From: Escherichia coli | GTDB taxonomy: Bacteria > Pseudomonadota > Gammaproteobacteria > Enterobacterales > Enterobacteriaceae | DNA length: 64,000 nucleotides | Reading direction: 5' to 3' (one strand) | Assembly: GCF_041248615.1 (NCBI RefSeq) | Contig: NZ_CP158426.1 | In this document: piece by piece, positions 1-64,000 of the stretch | How the letters are laid out: each line of letters opens with the position of its first letter | How positions within the stretch are numbered: position 1 is the first letter of the stretch | The notes under the pieces: generated by a model | Told to the model about the DNA's origin: nothing | Database searches by the model: none | What the model saw: the letters and a program-made list of their open reading frames with translations, nothing else | Program-made: the position numbers and the translations under genes

Positions 1-420
1 AAAACCTCGCCTTCCGCACCCATCATTATATTGATGCTCATTGCCGCCGCCTTACTGGTACGCCGGATGCGCTTGCTGGAAATGGGCGATGATACCGCGT
101 GTGCGCTGGGCGTCAGCGTCGAACGTTCGCGTCTGTTAATGATGCTGGTGGCAGTGGTGCTCACCGCTGCGGCAACGGCGCTTGCCGGGCCGATTTCCTT
201 TATTGCTTTAGTCGCGCCGCACATTGCCCGCCGCATTAGCGGCACCGCTCGCTGGGGGCTGACCCAGGCGGCGCTGTGCGGGGCGTTGTTATTACTGGCG
301 GCCGATCTCTGCGCCCAACAACTGTTTATGCCGTATCAACTTCCGGTTGGCGTCGTTACCGTCAGCCTCGGCGGTATTTACCTTATCGTCTTGTTAATTC
401 AGGAGTCTCGCAAAAAATGA
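1..420 (+). CDS. fepG: Ferric enterobactin ABC transporter permease FepG, C-terminal part (gene begins upstream of window)
   Basis: Frame open from position 1, hydrophobic membrane-protein sequence, stop at 418-420 overlapping the fepC ATG (ATGA); synteny with fepC. Confidence 0.85.
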   Translation, partial: KTSPSAPIIILMLIAAALLVRRMRLLEMGDDTACALGVSVERSRLLMMLVAVVLTAAATALAGPISFIALVAPHIARRISGTARWGLTQAALCGALLLLAADLCAQQLFMPYQLPVGVVTVSLGGIYLIVLLIQESRKK

Positions 421-1232
421 CCGAATCAGTAGCCCGTTTGCGTGGCGAACAGTTAACCCTCGGATATGGCAAATATACCGTTGCGGAAAATCTGACTGTA
501 GAAATACCTGATGGTCACTTCACGGCAATTATCGGGCCAAATGGCTGCGGTAAATCCACGTTACTGCGTACCTTAAGCCGCCTGATGACGCCTGCTCACG
601 GGCATGTCTGGCTGGATGGTGAGCACATTCAACATTACGCCAGTAAAGAGGTTGCACGCCGGATTGGCCTGTTGGCGCAAAACGCCACCACGCCGGGAGA
701 TATCACCGTGCAGGAGCTAGTGGCGCGTGGGCGTTACCCGCATCAACCGCTGTTTACCCGCTGGCGCAAAGAAGATGAAGAAGCGGTAACGAAAGCGATG
801 CAGGCCACGGGAATCACTCATCTGGCAGATCAAAGCGTGGATACCCTTTCTGGCGGACAACGCCAGCGAGCGTGGATAGCAATGGTGCTGGCCCAGGAAA
901 CGGCAATTATGCTGCTCGATGAACCAACGACCTGGCTGGATATCAGTCATCAGATTGATCTCCTGGAACTGTTAAGCGAACTGAACCGCGAGAAAGGCTA
1001 TACCCTGGCGGCGGTGCTGCACGATCTTAATCAGGCCTGTCGTTACGCCAGCCATTTGATTGCATTGCGGGAAGGGAAAATTGTTGCTCAGGGAGCGCCG
1101 AAAGAGATTGTCACTGCTGAATTGATCGAGCGCATTTATGGTCTGCGCTGCATGATTATTGACGATCCGGTAGCCGGAACTCCGCTCGTGGTGCCGCTCG
1201 GACGAACGGCACCTTCAACTGCCAAGATTTAA
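417..1232 (+). CDS. fepC: Ferric enterobactin ABC transporter ATP-binding protein
   Basis: 271 aa from ATG at 417 (MTESVARLRGEQ); Walker A GPNGCGKST, ABC signature LSGGQRQR, Walker B MLLDEPT; track ORF 276-1232 extends upstream in frame. Confidence 0.95.
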   Translation: MTESVARLRGEQLTLGYGKYTVAENLTVEIPDGHFTAIIGPNGCGKSTLLRTLSRLMTPAHGHVWLDGEHIQHYASKEVARRIGLLAQNATTPGDITVQELVARGRYPHQPLFTRWRKEDEEAVTKAMQATGITHLADQSVDTLSGGQRQRAWIAMVLAQETAIMLLDEPTTWLDISHQIDLLELLSELNREKGYTLAAVLHDLNQACRYASHLIALREGKIVAQGAPKEIVTAELIERIYGLRCMIIDDPVAGTPLVVPLGRTAPSTAKI

Positions 1233-2362
1233 ACTAAGTGCTCTTCCATCACGGCATCCTGTTTTCTGGATGCCATCGCATAGCGCAACAGCACGCCACC
1301 ACAAGCCACCATCCCGCCGATCATCGCAGAAAGGATCACAATAATCGCCTTACCCGGACCGTCTTTTTTCACTGGCAATGACGGGCTTAACTGATATTTA
1401 AACGGCGTAAAATTCACATCGTTGATATTTGCTTTTGTTAATTGCTCGACAAGATACTGACGATTACGTAATTCACCGTTCAGTTCCGCAACGTCAGTAA
1501 CCGCTTTTTCAATTTCCAGTTTGCGTTCAATACCGTCTGCGCCGAGAGAAATAGAGAAATCGGGGTCATCTTTAACGGCCTGACCATTACTGTAAACGGG
1601 CTTTTTAATTCCTGCCGCGTTGGCAATGTCGAGTGAATAATTGAGGCGCTGAATGTTTGCATCAAGTTGATTTTTCATTTTAATGCGGTCCTGAGCCAGT
1701 TTTTCTTTTTCAAACTGGGTTTTAAGCTCCAGTCTATTGCGCTCATTTTCTATCGACTCTTTCACCACCAGAGCAGAGATATAATCGATATACCCGCTCA
1801 AAACGGTTTGCGCCTCTTCATTGGTTGGCGCGGTAAAACTTAGCGTCCAGGAGGTATAAAGTGACGGTTCATCTTTTTTCTTACTGGCATTGTCATCAAC
1901 CGCTTTCATTTTTTCGCTCAATGCGACAATTGCGCGATGCAAATCCAGTTCGTCGATTTTCGCCTCTTTTAATTGGTCCATCACATAAGGTGTTGAGCGC
2001 AGGTACTCTTCCAGCAAGCTAACCGACTGAAACTTCTTGATAAACAGGTTAAATGCTTCTGTACGATCAATTTTGATATCCAGATCCAGCACTCGAAGCT
2101 TAGTGAATGTTTTCTCCAGCTCTTGCCACTGAACAGGTTCTGGAGGCGTGACAACCGCCGCGCTGGTCCATTTTTGCGGCAGGATGAAAGAGATCAGCAA
2201 GCCTGCGCAGGCAAACGCAAAAATGACCGCCATGACCGTTTTTTTGGCCCGCCATAAAACTGCGATTAGATTAAGTAAATCAATTTCATTATTACTGGGC
2301 GACGCCAGAGGATACTCAGGAAAATGAGCGTCACTTCCCTGTTTAATATTCAGTGATGACAT
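1229..2362 (-). CDS. fepE: Polysaccharide co-polymerase (Wzz-like) ferric enterobactin transport protein FepE
   Basis: 377 aa from internal Met (MSSLNIKQG) of the 394-aa track ORF; two TM segments flanking a coiled-coil periplasmic region; convergent 4-nt overlap with fepC. Confidence 0.9.
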   Translation of the reverse strand: MSSLNIKQGSDAHFPEYPLASPSNNEIDLLNLIAVLWRAKKTVMAVIFAFACAGLLISFILPQKWTSAAVVTPPEPVQWQELEKTFTKLRVLDLDIKIDRTEAFNLFIKKFQSVSLLEEYLRSTPYVMDQLKEAKIDELDLHRAIVALSEKMKAVDDNASKKKDEPSLYTSWTLSFTAPTNEEAQTVLSGYIDYISALVVKESIENERNRLELKTQFEKEKLAQDRIKMKNQLDANIQRLNYSLDIANAAGIKKPVYSNGQAVKDDPDFSISLGADGIERKLEIEKAVTDVAELNGELRNRQYLVEQLTKANINDVNFTPFKYQLSPSLPVKKDGPGKAIIVILSAMIGGMVACGGVLLRYAMASRKQDAVMEEHLV

Positions 2363-2525
2363 GGGGTATAACCTGAAAATGAGTCCAATAGGGGAAATCT
2401 CCACGGCGCTCACTTTACCAGTTGGTGATAATTATCCGAAGCTGAAGTTTGTAAATTCCTTCCACTGAATGCAACATTCACTCTATTTAAGAGAAATATT
2501 CATCAAACCTATAAATCAAACAAAT

Positions 2526-2560
2526 AAAAAACCCATAATTATTTTCTGTAATTATGGGTT
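2526..2560 (-). terminator. Rho-independent terminator downstream of entF (hairpin aaacccataattat...taattatgggttt with flanking T/A run)
   Basis: Perfect inverted repeat read directly from sequence just below the entF stop. Confidence 0.5.
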
Positions 2561-2576
2561 TATAGATAATGTTAAT

Positions 2577-5500
2577 TTATCTGTTTAGCGTTGCGCGAAT
2601 AATCGGCCCAATTTTTTCAAATGCCCCTGGAGAGATAATATCCACATGCGCACAATCCTGACGATAGATATCCAGCTCGGCTATCCACGGCGACCAGACG
2701 CGTTCGGGATTCATACCTTCCTGAAGCGTGCGTTCAGCAACAAACAGCGTCGCTTTACCGTCAAACGGTACGCTATGAGCAGTCGTCAGCAGGCGCACAG
2801 CATCAGCGTAGTTGCCTTCAATGGTGGTAAACAACTCCGTTGAAGTACTTCCCTGCTGTGCCGCCAGGAAGGCCTCGCGCTCGCGGTTAATCTCCGCCAG
2901 CACTTCCGGGTCCAGGCCATTAGCCTCTTTTTCCTGCCAGTTTTGCGTTTCTGGCGGCCAGGTATCCAGCAAGCCAAGAAATGCCACCTGTTCGCCACGG
3001 GCACGCAGCCGCGCCGCAATACCCTGCGCCAGCGTACCGCCCAGCGAATAACCCAGCAGGTAATAAGGGCCGTGCGGTTGATGCTCAAGTAACGTTGCCA
3101 GATGCGCTTCGCAGACTTCATCCAGATTTGCCGCGGTCTGCATGGGGCCATTGGGGCGCGGCGACTGAATGCCGATAATCGACCATTGTGGATCGAGATA
3201 ACGCGAGAGCACGCTGAACTGCCAGGCAAAACCGGACGCAGGATGGAAACAAAACAGCGTCGGGCCATTACCTTCACGCAACGGCAGAATGGTTTCGAAT
3301 CCCATGCGCCGGGAGCTGTCTTCTTCACCATCAATAATCGTTGCCAGTTTGGCGACAGTTGACGCGACCATCACCTGCCCCGGCGTCACCTGGCGGGTAA
3401 ACTGCCGACTTAACTGCGCAGCCAGTTTCATTGCCAGTAGCGAATGACCGCCAAGCGCGAAGAAATCAGCATCGGCATCCTGCACGTCACAACCCAGCAA
3501 CGACGAGAATGCCGCGGCGATAATCGTTTCACTGCCCGCTTTCGGCGCACGCCCCGGCGCTTGTGCCTTCAGTTCAGGCAACGGTAAGGCTTTGCGATCC
3601 AGCTTGCCGTTGGCGCTAAGCGGCAACTGCGGAAGTTGCAGCAGAACCACGGGCACCATATGCGGTGGCAATGTTTCGCGCAACTGCGCCTGCAATGCAG
3701 TGGTATCCAACGGCAGGCCTGATTGCGACACCAGATACCCAACCAACTGACGCGCATCGCCTCCCGTTGCGGCAGCCTGGTTAATAACGCAGGCGTGGGT
3801 CACGGCCTGTTCAACGTCCGGCAGCGCCTGCATCACGCGATCGATTTCGCCCAGTTCGATACGCTGCCCGCGAATTTTTAGCTGATCGTCACTGCGCCCG
3901 AGGTACTCCACCGCGCCGTTATCCAGCCAGCGGGCAACGTCTCCGGTACGGTACATCCGTTCGCCAGGGGCAAAAGGATCGGCAATAAAGCGGCTGGCGG
4001 TCAGATCGGGTCGTCCGAGATAGCCCTGCGCCAGTTGTATGCCAGTGAGATAGAGATCTCCCGCCACACCCGGCGGCACCGGATGCATCATCGCATCAAG
4101 AATACGCAGGCCCGTATTCCACACCGGATAACCAATCGGCACACTGCTGCCGCGCACCTGTGCCAGTTCCTCGCCAAAAGCCGGATACCAGCTCACATCC
4201 ACCGCCGCTTCCGTTGGGCCATATAGATTATGCAACGGCGCGCTGGTTAACTGTTGCCATTCGCGGCATAAATCAGCCGGCAAGGCTTCACCGCTACAGA
4301 AAACCTGTTTCAACGTCGCGCAACTCTGGCGAGCGGTTTCGGGCGTCAGCGATGCAACAAATGCCGCCAGCATCGACGGCACAAAGTGCGTGGTCGTTAC
4401 GCCATATTCGGCAAAGAATTGCTGCATCGCGAGCGGGTCGCGGTGCGCTTCCGGTTCAGCCATCACCAGTTTAGCCCCGGCAATAAACGGCCAGAAAAAC
4501 TCCCACACCGAGACATCAAAACTGCACGGCGTTTTTTGGGCAACGACATCTTCGCCTGTAAGCGGGTAGTGGTTTTGCATCCAAAGCAGGCGGTTAACGA
4601 TAGCCGTCTGCCCGACCATTACCCCTTTCGGCCTGCCGGTAGAGCCAGAGGTAAAGATGATATAAGCCGTGTGGTGCGGTTGTGAAAGTTTCAGCGGCGC
4701 ACTGCCCTGCGGTGTAAGCGGGGCGTTATAGCAAAGGCGGGTTAAATCTGGAACATCGGCAAAGCGCGGCAGTTGATCGTCGGTGGTGATTAACAGCGAC
4801 GGACGCGCATCTTCCAGCATCATTTTCAGGCGATCGTCCGGATAGCCGGTATCCAGCGGTAACCAGGCCGCACCAGCCTCAACAATTGCATGTAGCGCCA
4901 GAGTCAAAAAGACCGAGCGCGGTAGCGCCACCGCCACGCTGTCGCCTGGTTTAACGCCGCGCTCACTCAGCAGATTCGCCAGCGCCACCACCTGCTCGCG
5001 CATTTCCCGATAGCTGAACAGGTAACGCACATCTGCCAGCGCCGGAGCATCCGGTGTTTTTGCCGCTTGTTCCGCCACCAGCGCGCTCAGCGTGGTTTCT
5101 GGAATCTCAACCTGAGTGGCGTTGATCTGCGCCAGCTGCACATATTCACCTGGCAGCATAATATCGACATCGCCGCACAACAGCGCCGGATCCGCGGCGA
5201 ACTGGGCAATCAGCATTTTCAGGCGTTCAGCGTGTTGAATTAACGTTGGCTCATCGTAACGCTGTTTATTGGCGAGGATCTCAATACTCAAATCACCGTG
5301 TTCATCCGGGAACAGTGCCAGTTCAAGGTCATTAACCGGACCGGTTGCCAGGGTATGGGTTTGCGCCTGAACACCAGGAATATCCAGTTGGTAATCAAAT
5401 ACCTTGATATTGAGTACCGGACCAAACAGCGGTTCATCACCTGCCGCTCGCCCGCTGTCACGGACAATTTGTTCGGCATCGTAACGTTGATGACGACGCA

Positions 5501-6458
5501 TTTTTTTCAGTTGTGCTGCCAGTCGGGTTGCCAGTTGCGGCAGCGTTTCTTGCGCCGCAATGTGAATACCCAACGGCAAAACGTTGAGCACGGGTCCGGT
5601 AGCCGTCAGCGCCGCCGAGCCCAGTCGACGCATAAAGATAAATCCGGCAGCGTAGTCCATGCGGTTGCACAATCGCCCCAGCCACAAAGCCGCCAGCGCA
5701 AGGGCTAAATCGGTACGCTGCACACCTGAAAGTTGCGTAGCCAACTGGCGGAATTCCCCGTCGGTAAATTCCAGTTTCAGGCGTAGAATATCTGCCGAGG
5801 CGCTGCGCCCCGGTAAAGGTGCCGGAGAAAGTGACGCGGGCGGCGGCAATTGACGACGCTGTTCCGCCCAGAATGCCGCATCACGCTGCCAGGCTTCGCT
5901 TTCGCGGTATTGCTGGTACTCTTCCACTACATCAGCGAAAGGCGTAAACGGCGAAGCAGGCGTTGGTTCGCCACGCAGCCATGCGCAGTAAATATTGGCG
6001 ATCTGGCGGGTAATGGCTGGGAAACTGAAGCCATCGACCAGCAAATGGTGATAACGCTGATACCAGTACCAGCGGTTATCCACCACCTGTATCAACTGAT
6101 GAAAGACCAGTGGTTTACCGCTATCGACGCGCAGATCTTGTTGCAAATCTGCCTGCATTAATGCCCGCGCAGTACCGTGCGGATCAATGTTGGTTCGCAG
6201 GTCGATAATTTCTGGCAGTTCGAACGTCAGCGCATCATCGACCCACTGCCAGACTTCGCCGTTATCTTCCGTAAAACGCATCCGCAGCGTATCTGCTTGC
6301 GCTAATCCGGCAACCACCGCGCGGGCCAGTAATGGTGCATCAACCTCTCCGGTTAACTCAACGTAATGCGCCACGCTCCAGGCGGAGGGTAAATCCGACA
6401 GTTTTTCTGCCATCCAGATGCCGGGCTGTGCGGCGACCAAAGGTAAATGCTGGCTCAT
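2577..6458 (-). CDS. entF: Enterobactin non-ribosomal peptide synthetase component F (C-A-PCP-TE)
   Basis: 1293 aa from MSQHLPLVAAQ; condensation HHxxxDG (RYHHLLVDG), adenylation core FTSGSTGRPKG and YRTGD, carrier GGHSL, thioesterase GYSLGG; track ORF is extended upstream in frame. Confidence 0.97.
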   Translation of the reverse strand: MSQHLPLVAAQPGIWMAEKLSDLPSAWSVAHYVELTGEVDAPLLARAVVAGLAQADTLRMRFTEDNGEVWQWVDDALTFELPEIIDLRTNIDPHGTARALMQADLQQDLRVDSGKPLVFHQLIQVVDNRWYWYQRYHHLLVDGFSFPAITRQIANIYCAWLRGEPTPASPFTPFADVVEEYQQYRESEAWQRDAAFWAEQRRQLPPPASLSPAPLPGRSASADILRLKLEFTDGEFRQLATQLSGVQRTDLALALAALWLGRLCNRMDYAAGFIFMRRLGSAALTATGPVLNVLPLGIHIAAQETLPQLATRLAAQLKKMRRHQRYDAEQIVRDSGRAAGDEPLFGPVLNIKVFDYQLDIPGVQAQTHTLATGPVNDLELALFPDEHGDLSIEILANKQRYDEPTLIQHAERLKMLIAQFAADPALLCGDVDIMLPGEYVQLAQINATQVEIPETTLSALVAEQAAKTPDAPALADVRYLFSYREMREQVVALANLLSERGVKPGDSVAVALPRSVFLTLALHAIVEAGAAWLPLDTGYPDDRLKMMLEDARPSLLITTDDQLPRFADVPDLTRLCYNAPLTPQGSAPLKLSQPHHTAYIIFTSGSTGRPKGVMVGQTAIVNRLLWMQNHYPLTGEDVVAQKTPCSFDVSVWEFFWPFIAGAKLVMAEPEAHRDPLAMQQFFAEYGVTTTHFVPSMLAAFVASLTPETARQSCATLKQVFCSGEALPADLCREWQQLTSAPLHNLYGPTEAAVDVSWYPAFGEELAQVRGSSVPIGYPVWNTGLRILDAMMHPVPPGVAGDLYLTGIQLAQGYLGRPDLTASRFIADPFAPGERMYRTGDVARWLDNGAVEYLGRSDDQLKIRGQRIELGEIDRVMQALPDVEQAVTHACVINQAAATGGDARQLVGYLVSQSGLPLDTTALQAQLRETLPPHMVPVVLLQLPQLPLSANGKLDRKALPLPELKAQAPGRAPKAGSETIIAAAFSSLLGCDVQDADADFFALGGHSLLAMKLAAQLSRQFTRQVTPGQVMVASTVAKLATIIDGEEDSSRRMGFETILPLREGNGPTLFCFHPASGFAWQFSVLSRYLDPQWSIIGIQSPRPNGPMQTAANLDEVCEAHLATLLEHQPHGPYYLLGYSLGGTLAQGIAARLRARGEQVAFLGLLDTWPPETQNWQEKEANGLDPEVLAEINREREAFLAAQQGSTSTELFTTIEGNYADAVRLLTTAHSVPFDGKATLFVAERTLQEGMNPERVWSPWIAELDIYRQDCAHVDIISPGAFEKIGPIIRATLNR

Positions 6459-6673
6459 TGCGCCTCCTGCAACTGGGTGAAATTCGACGGTGTCAGAGTA
6501 CGCCAGTGGGCTTCCAGCCACTGCTGGCAGGACGCCTGTGACTGCGGCTGACACACAACGTCCCAGCCTGCCGGTAAGGCGCATTGTTGCGGCCACAGAC
6601 TGAATTGCCCCTGCGCATTGCGCAAAATGTAAAACGCTCCCTGCGGATCATCGAAGGGATTACTGAATGCCAT
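6455..6673 (-). CDS. ybdZ: MbtH-like protein, enterobactin synthesis accessory
   Basis: 72 aa from MAFSNPFDDPQGAFYILRN, MbtH-like Trp-rich sequence; overlaps entF start by 4 nt. Confidence 0.9.
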   Translation of the reverse strand: MAFSNPFDDPQGAFYILRNAQGQFSLWPQQCALPAGWDVVCQPQSQASCQQWLEAHWRTLTPSNFTQLQEAQ

Positions 6674-6675
6674 AT

Positions 6676-7878
6676 TCAACTCCTGTCATGGAAAAGTGGT
6701 TGCCAGAGGTCGATTAGCCCCTGCATCAAGCCACCGCGCCAACAAAGCGCATCATGTCCGCCGTCAACCTGACGCCAGAAAATGGATTCTTTTATAGGGT
6801 GTAATTGCGCATACAGCGCCTGATTGGCCCGCATGATCATCGGCTCGCGAATACCCGCTTCCAGCACAATGCGCAGACCTTCGGCGCTAACTTCACCAGC
6901 TTTAAGCTTTTCAAGTAACACGCCCTCTTGCTGCCCGCCCCGATGCGGCCACCAGTACGATCCTGACTGGCTTAATACACAGCCAAAGCGTTCAGGCCAG
7001 TGCAGTCCGGCATACAGCGCGGAAAGCCCACCAAAACTCTGCCCGGCGACTACGGTGCGATCGGCGCGATCGCTAAAAGGGGCAATAGCTTTCACCAGGG
7101 GTAATAACTCTTGCTGTACTGCCAGCCAGAAATCCGCATTACACGGCAGTTCGTGGGCGCGGTGCGTGGTGTCAATAGCGTCGATCAACACATACACGGC
7201 GGGAGGAAGTTGCTGACGATGGGTCAACGAAGTCAGCACAGGCCAGACAGGCATACTCTGCGCCCAAAATTCGCCATCGAGCAAAACTGCCAGCGGGCGT
7301 TCTCCTGCTGTTGCATCGCCGGTGGTAAAAATCCATACACGGCGTGAATTTTTCAACCGCTCACTTTTCCAGATAATTTCTTTGGCAGGCGTTTCTGGCG
7401 CTTGCGGACAATCCCATCCCGGTTGTAGGGGCGCTTGCGGCATTTCGAGTGCAGAAACAGCGTGCCCTCGCCCGCCTTTCCAGCTTTGTGGATTCAGCGG
7501 ATCGGCTATCGCCTGGGGCAATAGTGTTCGCCAGCCTTCACGTAATTCGAGGCGATCGGGGGATGGTACAGAAAAAATGTCATCGCGTTCGGTGGGAATA
7601 AAACAGTAGCTGCCGCGCCAGTTGGCATTAAGTTGTGTCGTCCACTGCCAGACGTTGGTACCTGCAATTCGCTGCATCGACTGGGGCTGGCTGTTCTGAT
7701 GGTGATCGGTCACACCAGTGATGTAGACCCATACGCGCTTTATCGTCGAGTATTCTTCAGAACCTTGGGGATCACGCCACCAGAAAGTGACCTCAAACAT
7801 TTCGTCATTCAGACGCTGCCATTCCGGGCCATGTTTCGACTGCCACCAGCTCTCACTTCCTACTTTTAACGCCGTCAC
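6676..7878 (-). CDS. fes: Enterochelin (ferric enterobactin) esterase
   Basis: 400 aa ORF, esterase GQSFGG serine motif; divergent from fepA. Confidence 0.95.
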   Translation of the reverse strand: MTALKVGSESWWQSKHGPEWQRLNDEMFEVTFWWRDPQGSEEYSTIKRVWVYITGVTDHHQNSQPQSMQRIAGTNVWQWTTQLNANWRGSYCFIPTERDDIFSVPSPDRLELREGWRTLLPQAIADPLNPQSWKGGRGHAVSALEMPQAPLQPGWDCPQAPETPAKEIIWKSERLKNSRRVWIFTTGDATAGERPLAVLLDGEFWAQSMPVWPVLTSLTHRQQLPPAVYVLIDAIDTTHRAHELPCNADFWLAVQQELLPLVKAIAPFSDRADRTVVAGQSFGGLSALYAGLHWPERFGCVLSQSGSYWWPHRGGQQEGVLLEKLKAGEVSAEGLRIVLEAGIREPMIMRANQALYAQLHPIKESIFWRQVDGGHDALCWRGGLMQGLIDLWQPLFHDRS

Positions 7879-7910
7879 ACCATAACCCCATGTTTACTGT
7901 GCAATTTTTC

Positions 7911-7968
7911 ATTGATTGCAGAAATATATTGATAATATTATTGATAACTATTTGCATTTGCAATAGCG
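7911..7968. promoter_or_regulatory. Divergent fes/fepA promoter region with overlapping Fur-box-like sequences (attgataatattattgataactatttgcatttgcaat)
   Basis: GATAAT/ATTATC hexamer repeats characteristic of Fur boxes in the fes-fepA intergenic region. Confidence 0.55.
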
Positions 7969-8120
7969 TAATGGCGCGCCGTGGGAAGCGCGGACATTAA
8001 TTAACCAACTGCACTGCGTGTCTTTCAGGATCAAAGGTTTTCGCGGTAGCGGGATGCGTCGTGTTGATGACGACCATGCCCGACAGTTGCAATTCGTGGC
8101 AAAAATGCAGGAATAAAACA

Positions 8121-10361
8121 ATGAACAAGAAGATTCATTCCCTAGCCTTGTTGGTCAATCTGGGGATTTATGGGGTAGCGCAGGCACAAGAGCCGACCGA
8201 TACTCCTGTTTCACATGACGATACCATTGTCGTTACCGCCGCCGAGCAGAACTTGCAGGCACCTGGCGTTTCGACCATCACCGCAGATGAAATCCGCAAA
8301 AACCCGGTTGCCCGCGATGTGTCGGAGATCATCCGTACCATGCCAGGCGTTAACCTGACCGGCAACTCCACCAGTGGTCAGCGTGGTAATAACCGCCAGA
8401 TTGATATTCGCGGCATGGGTCCGGAAAACACGCTGATTTTGATTGACGGCAAACCGGTAAGCAGCCGTAACTCGGTGCGTCAGGGCTGGCGTGGCGAGCG
8501 CGATACCCGTGGTGATACTTCCTGGGTGCCACCTGAAATGATTGAACGTATTGAAGTTCTGCGTGGTCCGGCAGCTGCGCGTTATGGCAACGGCGCGGCG
8601 GGCGGCGTGGTTAACATCATTACCAAAAAAGGCAGCGGTGAGTGGCACGGCTCCTGGGACGCTTATTTCAATGCGCCAGAACATAAAGAGGAAGGTGCCA
8701 CTAAACGCACCAACTTCAGCCTGACCGGTCCGCTGGGCGACGAATTCAGCTTCCGCTTGTATGGCAACCTCGACAAAACCCAGGCTGACGCGTGGGATAT
8801 CAACCAGGGCCATCAGTCCGCGCGTGCCGGAACGTATGCCACGACGTTACCAGCCGGGCGCGAAGGGGTGATCAATAAAGATATTAACGGCGTGGTGCGC
8901 TGGGACTTCGCACCATTACAATCGCTGGAACTGGAAGCAGGTTACAGCCGCCAGGGTAACCTGTATGCGGGCGATACCCAGAACACCAACTCTGACTCCT
9001 ATACCCGCTCGAAATATGGCGATGAAACCAACCGTCTGTATCGCCAGAACTACTCGCTGACCTGGAACGGCGGCTGGGATAACGGCGTGACCACCAGCAA
9101 CTGGGTGCAGTACGAACACACCCGTAACTCGCGTATTCCGGAAGGTCTGGCGGGCGGTACCGAAGGGAAATTTAACGAAAAAGCGACACAGGATTTCGTC
9201 GATATCGATCTCGATGACGTGATGCTGCACAGCGAAGTTAACCTGCCGATTGATTTCCTCGTTAACCAGACGCTGACGCTGGGTACGGAGTGGAATCAGC
9301 AGCGGATGAAGGATTTAAGTTCCAACACCCAGGCGCTCACTGGGACGAATACCGGCGGTGCTATTGATGGCGTGAGTGCCACCGACCGTAGCCCGTATTC
9401 AAAAGCAGAAATTTTCTCGCTATTTGCCGAAAACAATATGGAGCTGACTGACAGCACCATCGTAACGCCGGGGCTGCGTTTCGATCATCACAGCATTGTT
9501 GGCAATAACTGGAGTCCGGCTCTAAACATATCGCAAGGTTTAGGCGATGACTTCACGCTGAAAATGGGCATTGCCCGTGCTTATAAAGCGCCGAGTCTGT
9601 ACCAGACTAATCCAAACTACATTCTCTATAGTAAAGGTCAGGGCTGCTATGCCAGCGCGGGCGGCTGCTATCTGCAAGGTAATGATGACCTGAAAGCGGA
9701 AACCAGCATCAACAAAGAGATTGGTCTGGAGTTCAAACGCGACGGCTGGCTGGCGGGCGTCACCTGGTTCCGTAACGATTATCGCAATAAGATTGAAGCG
9801 GGCTATGTGGCTGTAGGGCAAAACGCAGTCGGCACCGATCTCTATCAGTGGGATAACGTACCGAAAGCGGTGGTTGAAGGTCTGGAAGGATCGTTAAACG
9901 TACCGGTTAGCGAAACGGTGATGTGGACCAATAACATCACTTATATGCTGAAGAGTGAAAACAAAACCACGGGCGACCGTTTGTCGATCATCCCGGAGTA
10001 TACGTTGAACTCAACGCTGAGCTGGCAGGCACGGGAAGATTTGTCGATGCAAACAACCTTCACCTGGTACGGCAAGCAGCAGCCGAAGAAGTACAACTAT
10101 AAAGGTCAGCCAGCGGTTGGACCGGAAACCAAAGAAATCAGCCCGTACAGCATTGTTGGCCTGAGCGCGACCTGGGATGTGACGAAGAATGTCAGTCTGA
10201 CCGGCGGCGTGGACAACCTGTTCGACAAACGTTTGTGGCGTGCGGGTAATGCCCAGACCACGGGCGATCTGGCAGGAGCCAACTATATCGCCGGTGCCGG
10301 GGCGTATACCTATAACGAGCCGGGACGTACGTGGTATATGAGCATTAATACTCACTTCTGA
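8121..10361 (+). CDS. fepA: TonB-dependent ferric enterobactin outer membrane receptor
   Basis: 746 aa from MNKKIHSLALLVNLGIYGVAQA signal peptide; TonB box DTIVVTA; C-terminal Phe; track ORF starts at an upstream in-frame GTG. Confidence 0.97.
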   Translation: MNKKIHSLALLVNLGIYGVAQAQEPTDTPVSHDDTIVVTAAEQNLQAPGVSTITADEIRKNPVARDVSEIIRTMPGVNLTGNSTSGQRGNNRQIDIRGMGPENTLILIDGKPVSSRNSVRQGWRGERDTRGDTSWVPPEMIERIEVLRGPAAARYGNGAAGGVVNIITKKGSGEWHGSWDAYFNAPEHKEEGATKRTNFSLTGPLGDEFSFRLYGNLDKTQADAWDINQGHQSARAGTYATTLPAGREGVINKDINGVVRWDFAPLQSLELEAGYSRQGNLYAGDTQNTNSDSYTRSKYGDETNRLYRQNYSLTWNGGWDNGVTTSNWVQYEHTRNSRIPEGLAGGTEGKFNEKATQDFVDIDLDDVMLHSEVNLPIDFLVNQTLTLGTEWNQQRMKDLSSNTQALTGTNTGGAIDGVSATDRSPYSKAEIFSLFAENNMELTDSTIVTPGLRFDHHSIVGNNWSPALNISQGLGDDFTLKMGIARAYKAPSLYQTNPNYILYSKGQGCYASAGGCYLQGNDDLKAETSINKEIGLEFKRDGWLAGVTWFRNDYRNKIEAGYVAVGQNAVGTDLYQWDNVPKAVVEGLEGSLNVPVSETVMWTNNITYMLKSENKTTGDRLSIIPEYTLNSTLSWQAREDLSMQTTFTWYGKQQPKKYNYKGQPAVGPETKEISPYSIVGLSATWDVTKNVSLTGGVDNLFDKRLWRAGNAQTTGDLAGANYIAGAGAYTYNEPGRTWYMSINTHF

Positions 10362-10400
10362 TGCTAACGTCAGATTGTTGACAAAGTGCGCGTAGTTCAT

Positions 10401-10499
10401 GCCGGATGCGGCGTGAACGCCTTATCCGGCCTACAAAAATCTTGCCAATTCAATATATTGCAGGACCACGTAGGCCTGATAAGCGTAGCGCATCAGGCA
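10401..10499. repeat. REP/BIME element: two inverted REP units (gccggatgcggcgtgaacgccttatccggcctac and gtaggcctgataagcgtagcgcatcaggca)
   Basis: Canonical enterobacterial REP palindromes in the fepA-entD intergenic region. Confidence 0.6.
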
Positions 10500-10535
10500 G
10501 TTTTGCGTTTGTCATCATTCTCTAATATGGTTGAC

Positions 10536-11156
10536 ATGAAAACTACGCATACCTCCCTCCCCTTTGTAGGACATACGCTGCATTTTGTTGAGTTTGATCC
10601 GGCGAGTTTTCGCGAGCAGGATTTACTCTGGCTGCCACACTACGCGCAACTGCAACACGCTGGACGTAAACGTAAAACAGAGCATTTAGCCGGACGGATC
10701 GCTGCAGTTTATGCGCTGCGGGAATATGGCTATAAATGTGTGCCCGCAATCGGCGAGCTACGCCAACCTGTGTGGCCTGCGGGGGTATACGGCAGCATTA
10801 GTCACTGTGGGACTACGGCATTAGCCGTGGTATCTCGTCAACCAATTGGCATTGATATCGAAGAGATTTTCTCTGTACAAACCGCAAGAGAATTGACAAA
10901 CAACATTATTACACCAGCAGAACACGAGCGACTCGCAGAATGCGGTTTAACCTTTTCTCTGGCGCTGACACTGGCATTTTCCGCCAAAGAGAGCGCATTT
11001 AAGGCATCGGAGAGACAAACTGATGCAGGATTTCTGGATTATCAGATAATTAGCTTGAATAAACAGCAGATCATCATTCGACTAGAGGATGAGCAGTTTG
11101 CTGTGCACTGGCAGATAAAAGAAAAGATAGTCATAACGCTGTGCCAACACGATTAA
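10536..11156 (+). CDS. entD: Enterobactin synthase phosphopantetheinyl transferase
   Basis: 206 aa from MKTTHTSLPF within the 256-aa track ORF; PPTase motifs GIDIEE and FSAKESAFK. Confidence 0.9.
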   Translation: MKTTHTSLPFVGHTLHFVEFDPASFREQDLLWLPHYAQLQHAGRKRKTEHLAGRIAAVYALREYGYKCVPAIGELRQPVWPAGVYGSISHCGTTALAVVSRQPIGIDIEEIFSVQTARELTNNIITPAEHERLAECGLTFSLALTLAFSAKESAFKASERQTDAGFLDYQIISLNKQQIIIRLEDEQFAVHWQIKEKIVITLCQHD

Positions 11157-11175
11157 TTGACAATACCCGGAGCGA

Positions 11176-11207
11176 TTCGCCCGCAGCCAATGCTGACTGC
11201 GGGCGAA
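11176..11207. terminator. Hairpin (ttcgcccgcag...ctgcgggcgaa) between convergent entD and hok; likely bidirectional terminator
   Basis: Inverted repeat read from sequence; a near-identical hairpin recurs at about 11676-11708 in the second hok copy. Confidence 0.4.
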
Positions 11208-11277
11208 AGTGTAAAGCAGGTGCCTTACTACTCTGACCTGACAACCGGATATGCGGGGATTACTCCCCGCACAACGG

Positions 11278-11430
11278 CTACTTCTTCGGTTCGTAAGCGA
11301 GAACAGCCTTAAACTCAATATTACGTTCCTTCACCGTAAACTCACACAGCGAGTCTCCGACCAGAAGCGTAAATCCCAGCACCGTTAAACACAGCACTAT
11401 GACTGCCACAAGGGCATATTTCGTCAGCAT
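11278..11430 (-). CDS. hokE: Hok-family small membrane toxin (type I toxin-antitoxin), copy 1
   Basis: 50 aa [50 protein letters not shown]; single TM helix plus conserved Hok C-terminus. Confidence 0.85.
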
Positions 11431-11575
11431 GTTTATATTGCCTCCATGCGAAGAAGGGACTACCATCCGAGTTGTTGAGGTTCGGAGTGGCAGCCCCAGG
11501 ATTGATAGAAATATCTCCTGGGGCTTCATCTTTCCAGACCTCAGAGTTAACCTGAAACCGGAAAGCTTCAGGCAC
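11342..11575 (-). CDS. mok-like overlapping reading frame of hok copy 1
   Basis: 77-aa ORF starting upstream of hok and ending inside it in a different frame, as in canonical hok/mok/sok loci. Confidence 0.4.
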
Positions 11576-11780
11576 CCGCTGTTATCTTACCCTTCCTTAG
11601 CAAAATAACTGTTTATTTATACAGCAAGTCCTGTTTCGGACTTCTGTTGGCAACACTCGTTATTGCTCGTAAAACGAAATCGCCCGCAGCCATCACTGAC
11701 CACGGGCGAAAGTGTAAAGCAGGTGCCTTACCACCCTGACCTGACAACCGGATATGCGGGGATTACTCCCCGCACAACGG

Positions 11781-11933
11781 CTACTTCTTCGGTTCGTAAG
11801 CGAGAACAGCCTTAAACTCAATATTACGTTCCTTCACCGTAAACTCACACAGCGAGTCTCCGACTAGAAGCGTAAATCCCAGTACCGTCAAACACAGCAC
11901 TATGACTGCCACAAGGGCATATTTCGTCAGCAT
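11781..11933 (-). CDS. hokE: Hok-family small membrane toxin, copy 2 (identical 50-aa protein; in this copy the upstream mok-like frame is fused in frame, track ORF 11781-12077)
   Basis: Same 50-aa Hok sequence; 98-aa extended ORF in track. Confidence 0.85.
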
Positions 11934-12364
11934 GTTTATATTGCCTCCATGCGAAGAAGGGACTACCATCCAAATTGTCTGGTTTGGAGTGGCAGCCCCA
12001 GGGTTGATAGAAATATCTCCTGGGGCTTCATCTTTCCAGACCTCAGAGTTAACCTGAAACCGGAAAGCTTCAGGCACCCGCCGTTATCTTACCCTTCTTC
12101 AGCAAAATAGCTGTTTATTTATACAGTGAGTCCTGTTTCGGACTTCTCACTCCTCATTTGATCAACTGAAGCTGAACCCGTTTTTTTCTGCATGCCTCAA
12201 TCGTCAAAATTCTTCGCCACCAGTCCGCACTGCCATAACTTGTCATATTGCAAAATGTAGCCAATTTGCTTCAGTCACCATCATCAAAAAAAGAAACATT
12301 CCAGAACTTCCGCATCTCGCCCAGTCGCTCCCACTTCTATACTGAATAGAAAACGCCAACATAA

Positions 12365-13492
<1,128 letters not shown>

Positions 13493-13557
13493 GCCGGGAA
13501 TTGCCTTACAGAAGAATATCCCTGACAATGGTGTTTTAACTTACATTTAACAATGTT

Positions 13558-13806
13558 ATGAAACACCCTTTAGAAACCTTGACCACCGCAGCAGGCATTT
13601 TGCTGATGGCTTTCCTTTCTTGCCTGCTGCTACCCGCCCCCGCACTGGGGCTGACGCTGGCACAAAAACTGGTGACCATGTTCCATCTGATGGATCTTAG
13701 CCAGCTTTACACTTTATTGTTTTGTCTGTGGTTTTTAGTGCTGGGCACTATTGAGTATTTTGTTCTGCGCTTTATCTGGCGACGCTGGTTCTCGCTGGCG
13801 GATTAA
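13558..13806 (+). CDS. ybdJ: Small inner membrane protein YbdJ
   Basis: 82 aa, two hydrophobic helices; synteny. Confidence 0.8.
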
Positions 13807-13870
13807 ACGTCGATTATCGCCGTACTTCGCGGCATACTTTGCTTATTCTCCTTCGCCTAAAGGAACGTTT

Positions 13871-14239
13871 ATGGATAAGCAATCACTGCACGAAACGGCG
13901 AAACGCCTGGCCCTTGAGTTACCCTTTGTCGAGCTTTGCTGGCCTTTTGGCCCGGAGTTCGATGTTTTTAAAATTGGCGGCAAGATTTTTATGCTGTCGT
14001 CGGAGCTGCGCGGCGTCCCCTTTATCAATCTGAAGTCCGATCCACAAAAATCCCTGTTAAATCAGCAAATATACCCGAGCATCAAGCCAGGGTATCACAT
14101 GAATAAAAAGCACTGGATTTCAGTGTATCCCGGCGAGGAAATCTCCGAAGCGTTACTTCGCGATCTGATCAACGATTCGTGGAATCTGGTGGTTGATGGT
14201 CTGGCTAAACGCGATCAAAAAAGAGTGCGTCCAGGCTAA
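13871..14239 (+). CDS. ybdF: Conserved protein YbdF
   Basis: 122 aa from [14 protein letters not shown] inside the 162-aa track ORF; synteny. Confidence 0.85.
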
Positions 14240-14332
14240 AGCGGAAATCTATAGCGCATTTTTCTCGCTTACCATTTCTCGTTGAACCTTGTAATCTGCT
14301 GGCACGCAAAATTACTTTCACATGGAGTCTTT

Positions 14333-14986
14333 ATGGATATCATTTCTGTCGCCTTAAAGCGTCATTCCACTAAGGCATTTGATGCCAGCAAAAAACTAAC
14401 CCCGGAACAGGCCGAGCAGATCAAAACTCTCCTGCAATACAGCCCATCCAGCACCAACTCCCAGCCGTGGCATTTTATTGTTGCCAGCACGGAAGAAGGT
14501 AAAGCGCGTGTTGCCAAATCCGCTGCCGGTAATTACGTGTTCAACGAGCGTAAAATGCTTGATGCCTCGCACGTTGTGGTGTTCTGTGCAAAAACCGCGA
14601 TGGACGATGCCTGGCTGAAGCTGGTTGTTGACCAGGAAGATGCCGATGGCCGCTTTGCCACGCCGGAAGCGAAAGCCGCGAACGATAAAGGTCGCAAGTT
14701 CTTCGCCGATATGCACCGTAAAGATCTGCATGATGATGCGCAGTGGATGGCAAAACAGGTTTATCTCAACGTCGGTAACTTCCTGCTCGGCGTGGCGGCT
14801 CTGGGTCTGGACGCGGTACCCATCGAAGGTTTTGACGCCGCCATCCTCGATGAAGAATTTGGTCTGAAAGAGAAAGGCTACACCAGTCTGGTGGTTGTTC
14901 CGGTAGGTCATCACAGCGTTGAAGATTTTAACGCTACGCTGCCGAAATCTCGTCTGCCGCAAAACATCACCTTAACCGAAGTGTAA
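14333..14986 (+). CDS. nfsB: Oxygen-insensitive NAD(P)H nitroreductase
   Basis: 217 aa from [17 protein letters not shown]; nitroreductase family. Confidence 0.95.
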
Positions 14987-15045
14987 TTCTCTCTTGCCGG
15001 GCATCTGCCCGGCTATTTCCCCTCAGATTCTCCTGATTTGCATAA

Positions 15046-16341
<1,296 letters not shown>

Positions 16342-16350
16342 TTAAAAAAA

Positions 16351-16377
16351 CCGCTCTCATCGAATGGATGAGAGCGG
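16351..16377. terminator. Bidirectional rho-independent terminator between convergent ybdG and pheP (ccgctctcatcgaatggatgagagcgg, A-run before and T-rich after)
   Basis: Perfect 11-bp stem hairpin with flanking A/T runs. Confidence 0.6.
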
Positions 16378-16408
16378 ACATCGTTTTGTCGGATGTAGCG
16401 TGAATGCC

Positions 16409-17785
16409 TTATTTCCGACGCAGCGTTTTAAACGCTACAAACAGGAATACAATCCACACTGGCAGCAGAATCGCTGACAAGCGCATATCATCCATCGTGC
16501 ACATCAGCAGCAAAATCATGCCGAGGAAGGCGATGCAGAGATAGTTGCCGAACGGATAGAGCAGCGCCTTAAACTGTGTTTCACGTCCCTGACGTCGCAT
16601 CGCCGCGCGAAAACGCAGATGCGCCAGGCAGATCATAATCCAGTTTAACAGCAGCGTTGCTACCACCAGCGCCATCAGCAGACCAAACGCTTTTTGCGGC
16701 AGCAGATAGTTGATTAACACCACCAGCGAAGTGATGGCTCCGGAAAGCATCAGCGAGTTAATCGGCACGCCGCGACGGCTGACGCGAGTCAAAAACTTCG
16801 GCGCATTACCCTGCACAGAAAGGCCAAACAGCATGCGGCTGTTAGAGTAAACCCCGCTGTTATACACCGATAATGATGCTACCAGAATGACGAAGTTCAG
16901 CGCAGAAGCTACCACGTTGCTGTCGAGATTATGGAAAATCATCACAAAAGGGCTACTGTTGGATTTCACTTCCACCCACGGATAGAGTGCCAGTAAAACC
17001 ACCAGTGAACCGATATAAAACAGCAGGATGCGATACACCACCTGATTCACTGCTTTCGGGATGCTTTTTTCCGGATCGCGCGCTTCAGCCGCAGTAATCC
17101 CAATCAGCTCCAGACCGCCGAAGGAGAACATAATTACCGCCAGCGACAAAATCAGCCCATTCCAGCCGGTGGCGAAGAAACCACCGTAGCGCCAGAGGTT
17201 GTCGATACTGGCTTTCTCGCCGCCGTGCCCAGAAAACAGCAGCCACAGGCCAAAGCCGATCATACCGATGATCGCCAGCACTTTAATCAGCGCAAACCAG
17301 AATTCGGTTTCGCCATATAAGCGCACGTTTACCAGGTTAACGGCGTTGATGATAATAAAGAAGGCGGCAGCCCAAATCCACGTTGGAACATCCGGGAACC
17401 AGTACTGCATATAGATGCCCGCAGCGGTCAGCTCTGCCATTCCCACCAGCACGAACATCACCCAGTAGTTCCAGCCAGAGAGGAAGCCCGCAAACGGTCC
17501 CCAGTATTTATAGGCAAAGTGGGCAAATGAACCGGATACCGGCTCTTCGACCACCATCTCGCCGAGCTGCCGCATAATCAGGAAAGCGATGATCCCGGCG
17601 ACGCCGTAGCCCAGCAATACAGCCGGACCCGCCATCTGAATCGCCGGGCCAATGCCAAGAAACAGACCAGTACCAATTGCGCCACCCAGCGCAATCAGTT
17701 GAATATGACGGTTATGTAATCCGCGATGAAGCGTCGGCTCTTGATTCGACGCAGTATCTTCCGATACGGTTGACGCGTTTTTCAC
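16409..17785 (-). CDS. pheP: Phenylalanine-specific APC-family permease
   Basis: 458 aa from a GTG start (VKNASTVSEDTASNQ); 12-TM amino acid permease. Confidence 0.95.
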   Translation of the reverse strand: MKNASTVSEDTASNQEPTLHRGLHNRHIQLIALGGAIGTGLFLGIGPAIQMAGPAVLLGYGVAGIIAFLIMRQLGEMVVEEPVSGSFAHFAYKYWGPFAGFLSGWNYWVMFVLVGMAELTAAGIYMQYWFPDVPTWIWAAAFFIIINAVNLVNVRLYGETEFWFALIKVLAIIGMIGFGLWLLFSGHGGEKASIDNLWRYGGFFATGWNGLILSLAVIMFSFGGLELIGITAAEARDPEKSIPKAVNQVVYRILLFYIGSLVVLLALYPWVEVKSNSSPFVMIFHNLDSNVVASALNFVILVASLSVYNSGVYSNSRMLFGLSVQGNAPKFLTRVSRRGVPINSLMLSGAITSLVVLINYLLPQKAFGLLMALVVATLLLNWIMICLAHLRFRAAMRRQGRETQFKALLYPFGNYLCIAFLGMILLLMCTMDDMRLSAILLPVWIVFLFVAFKTLRRK

Positions 17786-17886
17786 GCCTTTCCCCTGTGT
17801 GTCTTTTTTGTTGAGGGGCACCTTTTAACATTTAGTGCCCATCGTCGCAAGACACAATCCACACGGTTAAACCGGGTATCCTGCTT

Positions 17887-20800
17887 TTATTTCCGTACCC
17901 GATGTCGGTGCAGCCACATCAGCTTATATGCCGCCGGGATAATAAACAGCGATAGCAAAGGCGCGGTGATCATGCCGCCAATCATCGGCGCGGCAATCCG
18001 GCTCATCACCTCTGAACCTGCTCCCGTTCCCCACAGAATCGGCAGCAGACCAGCGATAATCACCGCCACCGTCATCGCTTTCGGGCGCACGCGCAGGACC
18101 GCGCCGTGATACAACGCCTCATCCAGCTTCTGCTCGCTGAATGTTTGCGGATTATTCAACGACGGCTCGGCCTCTATGGCGTGACGTAAATACATCAGCA
18201 TCACCACGCCAAATTCGGCGGCAACCCCGGCGAGGGCAATAAAACCGGTGCCCGTCGCCACGGAAAGATGAAAGCCCATCCACCACAGCAACCAGATGCC
18301 GCCCACCAGCGCAAACGGTACGCTGCTGATAATCAGCAACGCTTCGCCCACCCGACGGAACGCCAGATATAACAGCACGAAGATGATCATCAGCGTCATC
18401 GGCACCATGAGTTTCAGCTTATGGTTGGCGCGTTCCAGTAGCTCGAACTGCCCGGAGAATGCCACGCTGGTGCCCGGTTTTAACTGTACTTTTTCAGCTA
18501 TCGCTTTTTGCAGATCGTGAACCACCGACACCATGTCACGATCGCGGGCATCGATATAAATCCAGCTCGTCGGGCGCGCATTCTCGGTTTTCAGCATCGA
18601 CGGTCCGGTAGAGACTTTAACGTCAGCCACGTCTGCCAGGGTGATTTGCTGCTTCATCGGCGTCAGAATCGGCAACTGGCGCAGCGCCTGCGGACTATCG
18701 CGCCAGCTTTGCGGATAACGCAGATTAATTGGATAACGGGCAATCCCTTCCACCGTTTCGCCAACCATCGCCCCGCCCACCGCAGATGTCACAAACAATT
18801 GCACATCCGCCACCGTCATACCGTAACGCGCGGCTTTTTCACGGTTAATCTCAACGTTGATATAGCGCCCACCTTCCAGACGCTCGGCAAGCGCAGAAGC
18901 TACGCCTGGCACCGTTCGCGCCACTTCTTCAATTTGCTCCGCCATCGCGTCGATATCCGCCAGCACAGTGCCGGAAACTTTAATGCCGATGGGGCTTTTA
19001 ATGCCGGTTGAGAGCATATCGATACGGTTACGAATTGGCGGCACCCACAGATTCGCCAGCCCCGGCAGACGCACGGCGTTATCCAGTTCCTCAATGATTT
19101 TGTCCATCGTCATGCCTGGCCGCCACTGATCCTGCGGCTTAAGCTGGATGGTCGTTTCTACCATCTCCAGCGGAGCAGAATCGGTGGCGGTTTCCGCTTT
19201 CCCGGTTTTGCCAAATACCCGCGCCACTTCAGGTACGCTCATAATCAGCTTGTCGGTTTTTTGCAGCATACTCGCCGCCTCTGCTGCGGAAATCCCCGGC
19301 AGCGTCGATGGCATATACAACAAGTCGCCTTCATTGATCTGCGGTAAAAATTCCCCGCCAACTTTATTGAGCGGCCAGAGAACCGTCAGCACCGAAAGCG
19401 CCGCCACCAGCAGCGTGGTTTTCGGCCAGTGCAGTACTTTCAGCAACAGCGGATGATAAACACGAATCAAAAAGCGATTGAGCGGGTTACTGCTTTCCGG
19501 CGGAATTTTGCCACGGATCCAGTAGCCCATCAGGATAGGGATCACTACGATCGCCAGCAGCGCCGCACCCGCCATCGCATACGTTTTGGTGAACGCCAGC
19601 GGGCCAAACAGACGCCCTTCCTGCCCTTCCAGGGTGAAGATCGGGATAAACGACAACGTGATAATCAGCAGACTGATAAACAGCGCCGGCCCCACTTCAA
19701 CAGACGCATCGGTAATCACCTGCCAGCGCGTTTTATTATCCAGCGTGGCGTCAGGATGCTGGTGCTGCCACTCTTCCAGCCGTTTATGCGCATTCTCGAT
19801 CATGACGATAGCGGCATCGACCATCGCCCCGACGGCAATCGCAATGCCGCCCAGCGACATAATATTGGCGTTCAGTCCCTGAAAGTGCATGACAATAAAA
19901 GCAATACACAACCCCAGCGGCAACGAAATAATCGCCACCAGCGCCGAGCGCACATGCCAGAGAAACAGCGCACAGACTACCGCCACCACAATAAACTCTT
20001 CCAGCAACTTGCCGCTGAGGTTGTCGATGGCGCGGTCAATGAGCTGGCTGCGATCGTATGTTGTAACTATCTCCACGCCTTCCGGCAGACTGCTTTTCAG
20101 CGTTTCCAGTTTGTCCTTCACGGCGGCGATCACTTCACGGGCGTTTTTGCCGGAGCGCAGGATCACCACTCCGCCCGCCACTTCGCCTTCGCCGTTCAGT
20201 TCGGCAATGCCCCGGCGCATCTCCGGGCCAATCTGGACCTTCGCAACATCACGCAGATAAACGGGCACGCCATTTTCACTGGCTTTTAAAACGATGTGAT
20301 TAAAGTCGTCGAGCGTTTGCAGATAGCCGCTGGCGCGCACCATATATTCCGCTTCCGCCAGTTCGATCGACGAACCGCCCGCTTCCTGGTTTGAAGCATC
20401 CAGCGCGCTTTTTACTTCGGCGAGACTGATGCCATATTGCGCCAGGCGCTGAGGATCGATAACCACCTGATACTCTTTCACCACACCGCCTACCGACGCC
20501 ACTTCCGCAACGTCAGGGATGGTTTTTAGCTCATATTTGAGAAACCAGTCCTGCAATGAGCGTAAATCGGCCAGATCGTGCTTACCGCTGCGATCCACCA
20601 GTGCATATTCATAGATCCAGCCAACACCCGTGGCATCTGGCCCCAGCTCGGCGCTGACTCCCGCAGGCAGCTTACCCTGTACCTGGTTGAGGTACTCCAG
20701 CACCCGCGAGCGCGCCCAGTATGGATCGGTGCCATCTTCGAAAATGACATACACATAAGAGTCGCCAAACTGCGAGAAACCGCGCACAATCTTCGCGCCA

Positions 20801-21030
20801 GGCACCGACAACATGGTGGTAGTTAGCGGATAAGTCACCTGATTTTCAACGAGTTGCGGTGCCTGACCGGGATAGCTGGTTTTAATAATCACCTGTACAT
20901 CAGAGAGATCCGGCAGTGCATCCACTGGCGTGTTAATGATGGTCCAGGTGCCCCAGATACTCAGAAACAACGCGCCCATCAGCACCAGAAAACGGTTCGC
21001 CACCGAGCGACGAATAATCCATTCAATCAT
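17887..21030 (-). CDS. cusA: Copper/silver efflux RND inner membrane transporter
   Basis: 1047 aa RND permease. Confidence 0.97.
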
Positions 21031-21041
21031 TGGCTATTCCC

Positions 21042-22265
21042 TCAATGCGCATGGGTAGCACTTTCAGAGCGCATCCGCTCCAGTGCGCCAGAAATATTGG
21101 CTTCAGAATCAATCAGGAACAGGCCGCTGGAAACCACCTTTTCACCTTCCGCCAGACCAGAGCGTAACGCGGTGACGCCTTGCGATGCCTGGAAAACGGC
21201 AACGCGTTTCGGTACAAAGCGTCCGTCGGCATCAACGGTAATCACCCGCTGTTCGTTGCCGGTATCAATCAGCGCTTGTGACGGAATGAGCAGCATCGGT
21301 TCGCTGGCGGTGTTGAGTTGCAACCAGGCGTTCATTCCCGGCTTTAGCGCCTCGTCGGTGTTGTCGACTTCCAGGCGCAGCTGCAGCGTGCGGGTTGCGG
21401 CATCCACGCCGGGTAGCAGCGTCCATTTGCGGATGGTGAGTGTTTTATCAGGTCGTGCCGGAACGGTGAGCGTAAACTGCGAGGCATCTTTCACCAGCCA
21501 GGCGATGGACTCCGGGATCGCGGCAGTGATCCACACCGGATCCATACCCTGAATTTTCGCGACCACGTTATCTTTGGCGATATTCATTCCCGCGCGCAGA
21601 TCAAACGCGGTGATCACGCCATCAATGGGCGCTTTGAGCGTAAAGCGAGTCTGTATTTTTTGCGTGGCGATCAGGCGGCGAATATCCGCCTCCGGCATTC
21701 CCGCCAGTCTCAGCCGCTCAAGAATGCCTTCAGTCTGGGTCGCCGTACCGCCGGTTTCACGCAGCAGTAAATACTCACTCTGCGCTTCCACCCAGTCAGG
21801 AATGGTCAGGTCGAGAAGCGGTGTGCCCTTTTGTACTTTATCGCCCACGGTAAGCGGATACACCTTGTCGATAAACCCGGCAGCGCGAGCCTGCACAATG
21901 GCATACTGATACTCGTTGTAACTGACATTCGCCGGGAAACTCTGGGCAAAAGTCAGCGGTCCGCGCGTGACGGTAGCCGTTTTCACCCCCAGATTCTGCG
22001 TCTGAGTCGGGTCAATGCGCACACCAGACGCAGAACTCTCTTCATCGGCATATTTCGGCACCAGATCCATATCCATAAACGGCGATTTACCTGGTTTATC
22101 GAACCGCGTATTGGGATACATCGGGTCGTACCAGAATAAGATTTTACGTTCTGCGGTCGACGTTTTTTCTGCGGGTGGTTCCGCCTTTGCAAACCAGGTA
22201 AAACCTGCCGCAGAAATAATACCGCCCGCGATCATGCTGCCGATAATAAGCGCGATTTTTTTCAT
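21042..22265 (-). CDS. cusB: Copper/silver efflux membrane fusion protein
   Basis: 407 aa, periplasmic adaptor. Confidence 0.95.
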   Translation of the reverse strand: MKKIALIIGSMIAGGIISAAGFTWFAKAEPPAEKTSTAERKILFWYDPMYPNTRFDKPGKSPFMDMDLVPKYADEESSASGVRIDPTQTQNLGVKTATVTRGPLTFAQSFPANVSYNEYQYAIVQARAAGFIDKVYPLTVGDKVQKGTPLLDLTIPDWVEAQSEYLLLRETGGTATQTEGILERLRLAGMPEADIRRLIATQKIQTRFTLKAPIDGVITAFDLRAGMNIAKDNVVAKIQGMDPVWITAAIPESIAWLVKDASQFTLTVPARPDKTLTIRKWTLLPGVDAATRTLQLRLEVDNTDEALKPGMNAWLQLNTASEPMLLIPSQALIDTGNEQRVITVDADGRFVPKRVAVFQASQGVTALRSGLAEGEKVVSSGLFLIDSEANISGALERMRSESATHAH

Positions 22266-22280
22266 CTCATTAAACCTGGG

Positions 22281-22613
22281 TTACTGGCTGACTTTAATAT
22301 CCTGTAATAAAGAAAGGTTGCCCTGCTGGACAAAATTAAACGCCACTTTGTCGCCAGTTTTAATTTCACTCATTTTCGTCTGCGGAGTGATGGTAAAGCG
22401 CATGGTCATCTCCGGCCAGTTCACGGCAGCAATCGGATCGTGATGGATGGTGATTTTTTTGCTTTCCAGATCAATACCCTTTACCACGCCAGTGGCGCTA
22501 ATAACCTGTGGTTTTGCTTCGCTCATGGTTTCATGATGATGTTCGTTAGCCTGGGCATTAAAGCCAATAACGGTAAACAGACTGAACATTGCGACTTGCA
22601 GTGCTTTTTTCAT
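22281..22613 (-). CDS. cusF: Periplasmic copper/silver metallochaperone
   Basis: 110 aa with signal peptide. Confidence 0.93.
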   Translation of the reverse strand: MKKALQVAMFSLFTVIGFNAQANEHHHETMSEAKPQVISATGVVKGIDLESKKITIHHDPIAAVNWPEMTMRFTITPQTKMSEIKTGDKVAFNFVQQGNLSLLQDIKVSQ

Positions 22614-22636
22614 TTATTCTCTCCTGGAGTTAAAAA

Positions 22637-24019
22637 TTATTGCTGCCAACCGCCCCCTAAGGCGGTATACAAAGAAATTTCGTTAACCTGACGGGCATAA
22701 TTCAGGTCGAGTAAAGTTTGTCGGGTTGCAAATAAAGAACGCTCGGCATCCAGCACTTCCAGATAACTTACCGCGCCGTGCTGATATAATGCCCGCGCCC
22801 GTTGCAAAGTAATTTGCAGCGACGCCAGATAACGCTGCTGGGCGCTGATTTGATCGTTCAGGCTTTGACGTAATGCCAGCGCATCTGCCACTTCTTTAAA
22901 GGCGTTCTGGATTTTCTGTTCATAATTCACTACCGACTGCTGCTGGCGAATTTCGGCGATATCCAGATTGGCCTGGTTGCGTCCGGCATTAAAAATGGGG
23001 ATCTCAATTTTAGGAATAAAATTCCACATCCCGCTGCTAGCGTTAAATAATGAAGACAGATCGCTGCTGGCGGTTGATATTCCGCTGGTCAGGCTGATAG
23101 ACGGGAAAAATGCCGCACGCGCAGCGCCAATATTGGCATTAGCCGCCATTAACGCGTGTTCAGCTTCCATAATATCCGGGCGCTGCAATAAGATTTGCGA
23201 CGACAATCCCGCCGGTAATTTAACGCTTTGCAGGCTGTCGCTGTTTACTGTCTGCGCTTGCGGCAGCTTGCCGTAGCTTCCCAATAACAGTTGCAATGCA
23301 TTATTCGCCTGCGCCAGTTCCCCCTGACGTTTAGCGATGTCGCTGCGGGTACTTTCAATCACCCCGCGAGCCTGTTCCAGCGCCAGAACATTGCTGCTAC
23401 CGGTCAACAGTTGTTTTTCGACAAACGCATATGACTGCTGATAATTACGCAGCGTTTCTTCGGCTATTTGCAATTGCGCATACGCCAGCTGCTGATTGAA
23501 ATAGCTTTGCGCGACATTAGAAACCAGCAGAATATGCACCGCGCGCTGGGCTTCCTCAGTGGCTAAATAATTTTGGCGCTCGGCTTCGCTCATGTTCTTT
23601 AAGCGACCGAAAAAATCGAGATCAAAGCTGGCGTTAAGGCCAGTCGAGAACTCCCGCATCGTGGCTGAATCGCCTTTAAGATTGCCGCTCCAGCTGCCGC
23701 TGCCCTCGCCATTGAGCTGTGGGTAGCGGTCGGCATCGGTCAGACGATATTGCGCCCGCGCTTCCTGCACTTTCAGCGTCGCCATGCGCAAATCCCGGTT
23801 ATTCACCAGCGCCTCGCTAATCAGCGTCTTCACCTGATTATCAACAAAAAAGGTGCGCCAGCCCGCGTTCTGGTAGTTATCTGCTGCGTTAACCAGGCCG
23901 TTCTGGTTGAGTGAGAACTGCTGCGGCACGGGCATTGCCGGGCGCTGATAAACCGGTGCTAGTGAACAACCGGTTAGCGCAAGGGCCACACAAAATGGCA
24001 GAAGTTTACAAGAAAACAT
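22637..24019 (-). CDS. cusC: Copper/silver efflux outer membrane factor lipoprotein
   Basis: 460 aa, lipobox LTGCS, TolC-like. Confidence 0.95.
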   Translation of the reverse strand: MFSCKLLPFCVALALTGCSLAPVYQRPAMPVPQQFSLNQNGLVNAADNYQNAGWRTFFVDNQVKTLISEALVNNRDLRMATLKVQEARAQYRLTDADRYPQLNGEGSGSWSGNLKGDSATMREFSTGLNASFDLDFFGRLKNMSEAERQNYLATEEAQRAVHILLVSNVAQSYFNQQLAYAQLQIAEETLRNYQQSYAFVEKQLLTGSSNVLALEQARGVIESTRSDIAKRQGELAQANNALQLLLGSYGKLPQAQTVNSDSLQSVKLPAGLSSQILLQRPDIMEAEHALMAANANIGAARAAFFPSISLTSGISTASSDLSSLFNASSGMWNFIPKIEIPIFNAGRNQANLDIAEIRQQQSVVNYEQKIQNAFKEVADALALRQSLNDQISAQQRYLASLQITLQRARALYQHGAVSYLEVLDAERSLFATRQTLLDLNYARQVNEISLYTALGGGWQQ

Positions 24020-24088
24020 AGGCTCATAATTTCTGGTGATTTTATGCCGCCAACTTTACTCGCCAGGCTCTGATTTTCCGGTGACAGG

Positions 24089-24110
24089 AAAATGACAAAA
24101 TTGTCATTTT
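24089..24110. promoter_or_regulatory. CusR box palindrome AAAATGACAAAATTGTCATTTT in the divergent cusC/cusR promoter
   Basis: Perfect inverted repeat matching the known CusR/copper-box consensus. Confidence 0.7.
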
Positions 24111-24175
24111 GCCAATAAGCGATTGCCATCTGATCCCGCTACTCTAGAATTGCCCGGGCAACATGCGGAGGAAAT

Positions 24176-24859
24176 ATGAAACTGTTGATTGTCGAAGATG
24201 AAAAGAAAACCGGAGAATACTTGACCAAAGGGTTAACCGAAGCCGGTTTTGTGGTCGATTTGGCCGACAACGGGCTGAATGGCTACCATCTGGCGATGAC
24301 CGGTGATTATGATCTGATAATCCTCGATATTATGCTGCCGGACGTGAACGGCTGGGATATCGTGCGCATGTTGCGTTCCGCCAATAAGGGGATGCCGATT
24401 CTGTTGCTTACCGCGCTTGGCACCATTGAACATCGCGTCAAGGGGCTGGAGTTGGGGGCGGATGACTATCTGGTGAAGCCGTTCGCTTTTGCTGAACTGC
24501 TGGCGCGGGTGCGCACTCTACTGCGGCGCGGGGCGGCGGTGATTATCGAAAGTCAGTTTCAGGTTGCCGATCTGATGGTCGATCTCGTCAGCCGCAAAGT
24601 CACCCGCAGCGGCACGCGCATCACTCTGACCAGTAAAGAATTTACTTTGCTGGAGTTTTTCCTCCGCCATCAGGGTGAAGTGCTGCCCCGCTCGCTTATC
24701 GCCTCGCAGGTGTGGGACATGAATTTCGACAGCGATACCAACGCCATTGATGTGGCGGTGAAGCGGCTGCGCGGCAAAATCGACAACGACTTTGAGCCAA
24801 AGCTGATTCAGACCGTGCGCGGCGTGGGTTACATGCTAGAGGTGCCGGATGGTCAGTAA
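24176..24859 (+). CDS. cusR: Copper-responsive OmpR-family response regulator
   Basis: 227 aa, receiver domain plus winged-helix. Confidence 0.97.
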
Positions 24860-26297
24860 GCCATTTCAGCGCCCGTTTTCGCTGGCAACCCGCCTGACCT
24901 TTTTTATCAGCCTCGCCACCATCGCGGCGTTTTTCGCCTTTGCATGGATCATGATCCACTCGGTAAAAGTGCATTTTGCCGAGCAGGATATTAATGATTT
25001 AAAAGAGATTAGCGCCACCCTTGAACGGGTACTTAATCACCCTGACGAAACGCAAGCCCGACGCTTAATGACGCTGGAAGATATCGTCAGTGGTTATTCC
25101 AATGTATTGATCTCCCTGGCAGATAGCCACGGTAAAACGGTGTATCACTCCCCCGGTGCGCCGGATATCCGCGAGTTTACGCGTGACGCCATACCCGATA
25201 AAGACGCGCGGGGCGGCGAGGTGTATCTCCTTTCCGGCCCGACGATGATGATGCCAGGCCACGGTCACGGGCATATGGAACACAGCAACTGGCGGATGAT
25301 TAGCTTGCCGGTTGGCCCACTGGTGGACGGCAAACCGATTTATACGCTCTACATTGCGCTTTCGATCGATTTTCATCTTCATTACATAAATGATTTGATG
25401 AATAAACTTGTAATGACCGCATCGATCATTAGCATCCTGATCGTCTTTATCGTGCTGTTGGCGGTACATAAAGGTCACGCGCCGATCCGCAGCGTCAGCC
25501 GTCAAATCCAGAATATCACCTCGAAAGATCTCGACGTTCGCCTTGACCCGCAGACCGTGCCCATTGAGCTGGAACAGCTGGTACTGTCGTTCAACCATAT
25601 GATCGAGCGTATTGAGGATGTCTTTACCCGCCAGTCCAATTTCTCAGCGGATATCGCTCACGAAATTCGCACGCCGATTACCAATCTCATCACGCAAACG
25701 GAAATCGCCCTCAGCCAGTCGCGCAGCCAGAAGGAGCTGGAAGATGTGCTCTACTCTAATCTCGAAGAGCTGACGCGAATGGCGAAAATGGTCAGCGATA
25801 TGCTGTTTCTCGCTCAGGCCGATAACAACCAGCTAATCCCCGAAAAGAAAATGCTCAACCTGGCGGATGAAGTCGGCAAAGTGTTCGATTTTTTCGAGGC
25901 GTTAGCGGAAGATCGCGGCGTGGAGTTGCGGTTTGTTGGCGACAAATGTCAGGTTGCGGGCGATCCGCTGATGCTGCGTCGGGCGTTAAGCAACCTGCTT
26001 TCTAATGCCCTGCGTTATACGCCACCCAGTGAGGCTATTGTAGTGCGCTGCCAGACGGTCGATCACCAGGTGCAAGTTTCCGTCGAAAACCCCGGTACGC
26101 CCATTGCGCCCGAGCACTTACCGCGATTGTTTGACCGTTTCTACCGCGTTGACCCCTCCCGCCAGCGAAAAGGCGAAGGTAGCGGTATTGGGCTGGCGAT
26201 AGTGAAATCGATTGTTGTCGCGCATAAAGGCACGGTTGCAGTAACGTCAGATGCTCGGGGGACAAGGTTTGTGATTATGCTGCCGGAGAGAGAGTGA
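24849..26297 (+). CDS. cusS: Copper/silver sensor histidine kinase
   Basis: 482 aa, two TM helices, H-box [12 protein letters not shown], ATPase domain; overlaps cusR stop. Confidence 0.95.
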
Positions 26298-27033
26298 TTA
26301 TTAAGTTCAAATTCAGGGCGTGGTGCATCACCTCCTGGTATTGTTGATCAACAAATTAGAGAAAAACTTATTAAACATATGAAATATCGAAGGCTTTTAT
26401 TTTTCAAAGTTTCACGAGATGTTTGTATATGAAACTTAGTTAAATCTGTGTTTCTTCCAATTGTAGATCACAATGCCCTTTCTAAATTTTCATCGTTATA
26501 AACAAGCCATCTATCATATAAAGCAATGAATAATTTAATCGCGATTAATCATCATTAATTGTTATATTATTCACTCAATCTATTTATCAAGTGAATTTGA
26601 TAAATTCCTAATTTAAAATATCCACTATTGAGCCAGTATTTAACAACGTTAAGATGTGCAATGTGCAGATCATGTTATCAGGGTGGAGCGGTAGCATATA
26701 TTTCTTATGCAATCATTCATTTTAATAATGTTAATTGGATTATTTATTGCTGTGAATAAAAATATATTATGAATATTGGTTTAACTTTGCGTTTTTGTTA
26801 CTCGTTGTGATATGCGTACCTGTCCTGAATAACGCCAAGAAACAAGAGGTTGAGCTTGTGATTATTTTTTTGACTGAACAGACACCCGTTTCTGTAAAGT
26901 AATATTTAAACAAAATTCTCACATAACCATAGCATTTTCTGTTCCTTCCCTAATAACGTCTGAAGTCGTCCCGCTTATCACATTATCCGCAGTTGTACGG
27001 TACGGATCATTATTCATTTTACTGGAGGTTGCT
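26298..27033. promoter_or_regulatory. AT-rich, ORF-free leader (about 735 bp) upstream of vgrG; left edge of the Rhs island
   Basis: Markedly AT-rich, no ORF of 60 aa or more in any frame. Confidence 0.3.
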
Positions 27034-28935
27034 ATGTCAACCGGATTACGTTTCACACTGGAAGTGGACGGCCTGCCGCCGGATGCTTTTGCGGTGGTTT
27101 CCTTTCATCTGAACCAGTCACTCTCTTCGCTCTTTTCCCTCGATCTCTCCCTGGTCAGCCAGCAGTTTCTCTCCCTTGAATTTGCGCAGGTGCTGGACAA
27201 AATGGCCTACCTGACGGTATGGCAGGGCGATGACGTACAGCGCCGGGTGAAAGGCGTGGTGACCTGGTTTGAACTCGGGGAGAACGACAAAAACCAGATG
27301 CTGTACAGCATGAAGGTGCACCCGCCGCTGTGGCGTGCCGGTCTGCGCCAGAACTTCCGTATCTTCCAGAACGAGGACATCAAAAGCATCCTCGGCACGA
27401 TGTTGCAGGAAAACGGGGTGACCGAATGGAGTCCGCTGTTCAGCGAGCCGCATCCTTCCCGTGAGTTTTGTGTCCAGTACGGTGAGACTGATTACGATTT
27501 CCTGTGCCGGATGGCGGCGGAGGAAGGCATCTTCTTTTATGAGGAGCATGCTTACAAAAGTACCGACCAGAGCCTGGTGCTGTGCGACACAGTCCGCCAT
27601 CTGCCCGAATCTTTTGAAATCCCATGGAACCCGAACACCCGTACCGAGGTGAGCACCCTCTGCATCAGCCAGTTCCGCTACAGCGCACAAATCCGCCCTT
27701 CTTCCGTGGTGACCAAAGACTACACCTTTAAACGCCCCGGCTGGGCCGGACGTTTTGAACAGGAAGGCCAGCACCAGGACTACCAGCGCACGCAGTATGA
27801 AGTGTATGACTACCCCGGACGTTTCAAGGGTGCCCACGGGCAGAACTTTGCCCGCTGGCAGATGGACGGCTGGCGAAACAATGCAGAAACCGCGCGGGGA
27901 ATGAGTCGCTCGCCGGAGATATGGCCGGGACGACGAATTGTGCTGACGGGGCATCCGCAGGCGAACCTGAACCGGGAATGGCAGGTGGTGGCAAGTGAAC
28001 TGCACGGCGAACAGCCACAGGCGGTGCCAGGACGGCAGGGAGCGGGGACGGCGCTGGAGAACCATTTTGCGGTGATCCCGGCAGACAGAACATGGCGACC
28101 ACAGCCGTTGCTGAAACCGCTGGTCGACGGCCCGCAGAGCGCTGTCGTGACAGGACCGGCAGGCGAGGAAATCTTCTGCGACGAACATGGTCGCGTGCGG
28201 GTGAAGTTCAACTGGGACCGCTATAACCCGTCAAACCAGGACAGTTCGTGCTGGATCCGTGTGGCACAGGCGTGGGCAGGCACCGGTTTTGGCCACCTGG
28301 CGATACCGCGTGTGGGTCAGGAGGTGATTGTAGACTTCCTCAACGGCGATCCGGACCAGCCGATCATTATGGGGCGCACCTACCACCAGGAAAACCGCAC
28401 CCCCGGCAGCCTGCCGGGAACAAAGACGCAGATGACCATCCGCTCCAAAACGTACATGGGCAGCGGATTTAATGAGCTGAAGTTTGATGATGCGACAGGG
28501 AGAGAACAGGTCTACATCCACGCGCAGAAGAACATGGATACCGAAGTGCTCAACGACCGTACCACCACCGTAAAACACGATCACCACGAAACCGTAAAAA
28601 ATGACCAGACGGTCACGATCCAGGAAGGTAACCGCCTTCTTACGGTGGAAAAAGGCCACAAGATCACCGGAGTACTGAAAGGGTCTTTATCTGAGGATGT
28701 CTTTCAGGACAGAGGCACGATTGCCGGTTCGGTGCATGTTGACGCTGTAAACAATGGTGGCGAAGGCGACGGTATACAGGCTTATACGGCGATTAAGGAA
28801 ATTTTGCTGGCCGTGGAGGAAAGCAAAATTGCGCTGACGCCGGATGGCATTCAGCTACAGGTCGGGGAATCGACGGTAATCAGGCTGTCGAAGGATGGCA
28901 TCACCATCGTGGGCGGTTCTGTTTTCATCAACTGA
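27034..28935 (+). CDS. vgrG: VgrG spike protein (type VI secretion; Rhs-associated Vgr)
   Basis: 633 aa, gp27/gp5-like VgrG sequence directly upstream of Eag-like and PAAR-Rhs genes. Confidence 0.9.
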   Translation: MSTGLRFTLEVDGLPPDAFAVVSFHLNQSLSSLFSLDLSLVSQQFLSLEFAQVLDKMAYLTVWQGDDVQRRVKGVVTWFELGENDKNQMLYSMKVHPPLWRAGLRQNFRIFQNEDIKSILGTMLQENGVTEWSPLFSEPHPSREFCVQYGETDYDFLCRMAAEEGIFFYEEHAYKSTDQSLVLCDTVRHLPESFEIPWNPNTRTEVSTLCISQFRYSAQIRPSSVVTKDYTFKRPGWAGRFEQEGQHQDYQRTQYEVYDYPGRFKGAHGQNFARWQMDGWRNNAETARGMSRSPEIWPGRRIVLTGHPQANLNREWQVVASELHGEQPQAVPGRQGAGTALENHFAVIPADRTWRPQPLLKPLVDGPQSAVVTGPAGEEIFCDEHGRVRVKFNWDRYNPSNQDSSCWIRVAQAWAGTGFGHLAIPRVGQEVIVDFLNGDPDQPIIMGRTYHQENRTPGSLPGTKTQMTIRSKTYMGSGFNELKFDDATGREQVYIHAQKNMDTEVLNDRTTTVKHDHHETVKNDQTVTIQEGNRLLTVEKGHKITGVLKGSLSEDVFQDRGTIAGSVHVDAVNNGGEGDGIQAYTAIKEILLAVEESKIALTPDGIQLQVGESTVIRLSKDGITIVGGSVFIN

Positions 28936-28962
28936 TTCACTCAGATTATCAGGGAGTATTTT

Positions 28963-29424
28963 ATGCAGTTCACTTTTAATGAAGGCCACATTCAACTGCC
29001 GTCTCAATGGCAGGATCAGTCAATGCAGGTCCTGGTGTCCACAGATAACAGTGGCATCAACCTGGTCATTACCCGCGAAGCCGTTCCACAGGGAACCCTG
29101 ACACCAGAGCTGTACCAGGAAACGCTGGCGCTGTACCAGGGCAAACTTGATGGGTACACCGAACATGCCTGCCGGGAAATCACTCTGGCAGAGGCCCCGG
29201 CCTGGCTGCTGGATTATTCCTGGAACGGTCCGGAAGATGAGGGGAATCAGGGGCGGATTAGCCAGATAGCCGTATTCCAGCGGCGTGGAGATACGCTGCT
29301 GACCTTCACTTTCAGCACCTCCTTATCCCTGAAGAACAGTCAAAAGACGATGCTGCTGGAGGTGATAAAGAGCTTCACCCCGTTGCCACCGGAGAATGAC
29401 ATCCAAAAGGACCAGCCGCGCTGA
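28963..29424 (+). CDS. DUF1795 (Eag-family) effector-associated chaperone
   Basis: 153 aa small protein immediately upstream of a prePAAR-Rhs effector; position and size typical of Eag chaperones. Confidence 0.7.
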   Translation: MQFTFNEGHIQLPSQWQDQSMQVLVSTDNSGINLVITREAVPQGTLTPELYQETLALYQGKLDGYTEHACREITLAEAPAWLLDYSWNGPEDEGNQGRISQIAVFQRRGDTLLTFTFSTSLSLKNSQKTMLLEVIKSFTPLPPENDIQKDQPR

Positions 29425-29443
29425 CATAAACGAGGGATAACAC

Positions 29444-32400
29444 ATGAGTGAAGGACCAGGCGGGCCACAGGGAGCGACCGCAGGCGGTACGCTGGCAATG
29501 CGAATGCTGTCACAGCAGGCGATGGTCGCCAGCCAGATGAAACGGGCAGCCAACGACAAAGCCATTGCACAGATGCTGGCATCAAAAAAGTCCGGCCCCC
29601 CCGCCGCCAGGCTGGGCGATGAAATTCAGCACAAGAGTTTTTTGGGGGCGCTGGCAGGGGCCGTGCTGGGGGCGATAGTGACCATCGCAGAAGGTTGCCT
29701 GATTATGGCCGCCTGTGCCACCGGCCCTTATGCGCTGGTTCTGGTGCCTGCGCTGATGTATGCCAGCTATAAGGCGAGTGATTATGTGGAGGAGAAACAG
29801 AACCAGCTTGAATCATGGATAAACAGCTTTTGTGACACGGACGGCGCCATCAATACCGGTTCTGAAAATGTAAACATTAACGGAAAGCCCGCTGCCAGGG
29901 CCGCCGTCACCCTTCCCCCTCCTCCCCCACCTGGAGCAATACCTGAAATCCCACAGGGGGAACCCTCATGGGGTGATATTGCCACTGACCTGCTTGAATC
30001 GGCAGCGGAAAAAGCAGTACCACTGGCGAAGGCCTGGGGGAACGCTGTTATCACCCTGACGGACAGCAATGCCGGTTTTATGGATCGCGTCAGCGCCGGC
30101 GCATCGCTTCTGTTTCCCGCCGGTCCGGTATTAATGGAGTTTGCCACCATGGTGGGCGGGCGTGGCGAAATCAAAAAAGACGTGGATTTCCCGGAAGCCG
30201 GTGAGGACACGGCGCTCTGCGACAAGGAGAACAAACCGCCGAGGATAGCCCAGGGCAGCAGCAACGTCTTTATCAACAATCAGCCTGCTGCACGCAAGGG
30301 GGACAAACTGGAGTGCAGTGCGGCAATCGTGGAAGGTTCGCCGGACGTCTTTATTGGGGGTGAGCAGGTCACCTATCTGGATATCCAGCCGGAGTTCCCG
30401 CCGTGGCAGAGAATGATCCTGGGGGGAATAACGATAGCCAGCTATCTTCTGCCGCCAGCGGGACTGCTGGGAAAACTGAAGAATCTGGCGAGACTCGGCA
30501 AACTGGGAAACCTGCTGGGGAAAAGCGGGAAGCTGCTGGGGGCAAAGCTCGGCGCGTTGCTGGGGAAAACAGGTAAGTCGTTAAAAAGTATTGCCAATAA
30601 AGTCATCAGATGGGTAACAGATCCTGTCGATCCGGTAACCGGCGCATACTGCGACGAACGTACCGACTTTACGCTGGGCCAGACACTCCCCCTCTCCTTC
30701 ACCCGTTTCCACAGTTCTGTACTGCCACTGCATGGCCTGACGGGCGTGGGCTGGAGCGACTCCTGGAGCGAATACGCCTGGGTGCGTGAACAGGGAAACC
30801 GGGTGGATATCATCAGCCAGGGAACCACGCTGAGATTTGCCTTCGACGGTGACAGTGATACGGCGGTTAACCCGTATCACGCCCAGTACATTCTGCGCCG
30901 CCGCGATGATTACCTGGAGCTGTTCGACAGGGATGCACTGAGCAGCCGCTTCTTTTATGACGCCTTTCCGGGAATGCGTCTGCGCCACCCGGTGACTGAC
31001 GATACCAGCGATGACCGTCTGGCACACAGCCCCGCAGACCGGATGTACATGCTGGGCGGGATGAGCGACACCGCCAGCAACCGCATCACGTTTGAGCGCG
31101 ACAGCCAGTACCGGATCACAGGTGTCAGTCACACTGACGGGATCCGGCTTAAACTGACGTACCACGCCAGCGGCTACCTGAAAGCCATTCACCGCACGGA
31201 TAACGGCATACAGACGCTGGCGACCTACGAACAGGATGCGCGGGGGCGGCTGACAGAAGCGGATGCGCGGCTGGACTACCACCTGTTTTATGAGTACGAC
31301 GCTGCGGACCGGATCATCCGCTGGTCCGATAACGACCAGACGTGGAGCCGTTTCACCTACGATGAACAGGGCCGGTGCGTGAATGTCACCGGGGCGGAGG
31401 GCTATTACAACGCCACGCTGGACTATGGTGACGGCTGCACCACCGTGACGGACGGCAAGGGCATTCACCGTTATTACTATGATCCTGACGGCAATATTCT
31501 GCGGGAAGCAGCGCCGGACGGCAGCACCACCATGTATGAATGGGATGAATTCCATCACCTGCTGGCCCGTCACTCCCCTGCCGGGCGGGTGGAGAAATTT
31601 GAATACAACGCCGCACACGGTCAGTTAAGCCGTTACACGGCGGCAGACGGCGCGGAGTGGCAGTACCGCTATGATGAGCGCGGCCTGCTCAGCAACATCA
31701 CCGACCCTGCCGGGCAGACGTGGACACAGCAGTGTGATGAACGCGGCCTGCCGGTAAGTCTGGTGTCGCCACAGGGCGAAGAGACCCGGCTGGCATACAC
31801 CGCTCAGGGGCTGCTGTCGGGAATATTCCGCCAGGATGAACGGCGTCTGGGCATAGAGTACGACCACCACAACCGGCCGGAAACACTCACCGACGTGATG
31901 GGCCGCGAACACCACACCGAATACAGTGGTCACGACCTGCCGGTGAAGATGCGCGGCCCCGGCGGTCAGTCAGTGCGCTTACAGTGGCAGCAGCACCATA
32001 AACTGAGTGGCCTTGAGCGCACTGGCACCGGCGCGGAAGGATTCCGCTACGACCGCCACGGCAACCTGCTGGCCTGGACGGACGGTAACGGTGTTGTCTG
32101 GACAATGGAATACGGCCCGTTTGATTTGCCGGTGGCGCGAACGGACGGTGAAGGCCACCGCTGGCAGTACCGCTACGATAAAGACACGCTGCAACTGACA
32201 GAAGTCATTAACCCGCAGGGTGAGTCATATCTTTATGTTCTGGATAACTGCGGCCGGGTGACGGAAGAGCATGACTGGGGCGGCGTGGTCTGGCGTTACC
32301 GCTATGACGCCGATGGCCTGTGTACCGCCAGGGTCAACGGCCTGGAGGAAACCATCCTCTACAGCCGGGACGCCGCAGGCCGCCTGGCAGAAGTCATCAC

Positions 32401-34303
32401 GCCGGAAGGCAAAACGCAGTATGCCTATGACAAATCCGGCAGGCTGACGGGTATCTTCAGCCCGGACGGCACATCACAGCGCACCGGCTATGACGAACGC
32501 GGGCGGGTGAATGTCACCACTCAGGGCCGACGGGCCATTGAATACCACTACCCCGACGAACACACCGTCATCCGCTGTATCCTGCCACCGGAAGATGAAC
32601 GCGACAGACACCCCGGTGAATCCCTGCTGAAAACCACGTACCGCTACAACGCCGCCGGAGAACTGACGGAGGTCATTCTGCCGGGGGATGAGACGCTGAC
32701 GTTCAGCCGTGATGAGGCAGGACGTGAAGTGCTCCGGCACAGTAACCGGGGTTTTGCCTGTGAACAGGGCTGGAATGCAGCCGGTCAGCCTGTCAGTCAG
32801 CGCGCCGGACTTTTCCCGGCAGAAGCCACATGGGGCGGGCTGCTCCCCTCACGGGTACGGGAGTACCGTTACGACAGCGCGGGTAATGTGTCAGGCGTCA
32901 CCAGCCGGGAAGATTACGGACGGGAAACACGGCGGGAATACCGGCTGGACCGGAACGGCCAGGTCACGGCGGTGACAGCCTCAGGCACCGGGCTGGGCTA
33001 TGGCGAAGGCGATGAGTCCTATGGCTATGACAGCTGCGGCTACCTGAAGGCGCAGTCTGCGGGCTGGCACCGGATAAGTGAAGAGACTGACCAGTATGCC
33101 GGAGGCCACCGGCTGAAACAGGCCGGAAACACGCAGTATGACTATGACGCCGCAGGCCGGATGGTCAGCCGCACCAGACACCGTGACGGCTATCGCCCGG
33201 AAACAGAGCGGTTCCGGTGGGACAGCCGTGACCAGCTGACCGGGTATTGCAGCGCACAGGGTGAGCAGTGGGAATACCGCCACGACGCCAGCGGCAGACG
33301 AACAGAGAAACGCTGCGACCGGAAGAAAATCCGCATCACGTACCTGTGGGACGGCGACAGTATTGCGGAAATCCGGGAATACCGCGATGATAAACTGTAC
33401 AGCGTACGGCACCTGGTGTTTAACGGCTTTGAGCTGATAAGCCAGCAGTTCAGCCGGGTACGGCAGGCGCATCCGTCGGTGGCCCCGCAGTGGGTGACAC
33501 GGACGAATCATGCGGTGAGCGACCTGACGGGCCGTCCGCTGATGCTCTTTAACAGTGAAGGTAAAACCGTCTGGCGACCGGGACAGACCAGCCTGTGGGG
33601 GCTGGCACTCAGCCTGCCCGCGGACACCGGCTACCCGGACCCGCGCGGGGAGCTGGACGCGGAAGCCGCCCCCGGCCTGCTGTATGCGGGACAGTGGCAG
33701 GATGCGGAATCGGGGCTGTGCTATAACCGGTTCCGGTACTACGAGCCGGAAACCGGGATGTACCTGGTGAGTGATCCGCTGGGGTTGCAGGGAGGGGAAC
33801 AGACTTACCGGTATGTGCCTAATCCGTGTGGGTATGTTGATCCGCTGGGGCTGGCAAAAACTTCTGTTCCCGTATCAATAGTAGAACCAAAAAAAATCAC
33901 TGGTAACTTTAAAACAATTCGAGAAAAATTAAGGCTTGCCAGGAATGGTGATGTTTCTGCACAAGCCGAAATTGCATACGCAAAATATATGCGTAGTTTG
34001 GGAAAGGATGTGCATTTCAATACACCTCCGAATCGCTCAGTATCAATGGCAGATTTTACAATTGATGGAATCCAGGTTGATACAAAATTATTGAGTGGTA
34101 TAGGCGGAAATGCTGCAAAAAATGTTAACAAGGGAGTTGGCCAGGTGGGAGATAATGGTATCGTCCTGGTAATTAGAAATTCTAATTCCAAAAATACACT
34201 TGAGGAATTTCATGAATTCTTTGGAAACTTCAAACCTAATAATTCAACAGTTCGAGTTGAAGTGATTGATCAATCCGTTTTAGAACCTTTTTGGAGATTT
34301 TAA
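29444..34303 (+). CDS. rhs: prePAAR/PAAR-Rhs polymorphic toxin (full length) with variable C-terminal toxin domain CT1
   Basis: 1619 aa; prePAAR motif AARLGDEIQH (29603-29632), two TM helices, PAAR-like region, many YD repeats, demarcation PxxxxDPxGL (PCGYVDPLGL), then AT-rich 149-aa CT. Confidence 0.95.
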   Translation: MSEGPGGPQGATAGGTLAMRMLSQQAMVASQMKRAANDKAIAQMLASKKSGPPAARLGDEIQHKSFLGALAGAVLGAIVTIAEGCLIMAACATGPYALVLVPALMYASYKASDYVEEKQNQLESWINSFCDTDGAINTGSENVNINGKPAARAAVTLPPPPPPGAIPEIPQGEPSWGDIATDLLESAAEKAVPLAKAWGNAVITLTDSNAGFMDRVSAGASLLFPAGPVLMEFATMVGGRGEIKKDVDFPEAGEDTALCDKENKPPRIAQGSSNVFINNQPAARKGDKLECSAAIVEGSPDVFIGGEQVTYLDIQPEFPPWQRMILGGITIASYLLPPAGLLGKLKNLARLGKLGNLLGKSGKLLGAKLGALLGKTGKSLKSIANKVIRWVTDPVDPVTGAYCDERTDFTLGQTLPLSFTRFHSSVLPLHGLTGVGWSDSWSEYAWVREQGNRVDIISQGTTLRFAFDGDSDTAVNPYHAQYILRRRDDYLELFDRDALSSRFFYDAFPGMRLRHPVTDDTSDDRLAHSPADRMYMLGGMSDTASNRITFERDSQYRITGVSHTDGIRLKLTYHASGYLKAIHRTDNGIQTLATYEQDARGRLTEADARLDYHLFYEYDAADRIIRWSDNDQTWSRFTYDEQGRCVNVTGAEGYYNATLDYGDGCTTVTDGKGIHRYYYDPDGNILREAAPDGSTTMYEWDEFHHLLARHSPAGRVEKFEYNAAHGQLSRYTAADGAEWQYRYDERGLLSNITDPAGQTWTQQCDERGLPVSLVSPQGEETRLAYTAQGLLSGIFRQDERRLGIEYDHHNRPETLTDVMGREHHTEYSGHDLPVKMRGPGGQSVRLQWQQHHKLSGLERTGTGAEGFRYDRHGNLLAWTDGNGVVWTMEYGPFDLPVARTDGEGHRWQYRYDKDTLQLTEVINPQGESYLYVLDNCGRVTEEHDWGGVVWRYRYDADGLCTARVNGLEETILYSRDAAGRLAEVITPEGKTQYAYDKSGRLTGIFSPDGTSQRTGYDERGRVNVTTQGRRAIEYHYPDEHTVIRCILPPEDERDRHPGESLLKTTYRYNAAGELTEVILPGDETLTFSRDEAGREVLRHSNRGFACEQGWNAAGQPVSQRAGLFPAEATWGGLLPSRVREYRYDSAGNVSGVTSREDYGRETRREYRLDRNGQVTAVTASGTGLGYGEGDESYGYDSCGYLKAQSAGWHRISEETDQYAGGHRLKQAGNTQYDYDAAGRMVSRTRHRDGYRPETERFRWDSRDQLTGYCSAQGEQWEYRHDASGRRTEKRCDRKKIRITYLWDGDSIAEIREYRDDKLYSVRHLVFNGFELISQQFSRVRQAHPSVAPQWVTRTNHAVSDLTGRPLMLFNSEGKTVWRPGQTSLWGLALSLPADTGYPDPRGELDAEAAPGLLYAGQWQDAESGLCYNRFRYYEPETGMYLVSDPLGLQGGEQTYRYVPNPCGYVDPLGLAKTSVPVSIVEPKKITGNFKTIREKLRLARNGDVSAQAEIAYAKYMRSLGKDVHFNTPPNRSVSMADFTIDGIQVDTKLLSGIGGNAAKNVNKGVGQVGDNGIVLVIRNSNSKNTLEEFHEFFGNFKPNNSTVRVEVIDQSVLEPFWRF

Positions 34304-34307
34304 AAAT

Positions 34308-34784
34308 ATGATCACCAAATCAAGTATACTCATAGAGTATAAAGATAAAAGTAAACTAACCGAAAGTATTTATAAGTTTGTAAATGCTCTAGATATTGAC
34401 TTTTCGATATTAAAATATGACTACTTTGATGTAAATGAGTATAAAAAAAATATTACTTATGACACATCTTTTATTGACAAAGATGCAGAATATATTGAAT
34501 TATTAGCGAAGATTGATTTTTCTTATGAAGTTGATTTCGGCACATCAACAACATCGATTGAAAGCAAGTATCTTCCATCTCTAACTGATTTCATCGCTCA
34601 ATCACTATCACAACAATTAAATTGTAACATAATAACCAGCTTTAAACCATTAAGTGGAGATGAGTTTTGCCCAATAACATATTTTTCAAAAGGTAAAGAA
34701 GTTATCAATTTTACGACATTTAATTCAAATTGTTGGGATGGGGTATACTGGGTAAAAAAAAGGAGGCAAACAAATATCCGCTAA
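34308..34784 (+). CDS. Putative cognate immunity protein for Rhs CT1
   Basis: 158 aa, AT-rich ORF 5 nt after the rhs stop, in the usual immunity position. Confidence 0.6.
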   Translation: MITKSSILIEYKDKSKLTESIYKFVNALDIDFSILKYDYFDVNEYKKNITYDTSFIDKDAEYIELLAKIDFSYEVDFGTSTTSIESKYLPSLTDFIAQSLSQQLNCNIITSFKPLSGDEFCPITYFSKGKEVINFTTFNSNCWDGVYWVKKRRQTNIR

Positions 34785-34902
34785 CGTAGTTTTTCAATAG
34801 CTACACCATGTCACGTAACATGATGCCTGGATATTAACAGAAAGACAGAAGTGGACTCAGCGGTGAGATGAACGCAGCCTGAGTCTGAAGTACGACCTGC
34901 CG

Positions 34903-37233
34903 GTGAAGATGCGCGGCCCCGGCGGTCAGTCAGTGCGGTTGCAGTGGCAGCAGCACCATAAACTGAGTGGCCTTGAGCGCACTGGCACCGGCGCGGAAGG
35001 GTTCAGCTATGACCGCCACGGCAACCTGCTGGCCTGGACGGACGGCAATGGTGTTGTCTGGACAATGGAGTACGGCCCGTTCGATTTGCCGGTGGCGCGA
35101 ACGGACGGTGAAGGCCACCGCTGGCAGTACCGCTATGATAAAGACACGCTGCAACTGACAGAAGTCATTAACCCGCAGGGTGAGTCATATCTTTATGTTC
35201 TGGATAACTGCGGCCGGGTGACGGAAGAGCATGACTGGGGCGGCGTGGTCTGGCGTTACCGCTATGACGCCGATGGCCTGTGTACCGCCAGGGTCAACGG
35301 CCTGGAGGAAACCATCCTCTACAGCCGGGACGACGCAGGCCGCCTGGCAGAAGTCATCACGCCGGAAGGCAAAACGCAGTATGCGTATGACAAATCCGGC
35401 AGGCTGACGGGTATCTTCAGCCCGGACGGCACATCACAGCGCACCGGCTATGACGAACGCGGGCGGGTGAATGTCACCACTCAGGGCCGACGGGCCATTG
35501 AATACCACTACCCCGATGAACACACCGTCATCCGCTGTATCCTGCCACCGGAAGATGAACGCGACAGACACCCCGGTGAATCCCTGCTGAAAACCACGTA
35601 CCGCTACAACGCAGCCGGAGAACTGGCAGAGGTCATCCTGCCGGAGGATGAGACGCTGACGTTCAGCCGTGATGAGGCAGGACGTGAAGTGCTCCGGCAC
35701 AGTAACCGGGGTTTTGCCTGTGAGCAGGGCTGGAATGCAGCCGGTCAGCTTACCAGCCAGCGCGCCGGACTTTTCCCGGCAGAAGCCACATGGGGCGGGC
35801 TGCTCCCCTCACGGGTACGGGAGTACCGTTACGACAGCGCGGGTAATGTGTCAGGCGTCACCAGCCGGGAAGATTACGGACGGGAAACACGGCGGGAATA
35901 CCGGCTGGACCGGAACGGCCAGGTCACGGCGGTGACAGCCTCAGGCACCGGGCTGGGCTATGGCGAAGGCGATGAGTCCTATGGCTATGACAGCTGCGGC
36001 TACCTGAAGGCGCAGTCTGCGGGCTGGCACCGGATAAGTGAAGAGACTGACCAGTATGCCGGAGGCCACCGGCTGAAACAGGCCGGAAACACGCAGTATG
36101 ACTATGACGCCGCAGGCCGGATGGTCAGCCGCACCAGACACCGTGACGGCTATCGCCCGGAAACAGAGCGGTTCCGGTGGGACAGCCGTGACCAGCTGAC
36201 CGGGTATTGCAGCGCACAGGGTGAGCAGTGGGAATACCGCCACGACGCCAGCGGCAGACGAACAGAGAAACGCTGCGACCGGAAGAAAATCCGCATCACG
36301 TACCTGTGGGACGGCGACAGTATTGCGGAAATCCGGGAATACCGCGATGATAAACTGTACAGCGTACGGCACCTGGTGTTTAACGGCTTTGAGCTGATAA
36401 GCCAGCAGTTCAGCCGGGTACGGCAGGCGCATCCGTCGGTGGCCCCGCAGTGGGTGACACGGACGAATCATGCGGTGAGCGACCTGACGGGCCGTCCGCT
36501 GATGCTCTTTAACAGTGAAGGTAAAACCGTCTGGCGACCGGGACAGACCAGCCTGTGGGGGCTGGCACTCAGCCTGCCCGCGGACACCGGCTACCCGGAC
36601 CCGCGCGGGGAACTGGACGCGGAAGCCGACCCCGGCCTGCTGTATGCAGGACAGTGGCAGGATGCGGAATCCGGGCTGTGCTATAACCGGTTCCGGTATT
36701 ACGAGCCGGAAACAGGGATGTACCTGGTGAGTGATCCGCTGGGGTTGCTGGGGGGTGAGCAGACTTACCGGTATGTGCCGAATCCGTGTGGGTATGTTGA
36801 TCCTTTGGGATTAGCAACATGTCCCATAATCAGACAACGGGTGCTGGCTAACCTTGAAGCCAGTCGGGCAGCAAGGGCTGCATCTAATTTTGGTAAGAAA
36901 AATATCTATGATTTTATCAAGGCAACTCAATCTGCTATCCCTGGCACCTCTATCCCAAAATCTTTTGAGATTATAACTGCTAATGGTACTTTCTGGGTAC
37001 ACCCAAATGCTACAAAACATATGGCTGAATATTTGACTCGGAACGGTCTCTCACATTCAACTTCTGTAGAGAGCCAAATAATGTTAACAAGTTTTCACGA
37101 AGCTGTAAGTTTGGCTAGTGCTCAAGGTATAAAGTATGAAGAAATGATGAATGTTGGCGGCTGGGAACTAGTATTTAGTCAAGCTAAATCTGACTCGGCT
37201 TTATCAGTTATTAAACATGCTCTTTATAAATGA
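34903..37233 (+). CDS. rhs: Orphan 5'-truncated rhs fragment (core repeat plus distinct C-terminal toxin CT2)
   Basis: 776-aa ORF with GTG start; 34892-36813 nearly identical to main rhs 31932-33853; PxxxxDPxGL followed by unrelated 139-aa CT. Confidence 0.85.
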   Translation: MKMRGPGGQSVRLQWQQHHKLSGLERTGTGAEGFSYDRHGNLLAWTDGNGVVWTMEYGPFDLPVARTDGEGHRWQYRYDKDTLQLTEVINPQGESYLYVLDNCGRVTEEHDWGGVVWRYRYDADGLCTARVNGLEETILYSRDDAGRLAEVITPEGKTQYAYDKSGRLTGIFSPDGTSQRTGYDERGRVNVTTQGRRAIEYHYPDEHTVIRCILPPEDERDRHPGESLLKTTYRYNAAGELAEVILPEDETLTFSRDEAGREVLRHSNRGFACEQGWNAAGQLTSQRAGLFPAEATWGGLLPSRVREYRYDSAGNVSGVTSREDYGRETRREYRLDRNGQVTAVTASGTGLGYGEGDESYGYDSCGYLKAQSAGWHRISEETDQYAGGHRLKQAGNTQYDYDAAGRMVSRTRHRDGYRPETERFRWDSRDQLTGYCSAQGEQWEYRHDASGRRTEKRCDRKKIRITYLWDGDSIAEIREYRDDKLYSVRHLVFNGFELISQQFSRVRQAHPSVAPQWVTRTNHAVSDLTGRPLMLFNSEGKTVWRPGQTSLWGLALSLPADTGYPDPRGELDAEADPGLLYAGQWQDAESGLCYNRFRYYEPETGMYLVSDPLGLLGGEQTYRYVPNPCGYVDPLGLATCPIIRQRVLANLEASRAARAASNFGKKNIYDFIKATQSAIPGTSIPKSFEIITANGTFWVHPNATKHMAEYLTRNGLSHSTSVESQIMLTSFHEAVSLASAQGIKYEEMMNVGGWELVFSQAKSDSALSVIKHALYK

Positions 37234-37763
37234 CGATTATGCTTACATTAGAAAATGAAACAAACTACAAAGATGTTGTTGTTAATATAGATGAATTTGT
37301 ACCTTTTGATATAACTTTTGGAAAGGGGAGCGAACAGTGTTTGTACTGGAGAGGCGGCAATGGTAAAAGTTCTTTGGTTGAAGTTGGGTTAAATATGTAC
37401 AGCGGAGAAGTAAGTAACATCACACTAGCAAATATCGATTCAGGTGAAATTAACATTACAGATGAGATGTTAGCCAACAACCTTCCTGAAATACAAGGGT
37501 CTGTTATATTTCAGACAAGCGAGTGGCTTAATAAAGACATTTCCGAATACTCAAACAGATTTATTGATGATTTTGATTGCAATATCAAGTTAATAATTGG
37601 TAGTAATTACATTAAATTATTATTTAAAAAAGCAACAAATCCCATTTGTTATATCATTAATAGGAATATAAGATTTGGTTTTTCTTTGAGTAGGGAACTT
37701 TCGACATTGGAAATATTAGACCTCAATCAAGAAAAATTAGATATTCTAAAGTTATTTAAATAG
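37230..37763 (+). CDS. Putative cognate immunity protein for orphan CT2
   Basis: 177 aa AT-rich ORF whose ATG overlaps the rhs-CT2 stop (ATGA). Confidence 0.6.
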   Translation: MTIMLTLENETNYKDVVVNIDEFVPFDITFGKGSEQCLYWRGGNGKSSLVEVGLNMYSGEVSNITLANIDSGEINITDEMLANNLPEIQGSVIFQTSEWLNKDISEYSNRFIDDFDCNIKLIIGSNYIKLLFKKATNPICYIINRNIRFGFSLSRELSTLEILDLNQEKLDILKLFK

Positions 37764-38242
37764 TTTTAGTGTTTGAAACTTACCGAGAGATGATAGCTAT
37801 GAATGAATACAAAAACATCCATCTTGGAGGAAACAATGGAATGTTAATCCATTAAAAAACATACTTCAATATCTTTAGTGAAGAAAGAGTTGTATGAAAG
37901 AAATATATCTTATGTGAGCGACATGATGCATGCTAATTATATTATTGGCCGGAAATTTTATGATGATAGCAAAAAGGAGGGGTTATTTCTGTAAGAATGG
38001 ATATACCCGCAGGGTTTGAACCAGACATTTATTTGTTGAAGTCTAAGATCCAAATGGAAGCATTTATATCCCTCAGATATTATGCGTTGACGGGTTGATA
38101 AAGATACTTTTAGAGGGTTAATAAATGGAGAACGTATAATAAATCTCTTAAACAAACTATAACCTGTACTAATGAAAAAAATGGGAATAGATAAGTTAAT
38201 AGCCTATTCTAAAAATGGTAAAGTGGTTTTACTTCCAAAATA

Positions 38243-38686
38243 ATGGAGTTTAGTATGAAAATCGAAGCTAATTCCCTTACTCATCCCTATGACTACAACG
38301 CCTCACTGAACAATTATTTACATTATTTTGAGAATTTCTCTCGTAATGACTGGAATAAAGATTCATGTGGAGGATATTTTACTTTTAGAGATGATGACAG
38401 AGAGTGTGTTTTGTTTTTTGTGAATTATGGTGATAATTTTTCATTGCGCTATGATTGTACACAAAGTTCTGATGGAATAGTGTCATGCTGGTATAGTAAC
38501 CATGAAGATGATAAAATGAATATCATCGTCGATGCTGATACAGAACAATTTATCCCTTTAGGTTCTTGCTTACCTCCTGATATTACTTTATCAGTAATAA
38601 AAGATTTTTTCAAAAATCCTTTAGAGAAATCAAAAAAAGTAAAATGGATGAATGCAGATGACATTGACTGGTCATCTGTGTATTAA
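38243..38686 (+). CDS. Hypothetical protein, possible orphan immunity protein
   Basis: 147 aa AT-rich ORF inside the Rhs island with no adjacent toxin; no recognised motif. Confidence 0.4.
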   Translation: MEFSMKIEANSLTHPYDYNASLNNYLHYFENFSRNDWNKDSCGGYFTFRDDDRECVLFFVNYGDNFSLRYDCTQSSDGIVSCWYSNHEDDKMNIIVDADTEQFIPLGSCLPPDITLSVIKDFFKNPLEKSKKVKWMNADDIDWSSVY

Positions 38687-38911
38687 AGTTGGATTGGATA
38701 ATTATCTGTTTCAAAAATCATTAAATTTAGAACCTATCTGTTCAACAGAGCTGCCTTGAACAGCAGGTTCTTTTATGATGTCCAGGAGCGAATATGCCTG
38801 TGATGTCTGGCACTCAGCATCTGACTGACCTGGACTACTGATCCTACTCACACAGGGAGCTAGACCTGGAAGCAACCTACTGTAAGCAGTGCAGTAGCAG
38901 CCCACCTCACA

Positions 38912-38950
38912 TCAGTCCTTGCAAGGTGTGGGCCTTTGTGATCTTGCTCT
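38912..38950. mobile_element. Degenerate remnant resembling the right terminus of an H-repeat/ISAs1-family element
   Basis: About 31 of 40 nt identical to the right end of the complete H-repeat copy at 44492-44531. Confidence 0.3.
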
Positions 38951-39297
38951 GTATTGCTGAGATCCTCAGGAAGGACTCGAAATTTAATCAGGAAGGCCGT
39001 TGCTAAAAATCAAAAAATAAATTCAAGAGCAATTTCTAAAACTTTTGAATCTACTGTATCGGATGAGGTTTTCACTCCTTTCCAAAAGGTGAGTTTTCAA
39101 GCATTCAAGTTTCTGTTATGACCAAAACTTCACCATTTAACACTAATCCGAGTATTATGTTACCATGAAGAAAAAAGATATTAGATTTGCAATATCCATT
39201 AACTCCAACTCAAGTAAGATAGAATTAATGGAAAAATTAAAAACATAATCCCAGGGCTTATTGAAATAACTCCCAGTGCATTAAGAGAAGAAAAAAC

Positions 39298-39513
39298 ATG
39301 GTAGTTATTGAAGATAATGATCTTTATGACCCTATAAAAGCAGAGGGAGTTGATGGATGGATGTATTATAAATTCATATTATCCATATTCCCATTAAAGG
39401 GAGTAGACACAACATTAGAATATCAACGGGAATTATCTTTTCTTTTCTTAAAGAAATTAAAAGATGCGGGTCTGTTAGGTGAACTTATATGCGAGGATGA
39501 TTTTCATGACTGA
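39298..39513 (+). CDS. Hypothetical small protein (71 aa), possible immunity-gene remnant
   Basis: ORF only; AT-rich; within Rhs island. Confidence 0.25.
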   Translation: MVVIEDNDLYDPIKAEGVDGWMYYKFILSIFPLKGVDTTLEYQRELSFLFLKKLKDAGLLGELICEDDFHD

Positions 39514-39577
39514 TGACCTCTACATATATCCTCAGTTCGTGGCTGGTATTACATGATCTGACAGGGAAAGATCGTAG

Positions 39578-39873
39578 CGAAATCAAAAAAGACGTGGATT
39601 TCCCGGAAGCCGGTGAAGACACAGCGCTCTGCGACAAGGAGACTAAACCGCCGAGGATAACCCAGGGCAGCAGCAACGTTTTTATCAACAATCAGCCCGC
39701 CGCGCGCAAGGGGGACAAACTGGAGTGCAGTGCGGCGATCGTGGGAGGTTCGCCGGACGTCTTTATTGGGGGTGAGCAGGTCACCTATCTGGATATCCAG
39801 CCGGAGTTCCCGCCGTGGCAGAGAATGATCCTGGGGGGAATAACGATAGCCAGCTATCTTCTGCCGCCAGCGC
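39578..39873 (+). pseudogene. Fragment of a PAAR-Rhs N-terminal (PAAR) region
   Basis: About 296 bp nearly identical to main rhs 30166-30461; lies in track ORF 39513-39890; abutted on the right by H-repeat end sequence. Confidence 0.75.
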
Positions 39874-39960
39874 AGGGAAAGATCACGTAACGCTGCTTTT
39901 TTGTACTAAATAATTCGCACTAAATGTTCAATAATTGAGATATTCCTTATTACCTAAATA
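39874..39960. mobile_element. Left-terminus remnant (about 85 bp) of an H-repeat/ISAs1-family element
   Basis: Matches the first ~90 bp of the complete H-repeat at 43242-43335 (cagggaaagatca...ttgtactaaataattcgca...ttgagatattcct). Confidence 0.55.
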
Positions 39961-40003
39961 CAGTTCCACCAAGATTACCTAAACCCAAATGAGGTAAAAG
40001 ATA

Positions 40004-40372
40004 GTGGGTATGAATAAAAATGAAATCCATTTCCCTATAGGATATGGTTGGTTGAATGAAAAAAAAATTATTGGCACCAGTGAATTTAGCCAATTAGAAC
40101 CATGGTTTTATCTAGATGAGAACAGGTGTTTTTTTGCGAATAAAAAATGGCCAAATGTCATAGGTGAACAATTATTCGCTTTTGCTAAACGTCAAGATAA
40201 TGATGAATTGGCTTGTTTCAAAATTAATGAATCTGGAGTCTGTGAGGGTGTTTATTTAATTAATGGGTGGACTCCTAACGGGTTTGATATTATACAATTT
40301 TACCCTGATTTTTGGGAATGGGTACATTTGGTTATACAAGATGTCTCGGAGTGGATTGATAATAAAGGATAA
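40004..40372 (+). CDS. Hypothetical protein, possible orphan immunity protein
   Basis: 122 aa AT-rich ORF upstream of orphan rhs-CT3; no recognised motif. Confidence 0.4.
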   Translation: MGMNKNEIHFPIGYGWLNEKKIIGTSEFSQLEPWFYLDENRCFFANKKWPNVIGEQLFAFAKRQDNDELACFKINESGVCEGVYLINGWTPNGFDIIQFYPDFWEWVHLVIQDVSEWIDNKG

Positions 40373-40401
40373 TTTGAAACAAAAGTAAAAAACCGCCTTC
40401 A

Positions 40402-41100
40402 TTGAAGGTAACGTGGAGTGGTGGGCGGAGCAGCCTGCCCGCAGACACAGACTACCCGGACCCGCGCGGGGAGCGGGACGCGGAAGCCGACCCCGGCCTG
40501 CTGTATGCAGGACAGTGGCAGGATGCGGAATCCGGACTGTGCTATAACCGGTTCCGGTATTACGAGCCGGAAACCGGGATGTACCTGGTGAGTGATCCCC
40601 TGGGGTTGCTGGGGGGTGAGCAGACTTACCGGTATGTGCCTAATCCTAGTGGGTATGTTGATCCTCTGGGATTAGCAACGTGTCCTATACTCAGACAGTG
40701 GGCGCTGACTAACCTTGAAGCCAGTCGGGCAGCAAGGGCTGCATCTAATTTTGGTAAGCCTCTGGTCCAGCGAAATAAAACGATTGGCGATAAAGTAAGG
40801 GATATGATTGCCAAAGAGAGGGGAACCACTCTAATTGAACAAAATTATAGAGTGACAGGAGGATTAAAGCGTATTGACGTTGTTGATGGAGTAACGGGTA
40901 TAGAATCTAAAGTCGGTCGAACAGGGTTAACAACCCGAGTACGGCAAGAGGTAGCGCGGGATATTAAGATTTTGAGAAGTGAGCAACTTGATCAAATTGA
41001 ATGGGTGTTTACAAGAAGTTCAACTACAGGGAAGATTGGGCCAACTAAACCACTTGAAGATCTTTTAAATAAACATGGTATACCGATTATTTATCGATAA
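40402..41100 (+). CDS. rhs: Orphan rhs C-terminal fragment (short core remnant plus toxin CT3 with possible PD-(D/E)xK-like motif)
   Basis: 232-aa ORF with TTG start; 40432-40674 homologous to the end of the main rhs core; PxxxxDPxGL then 141-aa CT containing RIDVVDGVTGIESK. Confidence 0.8.
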   Translation: MKVTWSGGRSSLPADTDYPDPRGERDAEADPGLLYAGQWQDAESGLCYNRFRYYEPETGMYLVSDPLGLLGGEQTYRYVPNPSGYVDPLGLATCPILRQWALTNLEASRAARAASNFGKPLVQRNKTIGDKVRDMIAKERGTTLIEQNYRVTGGLKRIDVVDGVTGIESKVGRTGLTTRVRQEVARDIKILRSEQLDQIEWVFTRSSTTGKIGPTKPLEDLLNKHGIPIIYR

Positions 41101-41111
41101 GGAGTGATAGT

Positions 41112-41681
41112 GTGAAACTCAAACCGATTGGTGACTTTTTAAACAAAAATGGGTTTATAAAAAATGGTAACAATGATTTTTATAAAGTTCATGATAAGTT
41201 TGTAAATTGTATAAATTTTCAAAAAAAGAGTACAGGTGATATTTTTTTTATAAACACAGGTGTTCATCCTGTGTTCGAAAATTTTTGCAATGAACCACCG
41301 AAAAAAGAAATAGATTGTTACATCCGTAACCGTGTGTGTGATGGACTAAGTATATCTTTGCTGCATTCTTTTGAAGGTAGTGAGTTTGTTATCAGTGAGA
41401 TAAAAAACAAAGCGTTTTGTTTTTTTGAATACTTTGATTCATTGAATAAAATATTCGATGCTATTCGTGTTGTAGATATTGAAGAGAGAAATATTTGCGA
41501 TGAGCTAAGTGGTGTAAGCAGCGTAAGATTAGCTTTGATGTGTATGAACTACCAGTATGAGAAAAAAAAATTTAGCCTTGTTTCTGATTTTGCGAACTAT
41601 GGTCTTGCTATATCTAGAGGCCCGGTACCGAAAAAAGCATTGGATTTGCCCCTATATTTCCAGACACCTGTTATCACTTAA
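41112..41681 (+). CDS. Putative immunity protein for CT3, 3' end disrupted by IS2
   Basis: 189-aa ORF; last 13 codons lie inside IS2; the original frame resumes after the IS2 target duplication. Confidence 0.55.
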
Positions 41682-42557
41682 CCCATTACTGGCCTGCTGC
41701 CGCAGATATTCCCGTGGCGAGCGATAACCCAGTGCACTATGCGGATGCCATTCGTTATAATGCTCGAACGCCTCTGCAAGGTTCTTTGCTGCCGTTAACC
41801 CGTCTGGTTTAGGCATGATACTGATGTAGTCACGCTTTATCGTTTTCACGAAGCTCTCTGCTATGCCGTTACTCTCCGGACTCCGCACCGCCGTGTTCTT
41901 CGGTTCAAGCCCCAATATCCGGGCAAACTGCCGTGTTTCATTAGCCCGGTAGCATGAACCATTATCCGTCAGCCACTCTACTGGAGACGCCGGAAGCTCG
42001 TTGCCGAAGCGGCGTTCCACCGCTCCCAGCATGACGTCCTGTACTGTTTCACTGTCGAAGCCGCCCGTAGTGACTGCCCAGTGCAGTGCCTCACGGTCAC
42101 AGCAGTCCAGCGCGAACGTGACTCGCAGTTTTTCTCCGTTATCACAGCGGAACTCGAACCCGTCAGAGCACCATCGTTGATTGCTTTCTTTCACGGCCAC
42201 TTTGCCAGTATGTGCCCGTTTCGATGGCGGTACAGCGGTTTTTCGCTCAAGCAACAGCGCATTCTGGCGCATGATCCGGTAAACACGTTTGGCATTGATC
42301 GCAGGCGTACCATCAAGTTCGGCCTGTCTGCGAAGCAGCGCCCATACCCGACGATAACCATACGTGGGCAGCTCTCCGATAACATGGTGTATACGGAGAA
42401 GCACATCCGTATCATCTGAGTGACGGCTGCGGCGACCATCTTTCCAGTCATCGGTTCGTCTGAGAATTACGTGCAACTGCGCACGCGACACCCGGAGACA
42501 ACGGCTGACTAAGCTTACTCCCCATCCCCGGGCAATAAGGGCGCGTGCGCTATCCAC
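41652..42557 (-). CDS. insD: IS2 transposase OrfB
   Basis: 301 aa integrase-core protein recognised as IS2 InsD. Confidence 0.95.
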
Positions 42558-42880
42558 TTTTTTGCACGCCCGTATTCAACGGCTTCTTTAAGGAGTTCAT
42601 TTTCCATCGTTTTTTTGCCGAGCAGGCGCTGGAGTTCTTTAATCTGCTTCATGGCAGCAGCAAGTTCAGAGGCAGGAACGACCTGCTCTCCTGCGGCCAC
42701 AGCAGTAAGACTTCCCTCCTGGTATTGCTTGCGCCAGAGAAATAACTGGCTGGCTGCCACACCGTGTTGCCGGGCAACAAGGGAGACCTTCATTCCCGGT
42801 TCAAAACTCTGCTGAACAATAGCGATCTTTTCCTGTGTAGTACGCCGTCTGCGTTTCTCCGGTCCTAAGACATCAATCAT
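42515..42880 (-). CDS. insC: IS2 transposase OrfA (HTH)
   Basis: 121 aa from [14 protein letters not shown]; overlaps insD by 43 nt, consistent with the IS3-family frameshift window. Confidence 0.9.
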
Positions 42881-43023
42881 CTGCTCTCCAATGACTAGTC
42901 TAAAAACTAGTATTAAGACTATCACTTATTTAAGTGATATTGGTTGTCTGGAGATTCATGGGGCCAGTCTAAGCATTTAAGGATATGATAAAAATAACAG
43001 AGTGATACCTAATCCGGTGTAAT

Positions 43024-43242
43024 ACTTGCTGCCTGTGTACCGCGAAGATTAACGGCCGGGAGGAAACTATTCTCTACAACCGGGACGCCACAGGCCGCCT
43101 GGCAGAAGTCATCACGCCGGAAGGCAAAACGCAGTATGCGTATGACAAATCCGGCAGGCTGACGGGTATCTTCAGCCCGGACGACACATCACAGCGCACC
43201 GGCTATGAAGAACGCGGGCGGGTGAATGTCACCACTCAGGGC
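43024..43242 (+). pseudogene. Internal rhs core fragment (about 215 bp)
   Basis: Homologous to main rhs about 32322-32535; bounded by the IS2 flank on the left and the H-repeat terminus on the right. Confidence 0.7.
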
Positions 43243-44531
43243 AGGGAAAGATCATCCAAAGTACACTTTTTGTACTAAATAATTCGCATTTTATGTTTAA
43301 AAATTGAGATATTCCTCATTACCTAAAGCTGTTTTTATTGCTTATACATGATCAAATACTCCTTACATAATTAAGGAGAACAAAATGGAACTTAAAAAAT
43401 TGATGGAGCATATTTCTATTATCCCCGATTACAGACAAGCCTGGAAAGTGGAACATAAATTATCGGATATTCTACTGTTGACTATTTGTGCCGTTATTTC
43501 TGGTGCAGAAGGTTGGGAAGATATAGAGGATTTTGGGGAAACACATCTCGATTTTTTAAAACAATATGGTGATTTTGAAAATGGTATTCCTGTTCACGAT
43601 ACCATCGCCAGAGTTGTATCCTGTATCAGTCCTTCAAAATTTCACGAGTGCTTTATTAACTGGATGCGAGATTGCCATACTTCAGATGATAAAGACGTTA
43701 TTGCAATCGATGGAAAAACACTCCGGCATTCTTATGACAAGAGTCGCCGCAGGGGAGCGATTCATGTCATTAGTGCGTTCTCAACAATGCACAGTCTGGT
43801 CATCGGACAGATCAGAACGGATGAGAAATCTAATGAGATTACAGCTATCCCAGAACTTCTTAACATGCTGTATATTAAAGGAAAAATCATCACAACTGAT
43901 GCGATGGGTTGCCAGAAAGATATTGCAGAGAAGATACAAAAACAGGGCGGTGATTATTTATTCGCTGTAAAAGGAAACCAGGGGCGGCTTAATAAAGCCT
44001 TTGAGGAAAAATTTCCACTGAAAGAATTAAATAATCCAGAGCATGACAGTTACGCCATTAGTGAAAAGAGTCACGGCAGAGAAGAAATCCGTCTTCATAT
44101 TGTTTGCGATGTCCCTGATGAACTTATTGATTTCACGTTTGAATGGAAAGGACTGAAGAAATTATGTGTGGCAGTCTCCTTTCGGTCAATAATAGCAGAA
44201 CAAAAGAAAGAGCCAGAAATGACGGTCAGATATTATATCAGTTCTGCTGATTTAACCGCAGAGAAGTTCGCCACAGCAATCCGAAACCACTGGCACGTGG
44301 AGAATAAGCTGCACTGGCGTCTGGACGTGGTAATGAATGAAGACGACTGCAAAATAAGAAGAGGAAACGCCGCAGAATTATATTCAGGGATACGGCACAT
44401 CGCTATTAATATTTTAACGAATGATAAGATATTCAAGGCAGGGTTAAGACGTAAGATGCGAAAAGCAGCCATGGGCAGAAACTATCTCGCGTCAGTCCTT
44501 GCGGGGAGCGGGCTTTCGTAATCTTGCCCTG
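43242..44531 (+). mobile_element. H-repeat (ISAs1-family) insertion element, complete copy of about 1.29 kb
   Basis: Imperfect terminal inverted repeats cagggaaagatca / (reverse complement) cagggcaagatta; encodes a 378-aa transposase. Confidence 0.8.
43385..44521 (+). CDS. H-repeat-associated (ISAs1-family DDE) transposase
   Basis: 378 aa, recognised as the H-repeat protein family found next to Rhs elements. Confidence 0.9.
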
Positions 44532-44718
44532 CGTTAACCTCCCCTCCTTGACACCACGCTTTTGTCTACATTCTACGCAAACGGCAACTTTTATAACCAG
44601 TGTAAAAATAACGTGCCGCAATAGTCATACCTATTAATGGTAAAAAGCTGTCACAATTCATAAAAAACCTTAATATACGCCACCCTAAACATAACCAGCG
44701 TTAATGTAAGGTTTTTGT

Positions 44719-46956
44719 GTGGACTGGCTTCTTGATGTTTTTGCTACCTGGCTCTACGGCTTAAAAGTAATCGCGATAACGTTAGCGGTCATCATGTTCA
44801 TCAGCGGGCTGGACGATTTTTTTATTGATGTCGTCTACTGGGTACGCCGCATTAAACGCAAGTTGAGTGTTTATCGCCGCTACCCGCGAATGAGTTACCG
44901 CGAACTGTATAAACCAGATGAAAAACCGTTAGCGATTATGGTTCCGGCGTGGAATGAAACGGGCGTCATCGGCAATATGGCCGAGCTGGCGGCGACCACG
45001 CTCGACTATGAAAACTATCATATCTTTGTTGGCACCTACCCCAACGACCCCGATACTCAGCGTGATGTTGACGAAGTGTGCGCTCGCTTCCCGAATGTGC
45101 ATAAGGTAGTCTGCGCGCGTCCTGGCCCCACCAGCAAAGCCGACTGCCTGAACAACGTGCTGGACGCCATCACCCAGTTTGAGCGTAGCGCCAATTTCGC
45201 TTTTGCTGGTTTTATTCTGCATGACGCCGAAGACGTAATTTCACCGATGGAATTGCGTCTGTTCAACTATCTGGTCGAGCGTAAAGATCTGATTCAGATC
45301 CCGGTGTATCCGTTCGAACGCGAATGGACGCACTTCACCAGCATGACTTACATTGATGAGTTTTCAGAACTGCATGGCAAAGATGTTCCGGTGCGTGAAG
45401 CCCTCGCCGGACAAGTGCCCAGCGCAGGCGTCGGCACCTGTTTCAGCCGCCGCGCCGTGACCGCACTGTTAGCTGACGGTGACGGTATTGCTTTCGACGT
45501 GCAGAGTCTTACTGAAGATTACGACATTGGTTTCCGCCTGAAAGAAAAAGGTATGACGGAAATTTTTGTCCGTTTTCCGGTGGTGGACGAAGTCAAAGAA
45601 CGCGAGCAGCGTAAATTTTTACAGCACGCGCGGACGTCAAACATGATCTGCGTGCGCGAATATTTCCCCGATACCTTTTCGACTGCGGTTCGACAAAAAT
45701 CTCGCTGGATCATCGGCATTGTTTTCCAGGGCTTTAAAACCCACAAATGGACCTCCAGCCTGACGCTGAACTACTTTCTCTGGCGCGACCGCAAAGGGGC
45801 AATCAGTAACTTTGTCAGCTTCCTCGCGATGCTGGTGATGATCCAGCTTTTGCTGTTGCTGGCGTATGAAAGTTTGTGGCCCGATGCCTGGCATTTCCTT
45901 TCTATTTTCAGCGGCAGCGCATGGTTAATGACTCTGCTGTGGCTAAACTTTGGCTTGATGATTAACCGCATCGTGCAGCGGGTGATTTTCGTTACTGGCT
46001 ACTACGGCCTGACGCAGGGGCTGCTATCTGTCCTGCGTCTTTTCTGGGGCAACCTGATTAACTTCATGGCCAACTGGCGCGCGTTAAAACAGGTACTTCA
46101 ACACGGCGATCCACGTCGTGTCGCGTGGGATAAAACAACGCATGACTTCCCCAGCGTGACTGGCGATACCCGCTCGTTGCGTCCGTTAGGTCAAATCCTG
46201 CTGGAAAATCAGGTCATCACTGAAGAACAACTCGATACAGCACTGCGTAATCGCGTCGAAGGTCTACGCCTGGGCGGTTCAATGCTGATGCAGGGGCTGA
46301 TTAGCGCCGAACAGCTGGCACAGGCGCTGGCAGAGCAAAACGGCGTGGCGTGGGAGTCGATCGACGCCTGGCAGATCCCTTCATCACTGATTGCCGAAAT
46401 GCCGGCCTCCGTGGCGCTGCATTATGCAGTACTGCCGCTGCGTCTGGAAAATGATGAGTTAATTGTCGGCAGTGAAGATGGTATTGACCCGGTTTCGCTG
46501 GCGGCCCTGACGCGTAAAGTCGGACGCAAAGTGCGTTACGTCATTGTTCTGCGGGGACAAATTGTCACGGGGTTACGCCACTGGTATGCGCGCCGACGCG
46601 GTCACGATCCGCGGGCAATGTTGTACAATGCGGTTCAGCATCAGTGGCTCACGGAACAGCAGGCCGGTGAAATCTGGCGGCAATATGTGCCGCATCAGTT
46701 CCTGTTCGCCGAAATACTGACCACACTCGGTCATATTAATCGTTCAGCAATTAACGTGTTGTTATTGCGCCATGAACGTAGTTCTCTGCCGCTCGGCAAG
46801 TTTTTGGTCACCGAAGGCGTTATCAGCCAGGAAACGTTGGATCGCGTCCTGACAATTCAACGCGAATTACAAGTTTCGATGCAATCACTATTACTCAAAG
46901 CAGGTTTAAACACAGAACAGGTTGCGCAACTGGAGTCCGAAAATGAAGGAGAATAA
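44719..46956 (+). CDS. nfrB: Bacteriophage N4 adsorption protein B (inner membrane family-2 glycosyltransferase with C-terminal regulatory domain)
   Basis: 745 aa, GTG start, N-terminal TM plus GT2 domain. Confidence 0.95.
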   Translation: MDWLLDVFATWLYGLKVIAITLAVIMFISGLDDFFIDVVYWVRRIKRKLSVYRRYPRMSYRELYKPDEKPLAIMVPAWNETGVIGNMAELAATTLDYENYHIFVGTYPNDPDTQRDVDEVCARFPNVHKVVCARPGPTSKADCLNNVLDAITQFERSANFAFAGFILHDAEDVISPMELRLFNYLVERKDLIQIPVYPFEREWTHFTSMTYIDEFSELHGKDVPVREALAGQVPSAGVGTCFSRRAVTALLADGDGIAFDVQSLTEDYDIGFRLKEKGMTEIFVRFPVVDEVKEREQRKFLQHARTSNMICVREYFPDTFSTAVRQKSRWIIGIVFQGFKTHKWTSSLTLNYFLWRDRKGAISNFVSFLAMLVMIQLLLLLAYESLWPDAWHFLSIFSGSAWLMTLLWLNFGLMINRIVQRVIFVTGYYGLTQGLLSVLRLFWGNLINFMANWRALKQVLQHGDPRRVAWDKTTHDFPSVTGDTRSLRPLGQILLENQVITEEQLDTALRNRVEGLRLGGSMLMQGLISAEQLAQALAEQNGVAWESIDAWQIPSSLIAEMPASVALHYAVLPLRLENDELIVGSEDGIDPVSLAALTRKVGRKVRYVIVLRGQIVTGLRHWYARRRGHDPRAMLYNAVQHQWLTEQQAGEIWRQYVPHQFLFAEILTTLGHINRSAINVLLLRHERSSLPLGKFLVTEGVISQETLDRVLTIQRELQVSMQSLLLKAGLNTEQVAQLESENEGE

Positions 46957-49915
46957 CCTTAATCGCGTCATCGGATGGTCTGGTTTACTGCTGACGTCTT
47001 TATTGAGTACCAGCGCACTCGCAGACAATATCGGCACCAGCGCAGAAGAGCTGGGGCTGAGCGATTATCGCCATTTTGTTATTTATCCCCGTCTCGACAA
47101 GGCGCTGAAGGCACAGAAAAATAACGACGAAGCAACCGCCATCCGCGAATTTGAATATATACACCAGCAGGTGCCGGATAATATTCCGCTAACTTTATAC
47201 CTTGCGGAAGCCTATCGCCATTTTGGTCATGATGACCGGGCGCGGCTGTTGCTTGAGGATCAACTGAAACGTCACCCAGGAGATGCCCGACTTGAGCGCA
47301 GTCTGGCGGCTATTCCAGTTGAAGTGAAAAGCGTTACGACTGTTGAAGAACTGCTTGCCCAGCAAAAAGCGTGCGATGCTGCGCCGACCCTGCGTTGTCG
47401 CAGTGAAGTTGGGCAGAATGCCCTGCGGCTGGCACAATTACCTGTCGCCAGAGCGCAACTGAACGATGCGACGTTTGCTGCATCGCCGGAAGGAAAAACG
47501 CTGCGAACCGATCTGCTGCAACGGGCAATCTACCTGAAGCAATGGTCCCAGGCAGATACGCTATACAATGAAGCACGCCAGCAGAACACATTAAGCGCGG
47601 CAGAACGCCGCCAGTGGTTTGATGTGCTTCTTGCCGGGCAGCTGGACGATCGGATCCTGGCGCTGCAATCACAGGGGATCTTCACCGATCCGCAGTCATA
47701 TATTACTTACGCGACCGCGCTGGCTTATCGTGACGAAAAAGCACGCCTCCAGCGTTATCTCATTGAAAATACGCCGCTATTTACCACGGACGCACAAGAG
47801 AAAAGTTGGCTCTATCTGTTATCTAAATACAGCGGCAACCCCGTTCAGGCGTTGGCGAATTATACGGTACAGTTTGCCGACAACCGCCAGTATGTTGTTG
47901 GCGCGACGCTACCGGTGCTGTTAAAAGAAGGTCAGTACGACGCAGCGCAAAAACTGCTCGCCACCCTCCCCGCCAATGAAATGCTTGAGGAGCGTTATAC
48001 CGTTAGCGTAGCGACCCATAACAAGGCTGAAGCTCTGCGTCTGGCACGATTGCTGTATCAGCAAGAACCGGAAAATCTTACCCGCCTGGATCAACTGACC
48101 TGGCAACTGATGCAGAACGAGCAGTCACGCGAAGCTGCCGATTTATTGCTGCAACGCTATCCTTTCCAGGGCGATGCGCGTGTCAGCCAGACTTTAATGG
48201 CGCGACTGGCGTCTCTGCTGGAAAGTCATCCTTACCTGGCAACGCCGGCGAAGGTGGCGATTTTATCGAAACCCTTACCGCTGGCGGAGCAACGTCAGTG
48301 GCAAAGTCAGTTGCCGGGTATTGCAGATAATTGCCCGGCAATAGTTCGCTTGCTGGGCGATATGTCGCCTTCCTACGATGCCGCCGCCTGGAACCGTCTG
48401 GCAAAGTGTTATCGGGACACGCTACCCGGTGTGGCGTTGTATGCATGGCTTCAGGCCGAACAACGACAACCGAACGCCTGGCAACATCGTGCGGTAGCCT
48501 ATCAGGCGTATCAGGTTGAGGATTACGCCACCGCACTGGCGGCCTGGCAGAAAATCAGTCTTCACGACATGAGCAATGAGGATCTGCTTGCTGCTGCCAA
48601 TACCGCCCAGGCGGCAGGAAATGGTGCGGCTCGCGATCGCTGGCTTCAGCAGGCAGAACAACGTGGGCTGGGAAACAATGCCCTCTACTGGTGGCTGCAT
48701 GCGCAACGTTACATTCCTGGTCAGCCGGAACTCGCACTGAACGATCTCACGCGCTCAATCAATATTGCGCCTTCTGCCAACGCTTACGTTGCGCGGGCGA
48801 CAATTTATCGCCAACGTCATAATGTCCCGGCGGCGGTGAGTGATTTGCGCGCCGCGCTGGAACTGGAACCGAATAATAGCAACACCCAGGCAGCGCTCGG
48901 TTACGCCTTGTGGGATAGCGGTGATATCGCACAGTCGCGGGAAATGCTCGAACAGGCGCATAAAGGGCTACCGGACGATCCGGCACTTATCCGACAACTG
49001 GCCTACGTGAACCAGCGTCTGGATGACATGCCTGCGACGCAGCACTACGCCCGGCTGGTGATTGATGACATTGATAATCAGGCGCTGATAACCCCACTGA
49101 CCCCAGAGCAAAATCAGCAACGCTTCAATTTCCGCCGTCTGCATGAGGAGGTCGGTCGCCGCTGGACGTTCAGTTTCGATTCTTCCATCGGCTTGCGTTC
49201 CGGCGCAATGAGTACCGCTAACAATAATGTCGGCGGCGCAGCGCCAGGGAAAAGCTATCGTAGCTACGGGCAACTGGAAGCCGAGTACCGCATCGGACGC
49301 AATATGCTGCTGGAAGGCGACCTGCTCTCAGTTTATAGCCGCGTCTTTGCCGATACCGGAGAAAACGGGGTGATGATGCCGGTGAAAAATCCGATGTCCG
49401 GCACCGGTCTGCGCTGGAAGCCGCTGCGCGATCAGATCTTTTTCCTCGCAGTCGAACAGCAGTTGCCGCTGAACGGGCAAAATGGCGCATCCGATACCAT
49501 GCTGCGCGCCAGCGCCTCATTCTTTAATGGCGGCAAATACAGCGACGAATGGCACCCGAACGGTTCAGGCTGGTTTGCCCAAAACCTGTACCTCGATGCG
49601 GCGCAATATGTCCGCCAGGATATTCAGGCGTGGACGGCAGATTATCGCGTAAGCTGGCATCAGAAGGTGGCGAACGGACAGACTATTGAGCCTTACGCTC
49701 ACGTTCAGGACAACGGTTATCGTGATAAAGGCACTCAGGGCGCGCAGCTTGGCGGTGTCGGGGTCCGCTGGAATATCTGGACCGGCGAGACGCACTACGA
49801 CGCCTGGCCGCACAAAGTCAGTCTCGGCATCGAATATCAACATACCTTTAAGGCGATTAATCAACGTAACGGAGAGCGCAACAACGCGTTTCTCACCATT
49901 GGAGTGCACTGGTAA
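46943..49915 (+). CDS. nfrA: Bacteriophage N4 adsorption protein A (outer membrane, TPR-containing)
   Basis: 990 aa from MKENNLNRVIGWSG; signal peptide; overlaps nfrB 3' end. Confidence 0.95.
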   Translation: MKENNLNRVIGWSGLLLTSLLSTSALADNIGTSAEELGLSDYRHFVIYPRLDKALKAQKNNDEATAIREFEYIHQQVPDNIPLTLYLAEAYRHFGHDDRARLLLEDQLKRHPGDARLERSLAAIPVEVKSVTTVEELLAQQKACDAAPTLRCRSEVGQNALRLAQLPVARAQLNDATFAASPEGKTLRTDLLQRAIYLKQWSQADTLYNEARQQNTLSAAERRQWFDVLLAGQLDDRILALQSQGIFTDPQSYITYATALAYRDEKARLQRYLIENTPLFTTDAQEKSWLYLLSKYSGNPVQALANYTVQFADNRQYVVGATLPVLLKEGQYDAAQKLLATLPANEMLEERYTVSVATHNKAEALRLARLLYQQEPENLTRLDQLTWQLMQNEQSREAADLLLQRYPFQGDARVSQTLMARLASLLESHPYLATPAKVAILSKPLPLAEQRQWQSQLPGIADNCPAIVRLLGDMSPSYDAAAWNRLAKCYRDTLPGVALYAWLQAEQRQPNAWQHRAVAYQAYQVEDYATALAAWQKISLHDMSNEDLLAAANTAQAAGNGAARDRWLQQAEQRGLGNNALYWWLHAQRYIPGQPELALNDLTRSINIAPSANAYVARATIYRQRHNVPAAVSDLRAALELEPNNSNTQAALGYALWDSGDIAQSREMLEQAHKGLPDDPALIRQLAYVNQRLDDMPATQHYARLVIDDIDNQALITPLTPEQNQQRFNFRRLHEEVGRRWTFSFDSSIGLRSGAMSTANNNVGGAAPGKSYRSYGQLEAEYRIGRNMLLEGDLLSVYSRVFADTGENGVMMPVKNPMSGTGLRWKPLRDQIFFLAVEQQLPLNGQNGASDTMLRASASFFNGGKYSDEWHPNGSGWFAQNLYLDAAQYVRQDIQAWTADYRVSWHQKVANGQTIEPYAHVQDNGYRDKGTQGAQLGGVGVRWNIWTGETHYDAWPHKVSLGIEYQHTFKAINQRNGERNNAFLTIGVHW

Positions 49916-50806
49916 ATGCGTAAGTTCATTTTCGTATTGCTGACACTGCTTTTGGTCAGCCCTTTTTCCTTTGCGATGAAAGGTATTATCTGGCAACCAC
50001 AAAACCGTGATAGTCAGGTTACCGATACCCAGTGGCAGGGGCTGATGAGTCAGTTACGTTTGCAAGGCTTCGATACCCTGGTTTTGCAATGGACCCGTTA
50101 CGGCGATGCATTCACCCAGCCAGAACAGCGCGCGTTATTGTTTAAGCGTGCAGCAGCTGCGCAACAGGCTGGCCTGAAGCTGATTGTCGGGCTGAATGCC
50201 GATCCGGAATTTTTTATGCACCAGAAACAGTCATCCGCGGCGCTGGAAAGCTATCTTAATCGCCTGCTGGCTGCCGATCTCCAGCAAGCCAGATTATGGA
50301 GCGCCGCGCCTGGCGTAACGCCGGATGGCTGGTACATCAGCGCGGAAATTGACGACCTGAACTGGCGCAGCGAAGCCGCCCGTCAACCGTTGCTGACATG
50401 GTTAAACAACGCGCAGCGGTTGATTAGCGATGTTTCAGCAAAACCGGTTTATATCAGTAGTTTTTTCGCCGGAAACATGTCGCCCGATGGCTATCGCCAA
50501 CTGCTGGAACAAGTTAAAACAACCGGCGTTAATGTCTGGGTACAGGATGGCAGCGGCGTGAATAAACTTACCGTTGAACAGCGTGAACGTTATCTACAGG
50601 CCAGCGCCGATTGCCAAAGTTCCGCCCCTGCCAGCGGCATTGTTTATGAACTGTTTGTCGCCGGCAAAGGTAAAACCTTTACAGCGAAACCGAAACCGGA
50701 TGCAGAGATCGCCTCGCTGTTAGCGAAACGTTCCTCTTGCGGTAAAGACACGCTCTATTTCTCTCTGCGCTATTTGCCCGTTGCGCACGGCATTCTCGAG
50801 TATTAA
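49916..50806 (+). CDS. ybcH: Periplasmic protein YbcH (nfrB-nfrA-ybcH operon)
   Basis: 296 aa with signal peptide; start abuts nfrA stop. Confidence 0.9.
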   Translation: MRKFIFVLLTLLLVSPFSFAMKGIIWQPQNRDSQVTDTQWQGLMSQLRLQGFDTLVLQWTRYGDAFTQPEQRALLFKRAAAAQQAGLKLIVGLNADPEFFMHQKQSSAALESYLNRLLAADLQQARLWSAAPGVTPDGWYISAEIDDLNWRSEAARQPLLTWLNNAQRLISDVSAKPVYISSFFAGNMSPDGYRQLLEQVKTTGVNVWVQDGSGVNKLTVEQRERYLQASADCQSSAPASGIVYELFVAGKGKTFTAKPKPDAEIASLLAKRSSCGKDTLYFSLRYLPVAHGILEY

Positions 50807-50988
50807 ATCCCCTCCAGGTAAGTCGGGTACGACCTGGCTTACCTCTTTCGCTCTCGTCAGAATTCCATCAAGATTAATTGCTAAAAAGCGTGCTAAAGAA
50901 AGAAGATCGTTATCGGCGAACGGGCCGATCACTCATGCAGGAAGCATAGATCCTTTGAGCGGAGTTTCTGATATCTGAGGAGTGCGAA

Positions 50989-51750
50989 ATGCAATTGAGC
51001 AGCAGTGAACCTTGCGTAGTGATCCTGACCGAAAAAGAGGTAGAGGTAAGCGTCAATAACCATGCCACGTTTACCCTTCCGAAAAATTACCTGGCCGCCT
51101 TCGCGTGCAACAATAACGTCATTGAACTCTCAACGTTAAATCACGTATTAATCACCCACATCAACCGCAACATCATCAACGATTATCTGTTGTTTTTAAA
51201 TAAGAACTTAACCTGCGTAAAGCCCTGGTCGCGGCTGGCTACCCCGGTTATCGCTTGTCATAGCCGTACACCGGAAGTGTTCCGGCTAGCCGCCAACCAC
51301 AGCAAGCAGCAACCCAGCAAACCCTGCGAAGCGGAGTTGACGCGCGCATTGCTTTTTACCGTATTGTCTAACTTTCTTGAGCAATCGCGGTTTATTGCCC
51401 TACTGATGTATATCTTACGCAGCAGCGTCCGCGACAGCGTCTGCCGCATTATTCAAAGCGATATTCAGCATTACTGGAATCTGCGAATTGTCGCCAGTTC
51501 GCTATGTTTAAGCCCCAGCCTGCTCAAAAAGAAATTAAAAAACGAAAATACCAGCTATAGCCAGATTGTCACAGAGTGTCGTATGCGTTACGCCGTACAG
51601 ATGTTATTGATGGATAACAAAAATATCACTCAGGTAGCGCAATTATGTGGCTATAGCAGCACGTCGTACTTTATCTCTGTTTTTAAGGCGTTTTACGGCC
51701 TGACACCGTTGAATTATCTCGCCAAACAGCGACAAAAAGTGATGTGGTGA
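50989..51750 (+). CDS. envY: AraC-family transcriptional regulator EnvY
   Basis: 253 aa, C-terminal AraC-type HTH. Confidence 0.9.
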   Translation: MQLSSSEPCVVILTEKEVEVSVNNHATFTLPKNYLAAFACNNNVIELSTLNHVLITHINRNIINDYLLFLNKNLTCVKPWSRLATPVIACHSRTPEVFRLAANHSKQQPSKPCEAELTRALLFTVLSNFLEQSRFIALLMYILRSSVRDSVCRIIQSDIQHYWNLRIVASSLCLSPSLLKKKLKNENTSYSQIVTECRMRYAVQMLLMDNKNITQVAQLCGYSSTSYFISVFKAFYGLTPLNYLAKQRQKVMW

Positions 51751-51795
51751 AGGGCAAAGCGGAAACGGATAAGACGGGGATAAATGAAGAAGAAA

Positions 51796-51872
51796 TGGCG
51801 CGCCCTGCAGGATTCGAACCTGCGGCCCACGACTTAGAAGGTCGTTGCTCTATCCAACTGAGCTAAGGGCGC
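51796..51872 (-). tRNA. argU: tRNA-Arg (anticodon UCU), full length, 3' CCA encoded
   Basis: 77-nt cloverleaf on minus strand: GCGCCCTTAGCTCAGTTGGATAGAGCAACGACCTTCTAAGTCGTGGGCCGCAGGTTCGAATCCTGCAGGGCGCGCCA. Confidence 0.95.
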
Positions 51873-52114
51873 GTTGATACCGCAATGCGGTGTAATCGCG
51901 TGAATTATACGGTCAACCCTTGCTGAGTCAATGGCTTTTGATCTGGTTGCTGAACAAGTGAACGACCGCGTCTGATTTTCTGATTTATTTCGCTATAGCG
52001 GCAAACAAACGTACACCGCTGCGCGTCTGAATCAAGAAAACCCGTATTTTCATGTATCAAAGTACAATTTCCCGCCCTAACGGAAAATTGTCCGATCCTA
52101 TGAGACTGGTAACT

Positions 52115-52747
52115 ATGAAACCAACGTCGGTGATCATTATGGATACTCATCCTATCATCAGAATGTCTATTGAAGTTCTGTTGCAAAAAAACAATGAATT
52201 GCAAATTGTCCTGAAAACGGATGATTATCGCATAACCATCGATTATCTCCGAACCCGTCCTGTTGATTTAATTATTATGGATATAGACTTGCCCGGAACA
52301 GACGGTTTTACCTTCCTGAAAAGGATCAAACAAATCCAGAGCACAGTGAAAGTATTATTTTTATCATCGAAATCAGAATGCTTTTATGCTGGCAGAGCGA
52401 TACAAGCTGGTGCTAACGGTTTTGTCAGTAAATGCAATGATCAGAATGATATTTTTCACGCCGTTCAGATGATCCTCTCCGGATACACTTTTTTCCCCAG
52501 CGAAACGCTCAACTATATAAAAAGCAATAAATGCAGTACGAATAGTTCAACGGTCACGGTGCTATCTAATCGTGAAGTGACCATATTACGTTATCTGGTT
52601 AGCGGATTATCCAATAAAGAAATTGCCGATAAGTTATTACTTAGCAATAAAACAGTTAGTGCGCATAAATCTAATATTTATGGCAAGCTAGGTTTGCATT
52701 CAATTGTAGAGCTTATCGACTACGCCAAATTATATGAATTAATATAA
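52115..52747 (+). CDS. fimZ: LuxR-family response regulator (fimbrial regulator FimZ/SfmZ)
   Basis: 210 aa from MKPTSVIIMDTHP; receiver domain plus C-terminal LuxR HTH. Confidence 0.9.
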   Translation: MKPTSVIIMDTHPIIRMSIEVLLQKNNELQIVLKTDDYRITIDYLRTRPVDLIIMDIDLPGTDGFTFLKRIKQIQSTVKVLFLSSKSECFYAGRAIQAGANGFVSKCNDQNDIFHAVQMILSGYTFFPSETLNYIKSNKCSTNSSTVTVLSNREVTILRYLVSGLSNKEIADKLLLSNKTVSAHKSNIYGKLGLHSIVELIDYAKLYELI

Positions 52748-52749
52748 TA

Positions 52750-53265
52750 TTAATTATAATTGATCATAAATATCGCATCCGCTTTCGCCACACCTGGCTG
52801 AACACCGCTGGCTAACGCTCGATAATTGGCAAAAAAGTTTAGTGTGACATTGCCATTTGCATCTACTTCCTCAGTCGGGCTCGCCTCCCCCAGTGCGAGC
52901 CGGGAGCGATCGCTATTACGTAATTCGATGGCGACGGTTTGTGCCATTGCGGGATCATCCAGAGCCAGCAGGTTGGCATCAGATGCCGGCGTTCCCGTAA
53001 ATAAAATCGCAACTGAACCCGGAGGACATCCCTCCAGCCGCAGGCTAAAAGGGACGAGTGCCGTGGTATCGCCAGCGCTCAGTAATTGTGTCGTAGGCCA
53101 TCTGCCTAAATCTACCGTCTTATCCTTATCCGCTGTGTTTACGGTACAGGAGAAATCAACAACGTTACCGTGCAAATTGATATTAATCGTTCCTAAAGGG
53201 TCAACTGCCCATCCACTGGAACTCCACAGTAGCCCGCAGAAACAGCTAAAGAGTACTCTTCTCAT
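52750..53265 (-). CDS. sfmF: Fimbrial-like minor subunit SfmF
   Basis: 171 aa from MRRVLFSCFCG within the 236-aa track ORF; signal peptide, fimbrial C-terminus. Confidence 0.9.
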   Translation of the reverse strand: MRRVLFSCFCGLLWSSSGWAVDPLGTININLHGNVVDFSCTVNTADKDKTVDLGRWPTTQLLSAGDTTALVPFSLRLEGCPPGSVAILFTGTPASDANLLALDDPAMAQTVAIELRNSDRSRLALGEASPTEEVDANGNVTLNFFANYRALASGVQPGVAKADAIFMINYN

Positions 53266-53275
53266 TCTCCGTACC

Positions 53276-54283
53276 TCATTGATAATCGACGCGTAAATAC
53301 CCCAGCGCGCTAAACGGCCCTTCGGTCGGTTTTTGACCGGTAATACTGATAGGCCAGGCGCGAAGTGTGACATTGGCTGCCGCAGCTGCATCCAGACGGA
53401 AAGGAATAACGCTATTGAGATCGTTAGGCGTGATCGGCGTATCGTTCTGATCGGCCACAATAAAACCTAAATCCTGATTGTCCGACACCATCGCCTGACC
53501 AGAAACGGCACTGGCTTCCAGACGCATTGTTAAATAAGCCTGCGCAGCAACATTCGTACATTTGATCGCAATGCTCTTGGTTTGCGGCATGACACCAGCT
53601 GGTCGATTCCCCGGCCCTGCCGCACTAAATAACGATGCGCCGATATCACCAAAATCAAATTCAACAATTTGCCCGGCATTTAATTCGCAGTTTTGCGGTA
53701 CTTCAACCCGGCCACCAAAACTAATGGTATAAACAGGTGTAACCAACGGATCGTTAGGCGTTGATGTCACATACACGGTAAACATCACCTGTCTGGGGAT
53801 CTCCACCATGTTAATAAAGGGACGAATAACCTTTAAACGAAATATCAAACGAGAATCCATCACCCCGAACGGAAGGTTTTGCGAAACGTTAGGATCTGTT
53901 CCCATACGAATATAATTTTGCGGGGGGAATTGAATATCCATCACGCTATCAACCAGACTCATCGCACCTAATAGATAATCATTTAATTGCATATATTTAT
54001 AATTATCGATAGTTTCCTGAACAATAAAGTTGGTGACATAACTACGGTATGTATAATTCACCAGCGTGCCGGGTGGACAAATTGCTGATACACCTACCCA
54101 GCCGGATTTTTCCGGTAAAATAACAATCTGCCCTGGCTGGTTATTGGTGCTATTAAAGACATTTGAGAGATCATAGTGTTCATCTTCTGCTACGCCAGTA
54201 CTATTTGCACAAACAGTAGCCCAGGATATGTTTGTTAACCACAAACATGCCATCGCCAATAATAATCTGCAGATTATCTTCAT
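53276..54283 (-). CDS. sfmH: Fimbrial adhesin-like protein SfmH (start codon uncertain)
   Basis: 335-aa track ORF with signal peptide; chaperone-usher operon context. Confidence 0.85.
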   Translation of the reverse strand: MKIICRLLLAMACLWLTNISWATVCANSTGVAEDEHYDLSNVFNSTNNQPGQIVILPEKSGWVGVSAICPPGTLVNYTYRSYVTNFIVQETIDNYKYMQLNDYLLGAMSLVDSVMDIQFPPQNYIRMGTDPNVSQNLPFGVMDSRLIFRLKVIRPFINMVEIPRQVMFTVYVTSTPNDPLVTPVYTISFGGRVEVPQNCELNAGQIVEFDFGDIGASLFSAAGPGNRPAGVMPQTKSIAIKCTNVAAQAYLTMRLEASAVSGQAMVSDNQDLGFIVADQNDTPITPNDLNSVIPFRLDAAAAANVTLRAWPISITGQKPTEGPFSALGYLRVDYQ

Positions 54284-54295
54284 TGATAATTTCCT

Positions 54296-64000: not shown

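What the first reader, a model, noticed from the sequence alone, without database searches (positions are those of the whole stretch)
6455..6679. Compact translational coupling in the fes-ybdZ-entF operon
The fes stop is followed within a few nucleotides by the ybdZ start, and the ybdZ 3' end overlaps the entF start by 4 nt. The MbtH-like protein YbdZ is thus tightly coupled to its NRPS partner EntF. This is a conserved but clear example of operon compaction.
Basis: seen in the sequence. Interest (0 to 1): 0.2.

Follow-up and report, generated by a model that had tools for sequence, protein, structure and literature searches.

The report
Tight fes-ybdZ-entF gene junctions
Three neighbouring E. 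coli iron-scavenging genes are packed almost end to end, with the small helper gene ybdZ overlapping its partner enzyme gene entF by four bases; this is real but is the commonest gene-junction layout in E. coli and is already tabulated in the literature.

Summary
On the minus strand, fes ends at TGA 6678-6676. ybdZ starts at ATG 6673-6671, a 2-nt gap, and ends at TGA 6457-6455. entF starts at ATG 6458-6456, a 4-nt ATGA overlap. RefSeq annotates K-12 and every other E. coli record checked the same way, including the most divergent hit. Huber et al. 2023 already list these pairs as +2 and -4 in a supplementary table.

The finding's upper coordinate, 6679, is a non-conserved TTG. The real start is the ATG, which is invariant in 39 of 39 related loci.

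Conservation is only partial. Across about 20 Enterobacteriaceae genera, the ybdZ-entF distance always lies between -8 and +10 nt. It is exactly -4 in 23 of 39 loci. The +2 fes-ybdZ gap occurs only in Escherichia, which lacks a 16-25-nt segment carrying the fes stop codon of its relatives; elsewhere the gap is 10-30 nt.

Translational coupling of entF to ybdZ by termination-reinitiation is plausible. The junction has an ATGA overlap, an AGGAGG Shine-Dalgarno 4 nt upstream, a solved YbdZ structure deposited with EntF, and reported 1:1 stoichiometry. I found no paper that tested it, and one of five native E. coli -4 pairs tested by reporter assay was not coupled. This is ordinary, known biology.

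The parts
6676..7878 (-). fes CDS (enterochelin esterase, 400 aa); stop TGA at 6678-6676
   Evidence: ORF list and translation. Pfam Enterochelin_N 1e-41 and Esterase 6e-21. RefSeq annotation at identical coordinates.
6680..6684 (-). Shine-Dalgarno AGGAG for ybdZ, inside the last fes codons, 6 nt before the ATG
   Evidence: Read from the sequence. GGAG sits at the same position in 39/39 related loci. The site has a low opening energy, 6.4 kcal/mol, the 4th percentile of the in-locus background.
6674..6675 (-). 2-nt spacer (AT) between the fes stop and the ybdZ start
   Evidence: The 61-mer across this junction is identical in 5316 of 5426 complete E. coli genomes.
6455..6673 (-). ybdZ CDS (MbtH-like protein, 72 aa), ATG 6673-6671, stop TGA 6457-6455
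   Evidence: Pfam PF03621 at 77.1 bits against a cutoff of 27. PDB 5JA1 chain B at 7e-47, with query residues 1-72 aligned to chain residues 3-74. RefSeq annotation.
6677..6679 (-). Upstream in-frame TTG that defines the finding's upper coordinate; not the real start
   Evidence: An in-frame TTG 6 nt upstream of the ATG is present only in Escherichia and Citrobacter, 7/39 loci. The ATG is present in 39/39.
6463..6468 (-). Shine-Dalgarno AGGAGG for entF, encoded in the ybdZ C-terminal codons (Q-E-A), 4 nt before the ATG
   Evidence: Read from the sequence. GGAG-type motifs are visible upstream of the entF start in most related loci.
6455..6458 (-). ATGA overlap: entF start ATG (6458-6456) and ybdZ stop TGA (6457-6455)
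   Evidence: Listed as -4 in PMC10666635 supplementary file 3.
2577..6458 (-). entF CDS (NRPS, 1293 aa: condensation, adenylation, carrier, thioesterase)
   Evidence: Pfam Condensation match starts at residue 2 of the protein and position 2 of the profile; AMP-binding, PP-binding and Thioesterase also match. RefSeq annotation.
2529..2561 (-). Terminator-like hairpin (13-bp stem plus T-run) 16 nt after the entF stop
   Evidence: Consensus scan. No promoter-like or terminator-like site was found between fes and entF in the same scan.

Best explanation
This is the standard E. coli enterobactin transcription unit fes-ybdZ-entF(-fepE), transcribed as one iron-regulated mRNA from the fepA-fes divergent region.

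ybdZ has its own strong, structurally open ribosome-binding site, conserved in all relatives, so it most likely initiates mainly de novo. The 2-nt gap after fes arose in the Escherichia lineage: a 16-25-nt segment that carries the fes stop codon in related genera is absent, and the Fes reading frame runs through the ybdZ Shine-Dalgarno. That gap permits some termination-reinitiation but is probably not required.

entF starts in an ATGA overlap with the ybdZ stop, 4 nt after an AGGAGG. A ribosome terminating on ybdZ is therefore positioned on the entF start. It most likely reinitiates there, and it also unwinds a start region of only average accessibility. This would tie EntF synthesis to YbdZ synthesis and make YbdZ on the same mRNA just before the NRPS it binds 1:1.

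Shown here: gene identities, geometry, Shine-Dalgarno motifs, conservation pattern and a solved YbdZ structure. Inferred: that reinitiation, rather than independent initiation, supplies most EntF translation, and that this serves stoichiometry or assembly.
For: - Geometry and annotation.
- No promoter-like or terminator-like site between fes and entF. The unit is named fes-ybdZ-entF-fepE in PMC8910356, with similar RNA fold changes for fes and ybdZ, -5.04 and -4.96.
- The ybdZ-entF distance is within -8..+10 nt in 39/39 loci, although four different junction designs occur: -4, -8, +1 and +9/+10. This is the window that PMC10666635 treats as predictive of termination-reinitiation.
- 4 of 5 native E. 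coli -4 pairs were coupled in reporter assays (PMC6728339).
- Short distances are enriched 4.5-fold for heteromeric complexes in E. coli.
- YbdZ is in PDB 5JA1. 1:1 MbtH-like protein to adenylation-domain stoichiometry is reported (PMC7593251 citing Felnagle 2010).
- Opening energy of the entF start region is average in -4 loci (median 12.4 kcal/mol, 36th percentile) but lower in +9/+10 loci (9.15 kcal/mol, 8th percentile; Mann-Whitney p=0.004). This fits upstream-ribosome dependence where the genes overlap.
- The ybdZ start region is open in nearly all loci, median 4.5th percentile.
- The segment absent from Escherichia is shown in alignment A1.
Against: - There is no direct measurement for this gene pair.
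- The entF Shine-Dalgarno is a perfect AGGAGG, and the surrounding 121 nt fold less stably than shuffles (z=+2.05). De novo initiation could therefore supply much or all of EntF translation, as found for bioBF and about 40% of menDH.
- Eight loci have a +9/+10 gap with the stop inside TAAGGAG, a class that Huber et al. consider likely to initiate independently. Strict coupling is therefore not universally required for the pathway.
- The accessibility contrast between junction classes is not corrected for shared ancestry.
- Most short-distance pairs in E. coli (69.6%) do not encode complexes, so tight spacing by itself carries little functional information.
Confidence: 0.6

Rival explanations
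1. The compaction is neutral and translation is independent. The overlaps are just the commonest outcome of deletion-biased genome streamlining within operons. entF and ybdZ each initiate de novo on their own strong Shine-Dalgarno sites, and any coordination between YbdZ and EntF comes from co-transcription alone.
For: - -4 is the modal junction in E. coli.
- 69.6% of short-distance pairs encode no complex.
- The bioBF -4 pair is uncoupled.
- entF has a perfect AGGAGG and a region that folds less stably than shuffles (z=+2.05).
- The fes-ybdZ +2 gap joins two proteins not known to interact, and traces to a segment absent from one lineage.
- Junction spacing has been remodelled repeatedly between genera.
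Against: - Across four different junction designs the ybdZ-entF distance never leaves -8..+10 nt in 39 loci, whereas fes-ybdZ drifts from 2 to 30 nt. This suggests stronger constraint on the MbtH-NRPS junction.
- entF start regions in -4 loci are no more open than average coding sequence.
- 4 of 5 tested -4 pairs were coupled.
Confidence: 0.33
2. Coupling works by structure unmasking. The entF ribosome-binding site is sequestered in mRNA secondary structure, and only a ribosome translating ybdZ opens it. Reinitiation by the same ribosome plays no part.
For: entF start-region opening energy in -4 loci is near the coding-sequence background, with some loci high: L014 19.7 and L018 18.6 kcal/mol.
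Against: - In this window the 121-nt junction region folds worse than 197 of 200 shuffles. The centroid structure is almost empty, and no stable hairpin covers the Shine-Dalgarno or the AUG.
- Opening energy is 10.8 kcal/mol, the 27th percentile, so the site is not sequestered.
- No conserved structure was sought or found.
Confidence: 0.05
3. A programmed -1 frameshift at the end of ybdZ produces a YbdZ-EntF fusion protein, mimicking the natural MbtH-adenylation domain fusions.
For: - entF is in the -1 frame relative to ybdZ.
- An AGGAGG lies just upstream.
- Fused MbtH-NRPS proteins exist (PDB 4GR4, 6N8E).
Against: - There is no slippery heptamer in ...CAG TTG CAG GAG GCG CAA TGA.
- YbdZ is deposited in PDB 5JA1 as its own 74-residue chain.
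- The junction varies between -8 and +10 nt, and therefore in frame relationship, across genera.
Confidence: 0.01

Closest known systems
E. coli K-12 MG1655 fes-ybdZ-entF-fepE operon (b0585, b4511, b0586, b0587)
   Same: - Same genes in the same order, with an identical +2 and -4 geometry.
- Identical junction-1 sequence.
- Junction 2 differs only by point substitutions, and YbdZ differs at 3 of 72 residues.
   Different: Nothing structural. The window comes from another E. coli lineage, 100% identical over 601 nt to isolate 362.
Native E. coli -4 overlapping pairs tested for termination-reinitiation (hyfHI, astDB, ydbH-ynbE, menDH; PMC6728339)
   Same: Co-directional pairs with an ATGA stop/start overlap and a Shine-Dalgarno inside the upstream gene. 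Several encode interacting proteins.
   Different: Those pairs have reporter-assay evidence and ybdZ-entF has none. The bioBF pair has the same geometry but was uncoupled.
MbtH-adenylation domain fusion proteins (SlgN1, PDB 4GR4/4GR5; ObiF1, PDB 6N8E)
   Same: An MbtH-like module is physically tied to its NRPS partner, which guarantees 1:1 co-production.
   Different: In those proteins the link is a covalent fusion in one reading frame. Here there are two separate polypeptides from overlapping frames.
+9 to +12 nt E. coli junction class with the Shine-Dalgarno in the spacer (PMC10666635)
   Same: Eight of the related ybdZ-entF loci have this design, with TAAGGAG and a +9/+10 gap.
   Different: The window has the -4 design. 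The +10 class is thought to initiate independently.

Membership tests
MbtH-like protein family (Pfam PF03621) | Sequence match to the family profile above the curated threshold | tested here: met
   77.1 bits against a gathering score of 27, E=6.8e-22, covering residues 4-54 and profile positions 2-52 of 53.
MbtH-like protein family (Pfam PF03621) | Signature residues (own knowledge of the motif: N-x-E-x-Q-x-S-x-W-P ... P-x-G-W ... W-x-x-x-x-P) | tested here: met
   Read from the translation: N20-A-Q-G-Q-F-S-L-W28-P29 (Q replaces E at position 22), P35-A-G-W38, and W58-R-T-L-T-P63.
MbtH-like protein family (Pfam PF03621) | Encoded beside, and binding, an NRPS adenylation domain | tested here: met
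   The adjacent entF has an AMP-binding domain. YbdZ is chain B of PDB 5JA1. That the partner chain in 5JA1 is EntF is my own knowledge.
Enterobactin fes-ybdZ-entF-fepE operon of E. coli | Gene order and near-identity to reference E. coli | tested here: met
   5412 of 5426 complete genomes hold the 601-nt region at 95% identity or more, annotated fes | ybdZ | entF. The K-12 layout is identical.
Enterobactin fes-ybdZ-entF-fepE operon of E. coli | Fur-regulated promoter upstream of fes | tested here: inconclusive
   The 19-mer Fur-box consensus found no match at 3 mismatches or fewer anywhere in the window. An AT-rich region is visible at about 7915-7950. Fur regulation is taken from the literature (PMC8910356).
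Translationally coupled gene pair (termination-reinitiation class) | Co-directional genes on one transcript with a distance of -8 to +10 nt | tested here: met
   Distances are -4 (ybdZ-entF) and +2 (fes-ybdZ). No promoter-like or terminator-like site lies between the genes. The operon is named in the literature.
Translationally coupled gene pair (termination-reinitiation class) | Shine-Dalgarno for the downstream gene inside the upstream gene | tested here: met
   AGGAGG at 6468-6463 and AGGAG at 6684-6680.
Translationally coupled gene pair (termination-reinitiation class) | Translation of the downstream gene depends on ribosomes reaching the upstream stop codon | not testable with these tools
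   This needs a reporter or ribosome-profiling experiment. No paper testing this pair was found.

The most novel reading that the evidence does not exclude
The MbtH-NRPS junction specifically is under selection for co-translational hand-over. Across enterobacterial genera the ybdZ-entF junction has been rebuilt at least four ways but never leaves -8..+10 nt. Loci with the ATGA overlap have entF start sites of only average accessibility, while gapped loci have open ones. Together these suggest two interchangeable solutions, reinitiation or an open independent site, that both keep YbdZ made on the same mRNA immediately before EntF, so the chaperone-like MbtH protein is on hand as the adenylation domain emerges.
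Probability: 0.25. Interest if true: 0.3.

Novelty: already known. Interest (0 to 1): 0.08.

Why it matters
It matters little as a discovery. The junction distances are in the reference annotation and in a published table, and the layout is the modal one for E. coli operons.

It has modest value as a worked example:
- It shows that 'conserved compaction' needs checking junction by junction. One junction is held tight across genera, while the other is a single-lineage indel.
- It marks ybdZ-entF as a convenient, untested candidate for studying whether coupling serves the assembly of an MbtH-like protein with its NRPS. That bears on heterologous expression of NRPS pathways, where MbtH dosage affects solubility and activity.

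Tried and rejected
- **Literature on coupling at this pair.** Four searches found no experimental test.
- **Key older papers.** Felnagle 2010 (PMC2974439), Pettis & McIntosh 1987 (PMC213723) and Li 2014 (PMC4006352) are not held.
- **Expression ratios.** The supplements of the acid-stress ribosome-profiling paper hold no ybdZ, entF or fes rows. No YbdZ:EntF synthesis ratio could be obtained.
- **MbtH-NRPS pairs across phyla.** The supplementary files of PMC10666635 as held (some were cut when stored) contain no MbtH or COG3251 entry.
- **Rfam.** Nothing at or near the junctions.
- **Promoter and terminator scan.** Nothing between fes and entF, and overall counts were no higher than in shuffles.
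- **Fur-box consensus.** No match at 3 mismatches or fewer.
- **TTG 6679 as the ybdZ start.** Rejected: it is present in only 7/39 loci, against the ATG in 39/39.
- **GTG 6596 as the entF start** (the mechanical 1339-aa ORF). Rejected: the Pfam Condensation domain begins at residue 2 of the 1293-aa form, and orthologues start within a few codons of that ATG.
- **Frameshift fusion.** Rejected because there is no slippery site.
- **Coverage limits.** The cross-genus scan used exact peptide words, so Salmonella and Klebsiella were not sampled.
Full report
**What is in the sequence.** The feature lies on the minus strand.
- The fes reading frame (400 aa; Pfam Enterochelin_N and Esterase) runs 7878..6676 and ends ...TTC CAT GAC AGG AGT TGA, with TGA at 6678-6676.
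- Two bases later (AT) comes ATG 6673-6671, which opens a 72-codon frame ending CAG GAG GCG CAA TGA, with TGA at 6457-6455. Its product matches Pfam MbtH (PF03621) at 77.1 bits against a threshold of 27. It is the protein deposited as YbdZ in PDB 5JA1 chain B (E=7e-47).
- The entF ATG is 6458-6456, so start and stop interlock as ATGA, a 4-nt overlap.
- EntF (1293 aa) has condensation, adenylation, carrier and thioesterase domains. The condensation match starts at residue 2.
- Each downstream gene has a Shine-Dalgarno inside the gene before it: AGGAG 6684-6680, 6 nt before the ybdZ ATG, and AGGAGG 6468-6463, 4 nt before the entF ATG.

**Agreement with annotation and with the E. coli population.**
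- RefSeq annotates a 100%-identical record at the same coordinates: entF 2577-6458, ybdZ 6455-6673, fes 6676-7878.
- K-12 MG1655 has the same +2/-4 geometry.
- The 601-nt region is present at 95% identity or more in 5412 of 5426 complete E. coli genomes.
- The 61-mer across the fes/ybdZ junction is identical in 5316 genomes.
- The 61-mer across ybdZ/entF carries a few point polymorphisms. Even the most divergent genome (strain N96, 91.7%) is annotated +2/-4.
- The window's YbdZ differs from K-12 at three residues.

**A correction to the coordinates.** The finding's range 6455-6679 is the mechanical ORF from TTG 6679-6677, not the gene. Three results favour the ATG:
- In 39 related loci the ATG is invariant, with GGAG 6-8 nt upstream, while an in-frame TTG at -6 occurs only in Escherichia and Citrobacter.
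- The Pfam domain boundary fits the ATG.
- The crystallised chain begins at that Met, plus two extra residues.

**Is it unusual?** No.
- Huber et al. 2023 (PMC10666635) report that the -4 ATGA overlap is the most common configuration of co-directional pairs in E. coli. 707 of 2,987 pairs lie between -8 and +6 nt.
- Their supplementary file 3 lists exactly these pairs: fes-ybdZ +2 and ybdZ-entF -4.
- The neighbouring fepD/fepG and fepG/fepC pairs are also -4.

**Conservation across genera.** One scan of species-representative genomes with YbdZ returned 41 loci. Of these, 39 were complete, from about 20 Enterobacteriaceae genera, and all had fes, ybdZ and entF in that order. I located the fes stop, the ybdZ start and stop, and the entF start in each locus by homology.

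| Junction | Distance (nt) | Loci |
|---|---|---|
| ybdZ-entF | -4 | 23 |
| ybdZ-entF | -8 | 7 |
| ybdZ-entF | +1 | 1 |
| ybdZ-entF | +9/+10 (ybdZ stop inside a TAAGGAG Shine-Dalgarno) | 8 |
| fes-ybdZ | +2 (all five are Escherichia) | 5 |
| fes-ybdZ | 10-30 | 34 |

The ybdZ-entF junction therefore always lies within -8..+10 nt, despite at least four designs. Huber et al. treat this window as predictive of termination-reinitiation.

Alignment A1 explains the +2 gap. Escherichia lacks a 16-25-nt segment that in all other genera carries the fes stop codon and a spacer. As a result the Fes frame reads on through the conserved TTCCAYGACAGGAGTTGA block, giving the tail ...LWQPLFHDRS*, and stops in the TGA just before the ybdZ ATG. 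'Conserved compaction' is thus true for the MbtH-NRPS junction in kind but not in exact form. For the fes junction it is not true.

**Mechanism.**
- No promoter-like or terminator-like site lies between fes and entF.
- The unit is treated as fes-ybdZ-entF-fepE in the literature, with near-equal RNA responses for fes and ybdZ (PMC8910356).
- For ybdZ, the opening energy of the start region is low in the window (6.4 kcal/mol, 4th percentile of in-locus background) and in nearly all relatives (median 4.5th percentile). This fits an independently initiating site. Reinitiation across the 2-nt gap is possible, since a +2 gap cost 5-70% of reinitiation in three tested pairs, but it is probably dispensable.
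- For entF, the ATGA overlap and the AGGAGG place a terminating ribosome on the start codon.
- In reporter assays 4 of 5 native E. coli -4 pairs were coupled and one (bioBF) was not (PMC6728339).
- The entF start region is not sequestered. The 121-nt region folds worse than 197 of 200 shuffles, and its opening energy is 10.8 kcal/mol, the 27th percentile. A pure structure-unmasking model is therefore unlikely, and some de novo initiation is plausible.
- Across loci, entF start regions are about average in the -4 class (median 12.4 kcal/mol) and more open in the +9/+10 class (9.15 kcal/mol; Mann-Whitney p=0.004). This fits reliance on the upstream ribosome where the genes overlap. The loci are related and the test is uncorrected for that, so it is only suggestive.

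**Why coupling would make sense.**
- MbtH-like proteins act at 1:1 with adenylation domains, and YbdZ enhances EntF solubility and activity (PMC7593251 citing Felnagle 2010).
- A YbdZ structure is solved, PDB 5JA1.
- Short-distance pairs are enriched 4.5-fold for heteromeric complexes in E. coli.
- Some systems fuse the MbtH module to the NRPS outright: PDB 4GR4 and 6N8E.
- These are arguments from analogy. No paper testing this pair was found, and no synthesis-rate data could be retrieved.

**Verdict.** The feature is ordinary and already known. The only small additions from this check are:
- the corrected start codon;
- the Escherichia-specific origin of the +2 gap;
- the finding that the ybdZ-entF junction is held within -8..+10 nt across genera while its exact form changes.

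Noticed in passing
window 2529-2561 (-): A terminator-like hairpin (13-bp stem, T-run) sits 16 nt after the entF stop, in the 214-nt gap before fepE. [quoted passage not shown]
   Followed up: partly
window 11177-12147 (-): A tandem duplication of the hokE/sok toxin-antitoxin locus. There are two Rfam sok hits (11422-11577 and 11925-12079) and two annotated hokE genes, about 503 nt apart and 95% identical. K-12 carries IS186 at this position instead.
   Followed up: no
window 10436-10477 (+): An Rfam ES036 (CssrF) sRNA match above the gathering score, in the fepA-entD spacer.
   Followed up: no
window 30461-42970: The window carries about 10.7 kb more than the otherwise 99.99%-identical record NZ_OW967178.1. 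The extra sequence is in the VgrG/PAAR/Rhs area and has internal repeats, which suggests a variable array of Rhs toxin tips.
   Followed up: no
L010 (whole), L030 3001-3198: Likely contamination or mislabelling in public assemblies. A 223-nt scaffold of 'Lactobacillus johnsonii ATCC 33200' encodes a 94%-identical E. coli YbdZ. A contig labelled 'Chryseobacterium sp. 18061' carries an enterobacterial fes-ybdZ-entF locus that matches 'Citrobacter sp. 18056'.
   Followed up: no
PMC10666635 supplementary file 3: The published table flags ybdZ-entF as 'CMPLX not' (no complex), although YbdZ is in PDB 5JA1, which to my knowledge is the EntF-YbdZ complex. This pair would therefore add to their enrichment of complexes among overlapping genes.
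   Followed up: partly
window 6300-6900: Among complete E. coli genomes, the fes-ybdZ-entF junction region occurs at two places on plasmid records and twice in a few genomes.
   Followed up: no

What the first reader, a model, noticed from the sequence alone, without database searches (positions are those of the whole stretch)
10401..10499. REP/BIME element between fepA and entD
Two inverted REP palindromes lie within the fepA-entD operon intergenic region and may modulate mRNA stability or polarity between the two genes.
Basis: partly seen in the sequence, partly recalled or inferred. Interest (0 to 1): 0.15.

Follow-up and report, generated by a model that had tools for sequence, protein, structure and literature searches.

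The report
Known BIME-1 repeat between fepA and entD
The stretch is a textbook E. coli repeated element, a BIME-1 made of two inverted REP palindromes around an IHF-site linker, sitting between fepA and entD where related bacteria carry a small hairpin; it is real, but ordinary and already known.

Summary
10400-10434 is a Y-type REP and 10470-10499 is an inverted short Z (Z1) REP. They lie tail to tail around a 35-nt L linker that carries an IHF-like site (ATTCAATATATTG). This is the architecture of a BIME-1 (also called RIP or RIB).

The repeat unit is larger than reported. Comparison with 26+ other Escherichia copies, and with empty sites, puts it at about 10372-10522. That is 151 of the 174 spacer bases.

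K-12 carries the same element, with 3 differences. About 98.5% of complete E. coli genomes have it here. Sixty-six E. coli genomes, E. fergusonii and Citrobacter instead have a 49-50-nt spacer. That spacer holds a GC-rich hairpin of about 26 nt whose stem changes in a compensatory way.

Published Term-seq data for K-12 place an RNA 3' end inside the element (equivalent to window 10489). This is 3 nt past a predicted long hairpin in which the two REP tails pair across L.

The most likely role is a structured barrier on the fepA-entD mRNA that makes a stable fepA 3' end and limits entD expression. IHF binding to the DNA is a family property and was not tested at this locus.

Novelty: already known. 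Interest is low.

The parts
8121..10361 (+). fepA coding sequence (upstream gene of the operon); stop codon TGA at 10359-10361
   Evidence: 100% match to annotated fepA of strain KE55 and 99.5% aa identity to K-12 FepA
10372..10522 (+). Whole BIME-1 repeat unit (151 bp). It starts 10 nt after the fepA stop and ends 13 nt before the entD ATG
   Evidence: The boundaries come from two sources: the alignment of 30 Escherichia copies and empty-site alleles whose shared flanks end at TGCTAACG| and resume at |TAATAT. The window copy matches the consensus of the other copies at 137/151 positions
10372..10399 (+). Left outer flank of the unit (AGATTGTTGACAAAGTGCGCGTAGTTCA); an imperfect inverted repeat of the right outer flank
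   Evidence: Conserved in other copies (25/28 match to the consensus). Inverted repeat I2, 10372-10385 / 10508-10521, is 86% complementary
10400..10434 (+). Y-type REP (palindromic unit). On this strand it is in the 'iREP' orientation and ends in CTAC
   Evidence: 35/35 match to the family consensus. Hairpin of -21.3 kcal/mol, z = -4.6. Matches the Y half of Rfam naRNA4 at 38 bits on the - strand
10435..10469 (+). L linker (35 nt) between the two REP tails
   Evidence: Rfam RF02751 ES036/CssrF hit at 10436-10477, 42.2 bits against a gathering score of 37.6. blastn finds the linker at a median of 8 places per E. coli genome
10447..10459 (+). IHF-consensus-like site ATTCAATATATTG (8 of the 9 specified positions of WATCAANNNNTTR)
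   Evidence: Read from the sequence. The same core is in the Rfam ES036 consensus AAUUCAAUAAAUUG. The exact consensus does not match here. Binding was not tested
10470..10499 (+). Short Z-type (Z1) REP in the 'REP' orientation, starting with GTAG
   Evidence: 30/30 match to the family consensus. 13 nt lie between GCCTGA and TCAGGC, against 20 nt in the Z2 half of the Rfam naRNA4 consensus. Hairpin of -12.9 kcal/mol
10489..10489 (+). Position equivalent to the mapped RNA 3' end of K-12 (MG1655 610126, minus strand)
   Evidence: Adams et al. 2021 (PMC7815308), supplementary files 1 and 3, sheet M63 0.4, average 31,462 reads. Coordinates were transferred through the gap-free spacer alignment
10500..10522 (+). 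Right outer flank of the unit (GTTTTGCGTTTGTCATCATTCTC)
   Evidence: Conserved in other copies (19/23 match to the consensus)
10536..11156 (+). entD coding sequence (downstream gene). There is an alternative in-frame ATG at 10527 and no good Shine-Dalgarno sequence
   Evidence: Annotation of the identical KE55 region; sequence read

Best explanation
This is a single BIME-1 (also called RIP or RIB). It consists of a Y REP and a Z1 REP placed tail to tail around the conserved L linker with its IHF-type site, plus conserved outer flanks, about 151 bp in all. It is one copy of a family dispersed through Escherichia genomes. By published work the family is handled by the REP-associated tyrosine transposase (TnpA_REP / RAYT).

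Shown here: at this locus the unit occupies the place where E. fergusonii, Citrobacter and about 1% of E. coli carry a small GC-rich intercistronic hairpin.

Inferred mechanism: the element is transcribed within the Fur-regulated fepA-entD mRNA and folds into a very stable structure. The predicted preferred fold has one hairpin made from the left flank and the Y head (10395-10418). It has a second, long hairpin in which the Y tail pairs with the Z1 tail across L (10419-10486). This structure stops 3'-to-5' exonucleases, and possibly some transcribing polymerases. The result is a stable fepA message ending at about 10489 and less entD message than fepA message.

IHF binding to L on the DNA is a property of the family. 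It is expected here but not shown.
For: Identity:
- The sequence and arrangement are as described.
- REP tails are exact and occur only here in the window.
- Y matches the consensus of about 24 other Escherichia copies 35/35, Z1 30/30, and the whole unit 137/151. All those copies share the order flank-Y-L-Z1-flank.
- The Rfam ES036 (L motif) hit is above the gathering score.
- The element is dispersed at high copy number.
- Published definitions match: BIME-1 is one Y plus one Z1, single copy, with a long conserved L that often carries an IHF site, about 140 bp, and is present or absent among isolates (PMC3333891; PMC1187871).
- K-12 has the same element, with 3 differences in 151 nt.

Mechanism:
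- A Term-seq 3' end maps at MG1655 610126(-), equal to window 10489, in minimal medium. No other 3' end is listed for fepA.
- The end lies 3 nt past the base of the predicted inter-REP hairpin 10419-10486.
- That fold beats local REP hairpins by 3-8 kcal/mol for the full element and by 10-14 kcal/mol for RNA ending at 10489. The inter-REP pair probability is above 0.99.
- Empty-site relatives keep a -23 to -26 kcal/mol hairpin at the same spot, in four compensatory stem versions.
- The BIME differs at 0-3 of 151 positions between E. coli and a cryptic Escherichia clade, while fepA third codon positions differ by 15% (P about 7e-8).
- No promoter-like or intrinsic-terminator-like site lies in 10200-10700.
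Against: - No experiment on this locus was available apart from the 3' end map.
- The 3' end could come from endonuclease cleavage. It was seen in one condition only.
- At another BIME-1 (near yajD) the Term-seq 3' end lies after the complete Z1 REP, not inside it, so the inter-REP reading is not general.
- The family alignment shows almost no covariation and cannot separate local REP hairpins from the inter-REP fold.
- Sixty-six E. coli genomes and E. fergusonii do without the BIME, so it is dispensable as such.
- The high conservation could reflect gene conversion among copies, or recombination, rather than selection at this locus.
- The IHF site has one mismatch to the textbook consensus, and binding was not tested.
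Confidence: 0.7

Rival explanations
1. Passenger repeat. The BIME-1 is a selfish or neutral insertion that happened to land in, or be exchanged for, the intercistronic hairpin. Any effect on fepA-entD expression is incidental and not selected.
For: BIME-1 elements are typically present or absent among isolates (PMC1187871). Here 66 E. coli genomes, E. fergusonii and Citrobacter lack it and keep an intact operon. The hairpin allele and the BIME allele sit on closely related haplotypes: fepA is 98.1% and entD 96.3% identical between the window and strain 2016C-3878.
Against: The element is far more conserved than neighbouring synonymous sites across Escherichia clades. It replaces a conserved structure rather than sitting beside it. 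It coincides with a mapped RNA 3' end. About 98.5% of E. coli genomes carry it.
Confidence: 0.3
2. DNA-level element. The main role is on the chromosome. IHF bends the DNA at the L motif, and the REPs are also bound by DNA polymerase I, gyrase or HU. On this view the element acts as a nucleoid or topological landmark at the end of a highly induced gene, not through RNA.
For: The L linker carries the family's IHF-type core. The literature states that the BIME-1 L linker frequently carries an IHF site (PMC3333891). IHF binding to RIB/RIP elements was reported in 1993 (cited; known to me from memory, paper not held).
Against: No binding data for this copy could be retrieved; the IHF ChIP supplement is not held. 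The short hairpins of relatives at the same place have no IHF-like site, so what is conserved across taxa is a structure rather than an IHF site. This role is not exclusive of the RNA role.
Confidence: 0.25
3. Transcription stop. The element ends the fepA transcript, by Rho-dependent or structure-dependent attenuation, and entD is expressed mainly from elsewhere.
For: An RNA 3' end lies inside the element. BIMEs have been reported to attenuate transcription (Espeli et al. 2001, cited; content from memory).
Against: There is no intrinsic-terminator-like site (no T run) and no promoter-like site for entD in 10200-10700. No Rho termination region with a coordinate in this spacer is listed in the Adams data set, although that experiment was done in LB, where fepA is repressed. 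Published work treats fepA-entD as one Fur-regulated operon (PMC10763504).
Confidence: 0.12
4. Independent small RNA gene (ES036/CssrF), as the Rfam hit would suggest.
For: The Rfam RF02751 hit is above its gathering score.
Against: The 43-nt model covers the L linker plus the GTAGGCCT start of the Z1 REP, so the match shows only that this copy carries the repeat's linker. There is no promoter-like site. The hit lies inside an operon transcript, and its 3' boundary (10477) does not match the mapped 3' end (10489).
Confidence: 0.03
5. REP-mediated translational down-regulation of fepA, through ribosome stalling at a REP close to the stop codon.
For: REPs within 15 nt of a stop codon are discussed as translational regulators (PMC12306157 abstract). 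The predicted outermost helix of the whole spacer starts 5 nt after the stop codon.
Against: The Y REP stem starts 40 nt after the fepA stop codon (10401 against 10361), outside the published 15-nt rule. The outer-flank pairing is only 63% maintained in the family.
Confidence: 0.03

Closest known systems
BIME-1 (also described as RIP or RIB elements) of E. coli
   Same: One Y and one Z1 REP in inverse orientation, tail to tail. A long conserved L linker with an IHF-type core. A single unit of about 140-150 bp. Extragenic position at the 3' side of a gene. Presence/absence polymorphism among strains.
   Different: Nothing structural. The IHF core has the family's usual one-base departure from WATCAANNNNTTR. 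Binding at this copy is untested.
REP stem-loops that stabilise upstream mRNA in operons (the malE-malF case; from memory, paper not held)
   Same: Intercistronic position inside an operon whose upstream gene is needed in much larger amounts than the downstream one. A stable structure. An RNA 3' end mapped at the structure.
   Different: The mapped end here lies inside the second REP. It fits pairing between the two REPs across L rather than two separate REP hairpins. No half-life data exist for this locus.
BIME-2 (Y + Z2 arrays, e.g. REP325 / naRNA4)
   Same: It shares the Y REP. The Y half of Rfam naRNA4 aligns at 38 bits.
   Different: The Z unit here is the short form (13 nt, not 20 nt, between GCCTGA and TCAGGC). 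The linker is L, not S/s/l. There is no tandem iteration. The score is below the naRNA4 gathering score (38.2 against 59.5).
Intercistronic GC-rich hairpins of E. fergusonii and Citrobacter fepA-entD
   Same: Same position between the same genes, and a similar or greater predicted stability of the RNA structure.
   Different: They are unrelated in sequence, about 26 nt instead of 151 nt, not repeated in the genome, and have no IHF-like core.
Rfam RF02751 ES036 (CssrF) 'sRNA'
   Same: The window sequence 10436-10477 scores above the family's gathering threshold.
   Different: The model corresponds to the L linker of BIME-1 plus the first bases of the Z1 REP. Nothing here indicates an independently transcribed sRNA.

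Membership tests
BIME-1 (RIP/RIB) | Two REPs (palindromic units) in inverse orientation, one Y type and one Z1 type | tested here: met
   Y at 10400-10434 and Z1 at 10470-10499. They match the consensus of other L-linked Escherichia copies 35/35 and 30/30. The Z unit is the short form, unlike the Z2 half of the naRNA4 consensus. Definition from PMC3333891 and PMC1187871.
BIME-1 (RIP/RIB) | Conserved GTAG / CTAC tetranucleotide at the foot of each REP, and an imperfect stem with an internal mismatch | tested here: met
   CTAC at 10431-10434 and GTAG at 10470-10473. The Y stem has an unpaired position on each side, 10409 and 10422. Feature as described in PMC3333891.
BIME-1 (RIP/RIB) | Long, conserved L linker between the REP tails, carrying an IHF consensus | tested here: met
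   35-nt linker. Rfam ES036 (L motif) scores 42.2 bits against a gathering score of 37.6. ATTCAATATATTG matches 8 of the 9 specified positions of WATCAANNNNTTR, the same core as the family consensus.
BIME-1 (RIP/RIB) | Occurs as a single unit, not as a tandem array | tested here: met
   Only two REP tails are present in the whole 64-kb window, both in this unit.
BIME-1 (RIP/RIB) | Extragenic, many dispersed copies in the genome | tested here: met
   It lies between the fepA stop and the entD start. The 301-nt query gives a median of 40 places per genome (capped). The linker alone gives a median of 8 places per genome. There are 4-8 exact L cores per genome in five Escherichia species.
BIME-1 (RIP/RIB) | IHF actually binds the L motif | not testable with these tools
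   The 1993 binding papers and the IHF ChIP-seq supplement are not held.
BIME-2 | Y and Z2 REPs with short S / s / l linkers, in tandem copies | tested here: not met
   The Z unit is the short form, the linker is L, and there is one unit only. The best naRNA4 hit scores 38.2 bits, below its gathering score of 59.5, and covers only the Y half.
Intrinsic (Rho-independent) terminator | GC-rich hairpin followed at once by a run of T | tested here: not met
   No terminator-like sites in 10200-10700. The bases after the hairpins are GCGCATCAGG and GTTTTGCG.
REP translational regulators | REP within 15 nt downstream of the stop codon | tested here: not met
   The Y REP stem begins 40 nt after the last base of the fepA stop codon. 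Rule as given in the PMC12306157 abstract.
Rfam RF02751 ES036/CssrF sRNA | Score at or above the gathering threshold | tested here: met
   42.2 against 37.6 bits. However, the model covers the L linker plus the first bases of the Z1 REP, so meeting it says 'BIME-1 linker', not 'independent sRNA gene'.

The most novel reading that the evidence does not exclude
The BIME-1 has been co-opted. It took over the job of an older intercistronic hairpin that sets the FepA:EntD expression ratio. It does this through a fold in which the two REP tails pair across the L linker, not through two separate REP hairpins. The BIME allele and the hairpin allele that still segregate in E. coli (about 98.5% against 1.2% of complete genomes) would then be a natural expression polymorphism of the enterobactin system.
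Probability: 0.3. Interest if true: 0.35.

Novelty: already known. Interest (0 to 1): 0.15.

Why it matters
It matters little as a discovery. REP/BIME elements are among the oldest known bacterial repeats, and the same copy is present in E. coli K-12.

Its value is as a clean, well-bounded example:
- The insertion boundaries are exact.
- An ancestral hairpin was replaced at the same spot.
- Both alleles still occur in natural E. coli.
- A published 3' end map exists for the locus.

Together these make the old question of whether REP elements have a job in operon expression directly testable at one locus, with natural controls.

Tried and rejected
- The promoter and terminator scan of 10200-10700 found nothing. 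I therefore rejected both an intrinsic terminator and an internal entD promoter inside the element.
- The exact IHF consensus WATCAANNNNTTR does not hit the linker; the site has one mismatch.
- The Rfam ES036 hit was considered as an independent sRNA and rejected, because the model covers the repeat's L linker plus the start of the Z1 REP.
- The local RefSeq copy of NC_000913.3 lists no repeat feature in this spacer, so it could not confirm the K-12 REP annotation that I recall from memory.
- A literature search for 'ES036' returned only grant numbers.
- Searches for fepA/entD with REP returned nothing specific.
- The 1991 and 1993 BIME/RIB papers are not held.
- The IHF ChIP-seq supplement and the Dar & Sorek Term-seq supplement are not held.
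- Covariation analysis on 26 family copies gave only 0-2 double changes per helix, so it cannot choose between the local REP fold and the inter-REP fold. My first outer-flank register in that call was wrong and was redone, which gave only 63% pairing.
- My first constrained fold used a wrong register for Z1 and was redone.
- The genome-collection scan with the exact L core also returned about 17 chance matches in unrelated AT-rich genomes. I ignored them.

Full report
**What is in the sequence**

The window matches E. coli. A 301-nt query around the finding is 100% identical to strain KE55 and 95.7% identical to K-12. By identity to annotated genomes, fepA is 8121-10361 and entD is 10536-11156, both on the + strand. 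This leaves a 174-nt spacer.

Within the spacer there are three parts:
- 10400-10434 reads TGCCGGATGCGGCGTGAACGCCTTATCCGGCCTAC.
- 10470-10499 reads GTAGGCCTGATAAGCGTAGCGCATCAGGCA. These are two REP palindromes in inverse orientation, joined tail to tail.
- The 35 nt between them contain ATTCAATATATTG. This matches the IHF consensus WATCAANNNNTTR at 8 of its 9 specified positions. The exact consensus does not match.

**Is it more than chance?**

- The conserved REP tail CTTATCMGGCCTAC occurs exactly twice in 64 kb, both times here. Shuffles give 0.42 matches even with two mismatches allowed. A looser head-and-tail pattern finds nothing else.
- Each REP, the 111-nt element and the whole spacer fold far better than shuffled controls. 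The z-scores are -4.6, -2.8, -4.9 and -5.5.
- The sequence is dispersed. The linker alone hits a median of 8 places.

**Formal family tests**

- Rfam reports the linker as RF02751 ES036/CssrF at 42.2 bits, above the gathering score of 37.6. Its consensus is AAAuUUGUGCAAAUUCAAUAAAUUGCAGGAaAUACGUAGGCCU.
- The Y REP aligns with the Y half of naRNA4 (REP325) at 38 bits, below that family's threshold. This is as expected, because the second half does not fit. The naRNA4 Z2 unit has 20 nt between GCCUGA and UCAGGC. Here there are 13 nt, the short Z form.
- A scan of one genome per species for the exact L core AATTCAATANATTGCAGGA returned 50 loci. Thirty-one were in Escherichia (E. coli, E. albertii, E. 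whittamii and two unnamed species). Three further BIME-like copies were in other records, and one more lay outside the genus. The rest were chance hits.
- In essentially all Escherichia copies the core is flanked on the left by the same Y REP and on the right by the same short Z REP.
- Aligning 30 copies shows further conserved outer flanks: CAGATTGCTGACAAAGTGCGCTTTGTTCA on the left and GTTTTGCGTTTGTCATCAATCTCA on the right.
- Against the consensus of the other copies, the window copy matches 35/35 in Y, 30/30 in Z1, 28/35 in L, 25/28 and 19/23 in the flanks, and 137/151 overall.
- Published definitions say BIME-1 is one Y plus one Z1, single copy, with a long conserved L that frequently carries an IHF site, and about 140 bp long (PMC3333891; PMC1187871).

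The element is therefore a BIME-1, and the unit spans about 10372-10522, not only 10401-10499.

**Empty sites**

EntD relatives were used to fetch the same locus elsewhere.

- E. fergusonii has a 49-nt spacer. A Citrobacter freundii-group genome has 50 nt. C. rodentium, C. amalonaticus and another Citrobacter-like contig also have short spacers.
- Each short spacer contains one GC-rich hairpin of about 26 nt with a predicted energy of -23 to -26 kcal/mol.
- The stems differ in a compensatory way: TCCTCCCCC/GGGGGAGGA, TCCCTCTCC/GGAGAGGGA, TCCCTCCCC/GGGGAGGGA and ACTCTCCCGC/GCGGGAGAGT.
- The flanks shared with E. coli end at TGCTAACG and resume at TAATAT. This fixes the BIME unit at about 10370-10522, in agreement with the family alignment.
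- Within E. coli, 5345 of 5426 complete genomes carry the BIME allele. Sixty-six carry the E. fergusonii-type hairpin allele in one unbroken match. Strains 2016C-3878 and GF131 are examples.
- The hairpin-allele strain 2016C-3878 is closer to the window in fepA and entD (98.1% and 96.3%) than K-12 is (97.1% and 93.7%). The two alleles therefore sit on closely related backgrounds.
- Cryptic-clade Escherichia (L046, L056) and a metagenome Escherichia (L055) have the BIME.
- Presence/absence polymorphism is a published property of BIME-1 elements in general.

**Conservation**

The BIME of K-12 differs from the window at 3 of 151 positions. The BIMEs of Escherichia sp. MOD1-EC7003 and of L056 differ from the window at the same 3 positions with the same bases, so these three sequences are identical to one another. 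By contrast, fepA third codon positions differ by 15% between the window and those clades, and entD is only 84% identical. At 15% divergence, three or fewer differences in 151 nt has a probability of about 7e-8. This fits constraint, gene conversion among copies, or recent exchange. The data do not separate these.

**How it probably works**

The element lies inside the Fur-regulated fepA-entD operon (PMC10763504). No promoter-like or intrinsic-terminator-like site occurs in 10200-10700.

As RNA, the predicted best fold is not two separate REP hairpins. It has two parts:
- A 10-bp hairpin made from the conserved GTTCA flank and the Y head (10395-10418).
- A long hairpin in which the Y tail pairs with the Z1 tail across L (10419-10486).

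This fold is 3-8 kcal/mol better than enforced local REP hairpins for the full element, and the pair probabilities exceed 0.99.

Published Term-seq data for MG1655 list one 3' end in this spacer. It is at 610126 on the minus strand, 47 nt upstream of entD, with an average of 31,462 reads. It was detected in M63 minimal medium only, and no 3' end is assigned to fepA (PMC7815308 supplements). The spacer has no indels between K-12 and the window, so this position is window 10489.

That position lies inside the Z1 REP but only 3 nt beyond the base of the inter-REP hairpin. For an RNA ending there, the inter-REP fold is 10-14 kcal/mol better than a local Y hairpin.

Taken together with the conserved hairpin at the same place in relatives, the most economical reading is this. 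The structure acts as a barrier that yields a stable fepA 3' end and lowers the amount of message reaching entD. This is inferred, not shown.

Caveats:
- The end could be an endonuclease product.
- At another BIME-1, near yajD, the mapped end lies after the whole Z1 REP.
- Family covariation is too low to choose between the folds.

**Other roles**

- IHF binding at L, and binding of other DNA proteins to REPs, are family properties known from the literature. They could not be checked for this copy.
- The published rule for translational effects of REPs (within 15 nt of the stop codon) is not met, since the Y stem starts 40 nt downstream.
- The Rfam label 'sRNA' reflects the repeat's linker, not an independent gene.

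**Verdict**

The element is an already known kind of object and the same copy as in K-12. From memory, REP sequences between fepA and entD were already noted when entD was sequenced in 1989; those papers could not be read here.

This analysis adds four things:
- The exact unit boundaries.
- The replaced ancestral hairpin.
- The allele frequencies in E. coli.
- The link to a mapped RNA 3' end.

Interest is low.

Noticed in passing
window 11278-11577 and 11781-12079 (- strand): Two tandem copies of the hokE toxin gene, each with a sok-type antitoxin RNA (Rfam sok, 81.9 and 81.7 bits), lie just downstream of entD. E. fergusonii also has two copies, strain 2016C-3878 has one, and K-12 has IS186 at this position.
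   Followed up: partly
window 10536-11156 (entD) compared with 8121-10361 (fepA): entD is unusually divergent among E. coli. Window against K-12 it is 93.7% nt and about 86% aa identical, while fepA is 97.1% nt and 99.5% aa. The last third of entD falls to 70.6% against cryptic-clade Escherichia. The E. fergusonii EntD (90% aa) is closer to the window's than K-12's is. This suggests old allelic classes or recombination downstream of the BIME.
   Followed up: partly
L060 about 500-640 (metagenome contig k141_290953): At the same locus an insertion sequence has replaced the head of the Y REP. Its transposase has rve domains (IS3-type). The junction reads ...GGGGTTCAGTTCAGAACGCCTTATCCGGCCTAC, so the break lies in the Y loop. 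This recalls IS elements that target REP loops (IS1397, from memory). The identity of the IS was not tested.
   Followed up: partly
window 10508-10538: entD has no convincing Shine-Dalgarno sequence, and there is a second in-frame ATG at 10527. The right end of the BIME together with the next 13 nt is predicted to form a small hairpin (10511-10535) that abuts the ATG at 10536. This may add to the low expression of entD.
   Followed up: no
L042 9420-9700 (Escherichia sp. MOD1-EC7003): Two identical BIME-1 units lie in tandem, 130 bp apart. This is unusual for a family described as occurring in single copies.
   Followed up: no
L012 (Desulfosporosinus sp. OT, 262-bp contig): A 262-bp contig filed under a Firmicute genome consists of a typical Escherichia BIME-1 (Y-L-Z1). 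It is most likely contamination of that assembly.
   Followed up: no
whole window 1-64000: This is the only REP/BIME in 64 kb. With 584 REPs reported for K-12 (PMC3333891), about 8 would be expected in a stretch of this size. The region includes a vgrG/Rhs cluster (about 27-38 kb) and the cus operon.
   Followed up: partly
window 51799-51872 (- strand): A tRNA (Rfam, 72 bits) lies about 4.3 kb further along than the tRNA-Arg of strain KE55 would if the two sequences were collinear. The window is therefore not identical to KE55 throughout, and there is an indel somewhere between about 32 kb and 51 kb.
   Followed up: no

Follow-up and report, generated by a model that had tools for sequence, protein, structure and literature searches.

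Two tandem hokE/sokE units of Escherichia coli differ in length by one nucleotide in the predicted Sok-target loop, a diversity hot spot of the locus

Two closely similar hok-type toxin units stand side by side in the entD-ybdK intergenic region of the Escherichia coli contig NZ_CP158426.1, and the single nucleotide by which their leaders differ in length changes the phase of an upstream reading frame relative to the toxin gene. The question raised by this locus is whether the phase change sets the two copies under different regulation, as the original prediction suggested, or whether the significance of the difference lies elsewhere. In the window (the whole stretch of DNA analysed, 64,000 nt), repeat search and pairwise alignment delimited a direct repeat composed of two gap-free blocks, 11177-11475/11680-11978 (299 nt, 96% identity) and 11479-11645/11981-12147 (167 nt, 95%), with a start-to-start spacing of 503 nt in the former and 502 nt in the latter, so that one base has been lost between the blocks. 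A period of 503 is beyond the limit of 500 set in Tandem Repeats Finder, which for this reason reported no repeat here. The entD-proximal unit 1 (11177-11645) and the ybdK-proximal unit 2 (11680-12147), both on the minus strand, are 95-96% identical in pairwise alignment; they were recognized as hokE/sokE units from the direct repeat, the alignment and the RefSeq annotation of hokE in an identical genome. Both encode the same protein of 50 aa on the minus strand, at 11278-11430 in copy 1 (list of open reading frames, Pfam, RefSeq) and at 11781-11933 in copy 2 (list of open reading frames, alignment, RefSeq), stop codons included, and the three substitutions that separate the two coding sequences are all synonymous. 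The protein is identical to RefSeq HokE (WP_000956465.1) and matches the Pfam family HOK_GEF (PF01848) over the whole model (1-42 of 42, E=2.5e-8); in an NCBIfam search, the HokA and Hok models matched as well, both under their curated cut-offs. The repeat and the identical 50-aa Hok frames thus bear out the proposal that a hok-type type I toxin locus has been duplicated in tandem. The length difference of 1 nt corresponds to ccgagttgttgaggttcgg in copy 1 (11467-11485) versus ccaaattgtctggtttgg in copy 2 (11970-11987). We consider it probable that two hokE/sokE type I toxin-antitoxin modules, each complete in itself, lie side by side at this locus.

Tandem hokE is a frequent copy-number variant in the entD-ybdK interval of Escherichia. 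Of the 5,426 complete E. coli genomes searched with a 71-nt query that covers the inter-copy junction (11630-11700) and does not seed on single-copy loci, at least 1,536 matched at ≥80% coverage, a count that represents a lower bound. E. coli CFSAN018748 is 100% identical to the region over 1401 nt, and its RefSeq record annotates two hokE genes there. An O157:H7 chromosome, in which hokE is likewise annotated twice, has the same two-copy layout as the window, with leaders of 146 and 147 nt confirmed in strain E32511, and further O157:H7 assemblies match over the full length at 94.9%. Three copies of hokE are present in strain 21F61, and tandem hok copies were also found in E. whittamii and two other Escherichia genomes, among them Escherichia sp. 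MOD1-EC7003, with more distant tandems in Enterobacter sp. JUb54 and Klebsiella spallanzanii. The original prediction had raised the question whether the duplication is common among hokE loci of other genomes, which the junction count answers in the affirmative, and had named an assembly artefact as what would refute it, which the same count excludes. As to the 1-nt difference, the identical CFSAN018748 record, the 146- and 147-nt leaders of O157:H7 and the full-length matches to other O157:H7 assemblies together indicate that it is no sequencing error; that either feature arose during sequencing or assembly is next to inconceivable. Tandem hokE is, moreover, already known: it is annotated publicly, and the phenomenon has been described under the name of hok islets. 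In a preprint whose analysis was conducted on Hok peptides, without Mok or Sok, 10% of Hok genes sit in ‘islets’ of 2-6 copies, and 13.5% of the Escherichia chromosomal hok genes lie within islets (bioRxiv 10.1101/2025.08.07.668861). Our literature search on hokE/sokE, mokE and tandem hokE returned no paper specifically on mokE or on the tandem hokE pair.

Each unit is predicted to specify a full-length hok mRNA on the minus strand, at 11172-11577 for copy 1 (delimited by homology of the 5′ end, Rfam model RF01794 and folding) and at 11676-12079 for copy 2 (RF01794, folding and terminator scan). RF01794, which is named ‘sok’ yet models the strand of the hok leader, matches both leaders in full length on the hok strand (11422-11577, 81.9 bits; 11925-12079, 81.7 bits), above its gathering score of 59. 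The putative 5′ ends, GGGUGCC at 11577 and 12079, were assigned by homology, the motif being aligned with GGCGCUU, which we take to be the mapped 5′ end of the R1 hok mRNA. This homology, the start of the Rfam model and the pairing between the 5′ and 3′ ends jointly support the assignment; a search upstream of the hok mRNA yielded no convincing -35 element, so that the 5′ end rests on homology. For R1, the published numbering of G4, C5 and T6 of the hok mRNA (PMC9841398) is followed. At the opposite end, the 3′ terminus of mRNA 1 was placed after a terminator hairpin at 11176-11207, whereas for mRNA 2 the terminator scan identified a terminator at 11680-11709, followed by UUUCGUUUUA. Compared with shuffled sequences, the ~405-nt transcripts have folding z-scores of -7.25 (copy 1) and -7.44 (copy 2). 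In the predicted structures, nt 1-8 pair with the box AAGGCACC (11219-11226 in copy 1, 11722-11729 in copy 2), located just upstream of the terminator hairpin, in a tac-fbi interaction that is seen in the centroid structure for copy 1 and in the minimum free energy structure for copy 2.

The plus strand of each unit would encode a Sok-type antisense RNA, as the original prediction held and in agreement with homology to the annotated sokE of K-12 MG1655 (b4835), which is antisense to hokE and covers the stretch from 44 to 103 nt ahead of the hokE AUG. From this homology, alignment and folding, SokE-1 (60 nt) is placed at 11474-11533 and SokE-2 (59 nt) at 11977-12035, the ends being assigned by homology only; the originally proposed intervals, 11540-11640 and 12040-12140, are ~70-100 nt off, upstream of the inferred mRNA start, and are corrected accordingly by the K-12 counterpart. 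The predicted fold consists of a single-stranded 5′ tail of 10-11 nt, GUUGAGGUUC in SokE-1 and GUCUGGUUUG in SokE-2, followed by a terminator hairpin. Putative promoters were read from the sequence on the plus strand at 11438-11466 and 11941-11969, each composed of TTGCCT, a 17-nt spacer and TACCAT, with 7 nt to the predicted +1, and a sequence identical to this promoter precedes the annotated sokE of K-12; a scan for the sigma-70 consensus found no promoter, the TTGCCT-17-TACCAT arrangement scoring 8/12, under the threshold. Outside the tail, SokE-1 and SokE-2 differ at one position only, and each is complementary to both mRNAs almost throughout. The tails themselves read GUUGAGGUUCGG in copy 1, GUCU-GGUUUGG in copy 2 and GUUCGGGUUUGG in K-12.

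The reading frames of the two leaders are as originally described, both in their phases and in the site of the 1-nt difference: in the list of open reading frames, copy 1 has a GTG-initiated ORF of 77 aa (11342-11575) that overlaps hok out of frame, and copy 2 a GTG-initiated ORF of 98 aa (11781-12077) in frame with hok. What could not be upheld is their interpretation as a mok-like frame, canonical in copy 1 and specially fused in copy 2. Both GTG codons (11575 and 12077) correspond to nt 3 of the inferred mRNA, lack a Shine-Dalgarno (SD) sequence and are not homologous to the mok start of R1, and the phase of the frame is not conserved. In a survey of ~40 hokE units from 24 Escherichia genomes, the leader was 146, 147 or 148 nt long among natural alleles, a variation due to indels at two places, the loop discussed below and AGGA[C]GAU within the stem of the Sok terminator. 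A 146-nt leader sets the nt-3 GTG in phase with hok (98 aa) and leaves the nt-49 AUG at the head of a 22-codon ORF; with 147 nt, the GTG frame overlaps hok out of frame (77 aa) and the AUG is in frame (83 aa); with 148 nt, the GTG gives a short ORF of 38 aa and the AUG frame is out of phase (62 aa). Tandem units combine leaders in almost every way, namely, 148+147 (the commonest in the sample), 146+147 (the window and O157:H7), 146+146, 147+146, 147+147, 148+146 and 148+148. Since every phase relative to hok occurs in nature, neither the GTG nor the AUG frame is conserved, and in relatives from other genera both starts are missing or shifted. The AUG at nt 49 was considered as the true mok start and was rejected on account of this varying phase and lack of conservation in other genera. 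An NCBIfam search found no family for the 77-aa ‘mok’ ORF or for a 69-aa ORF on the plus strand.

The mok frame of R1 has a GAGG SD (nt 104-107) and an AUG (nt 116-118) that sits on the loop's 5′ side in the target hairpin, out of frame with hok (PMC9841398), whereas in hokE the position homologous to the R1 mok start holds no start codon, the GGGG equivalent of the SD (nt 81-84) has no start within reach, and of the upstream starts only an in-frame AUG at -36, located in the 3′ arm, is conserved. This AUG (11464-11466, minus strand, in copy 1), which would give a 62-aa N-terminally extended Hok, sits in the invariant 3′ arm GGAUGGUAG and is the only upstream start that is invariant in all Escherichia hokE units examined. 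A further candidate is the UUG at -40, from which an ORF of 42 codons extends out of frame into hok. The two codons form UUGGAUG in copy 2 (11967-11973, minus strand), whereas in copy 1 the UUG is replaced by CUC; the UUG is also present in most other alleles and is lacking from the copy-1-type alleles, which carry CUCGGAUGG. In relatives from other genera, the AUG provided by the motif GGAUG(U/G)UAG varies in position: at -32 it starts a 12-codon ORF that terminates with the UGA of AUGCUGA, and at -33 or -36 it is in frame. Other loci have an R1-like AUG at -51, preceded by a GAGG SD. In-frame leader ORFs do occur in the hok family, as evidenced by mokC/hokC (gef) of K-12, where mokC is an in-frame N-terminal extension that shares the stop codon of hokC (210 versus 153 nt); the mokC start is 57 nt upstream and inside the SokC-complementary region, whereas the hokE AUG is 36 nt upstream and just outside the Sok-complementary region. 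Judged from these sequences, leader-ORF architecture is fluid in the hok family, and Mok is not reliably predictable according to the authors of the islet preprint (bioRxiv 10.1101/2025.08.07.668861).

The 1-nt indel falls in the apical loop of the predicted Sok-target hairpin, where the other strand encodes approximately the first 11 nt of SokE. This hairpin, supported by folds, covariation and a diversity peak, occupies mRNA nt 81-122 in copy 1 (11456-11497, minus strand; variable apical part 11467-11485) and nt 81-121 in copy 2 (11959-11999, minus strand), where the apical part (11970-11987) is 1 nt shorter. Compensatory changes were observed both across genera (pair 24-38, GC/AU in 12 sequences; pair 11-50, AU/GC in 6) and between the two copies of the window (G-C to A-U). 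Diversity at the locus peaks in the stretch that forms the loop and encodes the Sok tail: among 33 distinct units, π is 0.199 at mRNA nt 85-104, compared to 0.079 at the fourfold-degenerate sites of hok, 0.016 at nt 1-58 and 0.002 at nt 112-147, and the clustering of variants was reached in none of 10,000 permutations (p<1e-4). At least seven tail haplotypes were distinguished, several of which are common to E. coli and E. albertii, E. whittamii or cryptic-clade genomes; the window copies represent types A and B, and K-12 type C. The tails differ in 16 of the 17 sampled two-copy genomes, and the three-copy strain 21F61 has three different ones, although this sample is small, phylogenetically non-independent and was partly picked through the junction query. 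A rule whereby the copies are always heterotypic was discarded, since Rb-50 carries F+F tails.

We propose that each unit would produce a minus-strand hok mRNA of ~400 nt whose full-length form would be inert owing to tac-fbi end pairing and would be further locked by sequestration of the GGGG box. Trimming of the 3′ end would allow the leader to refold, and ribosomes could then load on the conserved UUGGAUG/hok SD region or close to it. The plus-strand SokE of 59-60 nt would dock with its ~10-nt 5′ tail on the apex of the leader hairpin, blocking translation and, by analogy with plasmid R1, triggering cleavage by RNase III; the phase of any ORF starting 5′ of the loop would be irrelevant. The sequences show the anatomy of the units, their prevalence, the lack of conservation of the frames and the diversity hot spot; where the transcripts end, how they are processed and cleaved by RNase III, and how specific Sok is are inferred. 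The units have in common with the hok/sok (parB) system of R1 a Hok/Gef toxin, an mRNA of ~400 nt with pairing between its 5′ and 3′ ends, a leader hairpin targeted (here by prediction) by the 5′ tail of a cis-antisense RNA of ~60 nt, and an SD-equivalent sequestered by an upstream C-rich box (GGGG in hokE, GAGG in R1).

Two other accounts would assign the locus a different meaning. If the upstream mok-like frame were functional, its phase would make the two copies differently regulated, and copy 2 might yield a 98-aa fusion. The ORFs do exist, translation of hok in R1 requires translation through the leader (PMC9841398), and the start-codon content of the copies does differ, copy 2 alone having the UUG at -40. 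Nevertheless, a GTG that is the third nucleotide of the message, without an SD and without homology to the mok start of R1, phases that combine almost freely among natural tandem pairs, a 77-aa product lacking an NCBIfam match, starts that are absent or displaced in other genera, and the fact that an in-frame mok is already known from mokC render this account very improbable. We regard the change of phase as an incidental by-product rather than a regulatory device, because no conserved frame crosses the loop, and hokE leaders thus serve as a warning against deriving regulatory meaning from ORF phase in hok leaders. A copy-specific difference in translation may exist all the same, for example, via the copy-2-specific UUG. 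Alternatively, both copies might be remnants of a plasmid-type hok/sok system that no longer function and are in decay. Such decay would accord with chromosomal hokA, hokB and hokC, which did not mediate post-segregational killing (summarised in bioRxiv 10.1101/2025.08.07.668861), and with the fate of hokE in K-12, which is disrupted by IS186. The K-12 hokE/sokE pair (b4415/b4835) resides at the same entD-ybdK locus, and its Sok region and leader elements are homologous to those of the window; its HokE allele differs by one residue (V8A) from the RefSeq HokE found in the window. K-12, however, has a single hokE, with IS186 ~20 bp downstream of hok, a tail of type C (GUUCGGGUUUG) and a 147-nt leader, whereas the window has two intact copies. 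The purely synonymous divergence of the two toxin genes does not suggest decay, nor does the diversity at hok codon positions 1+2 (π of 0.014, versus 0.073 at position 3), the invariance of mRNA nt 112-147 in the 33 distinct units, or the retention of every RNA element in both copies; moreover, cloned HokE is toxic (bioRxiv 10.1101/2025.08.07.668861). We consider the relic account very unlikely.

If the two modules are complete, the difference between them would bear on the specificity of their antitoxins. For the 11-nt tail, the computed duplex energies are -18.8 and -19.2 kcal/mol with the cognate mRNA and -5.8 and -9.6 kcal/mol with the non-cognate one; for full SokE, they amount to about -125 kcal/mol (cognate) and -107 to -113 kcal/mol (non-cognate). 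Because the 5′ tail of Sok in R1 reportedly nucleates binding, according to Gerdes and colleagues, and because the tails differ here, the two copies may be partly insulated from each other. The tandem Sib/Ibs paralogues provide a parallel, in that they repress cognate targets only, as set by a short recognition region (PMC2943612), whereas for the tandem SokE RNAs discrimination is a prediction from the computed energies of the tail duplex. It is plausible, although we would not call it probable, that each SokE would prefer its own hok mRNA over that of its neighbour. An evolutionary extension of this idea is tentative: the locus might be an old trans-species array of paralogues with a shared toxin, in which selection keeps tails and loops distinct so that the copies are mutually insulated. 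Conversely, the loop and tail differences could represent neutral drift in an unconstrained loop, with the SokE RNAs cross-repressing both mRNAs and the duplication altering dosage only. A cis-antisense RNA retains cognate pairing whatever the sequence, so that changes in the loop cost nothing; the remaining ~49 of the 60 Sok nucleotides are common to both RNAs and fit both mRNAs; and the homotypic tandem of Rb-50 exists. These points make drift a serious possibility that nonetheless falls short of being probable, given that diversity at the tail target is ~2.5 times that of fourfold-degenerate sites, with invariant sequence on the flanks, that tail haplotypes persist across species, that tails are distinct in the three-copy array and in most two-copy arrays, and that cognate-only repression has a precedent in Sib/Ibs.

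Were the insulation of the copies real, it would constitute an unreported Sib/Ibs-like discrimination within the hok/sok family, each antitoxin neutralising only the mRNA of its own toxin, and with no mok frame crossing the loop, drift in the length of the leader and the phase of its ORFs would be unconstrained. The combination of a hot spot at the tail and loop with tandem copies that differ there yields a testable insulation hypothesis for duplicated type I modules. Tandem local duplication of type I units, as seen here, is also known from ibs/sib and ldr/rdl (PMC2887945, PMC2943612), in addition to the hok islets.

The hok mRNA starts, inferred by homology, are each preceded at a distance of 20-60 nt by a hairpin, GUCCGAAACAGGAC, and then UGUAUAAAUAAACAG (positions 11596-11640 and 12098-12142). 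This arrangement is conserved in all units. No hok promoter could be identified with confidence in either copy, and the GUCCGAAACAGGAC/UGUAUAAAUAAACAG region is a candidate site for the genuine −10 element (TATAAA) which, if it were used, would make the mRNA ~45 nt longer. Alternatively, the same region could represent a terminator acting on the plus strand.

On the plus strand opposite the hok start and leader, the RefSeq/PGAP annotation has a ‘hypothetical protein’ of 89 aa (e.g., WP_009008364.1), as in two of the hok loci from other genomes used for comparison (L058, positions 1203-1472; L060, positions 673-942). Both window versions of this frame (11399-11608 and 11902-12110) are frameshifted, leaving fragments of 69 aa and 51/53 aa, and the antisense ORF has no match in NCBIfam. 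It is probably a spurious call across the hok leader/Sok region. Within the hok genes themselves, both copies retain Tyr46, whose UAC codon (minus strand, 11293-11295 and 11796-11798) precedes a G and so stands in a UACG context, together with Cys29, and therefore the HokE toxins may need RNA editing for full activity.

The two units differ in their terminators. The hairpin of copy 2 (11680-11709), in which pairing is maintained through two G-U wobbles, is followed by the U-rich tract UUUCGUUUUA, whereas copy 1 (hairpin at 11176-11207) has AUCGCUCC there and lacks a U-tract, as is also the case in single-copy loci adjoining entD. Thus, transcription of copy 1 may be terminated less efficiently or read on towards entD.

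Just 3′ of each hok stop codon, on the minus strand, is a G-run/C-run hairpin, GCGGGGAGUAAUCCCCGC, which resembles the known GC-rich target of IS186. In K-12, IS186 is found ~20 bp downstream of hokE, the insertion starting inside this hairpin, and in O104:H4, a hokE copy is flanked on both sides by IS421-family copies. Both sites of the window (11253-11270 and 11756-11773) are intact. The hokE array is also polymorphic on its left side, since in strains AR_451 and Rb-50 (loci L064 and L065) entD is replaced by two genes for SDR-family oxidoreductases. Furthermore, local duplication recurs outside Escherichia: hok units belonging to the same subfamily are duplicated, in tandem or nearby, in Klebsiella spallanzanii and Enterobacter sp. 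JUb54 (loci L024, L030, and L044).

Follow-up and report, generated by a model that had tools for sequence, protein, structure and literature searches.

An IS186-free tandem hokE/sokE locus between entD and ybdK in Escherichia coli

The DNA analyzed here (the window) is a stretch of 64,000 nucleotides of Escherichia coli, from contig NZ_CP158426.1 of the assembly GCF_041248615.1. It presents the gene order fes, fepA, entD, two hokE genes on the minus strand, ybdK, ybdJ, ybdF, and nfsB (Table 1). The entD gene is convergent with hok copy 1. Its stop codon ends at position 11156, and the stop codon of hok copy 1 (minus strand) occupies 11278-11280. Therefore, the intergenic interval is exactly 11157-11277, that is, 121 bp. 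The initial annotation of this stretch had estimated about 120 bp and had spoken of hok loci in the plural. Indeed, there are two repeat units, at 11177-11645 and 11680-12147, which are 95-96% identical and have a spacing of 503 bp. Four complete E. coli genomes (KE55, OW967178, LT599825, and GMF065) match the region with 100% identity. In these four, PGAP already annotates two hokE genes with the same protein, WP_000956465.1. On the other side of entD, the fepA-entD intergenic region (10362-10535) contains the REP-like palindromic units gccggatgcggcgtgaacgccttatccggcctac and aggcctgataagcgtagcgcatcaggc.

Elsewhere in the window, a vgrG/RHS-repeat toxin island is located at 27034-40226, between cusS and nfrB according to the KE55 annotation. 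It contains an ISAs1 transposase as well as orphan fragments of RHS and PAAR. In K-12, cusS and nfrB are adjacent. A tRNA-Arg gene (47501-47577) is placed directly between envY and fimZ (46694-48452). In K-12, the DLP12 prophage, with ompT and appY, is found at this tRNA. This prophage appears to be absent from the window.

Table 1. Features of the entD-hokE-ybdK region, in window coordinates.
Feature	Coordinates	Strand	Evidence or remark
fepA	8121-10361	+	
entD, phosphopantetheinyl transferase	10536..11156	+	Pfam 4PPT_N and ACPS; PGAP annotation of identical KE55 sequence
3' UTR of hok mRNA copy 1 (entD-hok interval)	11157..11277	-	Fold; consensus hok mRNA structure
Full-length hok mRNA copy 1	11172..11577	-	5' end inferred from Rfam RF01794 model start
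Terminal stem-loop of hok mRNA copy 1	11178..11206	-	13-bp GC-rich stem, no U-tract
fbi element AGGCACCU, copy 1	11218..11225	-	Predicted pairing with mRNA 5' end
Empty IS186 target, hairpin GCGGGGAGUAAUCCCCGC	11253..11270	-	K-12 junction alignment; blastn
hokE copy 1 CDS, 50 aa plus stop	11278..11430	-	Pfam HOK_GEF PF01848; PGAP hokE WP_000956465.1
Candidate mok copy 1, in-frame 62-codon ORF (12 extra residues + Hok)	11278..11466	-	
Sok antisense RNA copy 1	11474..11534	+	Mapped from K-12 sokE annotation
Unique 34-bp spacer between hok units	11646..11679	.	Also in Escherichia sp. MOD1-EC7003, 97% identity
Full-length hok mRNA copy 2	11672..12079	-	Rfam RF01794; fold
Terminal hairpin, copy 2	11680-11709	-	
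fbi element, copy 2	11721-11728	-	
IS186 target, copy 2	11756-11773	-	
hokE copy 2 CDS	11781-11933	-	PF01848
Candidate mok copy 2, in-frame 62-codon ORF	to 11969	-	
Sok antisense RNA copy 2	11977..12036	+	Mapped from K-12 sokE
ybdK, carboxylate-amine ligase, right-hand flank	12374..13492	+	Pfam GCS2; annotation

The Hok ORFs of both copies match PF01848 with 34 bits (cut-off 22, E 2e-8). They encode identical proteins, and the coding sequences differ by three synonymous changes. We aligned 16 hok units from six Escherichia lineages. The mean column identity is 96%, and the ORFs are intact in all of them. The Tyr46 codon TAC lies in a UACG context (minus strand CTTACGAA, 11292-11299 and 11795-11802), which is invariant in the 16 units. 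An A-to-I editing by TadA, which changes Tyr to Cys, has been reported for hokB, and the same is stated of hokC, hokD, and hokE (bioRxiv 10.1101/2025.08.07.668861).

An in-frame ORF of 62 codons is a candidate for the mok equivalent. Its ATG is 12 codons upstream of hok, and the start codon and frame are invariant in the 16 sequences. We saw no clear Shine-Dalgarno sequence for this candidate. As mok, we rejected an ORF that begins further upstream (83 codons in copy 1, 98 in copy 2), given that frame-shifting indels occur at alignment columns 63 and 99 in 8 of the 16 units. The Sok regions fold into a hairpin followed by a U-rich tail (z -4.4 for copy 1 and -4.5 for copy 2). A consensus scan of positions 10900-12500 gave no sigma-70-like promoter at threshold. 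Therefore, the hok and Sok promoters are placed by homology only. By eye, a candidate Sok promoter reads TTGCCT-N17-TACCAT, with 8 of 12 matches, and is invariant in the 16 units. Antisense to the hok leader and Sok, PGAP calls a frameshifted "hypothetical protein" at 11902-12169 (+), and there is also the ORF at 11399-11608 (+). In SF-468, the hypothetical protein is annotated as intact, with 89 aa. It is probably a spurious ORF, lying over structured RNA.

The leader of each copy matches the Rfam model RF01794 (sok) over its full length, at 11422-11577 with 81.9 bits in copy 1 and at 11925-12079 with 81.7 bits in copy 2 (gathering score 59). From such end-to-end matches, the mRNAs would start at about 11577 and 12079. 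We folded the hok mRNAs from the inferred 5' end to just beyond the terminal hairpin and expressed the energies as z against shuffles. The values are -174.9 kcal/mol (z -7.25) for copy 1 and -174.6 kcal/mol (z -6.85) for copy 2. In both copies, the 5'-terminal tac element GGGUGCCU pairs with fbi near the 3' end, in the MFE or the centroid structure. The RNAalifold consensus of the 16 units recovers this pairing (1-8 with 354-361), and it is invariant or G-U in every unit. The single change is from G-C to G-U, hence this in silico prediction has no covariation support. The predicted 5'-3' closure corresponds to the one known from plasmid R1 hok. Likewise, alignment columns 148-156, in the region of the hok start codon, are predicted to pair with columns 342-350. 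Compensatory base-pair changes are present in the Sok-target (sokT) hairpin and in the terminal hairpin.

The entD-hok interval is the 3' UTR of hok copy 1, including the fbi element, and not a neutral spacer with a terminator. On the hok strand and folded alone, it takes the form of two strong hairpins (-62.7 kcal/mol, z -8.08). The terminal one, taken as an inverted repeat, spans 11176-11207 with 14-nt arms that are 93% complementary. The initial annotation had described a terminator hairpin in the interval. The hairpin is real, but a T-run is found on neither strand and the terminator scan gave no flag at this place. It is better called the 3' stem-loop of the hok mRNA. The equivalent hairpin of copy 2 (minus strand) has a U-rich tail and is the only one flagged as terminator-like. 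Past the terminal hairpin, the flank differs in SCU-387 and MOD1-EC7003, which have GAAACCAT instead of GAATCG.

The same annotation had claimed that K-12 carries an IS186 copy between hok and entD, that this copy is missing here, and that the hok loci are structurally uninterrupted. We compared the window with K-12 to locate the element, and these claims are all confirmed. The annotation of MG1655 gives ybdK-sokE-hokE-IS186B(608007-609351, insL2)-entD-fepA, where hokE/sokE are b4415/b4835. With IS186B of K-12 as the blastn query, there is no match to IS186 anywhere in the 64-kb window. Positions 8000-11267 of the window align to K-12 612615-609348, and positions 11759-15500 to K-12 608010-604257. 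Hok copy 1 (11256-11645) aligns equally well to K-12 608010-607621. The overlap of the two K-12 alignments in the window is 12 nt, and it corresponds to the target-site duplication of IS186B. So, annotation and alignment put the element exactly at this junction, contrary to the alignment result that the initial annotation had named as its refutation. Both copies of the window keep every recognizable hok/sok element.

In K-12, IS186B is flanked on both sides by the 12-bp duplication GGGAGTAATCCC. The hok strand reads ...GTGCG[GGGAGTAATCCC]ATAAGCGC...IS186...GCGCTTAT[GGGAGTAATCCC]CGCATATCC... in that strain. The window has a single GGGAGTAATCCC, at 11256-11267, and its hok strand across the empty junction is ...GTGCGGGGAGTAATCCCCGCATATCC... 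It follows that the window presents an unoccupied target and K-12 a derived insertion. On the hok strand, the target hairpin is GCGGGG-AGUAAU-CCCCGC (GCGGGG-N6-CCCCGC). The motif GGGGATTACTCCCC (GGGG-N6-CCCC) occurs once per hok copy, at 11255 and 11758. The target consensus of IS186, put forward by SaiSree and colleagues in 2001, is reportedly G>=4 N3-6 C>=4. The GC hairpin of the hok 3' UTR fits this preferred target. A duplication of 12 bp is also described for IS186 at the lon promoter (PMC3861542).

To count the architectures, we used 5,426 complete E. coli genomes and short junction-specific queries, with at least 80% of the query covered at one place. A broad megablast did not distinguish the architectures, since it merges pieces that are not colinear or that lie up to 1.6 kb from each other. 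The empty entD-hok junction is present in 2,899 genomes (53%), IS186 at hokE in the K-12 orientation in 1,718 (32%), and IS186 at the hokE site in the opposite orientation in 285 (5%); these counts are approximate, given the coverage rule and a biased collection, rich in K-12 derivatives and clinical clones. The three classes are mutually exclusive. Summing both orientations, IS186 occupies the 12-bp site of hokE in about 37% of the complete genomes. The inter-copy junction, which marks the tandem pair, is found in about 2,484 genomes (46%) and overlaps the other three classes.

The remaining genomes (about 10%) include cases with inserted genes (SCU-387), with the 3' half of hok lost (AST215), or with extra IS elements (H1827/12). 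In genomes such as SCU-387, entD and the hok pair are separated by genes for two SDR oxidoreductases and for an ABC permease. What AST215 retains beside entD is the promoter and leader of hok, the Sok region, and only the beginning of the hok ORF, with no complete toxin gene.

In strain MDR_56, the order is hokE-IS186-hokE-IS186-entD, with an IS after each of both copies. The two orientations, this double insertion, and the case of hokC in K-12 indicate that the hairpin of the hok 3' UTR is a repeatedly hit hot spot of IS186. We might go further and see in this conserved GC hairpin a recurrent landing pad, where insertion, and possibly precise excision, would act as a natural and perhaps reversible off-switch for hok. 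This reading is a speculation that we consider unlikely.

We also scanned other species of the genus, with one genome per species and a 27-nt leader motif. In five lineages (E. albertii, E. whittamii, SCPM-O-B-8794, MOD1-EC7003, and E1V33), hokE adjoins ybdK without IS186. The gene on the opposite side is entD in four of these five, and MOD1-EC7003 has another sequence there. A single hokE is present in E. albertii, Escherichia sp. E1V33, K-12, and SF-468. The tandem pair, with a spacing of about 503 bp, is found in E. whittamii, Escherichia sp. MOD1-EC7003, and "E. coli" SCPM-O-B-8794. As it is common to several lineages, the tandem pair is an old polymorphism.

The identity between the window and E. 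albertii is 94% for the hok unit, compared with 84% for entD and 91% for fepA. This conservation above the flanking genes argues for purifying selection on the RNA. The variation among the 16 units is clustered in the Sok-target hairpin, where it affects 12 of 30 columns (alignment columns 88-117; window 11466-11490 and 11969-11992). The K-12 unit, once the IS is removed, has 9 differences from copy 2 (in 402 columns) and 16 from copy 1. We also considered, with less confidence, whether divergence in the Sok-target hairpin partly insulates the two tandem copies from each other. Over the first 24 nt, the cognate duplexes of Sok with the hok leader have energies of -55 and -54 kcal/mol, and the cross pairs -41 and -44 kcal/mol. 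The cross pairs are still strong, so an orthogonality of Sok between copies is unsupported.

We consider it very likely that the window contains the ancestral, IS186-free hokE/sokE type I locus, in its common tandem form between entD and ybdK, and that the 121 bp are the entD-proximal 3' UTR. In K-12, IS186B inserted in the first hairpin of this 3' UTR, which is followed on the minus strand by fbi and the terminal stem-loop, and duplicated the 12-bp target. The insertion separates fbi, the stretch predicted to pair with the region of the hok start codon, and the 3' stem-loop from the hok ORF and the rest of the mRNA. This detachment fits the published view that IS elements, point mutation, or rearrangement have inactivated the hok loci of K-12 (PMC2654758, citing Pedersen & Gerdes 1999).

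In the uninterrupted locus, the tac/fbi pairing would close the full-length hok mRNA in an inert form. By analogy with R1, each locus would produce a stable, folded, and translationally silent mRNA. Slow trimming at the 3' end would remove the fbi element and let the mRNA refold. The refolded mRNA would then have one of two fates, namely destruction after the short-lived Sok has bound it, or translation into the membrane toxin. As both copies have all the recognizable hok/sok elements, they are plausibly expression-competent, judging by their sequence. The initial annotation had likewise held that they may be functional.

Other explanations can be considered for the empty site. The absence of IS186 could be an assembly artefact, a collapsed repeat, considering that short-read assemblies often collapse IS elements. 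However, the 2,164-bp region is 100% identical in four independent complete genomes and 99.7% identical in 18 more among those listed, all of them IS-free. Moreover, the target at the junction is clean and unduplicated, and no fragment of an IS end is present there. We give this explanation practically no weight. An ancestor with IS186 at the hokE hairpin could also have lost it by precise excision, which would leave exactly the junction sequence of the window. Such an excision has been observed at the lon promoter hot spot, where the insertion is described as very unstable (PMC3861542). Nevertheless, the five other Escherichia lineages have no IS186 at hokE, and the empty junction is the majority state. 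Likewise, no IS is present in the 22 genomes with an identity of 99% or more over the query, all of which cover it fully. A secondary loss adds a step that nothing in the sequence requires, and it seems highly improbable.

The loci could also be intact in sequence and functionally inert, as relics kept by drift or hitch-hiking. In earlier work, the chromosomal loci hokA, hokB, and hokC gave no post-segregational killing (bioRxiv 10.1101/2025.08.07.668861). For IS-free hokA and hokC, rifampicin-induced killing was not seen either (same preprint, citing Pedersen & Gerdes 1999). Therefore, being uninterrupted is no guarantee of an R1-like activity. In the same direction, the disruption by IS186 is tolerated in about 37% of genomes, and at least one strain (AST215) lives without the 3' half of hok. 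Conversely, the hok unit is conserved across Escherichia species above flanking genes of an essential pathway. All the sampled units have an intact ORF and invariant long-range pairings, and compensatory changes are found in the sokT and terminal hairpins. Furthermore, the HokE coding sequence of MG1655 is toxic when over-expressed (bioRxiv 10.1101/2025.08.07.668861). On balance, we regard inert relics as unlikely, with an appreciable chance nonetheless, and retain the reading of an ancestral and complete tandem locus.

The IS-free state is the majority and the ancestral one, so K-12 is the unusual strain. In substance, this finding was known before (Pedersen & Gerdes 1999), and it is correct but ordinary. 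Multiple copies have also been noted before. The genome paper of E. coli W mentions several hokE copies versus one in K-12 (PMC3032704), and 10% of Hok genes are in islets of 2-6 copies (bioRxiv 10.1101/2025.08.07.668861). The scale and recurrence of IS186 insertion at the hairpin and the age of the tandem pair are mildly new. In practice, the hokE of K-12 makes a poor reference. Chromosomal Hok in persistence, phage exclusion, and stress responses should be studied in natural isolates such as this one, whose loci are complete and often paired. Annotation should treat the entD-hok interval as functional RNA sequence (3' UTR and fbi) and not as a spacer. The counts at the hot spot may interest researchers of IS target choice.

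One parallel for the insertion site is the lon promoter, where IS186 inserts site-specifically, in either orientation, at one GC-rich site (PMC3045373; PMC3861542). The hokE hairpin resembles it in the repeated insertion, the two orientations, and the 12-bp duplication. The lon site is a promoter, where an insertion is clearly selectable, whereas at hokE the effect is one that we infer. A second parallel is hokC (gef)/sokC of K-12. There, IS186A is inserted in the homologous hairpin of the 3' UTR, GCGGGGAGUGAUCCCCGC, with the 12-bp duplication GGGAGTGATCCC. This gene is a different paralogue at another chromosomal site, next to dnaJ.

The hok/sok (parB) system of plasmid R1 is the reference type I toxin-antitoxin. 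The window shares with it the PF01848 toxin, the RF01794 leader, an mRNA of about 400 nt with the predicted tac/fbi closure, and a putative antisense RNA of about 60 nt, similar to Sok, that would end in a terminator hairpin. It differs in being chromosomal and tandemly duplicated, and the post-segregational killing of R1 is not expected of a chromosomal locus. The R1 mok is an out-of-frame ORF overlapping hok. The candidate mok of the window is an in-frame N-terminal extension, like the annotated mokC of K-12.

Finally, hokE/sokE of K-12 is the same locus. It sits at the same chromosomal place, between entD and ybdK, and has its leader, Sok region, and hok ORF in common with the window. The sole amino acid difference in the Hok protein is valine at position 8 in the window and alanine in K-12. 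K-12 has one copy, with IS186B at 18-22 nt past the stop codon, whereas the window has two copies and no IS.

Follow-up and report, generated by a model that had tools for sequence, protein, structure and literature searches.

The stretch of Escherichia coli DNA analysed here (64 kb, referred to below as the window) carries the two operons of the cus copper/silver system, cusCFBA on the minus strand and cusRS on the plus strand. All six cus proteins scored above the curated cut-offs of NCBIfam, by which the genes were named, and RefSeq gives these names both to an identical genome and to K-12.

17887-21030, minus strand: cusA, 1047 aa, NCBIfam TIGR00914 above cut-off, 1041/1047 residues identical to K-12
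21042-22265, minus strand: cusB, 407 aa, NCBIfam NF007303 above cut-off, 403/407 residues identical to K-12
22281-22613, minus strand: cusF, 110 aa, NCBIfam NF007348 above cut-off, 109/110 residues identical to K-12
22637-24019, minus strand: cusC, 460 aa, first gene of cusCFBA, NF007347, 899.9 bits against a cut-off of 598
24176-24859, plus strand: cusR, 227 aa, response regulator, NF007346, 507.9 bits against a cut-off of 420
24849-26297, plus strand: cusS, 482 aa, sensor kinase, NF007345, 985.2 bits, above cut-off

The start codons of cusC (ATG at 24019, minus strand) and cusR (ATG at 24176, plus strand) enclose a divergent spacer of 156 bp, which upholds the placement of a regulatory site between the two operons as proposed in a first-pass annotation of this DNA. 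The four pump genes cusC, cusF, cusB and cusA are open and each is at least 98% identical to K-12, CusC sharing 450 of 457 residues and carrying three additional C-terminal ones (WQQ). The cusC-cusF spacer (22614-22636) measures 23 bp here versus 157 bp in K-12; the annotations of NZ_OW967178.1 and Klebsiella show this layout too. CusR is identical to its K-12 counterpart over all 227 residues, D51 included. CusS is full length, shares 468 of 480 residues with K-12, has two extra residues at its C-terminus and keeps H271 as well as H42, F43, M133, M135, H145 and H176, the latter six of which we take to be metal-site residues. Its 12 differences from K-12 are Q94H, Q121R, N152S, I188V, V193I, T393P, G394S, T396A, L407Q, I411S, T477M and A480E, none of them at a residue that we know to be catalytic or metal-binding. 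The importance of CusS H271 and CusR D51 has been stated previously (PMC12589874).

Beyond cusS the window differs from K-12, where nfrB follows directly. Here, positions 27034-36000 hold genes for VgrG (633 aa), a DcrB-related protein (153 aa) and a PAAR/RHS toxin (1619 aa, 29444-34303). NZ_LT599825.1 matches the segment 26298-36000 at 100% identity, and 1964 of 5426 E. coli genomes cover at least 80% of it; the annotation of NZ_OW967178.1 shows the RHS gene in broken fragments. The 736-bp gap between cusS and vgrG (26298-27033) contains no open reading frame of at least 60 aa, gave no match in Rfam and has a G+C content of 31.5% versus 50.8% for the window, and it may represent the junction of a T6SS/RHS island.

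The following elements were located within the cusC/cusR spacer.

24053-24058, minus strand: candidate cusC -10 hexamer TAAAGT, placed by its fixed distance from the CusR box across relatives
24068-24072, plus strand: conserved CTCTG block, which reads CAGAG on the cusC strand and lies in the interval from the candidate cusC -10 hexamer to the third half-site
24080-24097, minus strand: Pho-box-like 18-mer TGTCATTTTCCTGTCACC, spanning the CusR-box arm nearer to cusC plus the third half-site
24082-24086, plus strand: third half-site TGACA, repeating the left-arm TGACA (24093-24097) in direct orientation at a distance of 11 bp towards cusC
24088, plus strand: sole spacer difference from K-12, G here and A in K-12, outside the CusR box and at position 10 of the Pho-box-like 18-mer
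24089-24110: CusR box (copper box), with left arm AAAATGACAA (24089-24098), centre AA (24099-24100) and right arm TTGTCATTTT (24101-24110)
24123-24150, plus strand: predicted sigma-70 promoter of cusRS, with -35 TTGCCA (24123-24128), a 16-nt spacer and -10 TAGAAT (24145-24150), scoring 10/12 in the consensus scan

The 22-mer at 24089-24110 reads AAAATGACAAAATTGTCATTTT on the plus strand, exactly as quoted earlier, and is separated from cusC by 69 nt and from cusR by 65 nt. It occurs once in the 64-kb window and gave zero matches across 100 dinucleotide shuffles of the window. It had been described as a perfect 22-bp palindrome, a wording that has to be corrected: its reverse complement differs at two positions, leaving 20 of the 22 self-complementary. 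As the central pair A24099/A24100 is non-complementary and the next ten pairs outward are all complementary, the element is a 10-2-10 inverted repeat, the outer end of its symmetry being set by G24088/G24111.

Inverted repeats whose arms reach 10 bp or more and whose spacer does not exceed 4 bp number three in the window, against a mean of 0.38 in 100 simulated first-order Markov sequences. At least one such repeat was present in 28 of the 100 simulations, so that one of them somewhere in 64 kb could well arise by chance. What goes beyond chance is the exact match to the 20 specified bases of a published operator consensus in the intergenic region where it is expected. The other two repeats of this class, AAAAAACAAAGCGTTTTGTTTTTT and CCGGATGCGAAAACTCGCATCCGG, lie at 41402-41425 and 60571-60594. 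The search for further CusR boxes in the window found none: the core TGACAANNTTGTCA has no second exact copy, and matches to the 12-base core with two mismatches (three found, 3.07 expected) were at chance level.

The published E. coli CusR box consensus is AAAATGACAAnnTTGTCATTTT, and the K-12 box is credited to Munson 2000 and to Yamamoto and Ishihama 2005, as quoted in the same source (PMC11195947). All 20 specified positions of the consensus are matched by AAAATGACAAAATTGTCATTTT, the two unspecified ones being AA, in agreement with the earlier assignment of the 22-mer to the known copper box. The K-12 locus has the same 22 bases, the same flanking genes in the same orientation, a 156-bp spacer and a 100% identical CusR; it differs at one base adjoining the box, G24088 here versus A, and G is the commoner base in complete E. 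coli genomes. We therefore have very little doubt that the element is the already known CusR operator of the E. coli chromosome.

Binding and expression data are available for K-12, whose 22-mer is identical, while here the sequence alone was compared. Genomic SELEX yielded a single CusR peak, within the cusC/cusR spacer (PMC8249747), and ChIP-chip at 2 mM CuSO4 likewise gave one CusR peak in the same spacer (bioRxiv 10.1101/2020.08.17.251918). The accepted model has phosphorylated CusR bind the box and induce both operons (PMC10920338), and in Reg-Seq the cusC promoter was expressed upon copper addition (PMC12132413). The biosensor and systems literature that we searched for promoter architecture did not describe the CusR binding site. 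By the mechanism published for the identical K-12 sequence, periplasmic Cu(I) or Ag(I) would in this strain activate the kinase CusS, which would phosphorylate CusR at D51; a CusR dimer would then occupy both half-sites of the inverted repeat, ATGACA-N4-TGTCAT flanked by A/T-rich sequence, to activate transcription both ways, of cusCFBA on the minus strand and of cusRS on the plus strand, the latter as positive autoregulation.

The operator would moreover be a shared one. For the paralogue HprR (YedW), the main SELEX peak likewise falls between cusRS and cusCFBA, and its recognition sequence is given as that of CusR, although HprR responds to H2O2 and not to copper and its reported affinity differs (PMC8249747); hprRS is absent from the 64-kb window. 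In addition, the cusC-proximal arm together with 24082-24086 would form the Pho box that PhoB occupies in K-12. The overlap of HprR and PhoB with the CusR site is already published. The first-pass annotation had missed both, as well as the non-palindromic centre and the third half-site, which lies outside the interval it had marked.

The region is well conserved within the species. The 401 bp around the site are 100% identical to NZ_OW967178.1 and NZ_LT599825.1 and are present in 5335 of 5426 complete E. coli genomes, and the exact box with the 8 nt downstream of it was found in 5147 of the 5426. Since the 61 bp around the box are matched at 100% identity in 3334 of 5334 E. coli records, the G24088 form is the common one in E. 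coli. Comparison with K-12 MG1655 showed the spacer to be identical except at 24088. With this one base outside the box, an unchanged CusR (227/227), a full-length CusS retaining its key residues and open pump genes, copper/silver regulation appears intact at the sequence level, as had been proposed.

In the spacer alignment of E. coli, Klebsiella and the Salmonella sil-like plasmid, whose columns have a mean identity of about 69%, no other block is as well conserved as the box. The Salmonella sil-like plasmid has the box TAATGACAAAGCTATCATTTT, and Klebsiella, Citrobacter and Pantoea carry a C at an inner arm position that also varies in one E. coli strain, N96 (NZ_CM169999.1). The natural box variant of N96, AAAATGACAATACTGTCATTTT, is changed at one central base and at the innermost base of the right arm; the accession of its CusR protein differs from the common one. 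With the innermost arm pair thus variable in these three genera and in N96, symmetric constraint is limited to the core AAAATGACA-N4-TGTCATTTT, a 9-4-9 arrangement, which agrees with the 6-4-6 description of the homologous AgrR box (PMC7380067). Among the matches listed in our scan of genome contigs for the core pattern, AATGACA-N4-TGTCATTTT also recurs on three or four contigs of single Firmicutes MAGs, often in fully symmetric form (Lachnospiraceae MAG RUI229, loci L033-L036; Clostridia MAG SRR14411283_bin.2, loci L026-L029; loci L113-L115). This exceeds chance for one genome and could reflect a repeated element or the operator of another regulator.

Regarding the promoters, the TTGC of the predicted cusRS -35 hexamer and the -10 hexamer (TAGAAT/TAAAAT) are conserved in Klebsiella and in the Salmonella sil-like plasmid. 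On the other strand, E. coli, Klebsiella, IncHI2 sil and Citrobacter werkmanii all have the candidate cusC -10 hexamer TAAAGT at one and the same distance from the box, with TACAGT in its place in Pantoea. A good -35 hexamer sought 17 bp upstream of it was not found, which is the expectation for an activator-dependent promoter. If transcription starts about 7 nt downstream of the predicted -10 hexamers, at about 24046 for cusC and about 24157 for cusR, the centre of the box (24099.5) would lie at about -53.5 from the predicted cusC start and about -57.5 from the predicted cusR start. The block CTCTG stands in the same register in all seven enterobacterial cus/sil spacers compared and is absent from the Acinetobacter, MAG and Billgrantia loci. 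A sigma-54 promoter for cusC was considered and rejected, its spacing being a misfit by eye and Klebsiella having no TGGC.

The half-site TGACA at 24082-24086 may serve PhoB, CusR or both and admits two readings, of which the first concerns PhoB. According to this reading, the cusC-proximal arm and 24080-24088 form a true Pho box through which phosphate starvation controls cusCFBA, the proposal of Fitzgerald et al. 2023 (PMC10294691), and CusR uses the 22-mer only. The K-12 version of the 18-mer, TGTCATTTTTCTGTCACC, is the motif call of the PhoB ChIP-seq peak for cusR/cusC (PMC10294691 Table 1), which is centred at 595521, a position that falls inside the CusR box, whose core TGACAANNTTGTCA occupies K-12 595513-595526. 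The published Pho box upstream of cusC and ours share the same 18-bp direct repeat, TGTCA-N6-TGTCA, directed towards cusC and overlapping the cusC-proximal arm, and differ by one substitution, C in the window instead of T at position 10. The site is reported to be conserved in a set of gammaproteobacteria, and cusC RNA was about 4-fold lower in a phoB deletion (50 versus 208 in wild type), but the ChIP score is low (3 versus 38 for pstS; PMC10294691).

We built a PhoB PWM from the other 58 published ChIP-seq sites (median of bound sites 15.0 bits, minimum 6.1), with which the window 18-mer scored 14.2 bits, close to that median, and the K-12 version 15.8 bits. The match at 24097..24080 also has the 18-bp direct-repeat form and is the best in the whole 64-kb window, the next-best being 10510-10527 (plus strand, 13.4 bits) and 40851-40868 (minus strand, 13.1 bits). 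Because G24088 lies outside the CusR box and inside the 18-mer, the sole spacer difference from K-12 touches the PhoB site and not the CusR box; this common E. coli allele weakens the match by 1.6 bits, which speaks against phosphate control, as may the position of the site relative to the predicted promoter. A canonical Pho box replaces the -35 hexamer and lies about 10 bp upstream of the -10 hexamer. The 18-mer of the window ends 21 nt upstream of the candidate TAAAGT of the predicted promoter, about one helical turn farther away than in canonical pho promoters. Furthermore, mobile sil plasmids retain the half-site, as do distant cop loci where the Pho box scores poorly. Taken together, we give the PhoB reading nearly, but not quite, as much credence as doubt.

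The second reading assigns the half-site to the copper regulators themselves. In this case the operator of the CusR family would be in three parts, the inverted repeat binding a dimer and 24082-24086 binding a further CusR protomer or an alternative tandem dimer. The half-site lies one helical turn towards cusC, with its centre at about -38 of the predicted cusC promoter, and would give the symmetric box a direction in favour of the structural operon, PhoB binding then being a side effect of the shared TGTCA. We compared ten divergent cus/sil/cop loci (E. coli, Klebsiella cus, the Salmonella sil-like plasmid, IncHI2 sil, two Citrobacter, Pantoea, Acinetobacter cop, a Proteobacteria MAG and Billgrantia antri), which share the arrangement TGAC-N7-TGACA-N4-TGTCA/TATCA/TGTAA. 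TGAC was present at the -11 register, an exact 11-bp offset from the left arm, in 10/10 on the side of the structural genes and in 0/10 at the mirror position on the regulator side, and this includes the Acinetobacter, Proteobacteria MAG and Billgrantia antri loci, where the regulators share only 59-65% identity with CusR. The Shimwellia box is found 3' of cusS and 5' of structural genes in the same orientation, and there too the additional half-site faces the structural genes, so that all 11 cus/sil/cop loci examined carry it on the side of the structural operon. As background we used the 114 core-box matches listed without a regulator gene within 1.5 kb, among which TGAC stood at this register on 5 of 228 sides, one of the five being the Shimwellia cus locus itself.

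Retention of TGAC in distant loci where the Pho-box PWM score drops (2.4 bits in Billgrantia, 9.4 bits in Acinetobacter) would likewise favour a three-part operator. The silC/silR spacer of IncHI2 and related plasmids, GGTGACAGGATAATGACAATGTTGTCATTTT, has the same architecture, keeps the third half-site, TAAAGT and CTCTG in register and goes with a SilR about 87% identical to CusR; it differs in its outer A-tract (ATAA versus AAAA here) and in being plasmid-borne and horizontally mobile. The presence of the half-site on such mobile plasmids and the precedent of AgrR speak for a role intrinsic to the copper regulators. Two further boxes of heavy-metal regulators of the OmpR family, that of AgrR in Cupriavidus metallidurans (PMC7380067) and the palindrome ATTCATnnATGTAAT of CusR/CopR in Pseudomonas paraeruginosa (PMC11195947), are likewise inverted repeats (6-4-6) in divergent spacers, from which their regulators activate in both directions, although their half-site sequences differ from those of the E. 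coli box.

On the other side, the published CusR consensus ends at the 22-mer, the enterobacterial loci share ancestry and are thus non-independent observations, and the non-alignable loci in support number only three. The core-box scan of genome contigs returned at least 120 loci, most of them chance matches in unrelated phyla; among the matches listed, five have an adjacent CusR-like regulator, in addition to Shimwellia with its other gene order, and with so few regulator-linked loci the cross-species sample for the third half-site is small. The cop spacers retrieved from Ralstonia and Cupriavidus, whose regulators are 69-71% identical to CusR, contain no E. coli-type box and were unusable for this comparison. 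A degenerate fourth repeat at indices 14-18 of the cusC strand (AATCA/AAACA) was rejected as too weak a match. In the literature searched, we found no statement on a third half-site for cus. We regard a three-part operator as possible, on the doubtful side, while the conserved, direction-giving third half-site as such is a small refinement of the known CusR site.

We give practically no credence to the inverted repeat being a chance palindrome or a structural element (hairpin, terminator or cruciform) instead of a protein-binding site: single-stranded, it could fold into a 9-bp stem with a 4-nt loop (-7.7 kcal/mol, z = -3.8), and repeats of such arm length do arise in simulated windows as given above, but it matches an experimentally defined operator exactly, its stem is A/T-rich without a T-tract, the terminator scan of 23950-24250 was negative and no Rfam family matched, its position upstream of both predicted promoters makes it probably untranscribed, and conservation tracks the letters of the half-sites and not pairing, which both TATCA of Salmonella sil and TGTAA of Acinetobacter break. 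An intrinsic terminator or RNA hairpin was accordingly rejected, a G+C-rich stem followed by a T-run being absent and the published binding data contradicting it.

Returning to the CusR operator, the strain carries the standard chromosomal module for copper/silver sensing and efflux with its standard operator, which amounts to an annotation check and is not new; the added value lies in the corrected description as a 10-2-10 inverted repeat with a conserved 9-4-9 core. According to published work, the same few bases serve three regulators of the OmpR family, CusR, HprR and PhoB. It is conceivable, if unlikely as a whole, that the operator of CusR, SilR and CopR is an asymmetric unit of three half-sites, TGAC(A)-N6-TGACA-N4-TGTCA, facing the structural operon, that the membership of cusC in the PhoB regulon is a by-product and not selected phosphate control, and that G or A at 24088 tunes PhoB cross-talk without touching CusR binding. 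If true, such a unit would account for a symmetric dimer site acting differently on the efflux or oxidase promoter and on the regulator's own promoter, and the third half-site would refine the description of the CusR site in regulon databases.

Follow-up and report, generated by a model that had tools for sequence, protein, structure and literature searches.

A vgrG–Rhs effector island at the known cusS–nfrB Rhs locus of Escherichia coli, with two toxin tips predicted to belong to unnamed nuclease families

What is the DNA that separates cusS from nfrB in this Escherichia coli strain, and what purpose might it serve? In MG1655 the 2 genes (b0570 and b0569) are adjacent, with a gap of 149 bp, in line with the original prediction; in the window analyzed here, i.e., the whole stretch of 64,000 nucleotides, the gap between the stop of cusS (24849-26297) and the start of nfrB (44719-46956) spans exactly positions 26298-44718. 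Base-by-base comparison with K-12 assigned 18,304 bp of non-K-12 DNA (26273-44576), close to the predicted 18.4 kb, to the place of 26 bp of the K-12 gap. The left junction falls within the final codons of cusS, and the last residues of CusS are therefore changed from the K-12 C-terminus (...TRFVITLPA), whereas the right junction lies at 44576/44577, with 43 bp of island DNA between it and an ISAs1-family element. The anticipated alternation of GC-rich core and AT-rich segments is borne out, with a GC content of 57-62% in vgrG and the rhs core and 29-42% in the toxin tips, immunity genes, and leader, compared to 50-52% in the flanks. The island contains a complete vgrG/Eag chaperone/PAAR-Rhs/immunity module, truncated rhs cassettes, orphan immunity genes, an IS2, and the ISAs1-family element, matching the predicted polymorphic-toxin island with one full effector module, decayed cassettes, and 2 insertion sequences. 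Unless stated otherwise, all features lie on the plus strand.

The site itself is familiar. The nfrB/cusS position is Rhs locus 4 of E. coli (Jackson et al. 2009, PMC2935791), and its counterpart in EHEC is the vgrG1-eagR-rhsF island (PMC7216683); the cusS–nfrB island is thus real but already catalogued, and hence not a discovery. Across 5,426 complete E. coli genomes, the pan-genome comparison proposed with the original prediction found the junction occupied in about 49% and empty in 43%, and the full 19.5 kb arrangement, at ≥80% coverage, in only 10. Because the site is empty in K-12-like genomes, neither of the observations named beforehand as counting against the prediction, the same island in such genomes or a reference in which cusS and nfrB are not neighbors, was made.

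The intact module begins with an AT-rich leader (26273-27033; 31.5% GC), which starts within the last cusS codons, at the left junction set by the K-12 comparison, and of which positions 26581-26977 are 81-85% identical to leaders of other vgrG/rhs loci, such as the rhsE locus of a K-12-like strain. A promoter scan of the leader returned no more sites than shuffled sequence. The leader is followed by vgrG (27034-28935), encoding a type VI secretion system (T6SS) spike protein of 633 aa (TIGR03361, E = 5.7e-188; Pfam Phage_GPD, Phage_base_V, and Gp5_trimer_C), and by the gene for a 153-aa Eag-type effector chaperone of the DUF1795/DcrB family (28963-29424; Pfam DcrB PF08786, E = 1.7e-27; “DcrB-related protein” in RefSeq), equal in position to z0706/eagR of EHEC (PMC7216683). 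The main PAAR-Rhs effector gene (29444-34303) is intact and encodes 1619 aa, with NCBIfam matches to YD repeats, Rhs_assc_core, and a PAAR domain and Pfam matches to prePAAR_I, PAAR_motif, and DUF6531. Motif and hydropathy computation ordered the protein into a prePAAR motif (AARLGDEIQH, aa 54-63), a hydrophobic region (aa 63-105), 2 PAAR motifs (aa 149 and aa 281) separated by an insert of ~100 aa, the YD-repeat shell, DPLGL motifs at aa 1444 and 1466, and the toxin tip CT1. Outside the island, the genome encodes a complete T6SS cluster (tssA, B, C, E, F, G, H, J, K, and M, a DotU/TssL homologue annotated as icmH, hcp, and vgrG); this main cluster is located at aspV/dnaQ-fadE, and one of its 2 hcp genes is a pseudogene. 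The island VgrG is 93% identical to the VgrG of this cluster over aa 1-529, whereas the C-terminal ~100 aa are unrelated.

CT1 (33854-34300) belongs to no Pfam family, the search giving no match above threshold and CdiA_C only at E = 0.13-0.21; its assignment draws on an AlphaFold2 model and a conserved motif. In nearly all of 54 representative homologues the domain is C-terminal in a longer protein, and in their alignment E36, K75, G96, G99, and R105 never vary, D64 and Q94 hardly do, and a D or an E occupies position 73. The model (pLDDT 94.8) has as its best PDB match the Burkholderia CdiA-CT (4G6V_A; E = 4.5e-4, TM 0.51/0.56), followed by restriction endonucleases. We predict that CT1 is a PD-(D/E)xK-fold nuclease, nearest in structure to the Burkholderia CdiA-CT tRNase. 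Directly downstream, imm1 (34308-34784; 158 aa, 29% GC) is the predicted cognate immunity gene: its product had no match in NCBIfam, Pfam, the PDB, or PADLOC, and its homologues (49% and 33% identity) directly follow CT1 homologues in 2 unrelated contigs.

The next cassette (34892-37233) consists of a 1.9-kb rhs core fragment (34892-36803) and a second tip, CT2 (~36814-37230), and has neither PAAR nor N-terminus, its reading frame being closed upstream by stop codons. The core fragment shares 98.2% identity with 31932-33843 of the main gene, including an 854-bp perfect block. CT2 matches the tRNA nuclease CdiA of EC869 (7VMC_B; E = 8e-41, over aa 14-140) and retains the TKHM and KHALYK histidines, which align with 2 histidines proposed near the cleavage site; the adjoining imm2 (37239-37763; 174 aa) matches the “Contact-dependent inhibitor I” of the same structure (7VMC_C; E = 4.2e-18). 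That structure is the CdiA-CT:CdiI(EC869):EF-Tu complex, the toxin of which is an EF-Tu/Ts/GTP-dependent tRNase cutting the acceptor stem of tRNA-Gln and tRNA-Asn (PMC9071432), and by homology CT2 is assigned to the CdiA-CT(EC869) type of EF-Tu-dependent tRNases, with imm2 as its CdiI-like immunity gene. In AR_0067-type strains, which do not have CT1, CT2 is carried by the full-length rhs gene and followed by an identical imm2 protein (WP_001370340.1). Since other strains thus carry CT2 on the main gene, CT1 appears to have displaced it here, a direction read from the arrangement rather than from phylogeny.

Further downstream, relics accumulate. Positions 38162-38686 hold ~80 bp from the 3′ end of another Rhs tip and, at 38255-38686, an orphan immunity gene of 143 aa; its homologous DNA in strain WP2-W18-CRE-03 starts within the 3′ end of a full-length Rhs gene, directly followed by a homologous 143-aa ORF, so that the tip belonging to this immunity gene occupies the main position there. 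A second relic (38951-39513) contains a 71-aa ORF (39298-39513), a candidate orphan immunity gene, and in GF43 the corresponding segment lies under or beside an annotated Rhs protein; just upstream, at ~38900-38960, a stretch resembles by eye the 3′ end of an ISAs1-like element. An rhs PAAR-region pseudogene (39573-39872; “PAAR domain-containing protein, incomplete” in RefSeq) is 96% identical to 30161-30460 and is followed by a 91-bp left-end remnant of an ISAs1-family element (39868-39958; 82% identity to the corresponding end of the intact element, 43237-43327). A hypothetical 120-aa ORF (40010-40372; 33% GC), without a match in NCBIfam, Pfam, or PADLOC, may be another orphan immunity gene, judging from position and composition.

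The third orphan cassette (40431-41100) joins the last ~250 bp of an rhs core to the tip CT3 (~40675-41097), predicted to be a second unnamed PD-(D/E)xK domain, and is followed by a DUF4304 immunity-type gene (41112-41640, resuming at 42977-43006; Pfam E = 7.1e-10). The last ~10 codons of this gene are cut off by an IS2 of the IS3 family (41641-42971, minus strand; 1331 bp), a simple insertion that duplicated 5 bp of its target (AGCAT) and has, in RefSeq, a transposase with programmed frameshift; uninterrupted 185-aa versions of the gene occur in AR_0067 and TUM1226, and IS2 is missing from the otherwise 99% identical TUM1226 island. A 212-bp rhs core fragment (43031-43242; 94% identity to 32316-32527) abuts the ISAs1-family element of H-repeat type (~43237-44533, ends placed from sequence and repeat), which encodes a 378-aa transposase (43385-44521) annotated as such in RefSeq. 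The expectation of uncharacterized toxin/immunity biology at this site holds only in part: CT1 and CT3 are predicted to be unnamed members of a superfamily, the PD-(D/E)xK nucleases, that is itself well known, and CT2/imm2 fall into the characterized CdiA-CT/CdiI(EC869) tRNase family.

Taken together, the 18 kb very probably represent an auxiliary effector island of the strain's T6SS at the known Rhs locus between cusS and nfrB. By analogy with characterized Eag/PAAR-Rhs systems, the island VgrG, because it keeps the conserved N-terminal 529 residues, would be able to take the spike position in the apparatus encoded at aspV/dnaQ-fadE, and its divergent C-terminus would recruit its own cargo. 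The Eag chaperone would shield the prePAAR/transmembrane region at the N-terminus of the 1619-aa Rhs, the PAAR domain would cap the VgrG trimer, and the toxin, enclosed in the YD-repeat shell, would be freed through autoproteolysis at the DPLGL motif. After firing, CT1 would cleave nucleic acid in the neighboring cell, with tRNA or DNA as candidate substrates, and the small AT-rich imm1 would protect the producer and its kin. The downstream array is consistent with successive C-terminal displacements, a model that, like the locus, is already in the literature (PMC2935791; PMC7216683): incoming core, tip, and immunity DNA would recombine into the rhs core and push the previous tip downstream, leaving CT2 with its CdiI-like gene, at least 2 further immunity genes, and CT3 with the DUF4304 gene. 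The orphan immunity genes may retain protection against toxins of related strains, and the 1.9-kb, 98% identical core repeat would allow a 2,960-bp deletion by which CT2 re-arms the main gene. Both IS2 and the ISAs1-family element would have inserted secondarily. Points against the T6SS-effector reading are the AT-rich leader without promoter excess, the hcp pseudogene, the stops in the rhs of relatives, the CT1 similarity below Pfam significance, and repression in vitro, which is described as frequent among E. coli T6SSs (PMC13141884).

The island could instead be a silent store of relics and immunity genes, the Rhs not being fired owing to silencing of the T6SS or of the island or to incompatibility between them, and selection keeping the immunity array against toxins of related E. 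coli. At least 5 candidate immunity genes accompany a single deliverable toxin, and the leader is rich in AT. The locus is also prone to decay: E. coli B is left with a vgrG/rhs stump, a CT1 3′ remnant, and imm1, and such a remnant with imm1 is retained in ~570 genomes, as opposed to only 6 of the 5,426 with complete CT1 and imm1. In the close relatives AR_0067 and TUM1226, internal stops interrupt the main rhs gene, and the module is therefore frequently lost. In the present strain, however, the reading frames of vgrG, eag, imm1, and the 4.86-kb rhs are unbroken, the T6SS gene set is present, and an uninterrupted frame of 1619 codons is unlikely to last without selection; we consider the silent store unlikely as the whole account, and it is not mutually exclusive with an effector role.

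Two other readings fare far worse. Sharp junctions replacing 26 bp of K-12 sequence, the 2 IS elements and several IS-end remnants, and the patchy presence across genomes (~49% versus 43%) would suit a self-mobile island, integrative or IS-composite, that entered the cusS–nfrB spacer as a unit. Such an origin is highly improbable: beyond IS transposases the island has no integrase or recombinase, no tRNA or other Rfam match was found in it, the junctions are without flanking direct repeats, both IS elements sit at the right-hand end rather than bracketing the island, and IS2 entered recently, as a simple insertion with a target duplication of its own, and is absent from near-identical islands. 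Moreover, rhs sequences group by genomic position, which allows genes that share a position to be regarded as orthologs (Jackson et al. 2009, PMC2935791). There is equally little to be said for an anti-eukaryotic or virulence effector, even though a part in host infection has been suggested for T6SS and Rhs proteins in pathogenic E. coli (PMC7216683): the small ORF directly after the toxin gene is conserved and co-varies with it, the signature of antibacterial toxin–immunity pairs, the nearest relative of the modeled nuclease-fold tip appears to be an interbacterial CDI toxin, and a preprint ties the prePAAR/TMD/Eag architecture to delivery into the bacterial cytoplasm (bioRxiv 10.1101/2020.10.28.356139).

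Among known systems, the island compares most closely with the vgrG1 island of EHEC EDL933, z0707-z0706(eagR)-z0705(rhsF)-z0702(rhsG), which shares the site and the vgrG-eag-rhs-orphan rhs order, an O157:H7 genome being 95% identical across the cusS-leader-vgrG junction; the tips and immunity genes differ, with a metallopeptidase-4 domain in RhsG and an unassigned tip in RhsF (PMC7216683), as opposed to CT1, CT2, and CT3 here. Jackson's locus 4 likewise comprises Clade IV rhs with adjacent vgrG and a downstream array of displaced tips. With the Eag-chaperoned effectors Rhs1/Rhs2 of Serratia marcescens (EagR), RhsA of Pseudomonas protegens (EagR1), and the Tre23 Rhs of Photorhabdus laumondii, the main Rhs has in common a VgrG, a DUF1795 chaperone, the prePAAR motif AARxxDxxxH, a TM region, PAAR, the YD shell, a DPxGL cleavage motif, and a following immunity gene; its toxin tip is unlike theirs. 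At the rhs-main/rhs-orphan locus of Salmonella Typhimurium SPI-6, the core repeat reportedly allows recombination by which the expressed toxin is swapped (Koskiniemi et al. 2014). Both loci have, behind a full PAAR-Rhs, an orphan core fragment that bears another tip and immunity gene, although species, locus, and toxins differ and recombination is here only implied by strains with CT2 at the main position.

Among characterized toxins, the CT1 model aligns with CdiA-CT of Burkholderia pseudomallei 1026b (4G6V), a PD-(D/E)xK-fold tRNase, over 114 columns (probability 1.0, 21% identity), with a catalytic motif of the same type, a likeness that does not transfer substrate specificity. The similarity of CT1 to CdiA_C (PF18451) stays under Pfam significance (E = 0.13; best 5e-3 among 25 CT1-family members), and its partner imm1 is unrelated to any known family. 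The EC869 toxin is borne on CdiA and type V secretion, whereas CT2 sits on a T6SS Rhs scaffold and, in this strain, on an N-terminally truncated, non-deliverable orphan. The island is ordinary apart from the 2 tips assigned to unnamed nuclease families, and what the analysis adds to the known locus is the predicted nuclease assignment of CT1, CT2 as a putative EC869-type tRNase probably displaced by CT1, and CT3 as a predicted, unnamed PD-(D/E)xK domain.

Base-by-base comparison with the K-12 spacer placed the foreign DNA between cusS and nfrB at positions 26273-44576, where 18,304 bp stand in place of 26 bp of K-12 sequence. The bounds given in the original prediction, 26298-44718, match the exact gap from the cusS stop codon to the nfrB start codon, and the adjacency of the 2 genes stated for K-12 holds in MG1655, in which nfrB (b0569) and cusS (b0570) are neighbors with 149 bp between them. 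The reported alternation of a GC-rich core with AT-rich segments is real: computed GC content is 57% to 62% in vgrG and the rhs core against 29% to 42% in the leader, tips, and immunity genes, with the flanks at 50% to 52%. The overall description of the island was accurate, and the locus itself is an accessory site of an already familiar type, with every major island gene covered by the existing RefSeq annotation. Over the island, the window shares 100% identity with the chromosome of E. coli isolate NRZ14408 (NZ_LT599825.1).

The left junction (26273-26297) lies inside the last codons of cusS and therefore alters the CusS C-terminus; the protein has 482 aa in the window and 480 aa in K-12, where it ends in ...TRFVITLPA. 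On the other side, nfrB is intact in the window; in some other strains that carry the island (AR_0067 and AS19-RrmA-), it has an internal stop and is annotated as a pseudogene. An alternative account of the locus, that of a classical integrative genomic island, would call for an integrase, a tRNA, or direct repeats. The RefSeq annotation of the island includes no integrase, the scan of 25000-46000 returned no Rfam match to an RNA family or tRNA, and comparison of the junctions with K-12 revealed no flanking direct repeats. We therefore rejected this account.

From left to right, the island begins with an AT-rich leader of 0.76 kb, followed by vgrG (T6SS spike, 633 aa), a gene for an Eag chaperone of the DUF1795/DcrB family (28963-29424) located 20 bp upstream of rhs, and the main Rhs gene, which is intact and encodes 1,619 aa comprising a prePAAR motif, a hydrophobic region, PAAR motifs, YD repeats, DPLGL, and finally CT1, a toxin tip of 146 aa at 33854-34300. 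The tip is followed by a 158-aa ORF, imm1, at 34308-34784 and by orphan cassette 1, in which a 1.9-kb core, sharing 98.2% identity with the main rhs gene at an offset of 2,960 bp, leads into a second tip, CT2, and its imm2. Farther downstream are 2 relics with a small ORF each (38255-38686 and 39298-39513), a 300-bp PAAR-region fragment abutting a 91-bp remnant of an ISAs1 left end, a 120-aa ORF (ORF 40010), and orphan cassette 3, consisting of approximately 250 bp of core and the tip CT3. The DUF4304 gene downstream of CT3 has its last approximately 10 codons cut off from the rest by IS2 (41641-42971; target duplication AGCAT). A 212-bp rhs core fragment and an intact ISAs1-family (H-repeat-type) element complete the array, leaving 43 bp of island DNA before the right junction. 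The 12-mer CAGGGAAAGATC, which matches the left terminus of the ISAs1-family element, occurs at 39563-39574 and 39873-39884 (and also at 43246-43258), so that the fragment of 300 bp from the PAAR region is bracketed by copies in the same orientation; this suggests that ISAs1-mediated rearrangements shaped the array. Part of the leader (26581-26977) is 81% to 85% identical to DNA upstream of other vgrG/rhs loci, one such example lying between yncH and a truncated rhsE-type gene in a K-12-like strain, and may represent a regulatory leader shared among vgrG-rhs islands. When scanned for promoters and terminators, the leader did not score above shuffled sequence, and accordingly we claim no promoter.

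The left part of the island encodes a complete delivery module. VgrG matches TIGR03361 across the full model (E = 5.7e-188) and contains the gp27/gp5-like domains of a spike protein (Pfam Phage_GPD, Phage_base_V, and Gp5_trimer_C). The ORF at 28963-29424 matches the DcrB family (PF08786, E = 1.7e-27), in the position of an Eag gene upstream of its effector; such a chaperone was reportedly found by Ma et al. in 2017 to be required for Rhs delivery in STEC. The N-terminus of the main Rhs protein carries a prePAAR motif of the AARxxDxxxH type (AARLGDEIQH, aa 54-63; prePAAR_I, E = 4.4e-5); aa 63-105 are hydrophobic, and 2 PAAR motifs follow, at aa 149 and aa 281 (PAAR_motif, E = 2.9e-10). The shell is represented by YD_repeat_2x matches in 9 stretches and by Rhs_assc_core (E = 6.8e-19), and the DPLGL sequence, corresponding to the DPxGL autocleavage motif, occurs at aa 1444 and 1466, ahead of the variable tip. 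The 2 PAAR motifs (aa 149-281; gene segment 29444-30793) are approximately 130 aa apart, owing to an insert of approximately 100 aa within the PAAR region; the stretch between them includes a run rich in prolines (PPPPPPGAIPEIP) and another segment of mild hydrophobicity. By analogy with characterized Eag/PAAR-Rhs systems, from which we take the mechanism, the island Rhs would be loaded and delivered in the same manner.

A complete T6SS apparatus is encoded on the same chromosome beside aspV/dnaQ (record positions 4.236-4.268 Mb), with tssA, B, C, E, F, G, H, J, K, and M and a DotU/TssL homologue annotated as icmH, in addition to hcp, vgrG, tagH, and an Rhs gene of its own. The hcp adjoining the cluster vgrG is intact; a second hcp, located at the far end of the cluster, has an internal stop and is classed as a pseudogene in the annotation (NZ_LT599825.1 4265864-4266346, corresponding to 35864-36346 of our T6SS region L003). 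The island and cluster VgrG proteins are 93% identical over residues 1-529 and diverge completely thereafter, the sequence pattern expected of an alternative spike that would dock on the same baseplate and recruit a different cargo.

When every small ORF and tip was run against NCBIfam, Pfam, and PADLOC, no match was obtained for imm1, imm2, ORFs 38255, 39298, and 40010, or the 3 tips, the exceptions being DUF4304 and a weak CdiA_C match. CT2 can be placed by comparison with solved structures: it matches the tRNA nuclease CdiA in 7VMC (chain B) with E = 8e-41, and the match for imm2 is CdiI, chain C of that entry, with E = 4.2e-18, so that toxin and immunity protein are both homologous to the EC869-type pair. 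Entry 7VMC is the CdiA-CT:CdiI(EC869):EF-Tu complex, in which the toxin cuts the acceptor stems of specific tRNAs aided by EF-Tu, EF-Ts, and GTP (PMC9071432). For both of the histidines proposed as neighbors of the cleavage site in the EC869 toxin, CT2 has a conserved histidine at the aligned position, and we predict from the sequence that it is an EF-Tu-dependent tRNase of the CdiA-CT(EC869) type.

For CT1, neither Pfam nor NCBIfam gave a significant match, nor did the PDB sequences, where searches with the single sequence and with a profile returned chance-level matches only. The Pfam family CdiA_C (PF18451) is approached with E = 0.13 to 0.21 over model positions 3-77 of 81, and among 25 homologues, 6 reach E ≤ 0.1 (best, 5e-3) and none reaches 0.001; judged by sequence, CT1 is at best a remote relative of CdiA_C, and we do not count it as a member. 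A PADLOC match to PDC-M31A (E = 0.009) was judged to be noise. A word-indexed protein search recovered only 9 relatives, and an exhaustive search of representatives was needed to reach 54, nearly all of them C-terminal in longer proteins. An alignment of 25 sequences, extending to 30% identity, shows no variation at E36 and K75 and almost none at D64 and Q94, with either D or E at position 73, resulting in the pattern E...D...(D/E)xK. Among solved structures, the AlphaFold model (pLDDT 94.8) best matches 4G6V (E = 4.5e-4), which is the CdiA-CT of Burkholderia pseudomallei 1026b, a PD-(D/E)xK tRNase; type II restriction enzymes come next. Homologues of imm1 (49% and 33% identity) are encoded directly after a CT1 homologue in 2 unrelated contigs, one with an Rhs fragment and the other, from a metagenome, with a non-Rhs carrier; because the linkage is conserved in both, imm1 is predicted to encode the CT1 immunity protein.

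CT3 likewise lacks a family match, with PDB sequence searches at chance level. Its alignment contains an invariant ESK triplet (E76-S77-K78) and a nearly invariant upstream D67 and E54, and its model (pLDDT 80) displays an alpha-beta-beta-beta-alpha-beta core with the expected order of strands and helices. CT1 and CT3 both combine the PD-(D/E)xK core and the E...D...(D/E)xK pattern with likeness to solved members, and taking these matches and folds together, all 3 tips are predicted, by homology or fold, to be nucleases.

The downstream fragments share the 3′ core of the main gene and lack the N-terminal delivery region, as in a displacement array: the orphan core at 34892-36803 corresponds to 31932-33843 of the main gene with 98.2% identity, others occupy 40431-40730 and 43031-43242, and the reading frame of orphan cassette 1 is closed by upstream stop codons, so that this cassette has no delivery domain. 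Displaced tips occupy the main position in other strains. In AR_0067, full-length rhs runs directly into CT2, followed by an identical imm2 protein, and AR_0067-type islands are collinear with the window island except for the CT1 cassette, which they do not have. In WP2-W18-CRE-03, the counterpart of ORF 38255 directly follows a full-length Rhs gene, with the homologous DNA starting inside the end of that gene, and we therefore regard ORF 38255 as an orphan immunity gene that retains approximately 80 bp of its toxin. On the most parsimonious reading, a segment comprising core, CT1, and imm1 recombined into the rhs core, pushing CT2 downstream, which fits the C-terminal displacement process and displaced-tip model set out by Jackson et al. 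2009 (PMC2935791); the 1.9-kb repeat, which includes an 854-bp perfect block, could undo the switch through a 2,960-bp deletion. Among 5,426 complete E. coli genomes, the cusS-leader-vgrG junction (coverage of at least 80%) is present in 2,680 and the empty K-12-type site in 2,327, so that about half of E. coli carry the island. The entire 19.5-kb arrangement is common to only 10 of these genomes, complete CT1 and imm1 were found in 6, and approximately 570 retain only the last approximately 190 bp of CT1 together with imm1. E. coli B has this relic of the CT1 3′ end and imm1 at the same locus, adjoining a vgrG/rhs stump and the ISAs1-family element.

Elsewhere in the window, RefSeq annotates 2 identical hokE type I toxin genes (WP_000956465.1; 11278-11430 and 11781-11933) approximately 500 bp apart, a local duplication between entD and ybdK. 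At approximately 51100-52500, envY is directly followed by tRNA-Arg (51796-51872) and the fimZ/sfm fimbrial genes; the cryptic prophage DLP12, which adjoins envY in K-12, appears to be absent on this side of the gene.

CT1/imm1 and, separately, CT3/DUF4304 may be experimentally uncharacterized toxin-immunity families, with CT1 belonging to a clade that perhaps has a new target and having, in this strain, recently displaced an EC869-type tRNase from the firing position, a reading we hold tentatively and at somewhat less than even chance. CT1 would then represent a small PD-(D/E)xK clade (approximately 54 clusters at 50% identity) borne on Rhs and other polymorphic-toxin scaffolds, its nucleic-acid target could differ from those of the known CdiA-CT tRNases and DNases, and imm1 would, by sequence, be a protein with no recognizable fold relatives. 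If so, NRZ14408-type and AR_0067-type islands would make a natural, isogenic-like pair for the study of tip switching. Characterization of CT1 would extend the known specificities of interbacterial nucleases by one and would open no new question.

The island belongs to an established type at an established site, its mode of evolution is likewise known, and the significance of the locus is mostly limited to good annotation, including the flagging of CT1, CT3, and several immunity proteins as unnamed in Pfam and NCBIfam. The nfrB/cusS position is E. coli Rhs locus 4 of Jackson et al. 2009, which holds a Clade IV rhs and for which, as for each locus, the presence or absence of an adjoining vgr gene is recorded in their figure (PMC2935791); EHEC EDL933 carries here the vgrG1 island z0707-z0706(eagR)-z0705(rhsF)-z0702(rhsG) (PMC7216683). 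The window offers in one locus a clean example of an armed tip, a tRNase cassette that is complete though displaced and is still used by other strains, orphan immunity genes, and IS scars. Modestly new are the model-based assignment of 2 unnamed tips to a predicted fold, the recognition, from sequence similarity, of a probable EC869-type tRNase/CdiI pair on an Rhs orphan, and the evidence for a rare CT1 tip having displaced CT2.

Follow-up and report, generated by a model that had tools for sequence, protein, structure and literature searches.

H-NS-silenced, AT-rich promoters of acquired islands are known, for example, from Salmonella SPI-6, from the EHEC type VI secretion clusters and from nucleation sites of the proU/bgl type. 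Accessory vgrG-Rhs islands carry most of the interbacterial toxins of E. coli and are silent in the laboratory, a silence that has stood in the way of functional studies in EHEC and other pathotypes.

E. coli has 11 conserved Rhs loci, and the position between nfrB and cusS is among them, listed as Rhs locus 4 (PMC2935791, Table 3). The EHEC counterpart of the island described below is the vgrG1/rhsF 'S-loop 44' (PMC7216683; PMC7618764). In EHEC Sakai, the 5′ start site of the full-length operon of this island is inactive, and internal rhsF promoters fire (PMC7618764). In EHEC EDL933, a swap of the vgrG1 promoter yielded neither VgrG1 nor RhsF, and the authors suspect post-transcriptional repression (PMC13141884); the absence of both proteins after the swap hints at control beyond transcription initiation. 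Another region of importance here is the K-12 spacer between yncH and rhsE, in which genomic SELEX located a site for the RpoD holoenzyme together with a site for H-NS (Shimada et al. 2014; PMC3946193, Table 3). Moreover, a PhoB ChIP-seq peak at MG1655 position 1527862, upstream of rhsE, was flagged as H-NS-bound in vivo (Fitzgerald et al. 2023; PMC10294691, Table 1). The present analysis concerns the leader of vgrG in an island at cusS-nfrB, situated in a 64,000-nucleotide stretch of E. coli DNA (contig NZ_CP158426.1), the whole of which is referred to below as the window.

Results

The leader and the boundaries of the island

Between the end of the cusS ORF at 26297 and the start of the vgrG ORF at 27034 there is an intergenic gap of 736 bp (26298-27033). 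Over the 8.5 kb compared (26000-34500), the window shows 100% identity to the chromosome of E. coli NRZ14408 (NZ_LT599825.1), whose RefSeq annotation gives the same gap. The leader stands at the 5′ end of an 18.3-kb island of the vgrG-EagR-PAAR/Rhs type (26276-44576), which is absent between cusS and nfrB in K-12. In MG1655 the two genes are separated by 149 bp, and those 149 bp have no homology to the leader. Pairwise alignment with the 3′ end of MG1655 cusS revealed that homology to K-12 is lost at ~26275, 22 nt before the cusS stop codon; it returns at 44577, 142 bp ahead of nfrB, and the right junction is located at 44576/44577. Because the left junction falls within the last codons of cusS, the C-terminus of CusS (...VIMLPERE*, 482 aa) is unlike that in K-12 (...VITLPA*, 480 aa). 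The entire leader is island DNA and belongs to horizontally acquired, strain-variable sequence, with both junctions defined and no leader at this site in K-12. The initial annotation had placed the left junction of the island at the gap, which is borne out and can be refined to 26275/26276, inside the 3′ end of cusS.

Beyond the PAAR-Rhs gene come small genes presumed to confer immunity, then orphan Rhs fragments, an IS3 and an ISAs1 (H-repeat) element, and finally nfrB-nfrA (Table 1). The window ORFs, together with the RefSeq annotation of the identical record, identify the whole as an Rhs element and an accessory type VI secretion effector island. The IS3 and ISAs1 elements end the island just before the right junction, as they do in classical Rhs elements. 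Elsewhere in the window, the RefSeq annotation of the NRZ14408 record places two identical hokE toxin genes on the minus strand between entD and ybdK (~11278-11430 and ~11781-11933, ~500 bp apart), apparently the result of a tandem duplication of hok/sok.

Table 1. Coordinates of the vgrG leader, of its parts and of neighbouring island features in the window.
Feature	Position	Strand	Remarks
Left island junction	26276-26297	+	Last 7 cusS codons and stop, from non-K-12 sequence
Variable AT-rich 5′ part	26298-26552	.	Only at the cusS locus; ~70% identity between window-type and S1-IND-type
Conserved core	26553-26702	.	Common to cusS, yncH-rhsE and ansP leader types; only part alignable in the third
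Inverted repeat TTTATCAA-gtgaat-TTGATAAA	26583-26604	.	Right arm kept in all types
56-nt best-conserved block AACGTTAAGATgTGCAATGTGCAGATCATGTTATCAGGGTGGaGCGGTAGCATATA	26645-26700	+	Relatively G+C-rich within the AT-rich leader
Candidate short upstream ORF, start MCRSCYQGGAVAY...	26661-26759	+	Conserved ATG; only first 13-15 codons conserved
Candidate sigma-70 promoter TTATCA-16-TATATT	26675-26702	+	Consensus scan; 5′ UTR would be ~325 nt
AT-rich spacer, putative long 5′ UTR	26703-27003	+	51-86% identity between types, several indels
Conserved ribosome-binding region	27004-27033	+	Shine-Dalgarno GGAGG at 27024-27028, 5 nt before the vgrG ATG
vgrG	27034-28935	+	633 aa; first gene of the island operon
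DUF1795/DcrB-type (EagR) chaperone	28963-29424		Downstream of vgrG
PAAR-Rhs	29444-34303		1619 aa
IS3-family element	41652-42925	-	
ISAs1 (H-repeat) transposase	43385-44521	+	

Base composition and coding content

The gap has a GC content of 0.315, the window one of 0.508; over 200 bp the minima in the gap are 0.265-0.31, and TpA steps are twice as frequent as the window average. An A+T content so far above the window average over hundreds of base pairs is characteristic of H-NS-silenced xenogeneic regions. Of all 736-bp stretches in the window, 1.4% are equally AT-rich, and all the others lie within the same Rhs island. Toxin tips at the C-terminal end of Rhs, immunity genes and orphan fragments occupy these other segments (33761-34990, 36871-38930 and 40711-41800; GC 0.29-0.33), and EHEC is reported to have internal promoters at positions of this kind (PMC7618764).

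The longest start-to-stop ORFs in the gap encode 51 aa (minus strand) and 43 aa (plus strand). The gap lacks long ORFs because stop codons are dense at such a base composition: in 31% of first-order Markov simulations with the same composition, the longest open stretch was equally short or shorter. Therefore, the absence of ORFs is uninformative by itself. The properties of the gap that exceed chance are its composition, its length and its pattern of conservation. The initial description of a region of about 735 bp with very low GC and no ORF of 60 aa or more, immediately after the cusS stop, is confirmed.

The leader is a duplicated module of Rhs islands

A match to the leader was present in 3,762 of 5,426 complete E. 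coli genomes; in 2,370 it covered 80% or more of the leader, and the median genome had 2 copies. At the cusS locus, three alleles were distinguished. The window-type allele occurs with at least 99% identity in 2,295 genomes, O104:H4 among them; the O157:H7 allele is 94% identical and lacks 26324-26481 (a 158-bp deletion); and the deeply diverged S1-IND-02-A allele is ~76% identical to the window and forms a mosaic with an rhsE-type 3′ half. The second locus is the yncH-rhsE spacer, where the leader stands upstream of rhsE or vgrG and is 78-80% identical to that of the window. The yncH copy of strain 1916D6 is homologous from ~26552 through to the start codon. In the K-12 copy, homology extends over 26552 to ~26977, and the leader then passes, owing to a deletion, into a truncated rhsE core. 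A third leader type was found at the ansP locus, upstream of an effector-immunity-vgrG-EagR-Rhs island, with ~150 bp that can be aligned (26553-26702, 74% identity). Since the leader precedes Rhs islands at the cusS, yncH and ansP loci, it travels as their 5′ module, and this duplicated 5′ module of Escherichia Rhs islands is a new point.

Several rearrangements were noted at these loci. IS1 insertions interrupt the leader in OkiPb01679 (L003:8001-9137) and in strain D5; in OkiPb01679 the leader ends at its position 386 and is followed by IS1 and then by ybcH, the remaining island and nfrBA being deleted. At the yncH locus of 1916D6 (L005:6477-11192), the 1571-aa protein annotated as 'RHS element core protein' is a fusion created by an in-frame deletion: its residues 1-455 share 98% identity with VgrG, and Rhs core makes up the remainder. 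The rhsE gene of K-12 is the product of a different, larger deletion, in which leader position ~680 is joined to the Rhs core. At the ansP locus of E. coli HCP5S3_I2 (L092:6403-7286), the third leader type precedes two extra genes ahead of vgrG; they encode a 176-aa protein with an HExxH (HEMMH) metallopeptidase-like motif and a 118-aa protein whose signal is of the lipoprotein type (LSGC), and are probably a further effector-immunity pair. A tblastn search of the window leader found no remnants of these two ORFs.

The module was seen in E. coli-type sequences only. Searches with blastn and nhmmer upstream of VgrG relatives found no leader homology in 79 loci of other genera, and the phage collection gave no match. 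In the plasmid collection, the leader matched E. coli records only, mostly of 0.28-4.9 Mb, a size far above that of ordinary plasmids. A metagenome scan for the conserved block returned 120 loci, all of them E. coli haplotypes, with no new lineage.

A sharply conserved core within a divergent leader

Identity between leader types is 51-82% outside two places, namely 26583-26682 (90-96%) and the last 30 nt. In the 56-nt block, identity across types reaches 90-100% against 50-80% in the flanks, and a GATC is present within it at 26668-26671. Within each type, 26651-26700 contains 0-2 polymorphic columns among 108 metagenome copies, a figure suited to qualitative use only, given that the search pattern itself had fixed 20 of these 50 nt and that mixed subtypes and one chimeric contig are among the copies. 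An imperfect palindrome centred on TAATCGCGATTA (26536-26547), in the variable 5′ part, is not conserved. The 150-bp core common to three diverged islands is a new detail and a candidate regulatory site, in which the 56-nt block may represent an operator or a promoter core. The initial description of the leader as an AT-rich region was correct with regard to composition, but it missed a conserved, duplicated module with this sharply conserved core.

The tract of near-100% identity common to paralogous vgrG copies starts at ~27004, and the first ~1.3 kb of vgrG is 100% identical in the window, in the S1-IND allele and at the yncH locus (compared regions: window 27034-28350; L005:6477-11192; L007:6744-8645), while the leaders of these copies differ by 20-35%. 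An identical 5′ part of vgrG beside diverged leaders points to recent gene conversion with a 5′ boundary at ~27004. Gene conversion that is active between the cusS and yncH loci also lends some weight to the reading of the leader as a functionless AT-rich spacer left by island assembly, whose core has been kept by patchy conversion between Rhs paralogues and not by selection. The mosaic S1-IND leader and the tolerance of large indels (the O157 deletion and the IS1 insertions) point in the same direction. However, the core is kept in the third type despite flanks that cannot be aligned on both sides and despite different downstream genes, within-type polymorphism is lowest in the block, and the K-12 copy binds RNA polymerase and H-NS (PMC3946193). 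The functionless spacer is given a low probability.

Promoter, H-NS and curvature signals

Promoter prediction and curvature analysis, along with published H-NS ChIP data, were among the checks proposed in the initial annotation. The prediction brought no support: three promoter-like sites were found in the leader, whereas 3.3 were expected from shuffled sequences. The best-placed candidate, TTATCA-16-TATATT, may at most be taken as a weak one by its sequence, its -10 element is not kept in the third leader type, and the best-conserved bases fall in its spacer, where a plain sigma-70 promoter would not usually have them. A sigma-54 reading of TGGCA...TGCA was rejected by eye, the spacing being wrong and the GG missing in the window allele. 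The counts of Fur, CRP, IHF, PhoB and H-NS consensus sites in the leader did not exceed chance in Markov simulations, and a Fur box was absent. The right arm of the inverted repeat, TTGATAAATT (26597), matches 9 of the 10 positions of tCGATAAATT, reportedly the high-affinity motif of H-NS according to Lang et al. (2007); such a match has P = 0.19 in composition-matched simulations. The leader appeared slightly more curved (7.6 versus 5.7 degrees per turn, with a peak at ~26356-26363), but the home-made curvature model carries little weight.

The published H-NS data are available for the K-12 paralogue, a copy that is only 78-80% identical and truncated at the 3′ end. The PhoB peak at MG1655 1527862 falls inside this K-12 leader copy. 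The PhoB site itself (MG1655 1527855-1527872, corresponding to window 26928-26945) is not conserved in the window allele, which differs by one deletion and by substitutions; this loss fits the view of Fitzgerald et al. that the site is transcriptionally inert. The K-12 promoter guessed by Shimada et al., TTGACT-17-TATTAC, is destroyed in the window allele by an 11-nt indel. By analogy with the K-12 copy, binding of H-NS to the window allele is quite probable.

A gene without its own promoter could be served from upstream. According to this possibility, vgrG would be transcribed by read-through from the copper-responsive cusRS operon, and the common orientation of vgrG and cusRS, together with the lack of a predicted intrinsic terminator (a G+C-rich hairpin followed by a T-run) in 26100-27200, is compatible with it. 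A hairpin after cusS (26290-26360) was considered as a terminator and rejected, with z = -1.5, no T-run and a deletion in O157. Against read-through, the leader core precedes Rhs genes at the yncH and ansP loci with unrelated upstream genes, the K-12 copy binds the RNA polymerase holoenzyme by itself (PMC3946193) and the EHEC island is silent (PMC7618764). Moreover, 736 bp of AT-rich untranslated RNA would be a likely substrate for Rho-dependent termination. Read-through is regarded as very improbable.

RNA structure and short open reading frames

The putative UTR did not fold into a more stable RNA than its shuffled versions (z = +1.77), and neither the conserved block (z = -0.08) nor the whole minus strand (z = -0.57) gave a significant value. 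The inverted repeat and the ribosome-binding region, treated as RNA, also had no significant fold, and RNAalifold on six haplotypes gave a covariation term of +0.22, without a compensatory signal. A scan of Rfam 15 (E ≤ 10) produced best matches at chance level, with E = 0.37-1.3 and scores of 19-24 bits, where the cut-offs are 40-170. By eye, 10 nt of the leader matched the 5′ end of tRNA-Asp; the tRNA/tmRNA scan found no such gene.

The short ORF that starts at ATG 26661 deserves separate attention. Its ATG and first 13 codons (MCRSCYQGGAVAY/F) are common to all three leader types, and both substitutions in the segment GGT-GGR-GCG-GTA-GCR fall at third codon positions and are synonymous in this frame. 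These features suit an explanation in which the block is read as RNA, and translation of the upstream ORF, or a small RNA or an RNA-binding protein, controls vgrG translation or mRNA stability. The result of the EHEC vgrG1 promoter swap and the finding that an unrelated leader, that of EHEC hcp3-vgrG3, represses vgrG3 translation (both PMC13141884) are further points in its favour. On the other hand, the ORF varies in length, with 32 aa in the window, 15 in O157, 23 in K-12 and S1-IND and 26 or 17 in the third type, its C-termini are unrelated between types, its Shine-Dalgarno sequence is weak, and the folding results reported above reveal no stable or covarying RNA structure. Control of this post-transcriptional kind is regarded as improbable.

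The possibility of a small RNA or a small protein had been kept open from the beginning. The gap contains several ORFs of 15-51 aa on both strands, and the frame 26795-26902 is open in three of four alleles, as might be expected if an independent gene, unrelated to the control of vgrG, were present. This frame has an in-frame stop in O157, however, and every other small ORF of the leader changes in length or sequence between alleles. Six small ORFs were scanned against Pfam and NCBIfam with no match, and no leader ORF combines the conserved length, conserved sequence and ribosome-binding site of a small protein or leader peptide. The Rfam matches stay far under the gathering scores, and neither strand contains a terminator-like site, a tRNA/tmRNA or a significant fold. 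An independent gene remains in the list of alternatives as an extremely improbable one, with no positive evidence from Rfam, folding or ORF conservation.

Discussion

The island origin of the leader and its regulatory or UTR nature are close to certain. The explanation that we favour, with moderate confidence, is that of an AT-rich island leader coated by H-NS, which silences its own promoter and contains a promoter or control site in the core, followed by a long UTR and a strong ribosome-binding site. The leader would then be the island-borne 5′ regulatory region of the accessory type VI secretion effector island at cusS-nfrB. H-NS, possibly together with StpA or Hha, would coat the AT-rich leader DNA, and this coat would occlude the island promoter. 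Owing to such occlusion, it is proposed, vgrG-rhs is silent under laboratory conditions. The promoter, a site that sets or relieves silencing, or both, may be situated within 26553-26702, and the next ~330 nt may form a weakly constrained long 5′ UTR that ends in a strong, conserved ribosome-binding site. These steps differ in strength. Origin, composition, paralogy and conservation pattern come from the present sequence analysis, as does the lack of a competing RNA family, tRNA, terminator or conserved ORF, which also favours this explanation; the binding of H-NS and RNA polymerase and the transcriptional silence come from publications on homologous copies. The initial annotation, which named an H-NS-type silencing region and promoter, is thus largely right, with support of an indirect kind. 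By analogy with the K-12 copy and the EHEC island, silencing of this particular allele by H-NS is probable, and the role of the conserved core as a promoter or control site is a tentative assignment, with chances a little short of even.

A more far-reaching idea is that the inverted repeat and the block constitute a dedicated cis-regulatory switch of Escherichia Rhs/vgrG islands, either as an anti-silencer operator or as a translated leader (MCRSCYQGGAVAY). Such a switch is considered unlikely, but if it were true, it would explain why the island is silent even after replacement of the promoter.

The locus, the paralogue and the kind of feature were already known, and the left junction inside cusS is new. 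With the 5′ module of the island defined, the common 150-bp core becomes a concrete handle on the signal that switches these toxin islands on.

Three groups of described sequences, beside the general class of silenced island promoters, can be compared with the leader. The EHEC h3R region of hcp3-vgrG3 (PMC13141884) is likewise a non-coding sequence directly upstream of vgrG, it limits vgrG expression, and its last ~13 nt (GGAGGTTGCT-ATG) are in common with the leader. It differs in being 209 bp long and G+C-rich, in having a terminator hairpin and in the absence of sequence homology, and the classification of the leader as an h3R-type element was rejected, as blastn against the Sakai type VI secretion cluster gave no match except for the ribosome-binding nucleotides. 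Orphan vgrG islands of other Enterobacterales resemble the present one in that many have low-GC, ORF-free upstream gaps of 300-850 bp, although these gaps share no sequence similarity with the leader. The K-12 yncH-rhsE spacer (737 bp) is a true paralogue, with the same core, a similar length and 78-80% identity over 26552-26977. Unlike the leader, it ends in a direct deletion fusion with the truncated rhsE core, with ~55 nt at the 3′ end and vgrG missing, and it carries the PhoB site and the TTGACT-17-TATTAC sequence that the window allele has not conserved.

The closest correspondence in kind is with the H-NS-silenced island promoters. The leader shares with them non-coding DNA of low GC content, rich in TpA steps, and a place at the 5′ border of an acquired island; in addition, H-NS binds a paralogous copy both in vivo and in vitro, and the operon stays silent in culture. 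The leader differs from them in its conserved, relatively G+C-rich 56-nt block, which goes beyond what general silencing of AT-rich DNA explains. Apart from the core, it represents the textbook situation of a silenced operon preceded by acquired AT-rich DNA.
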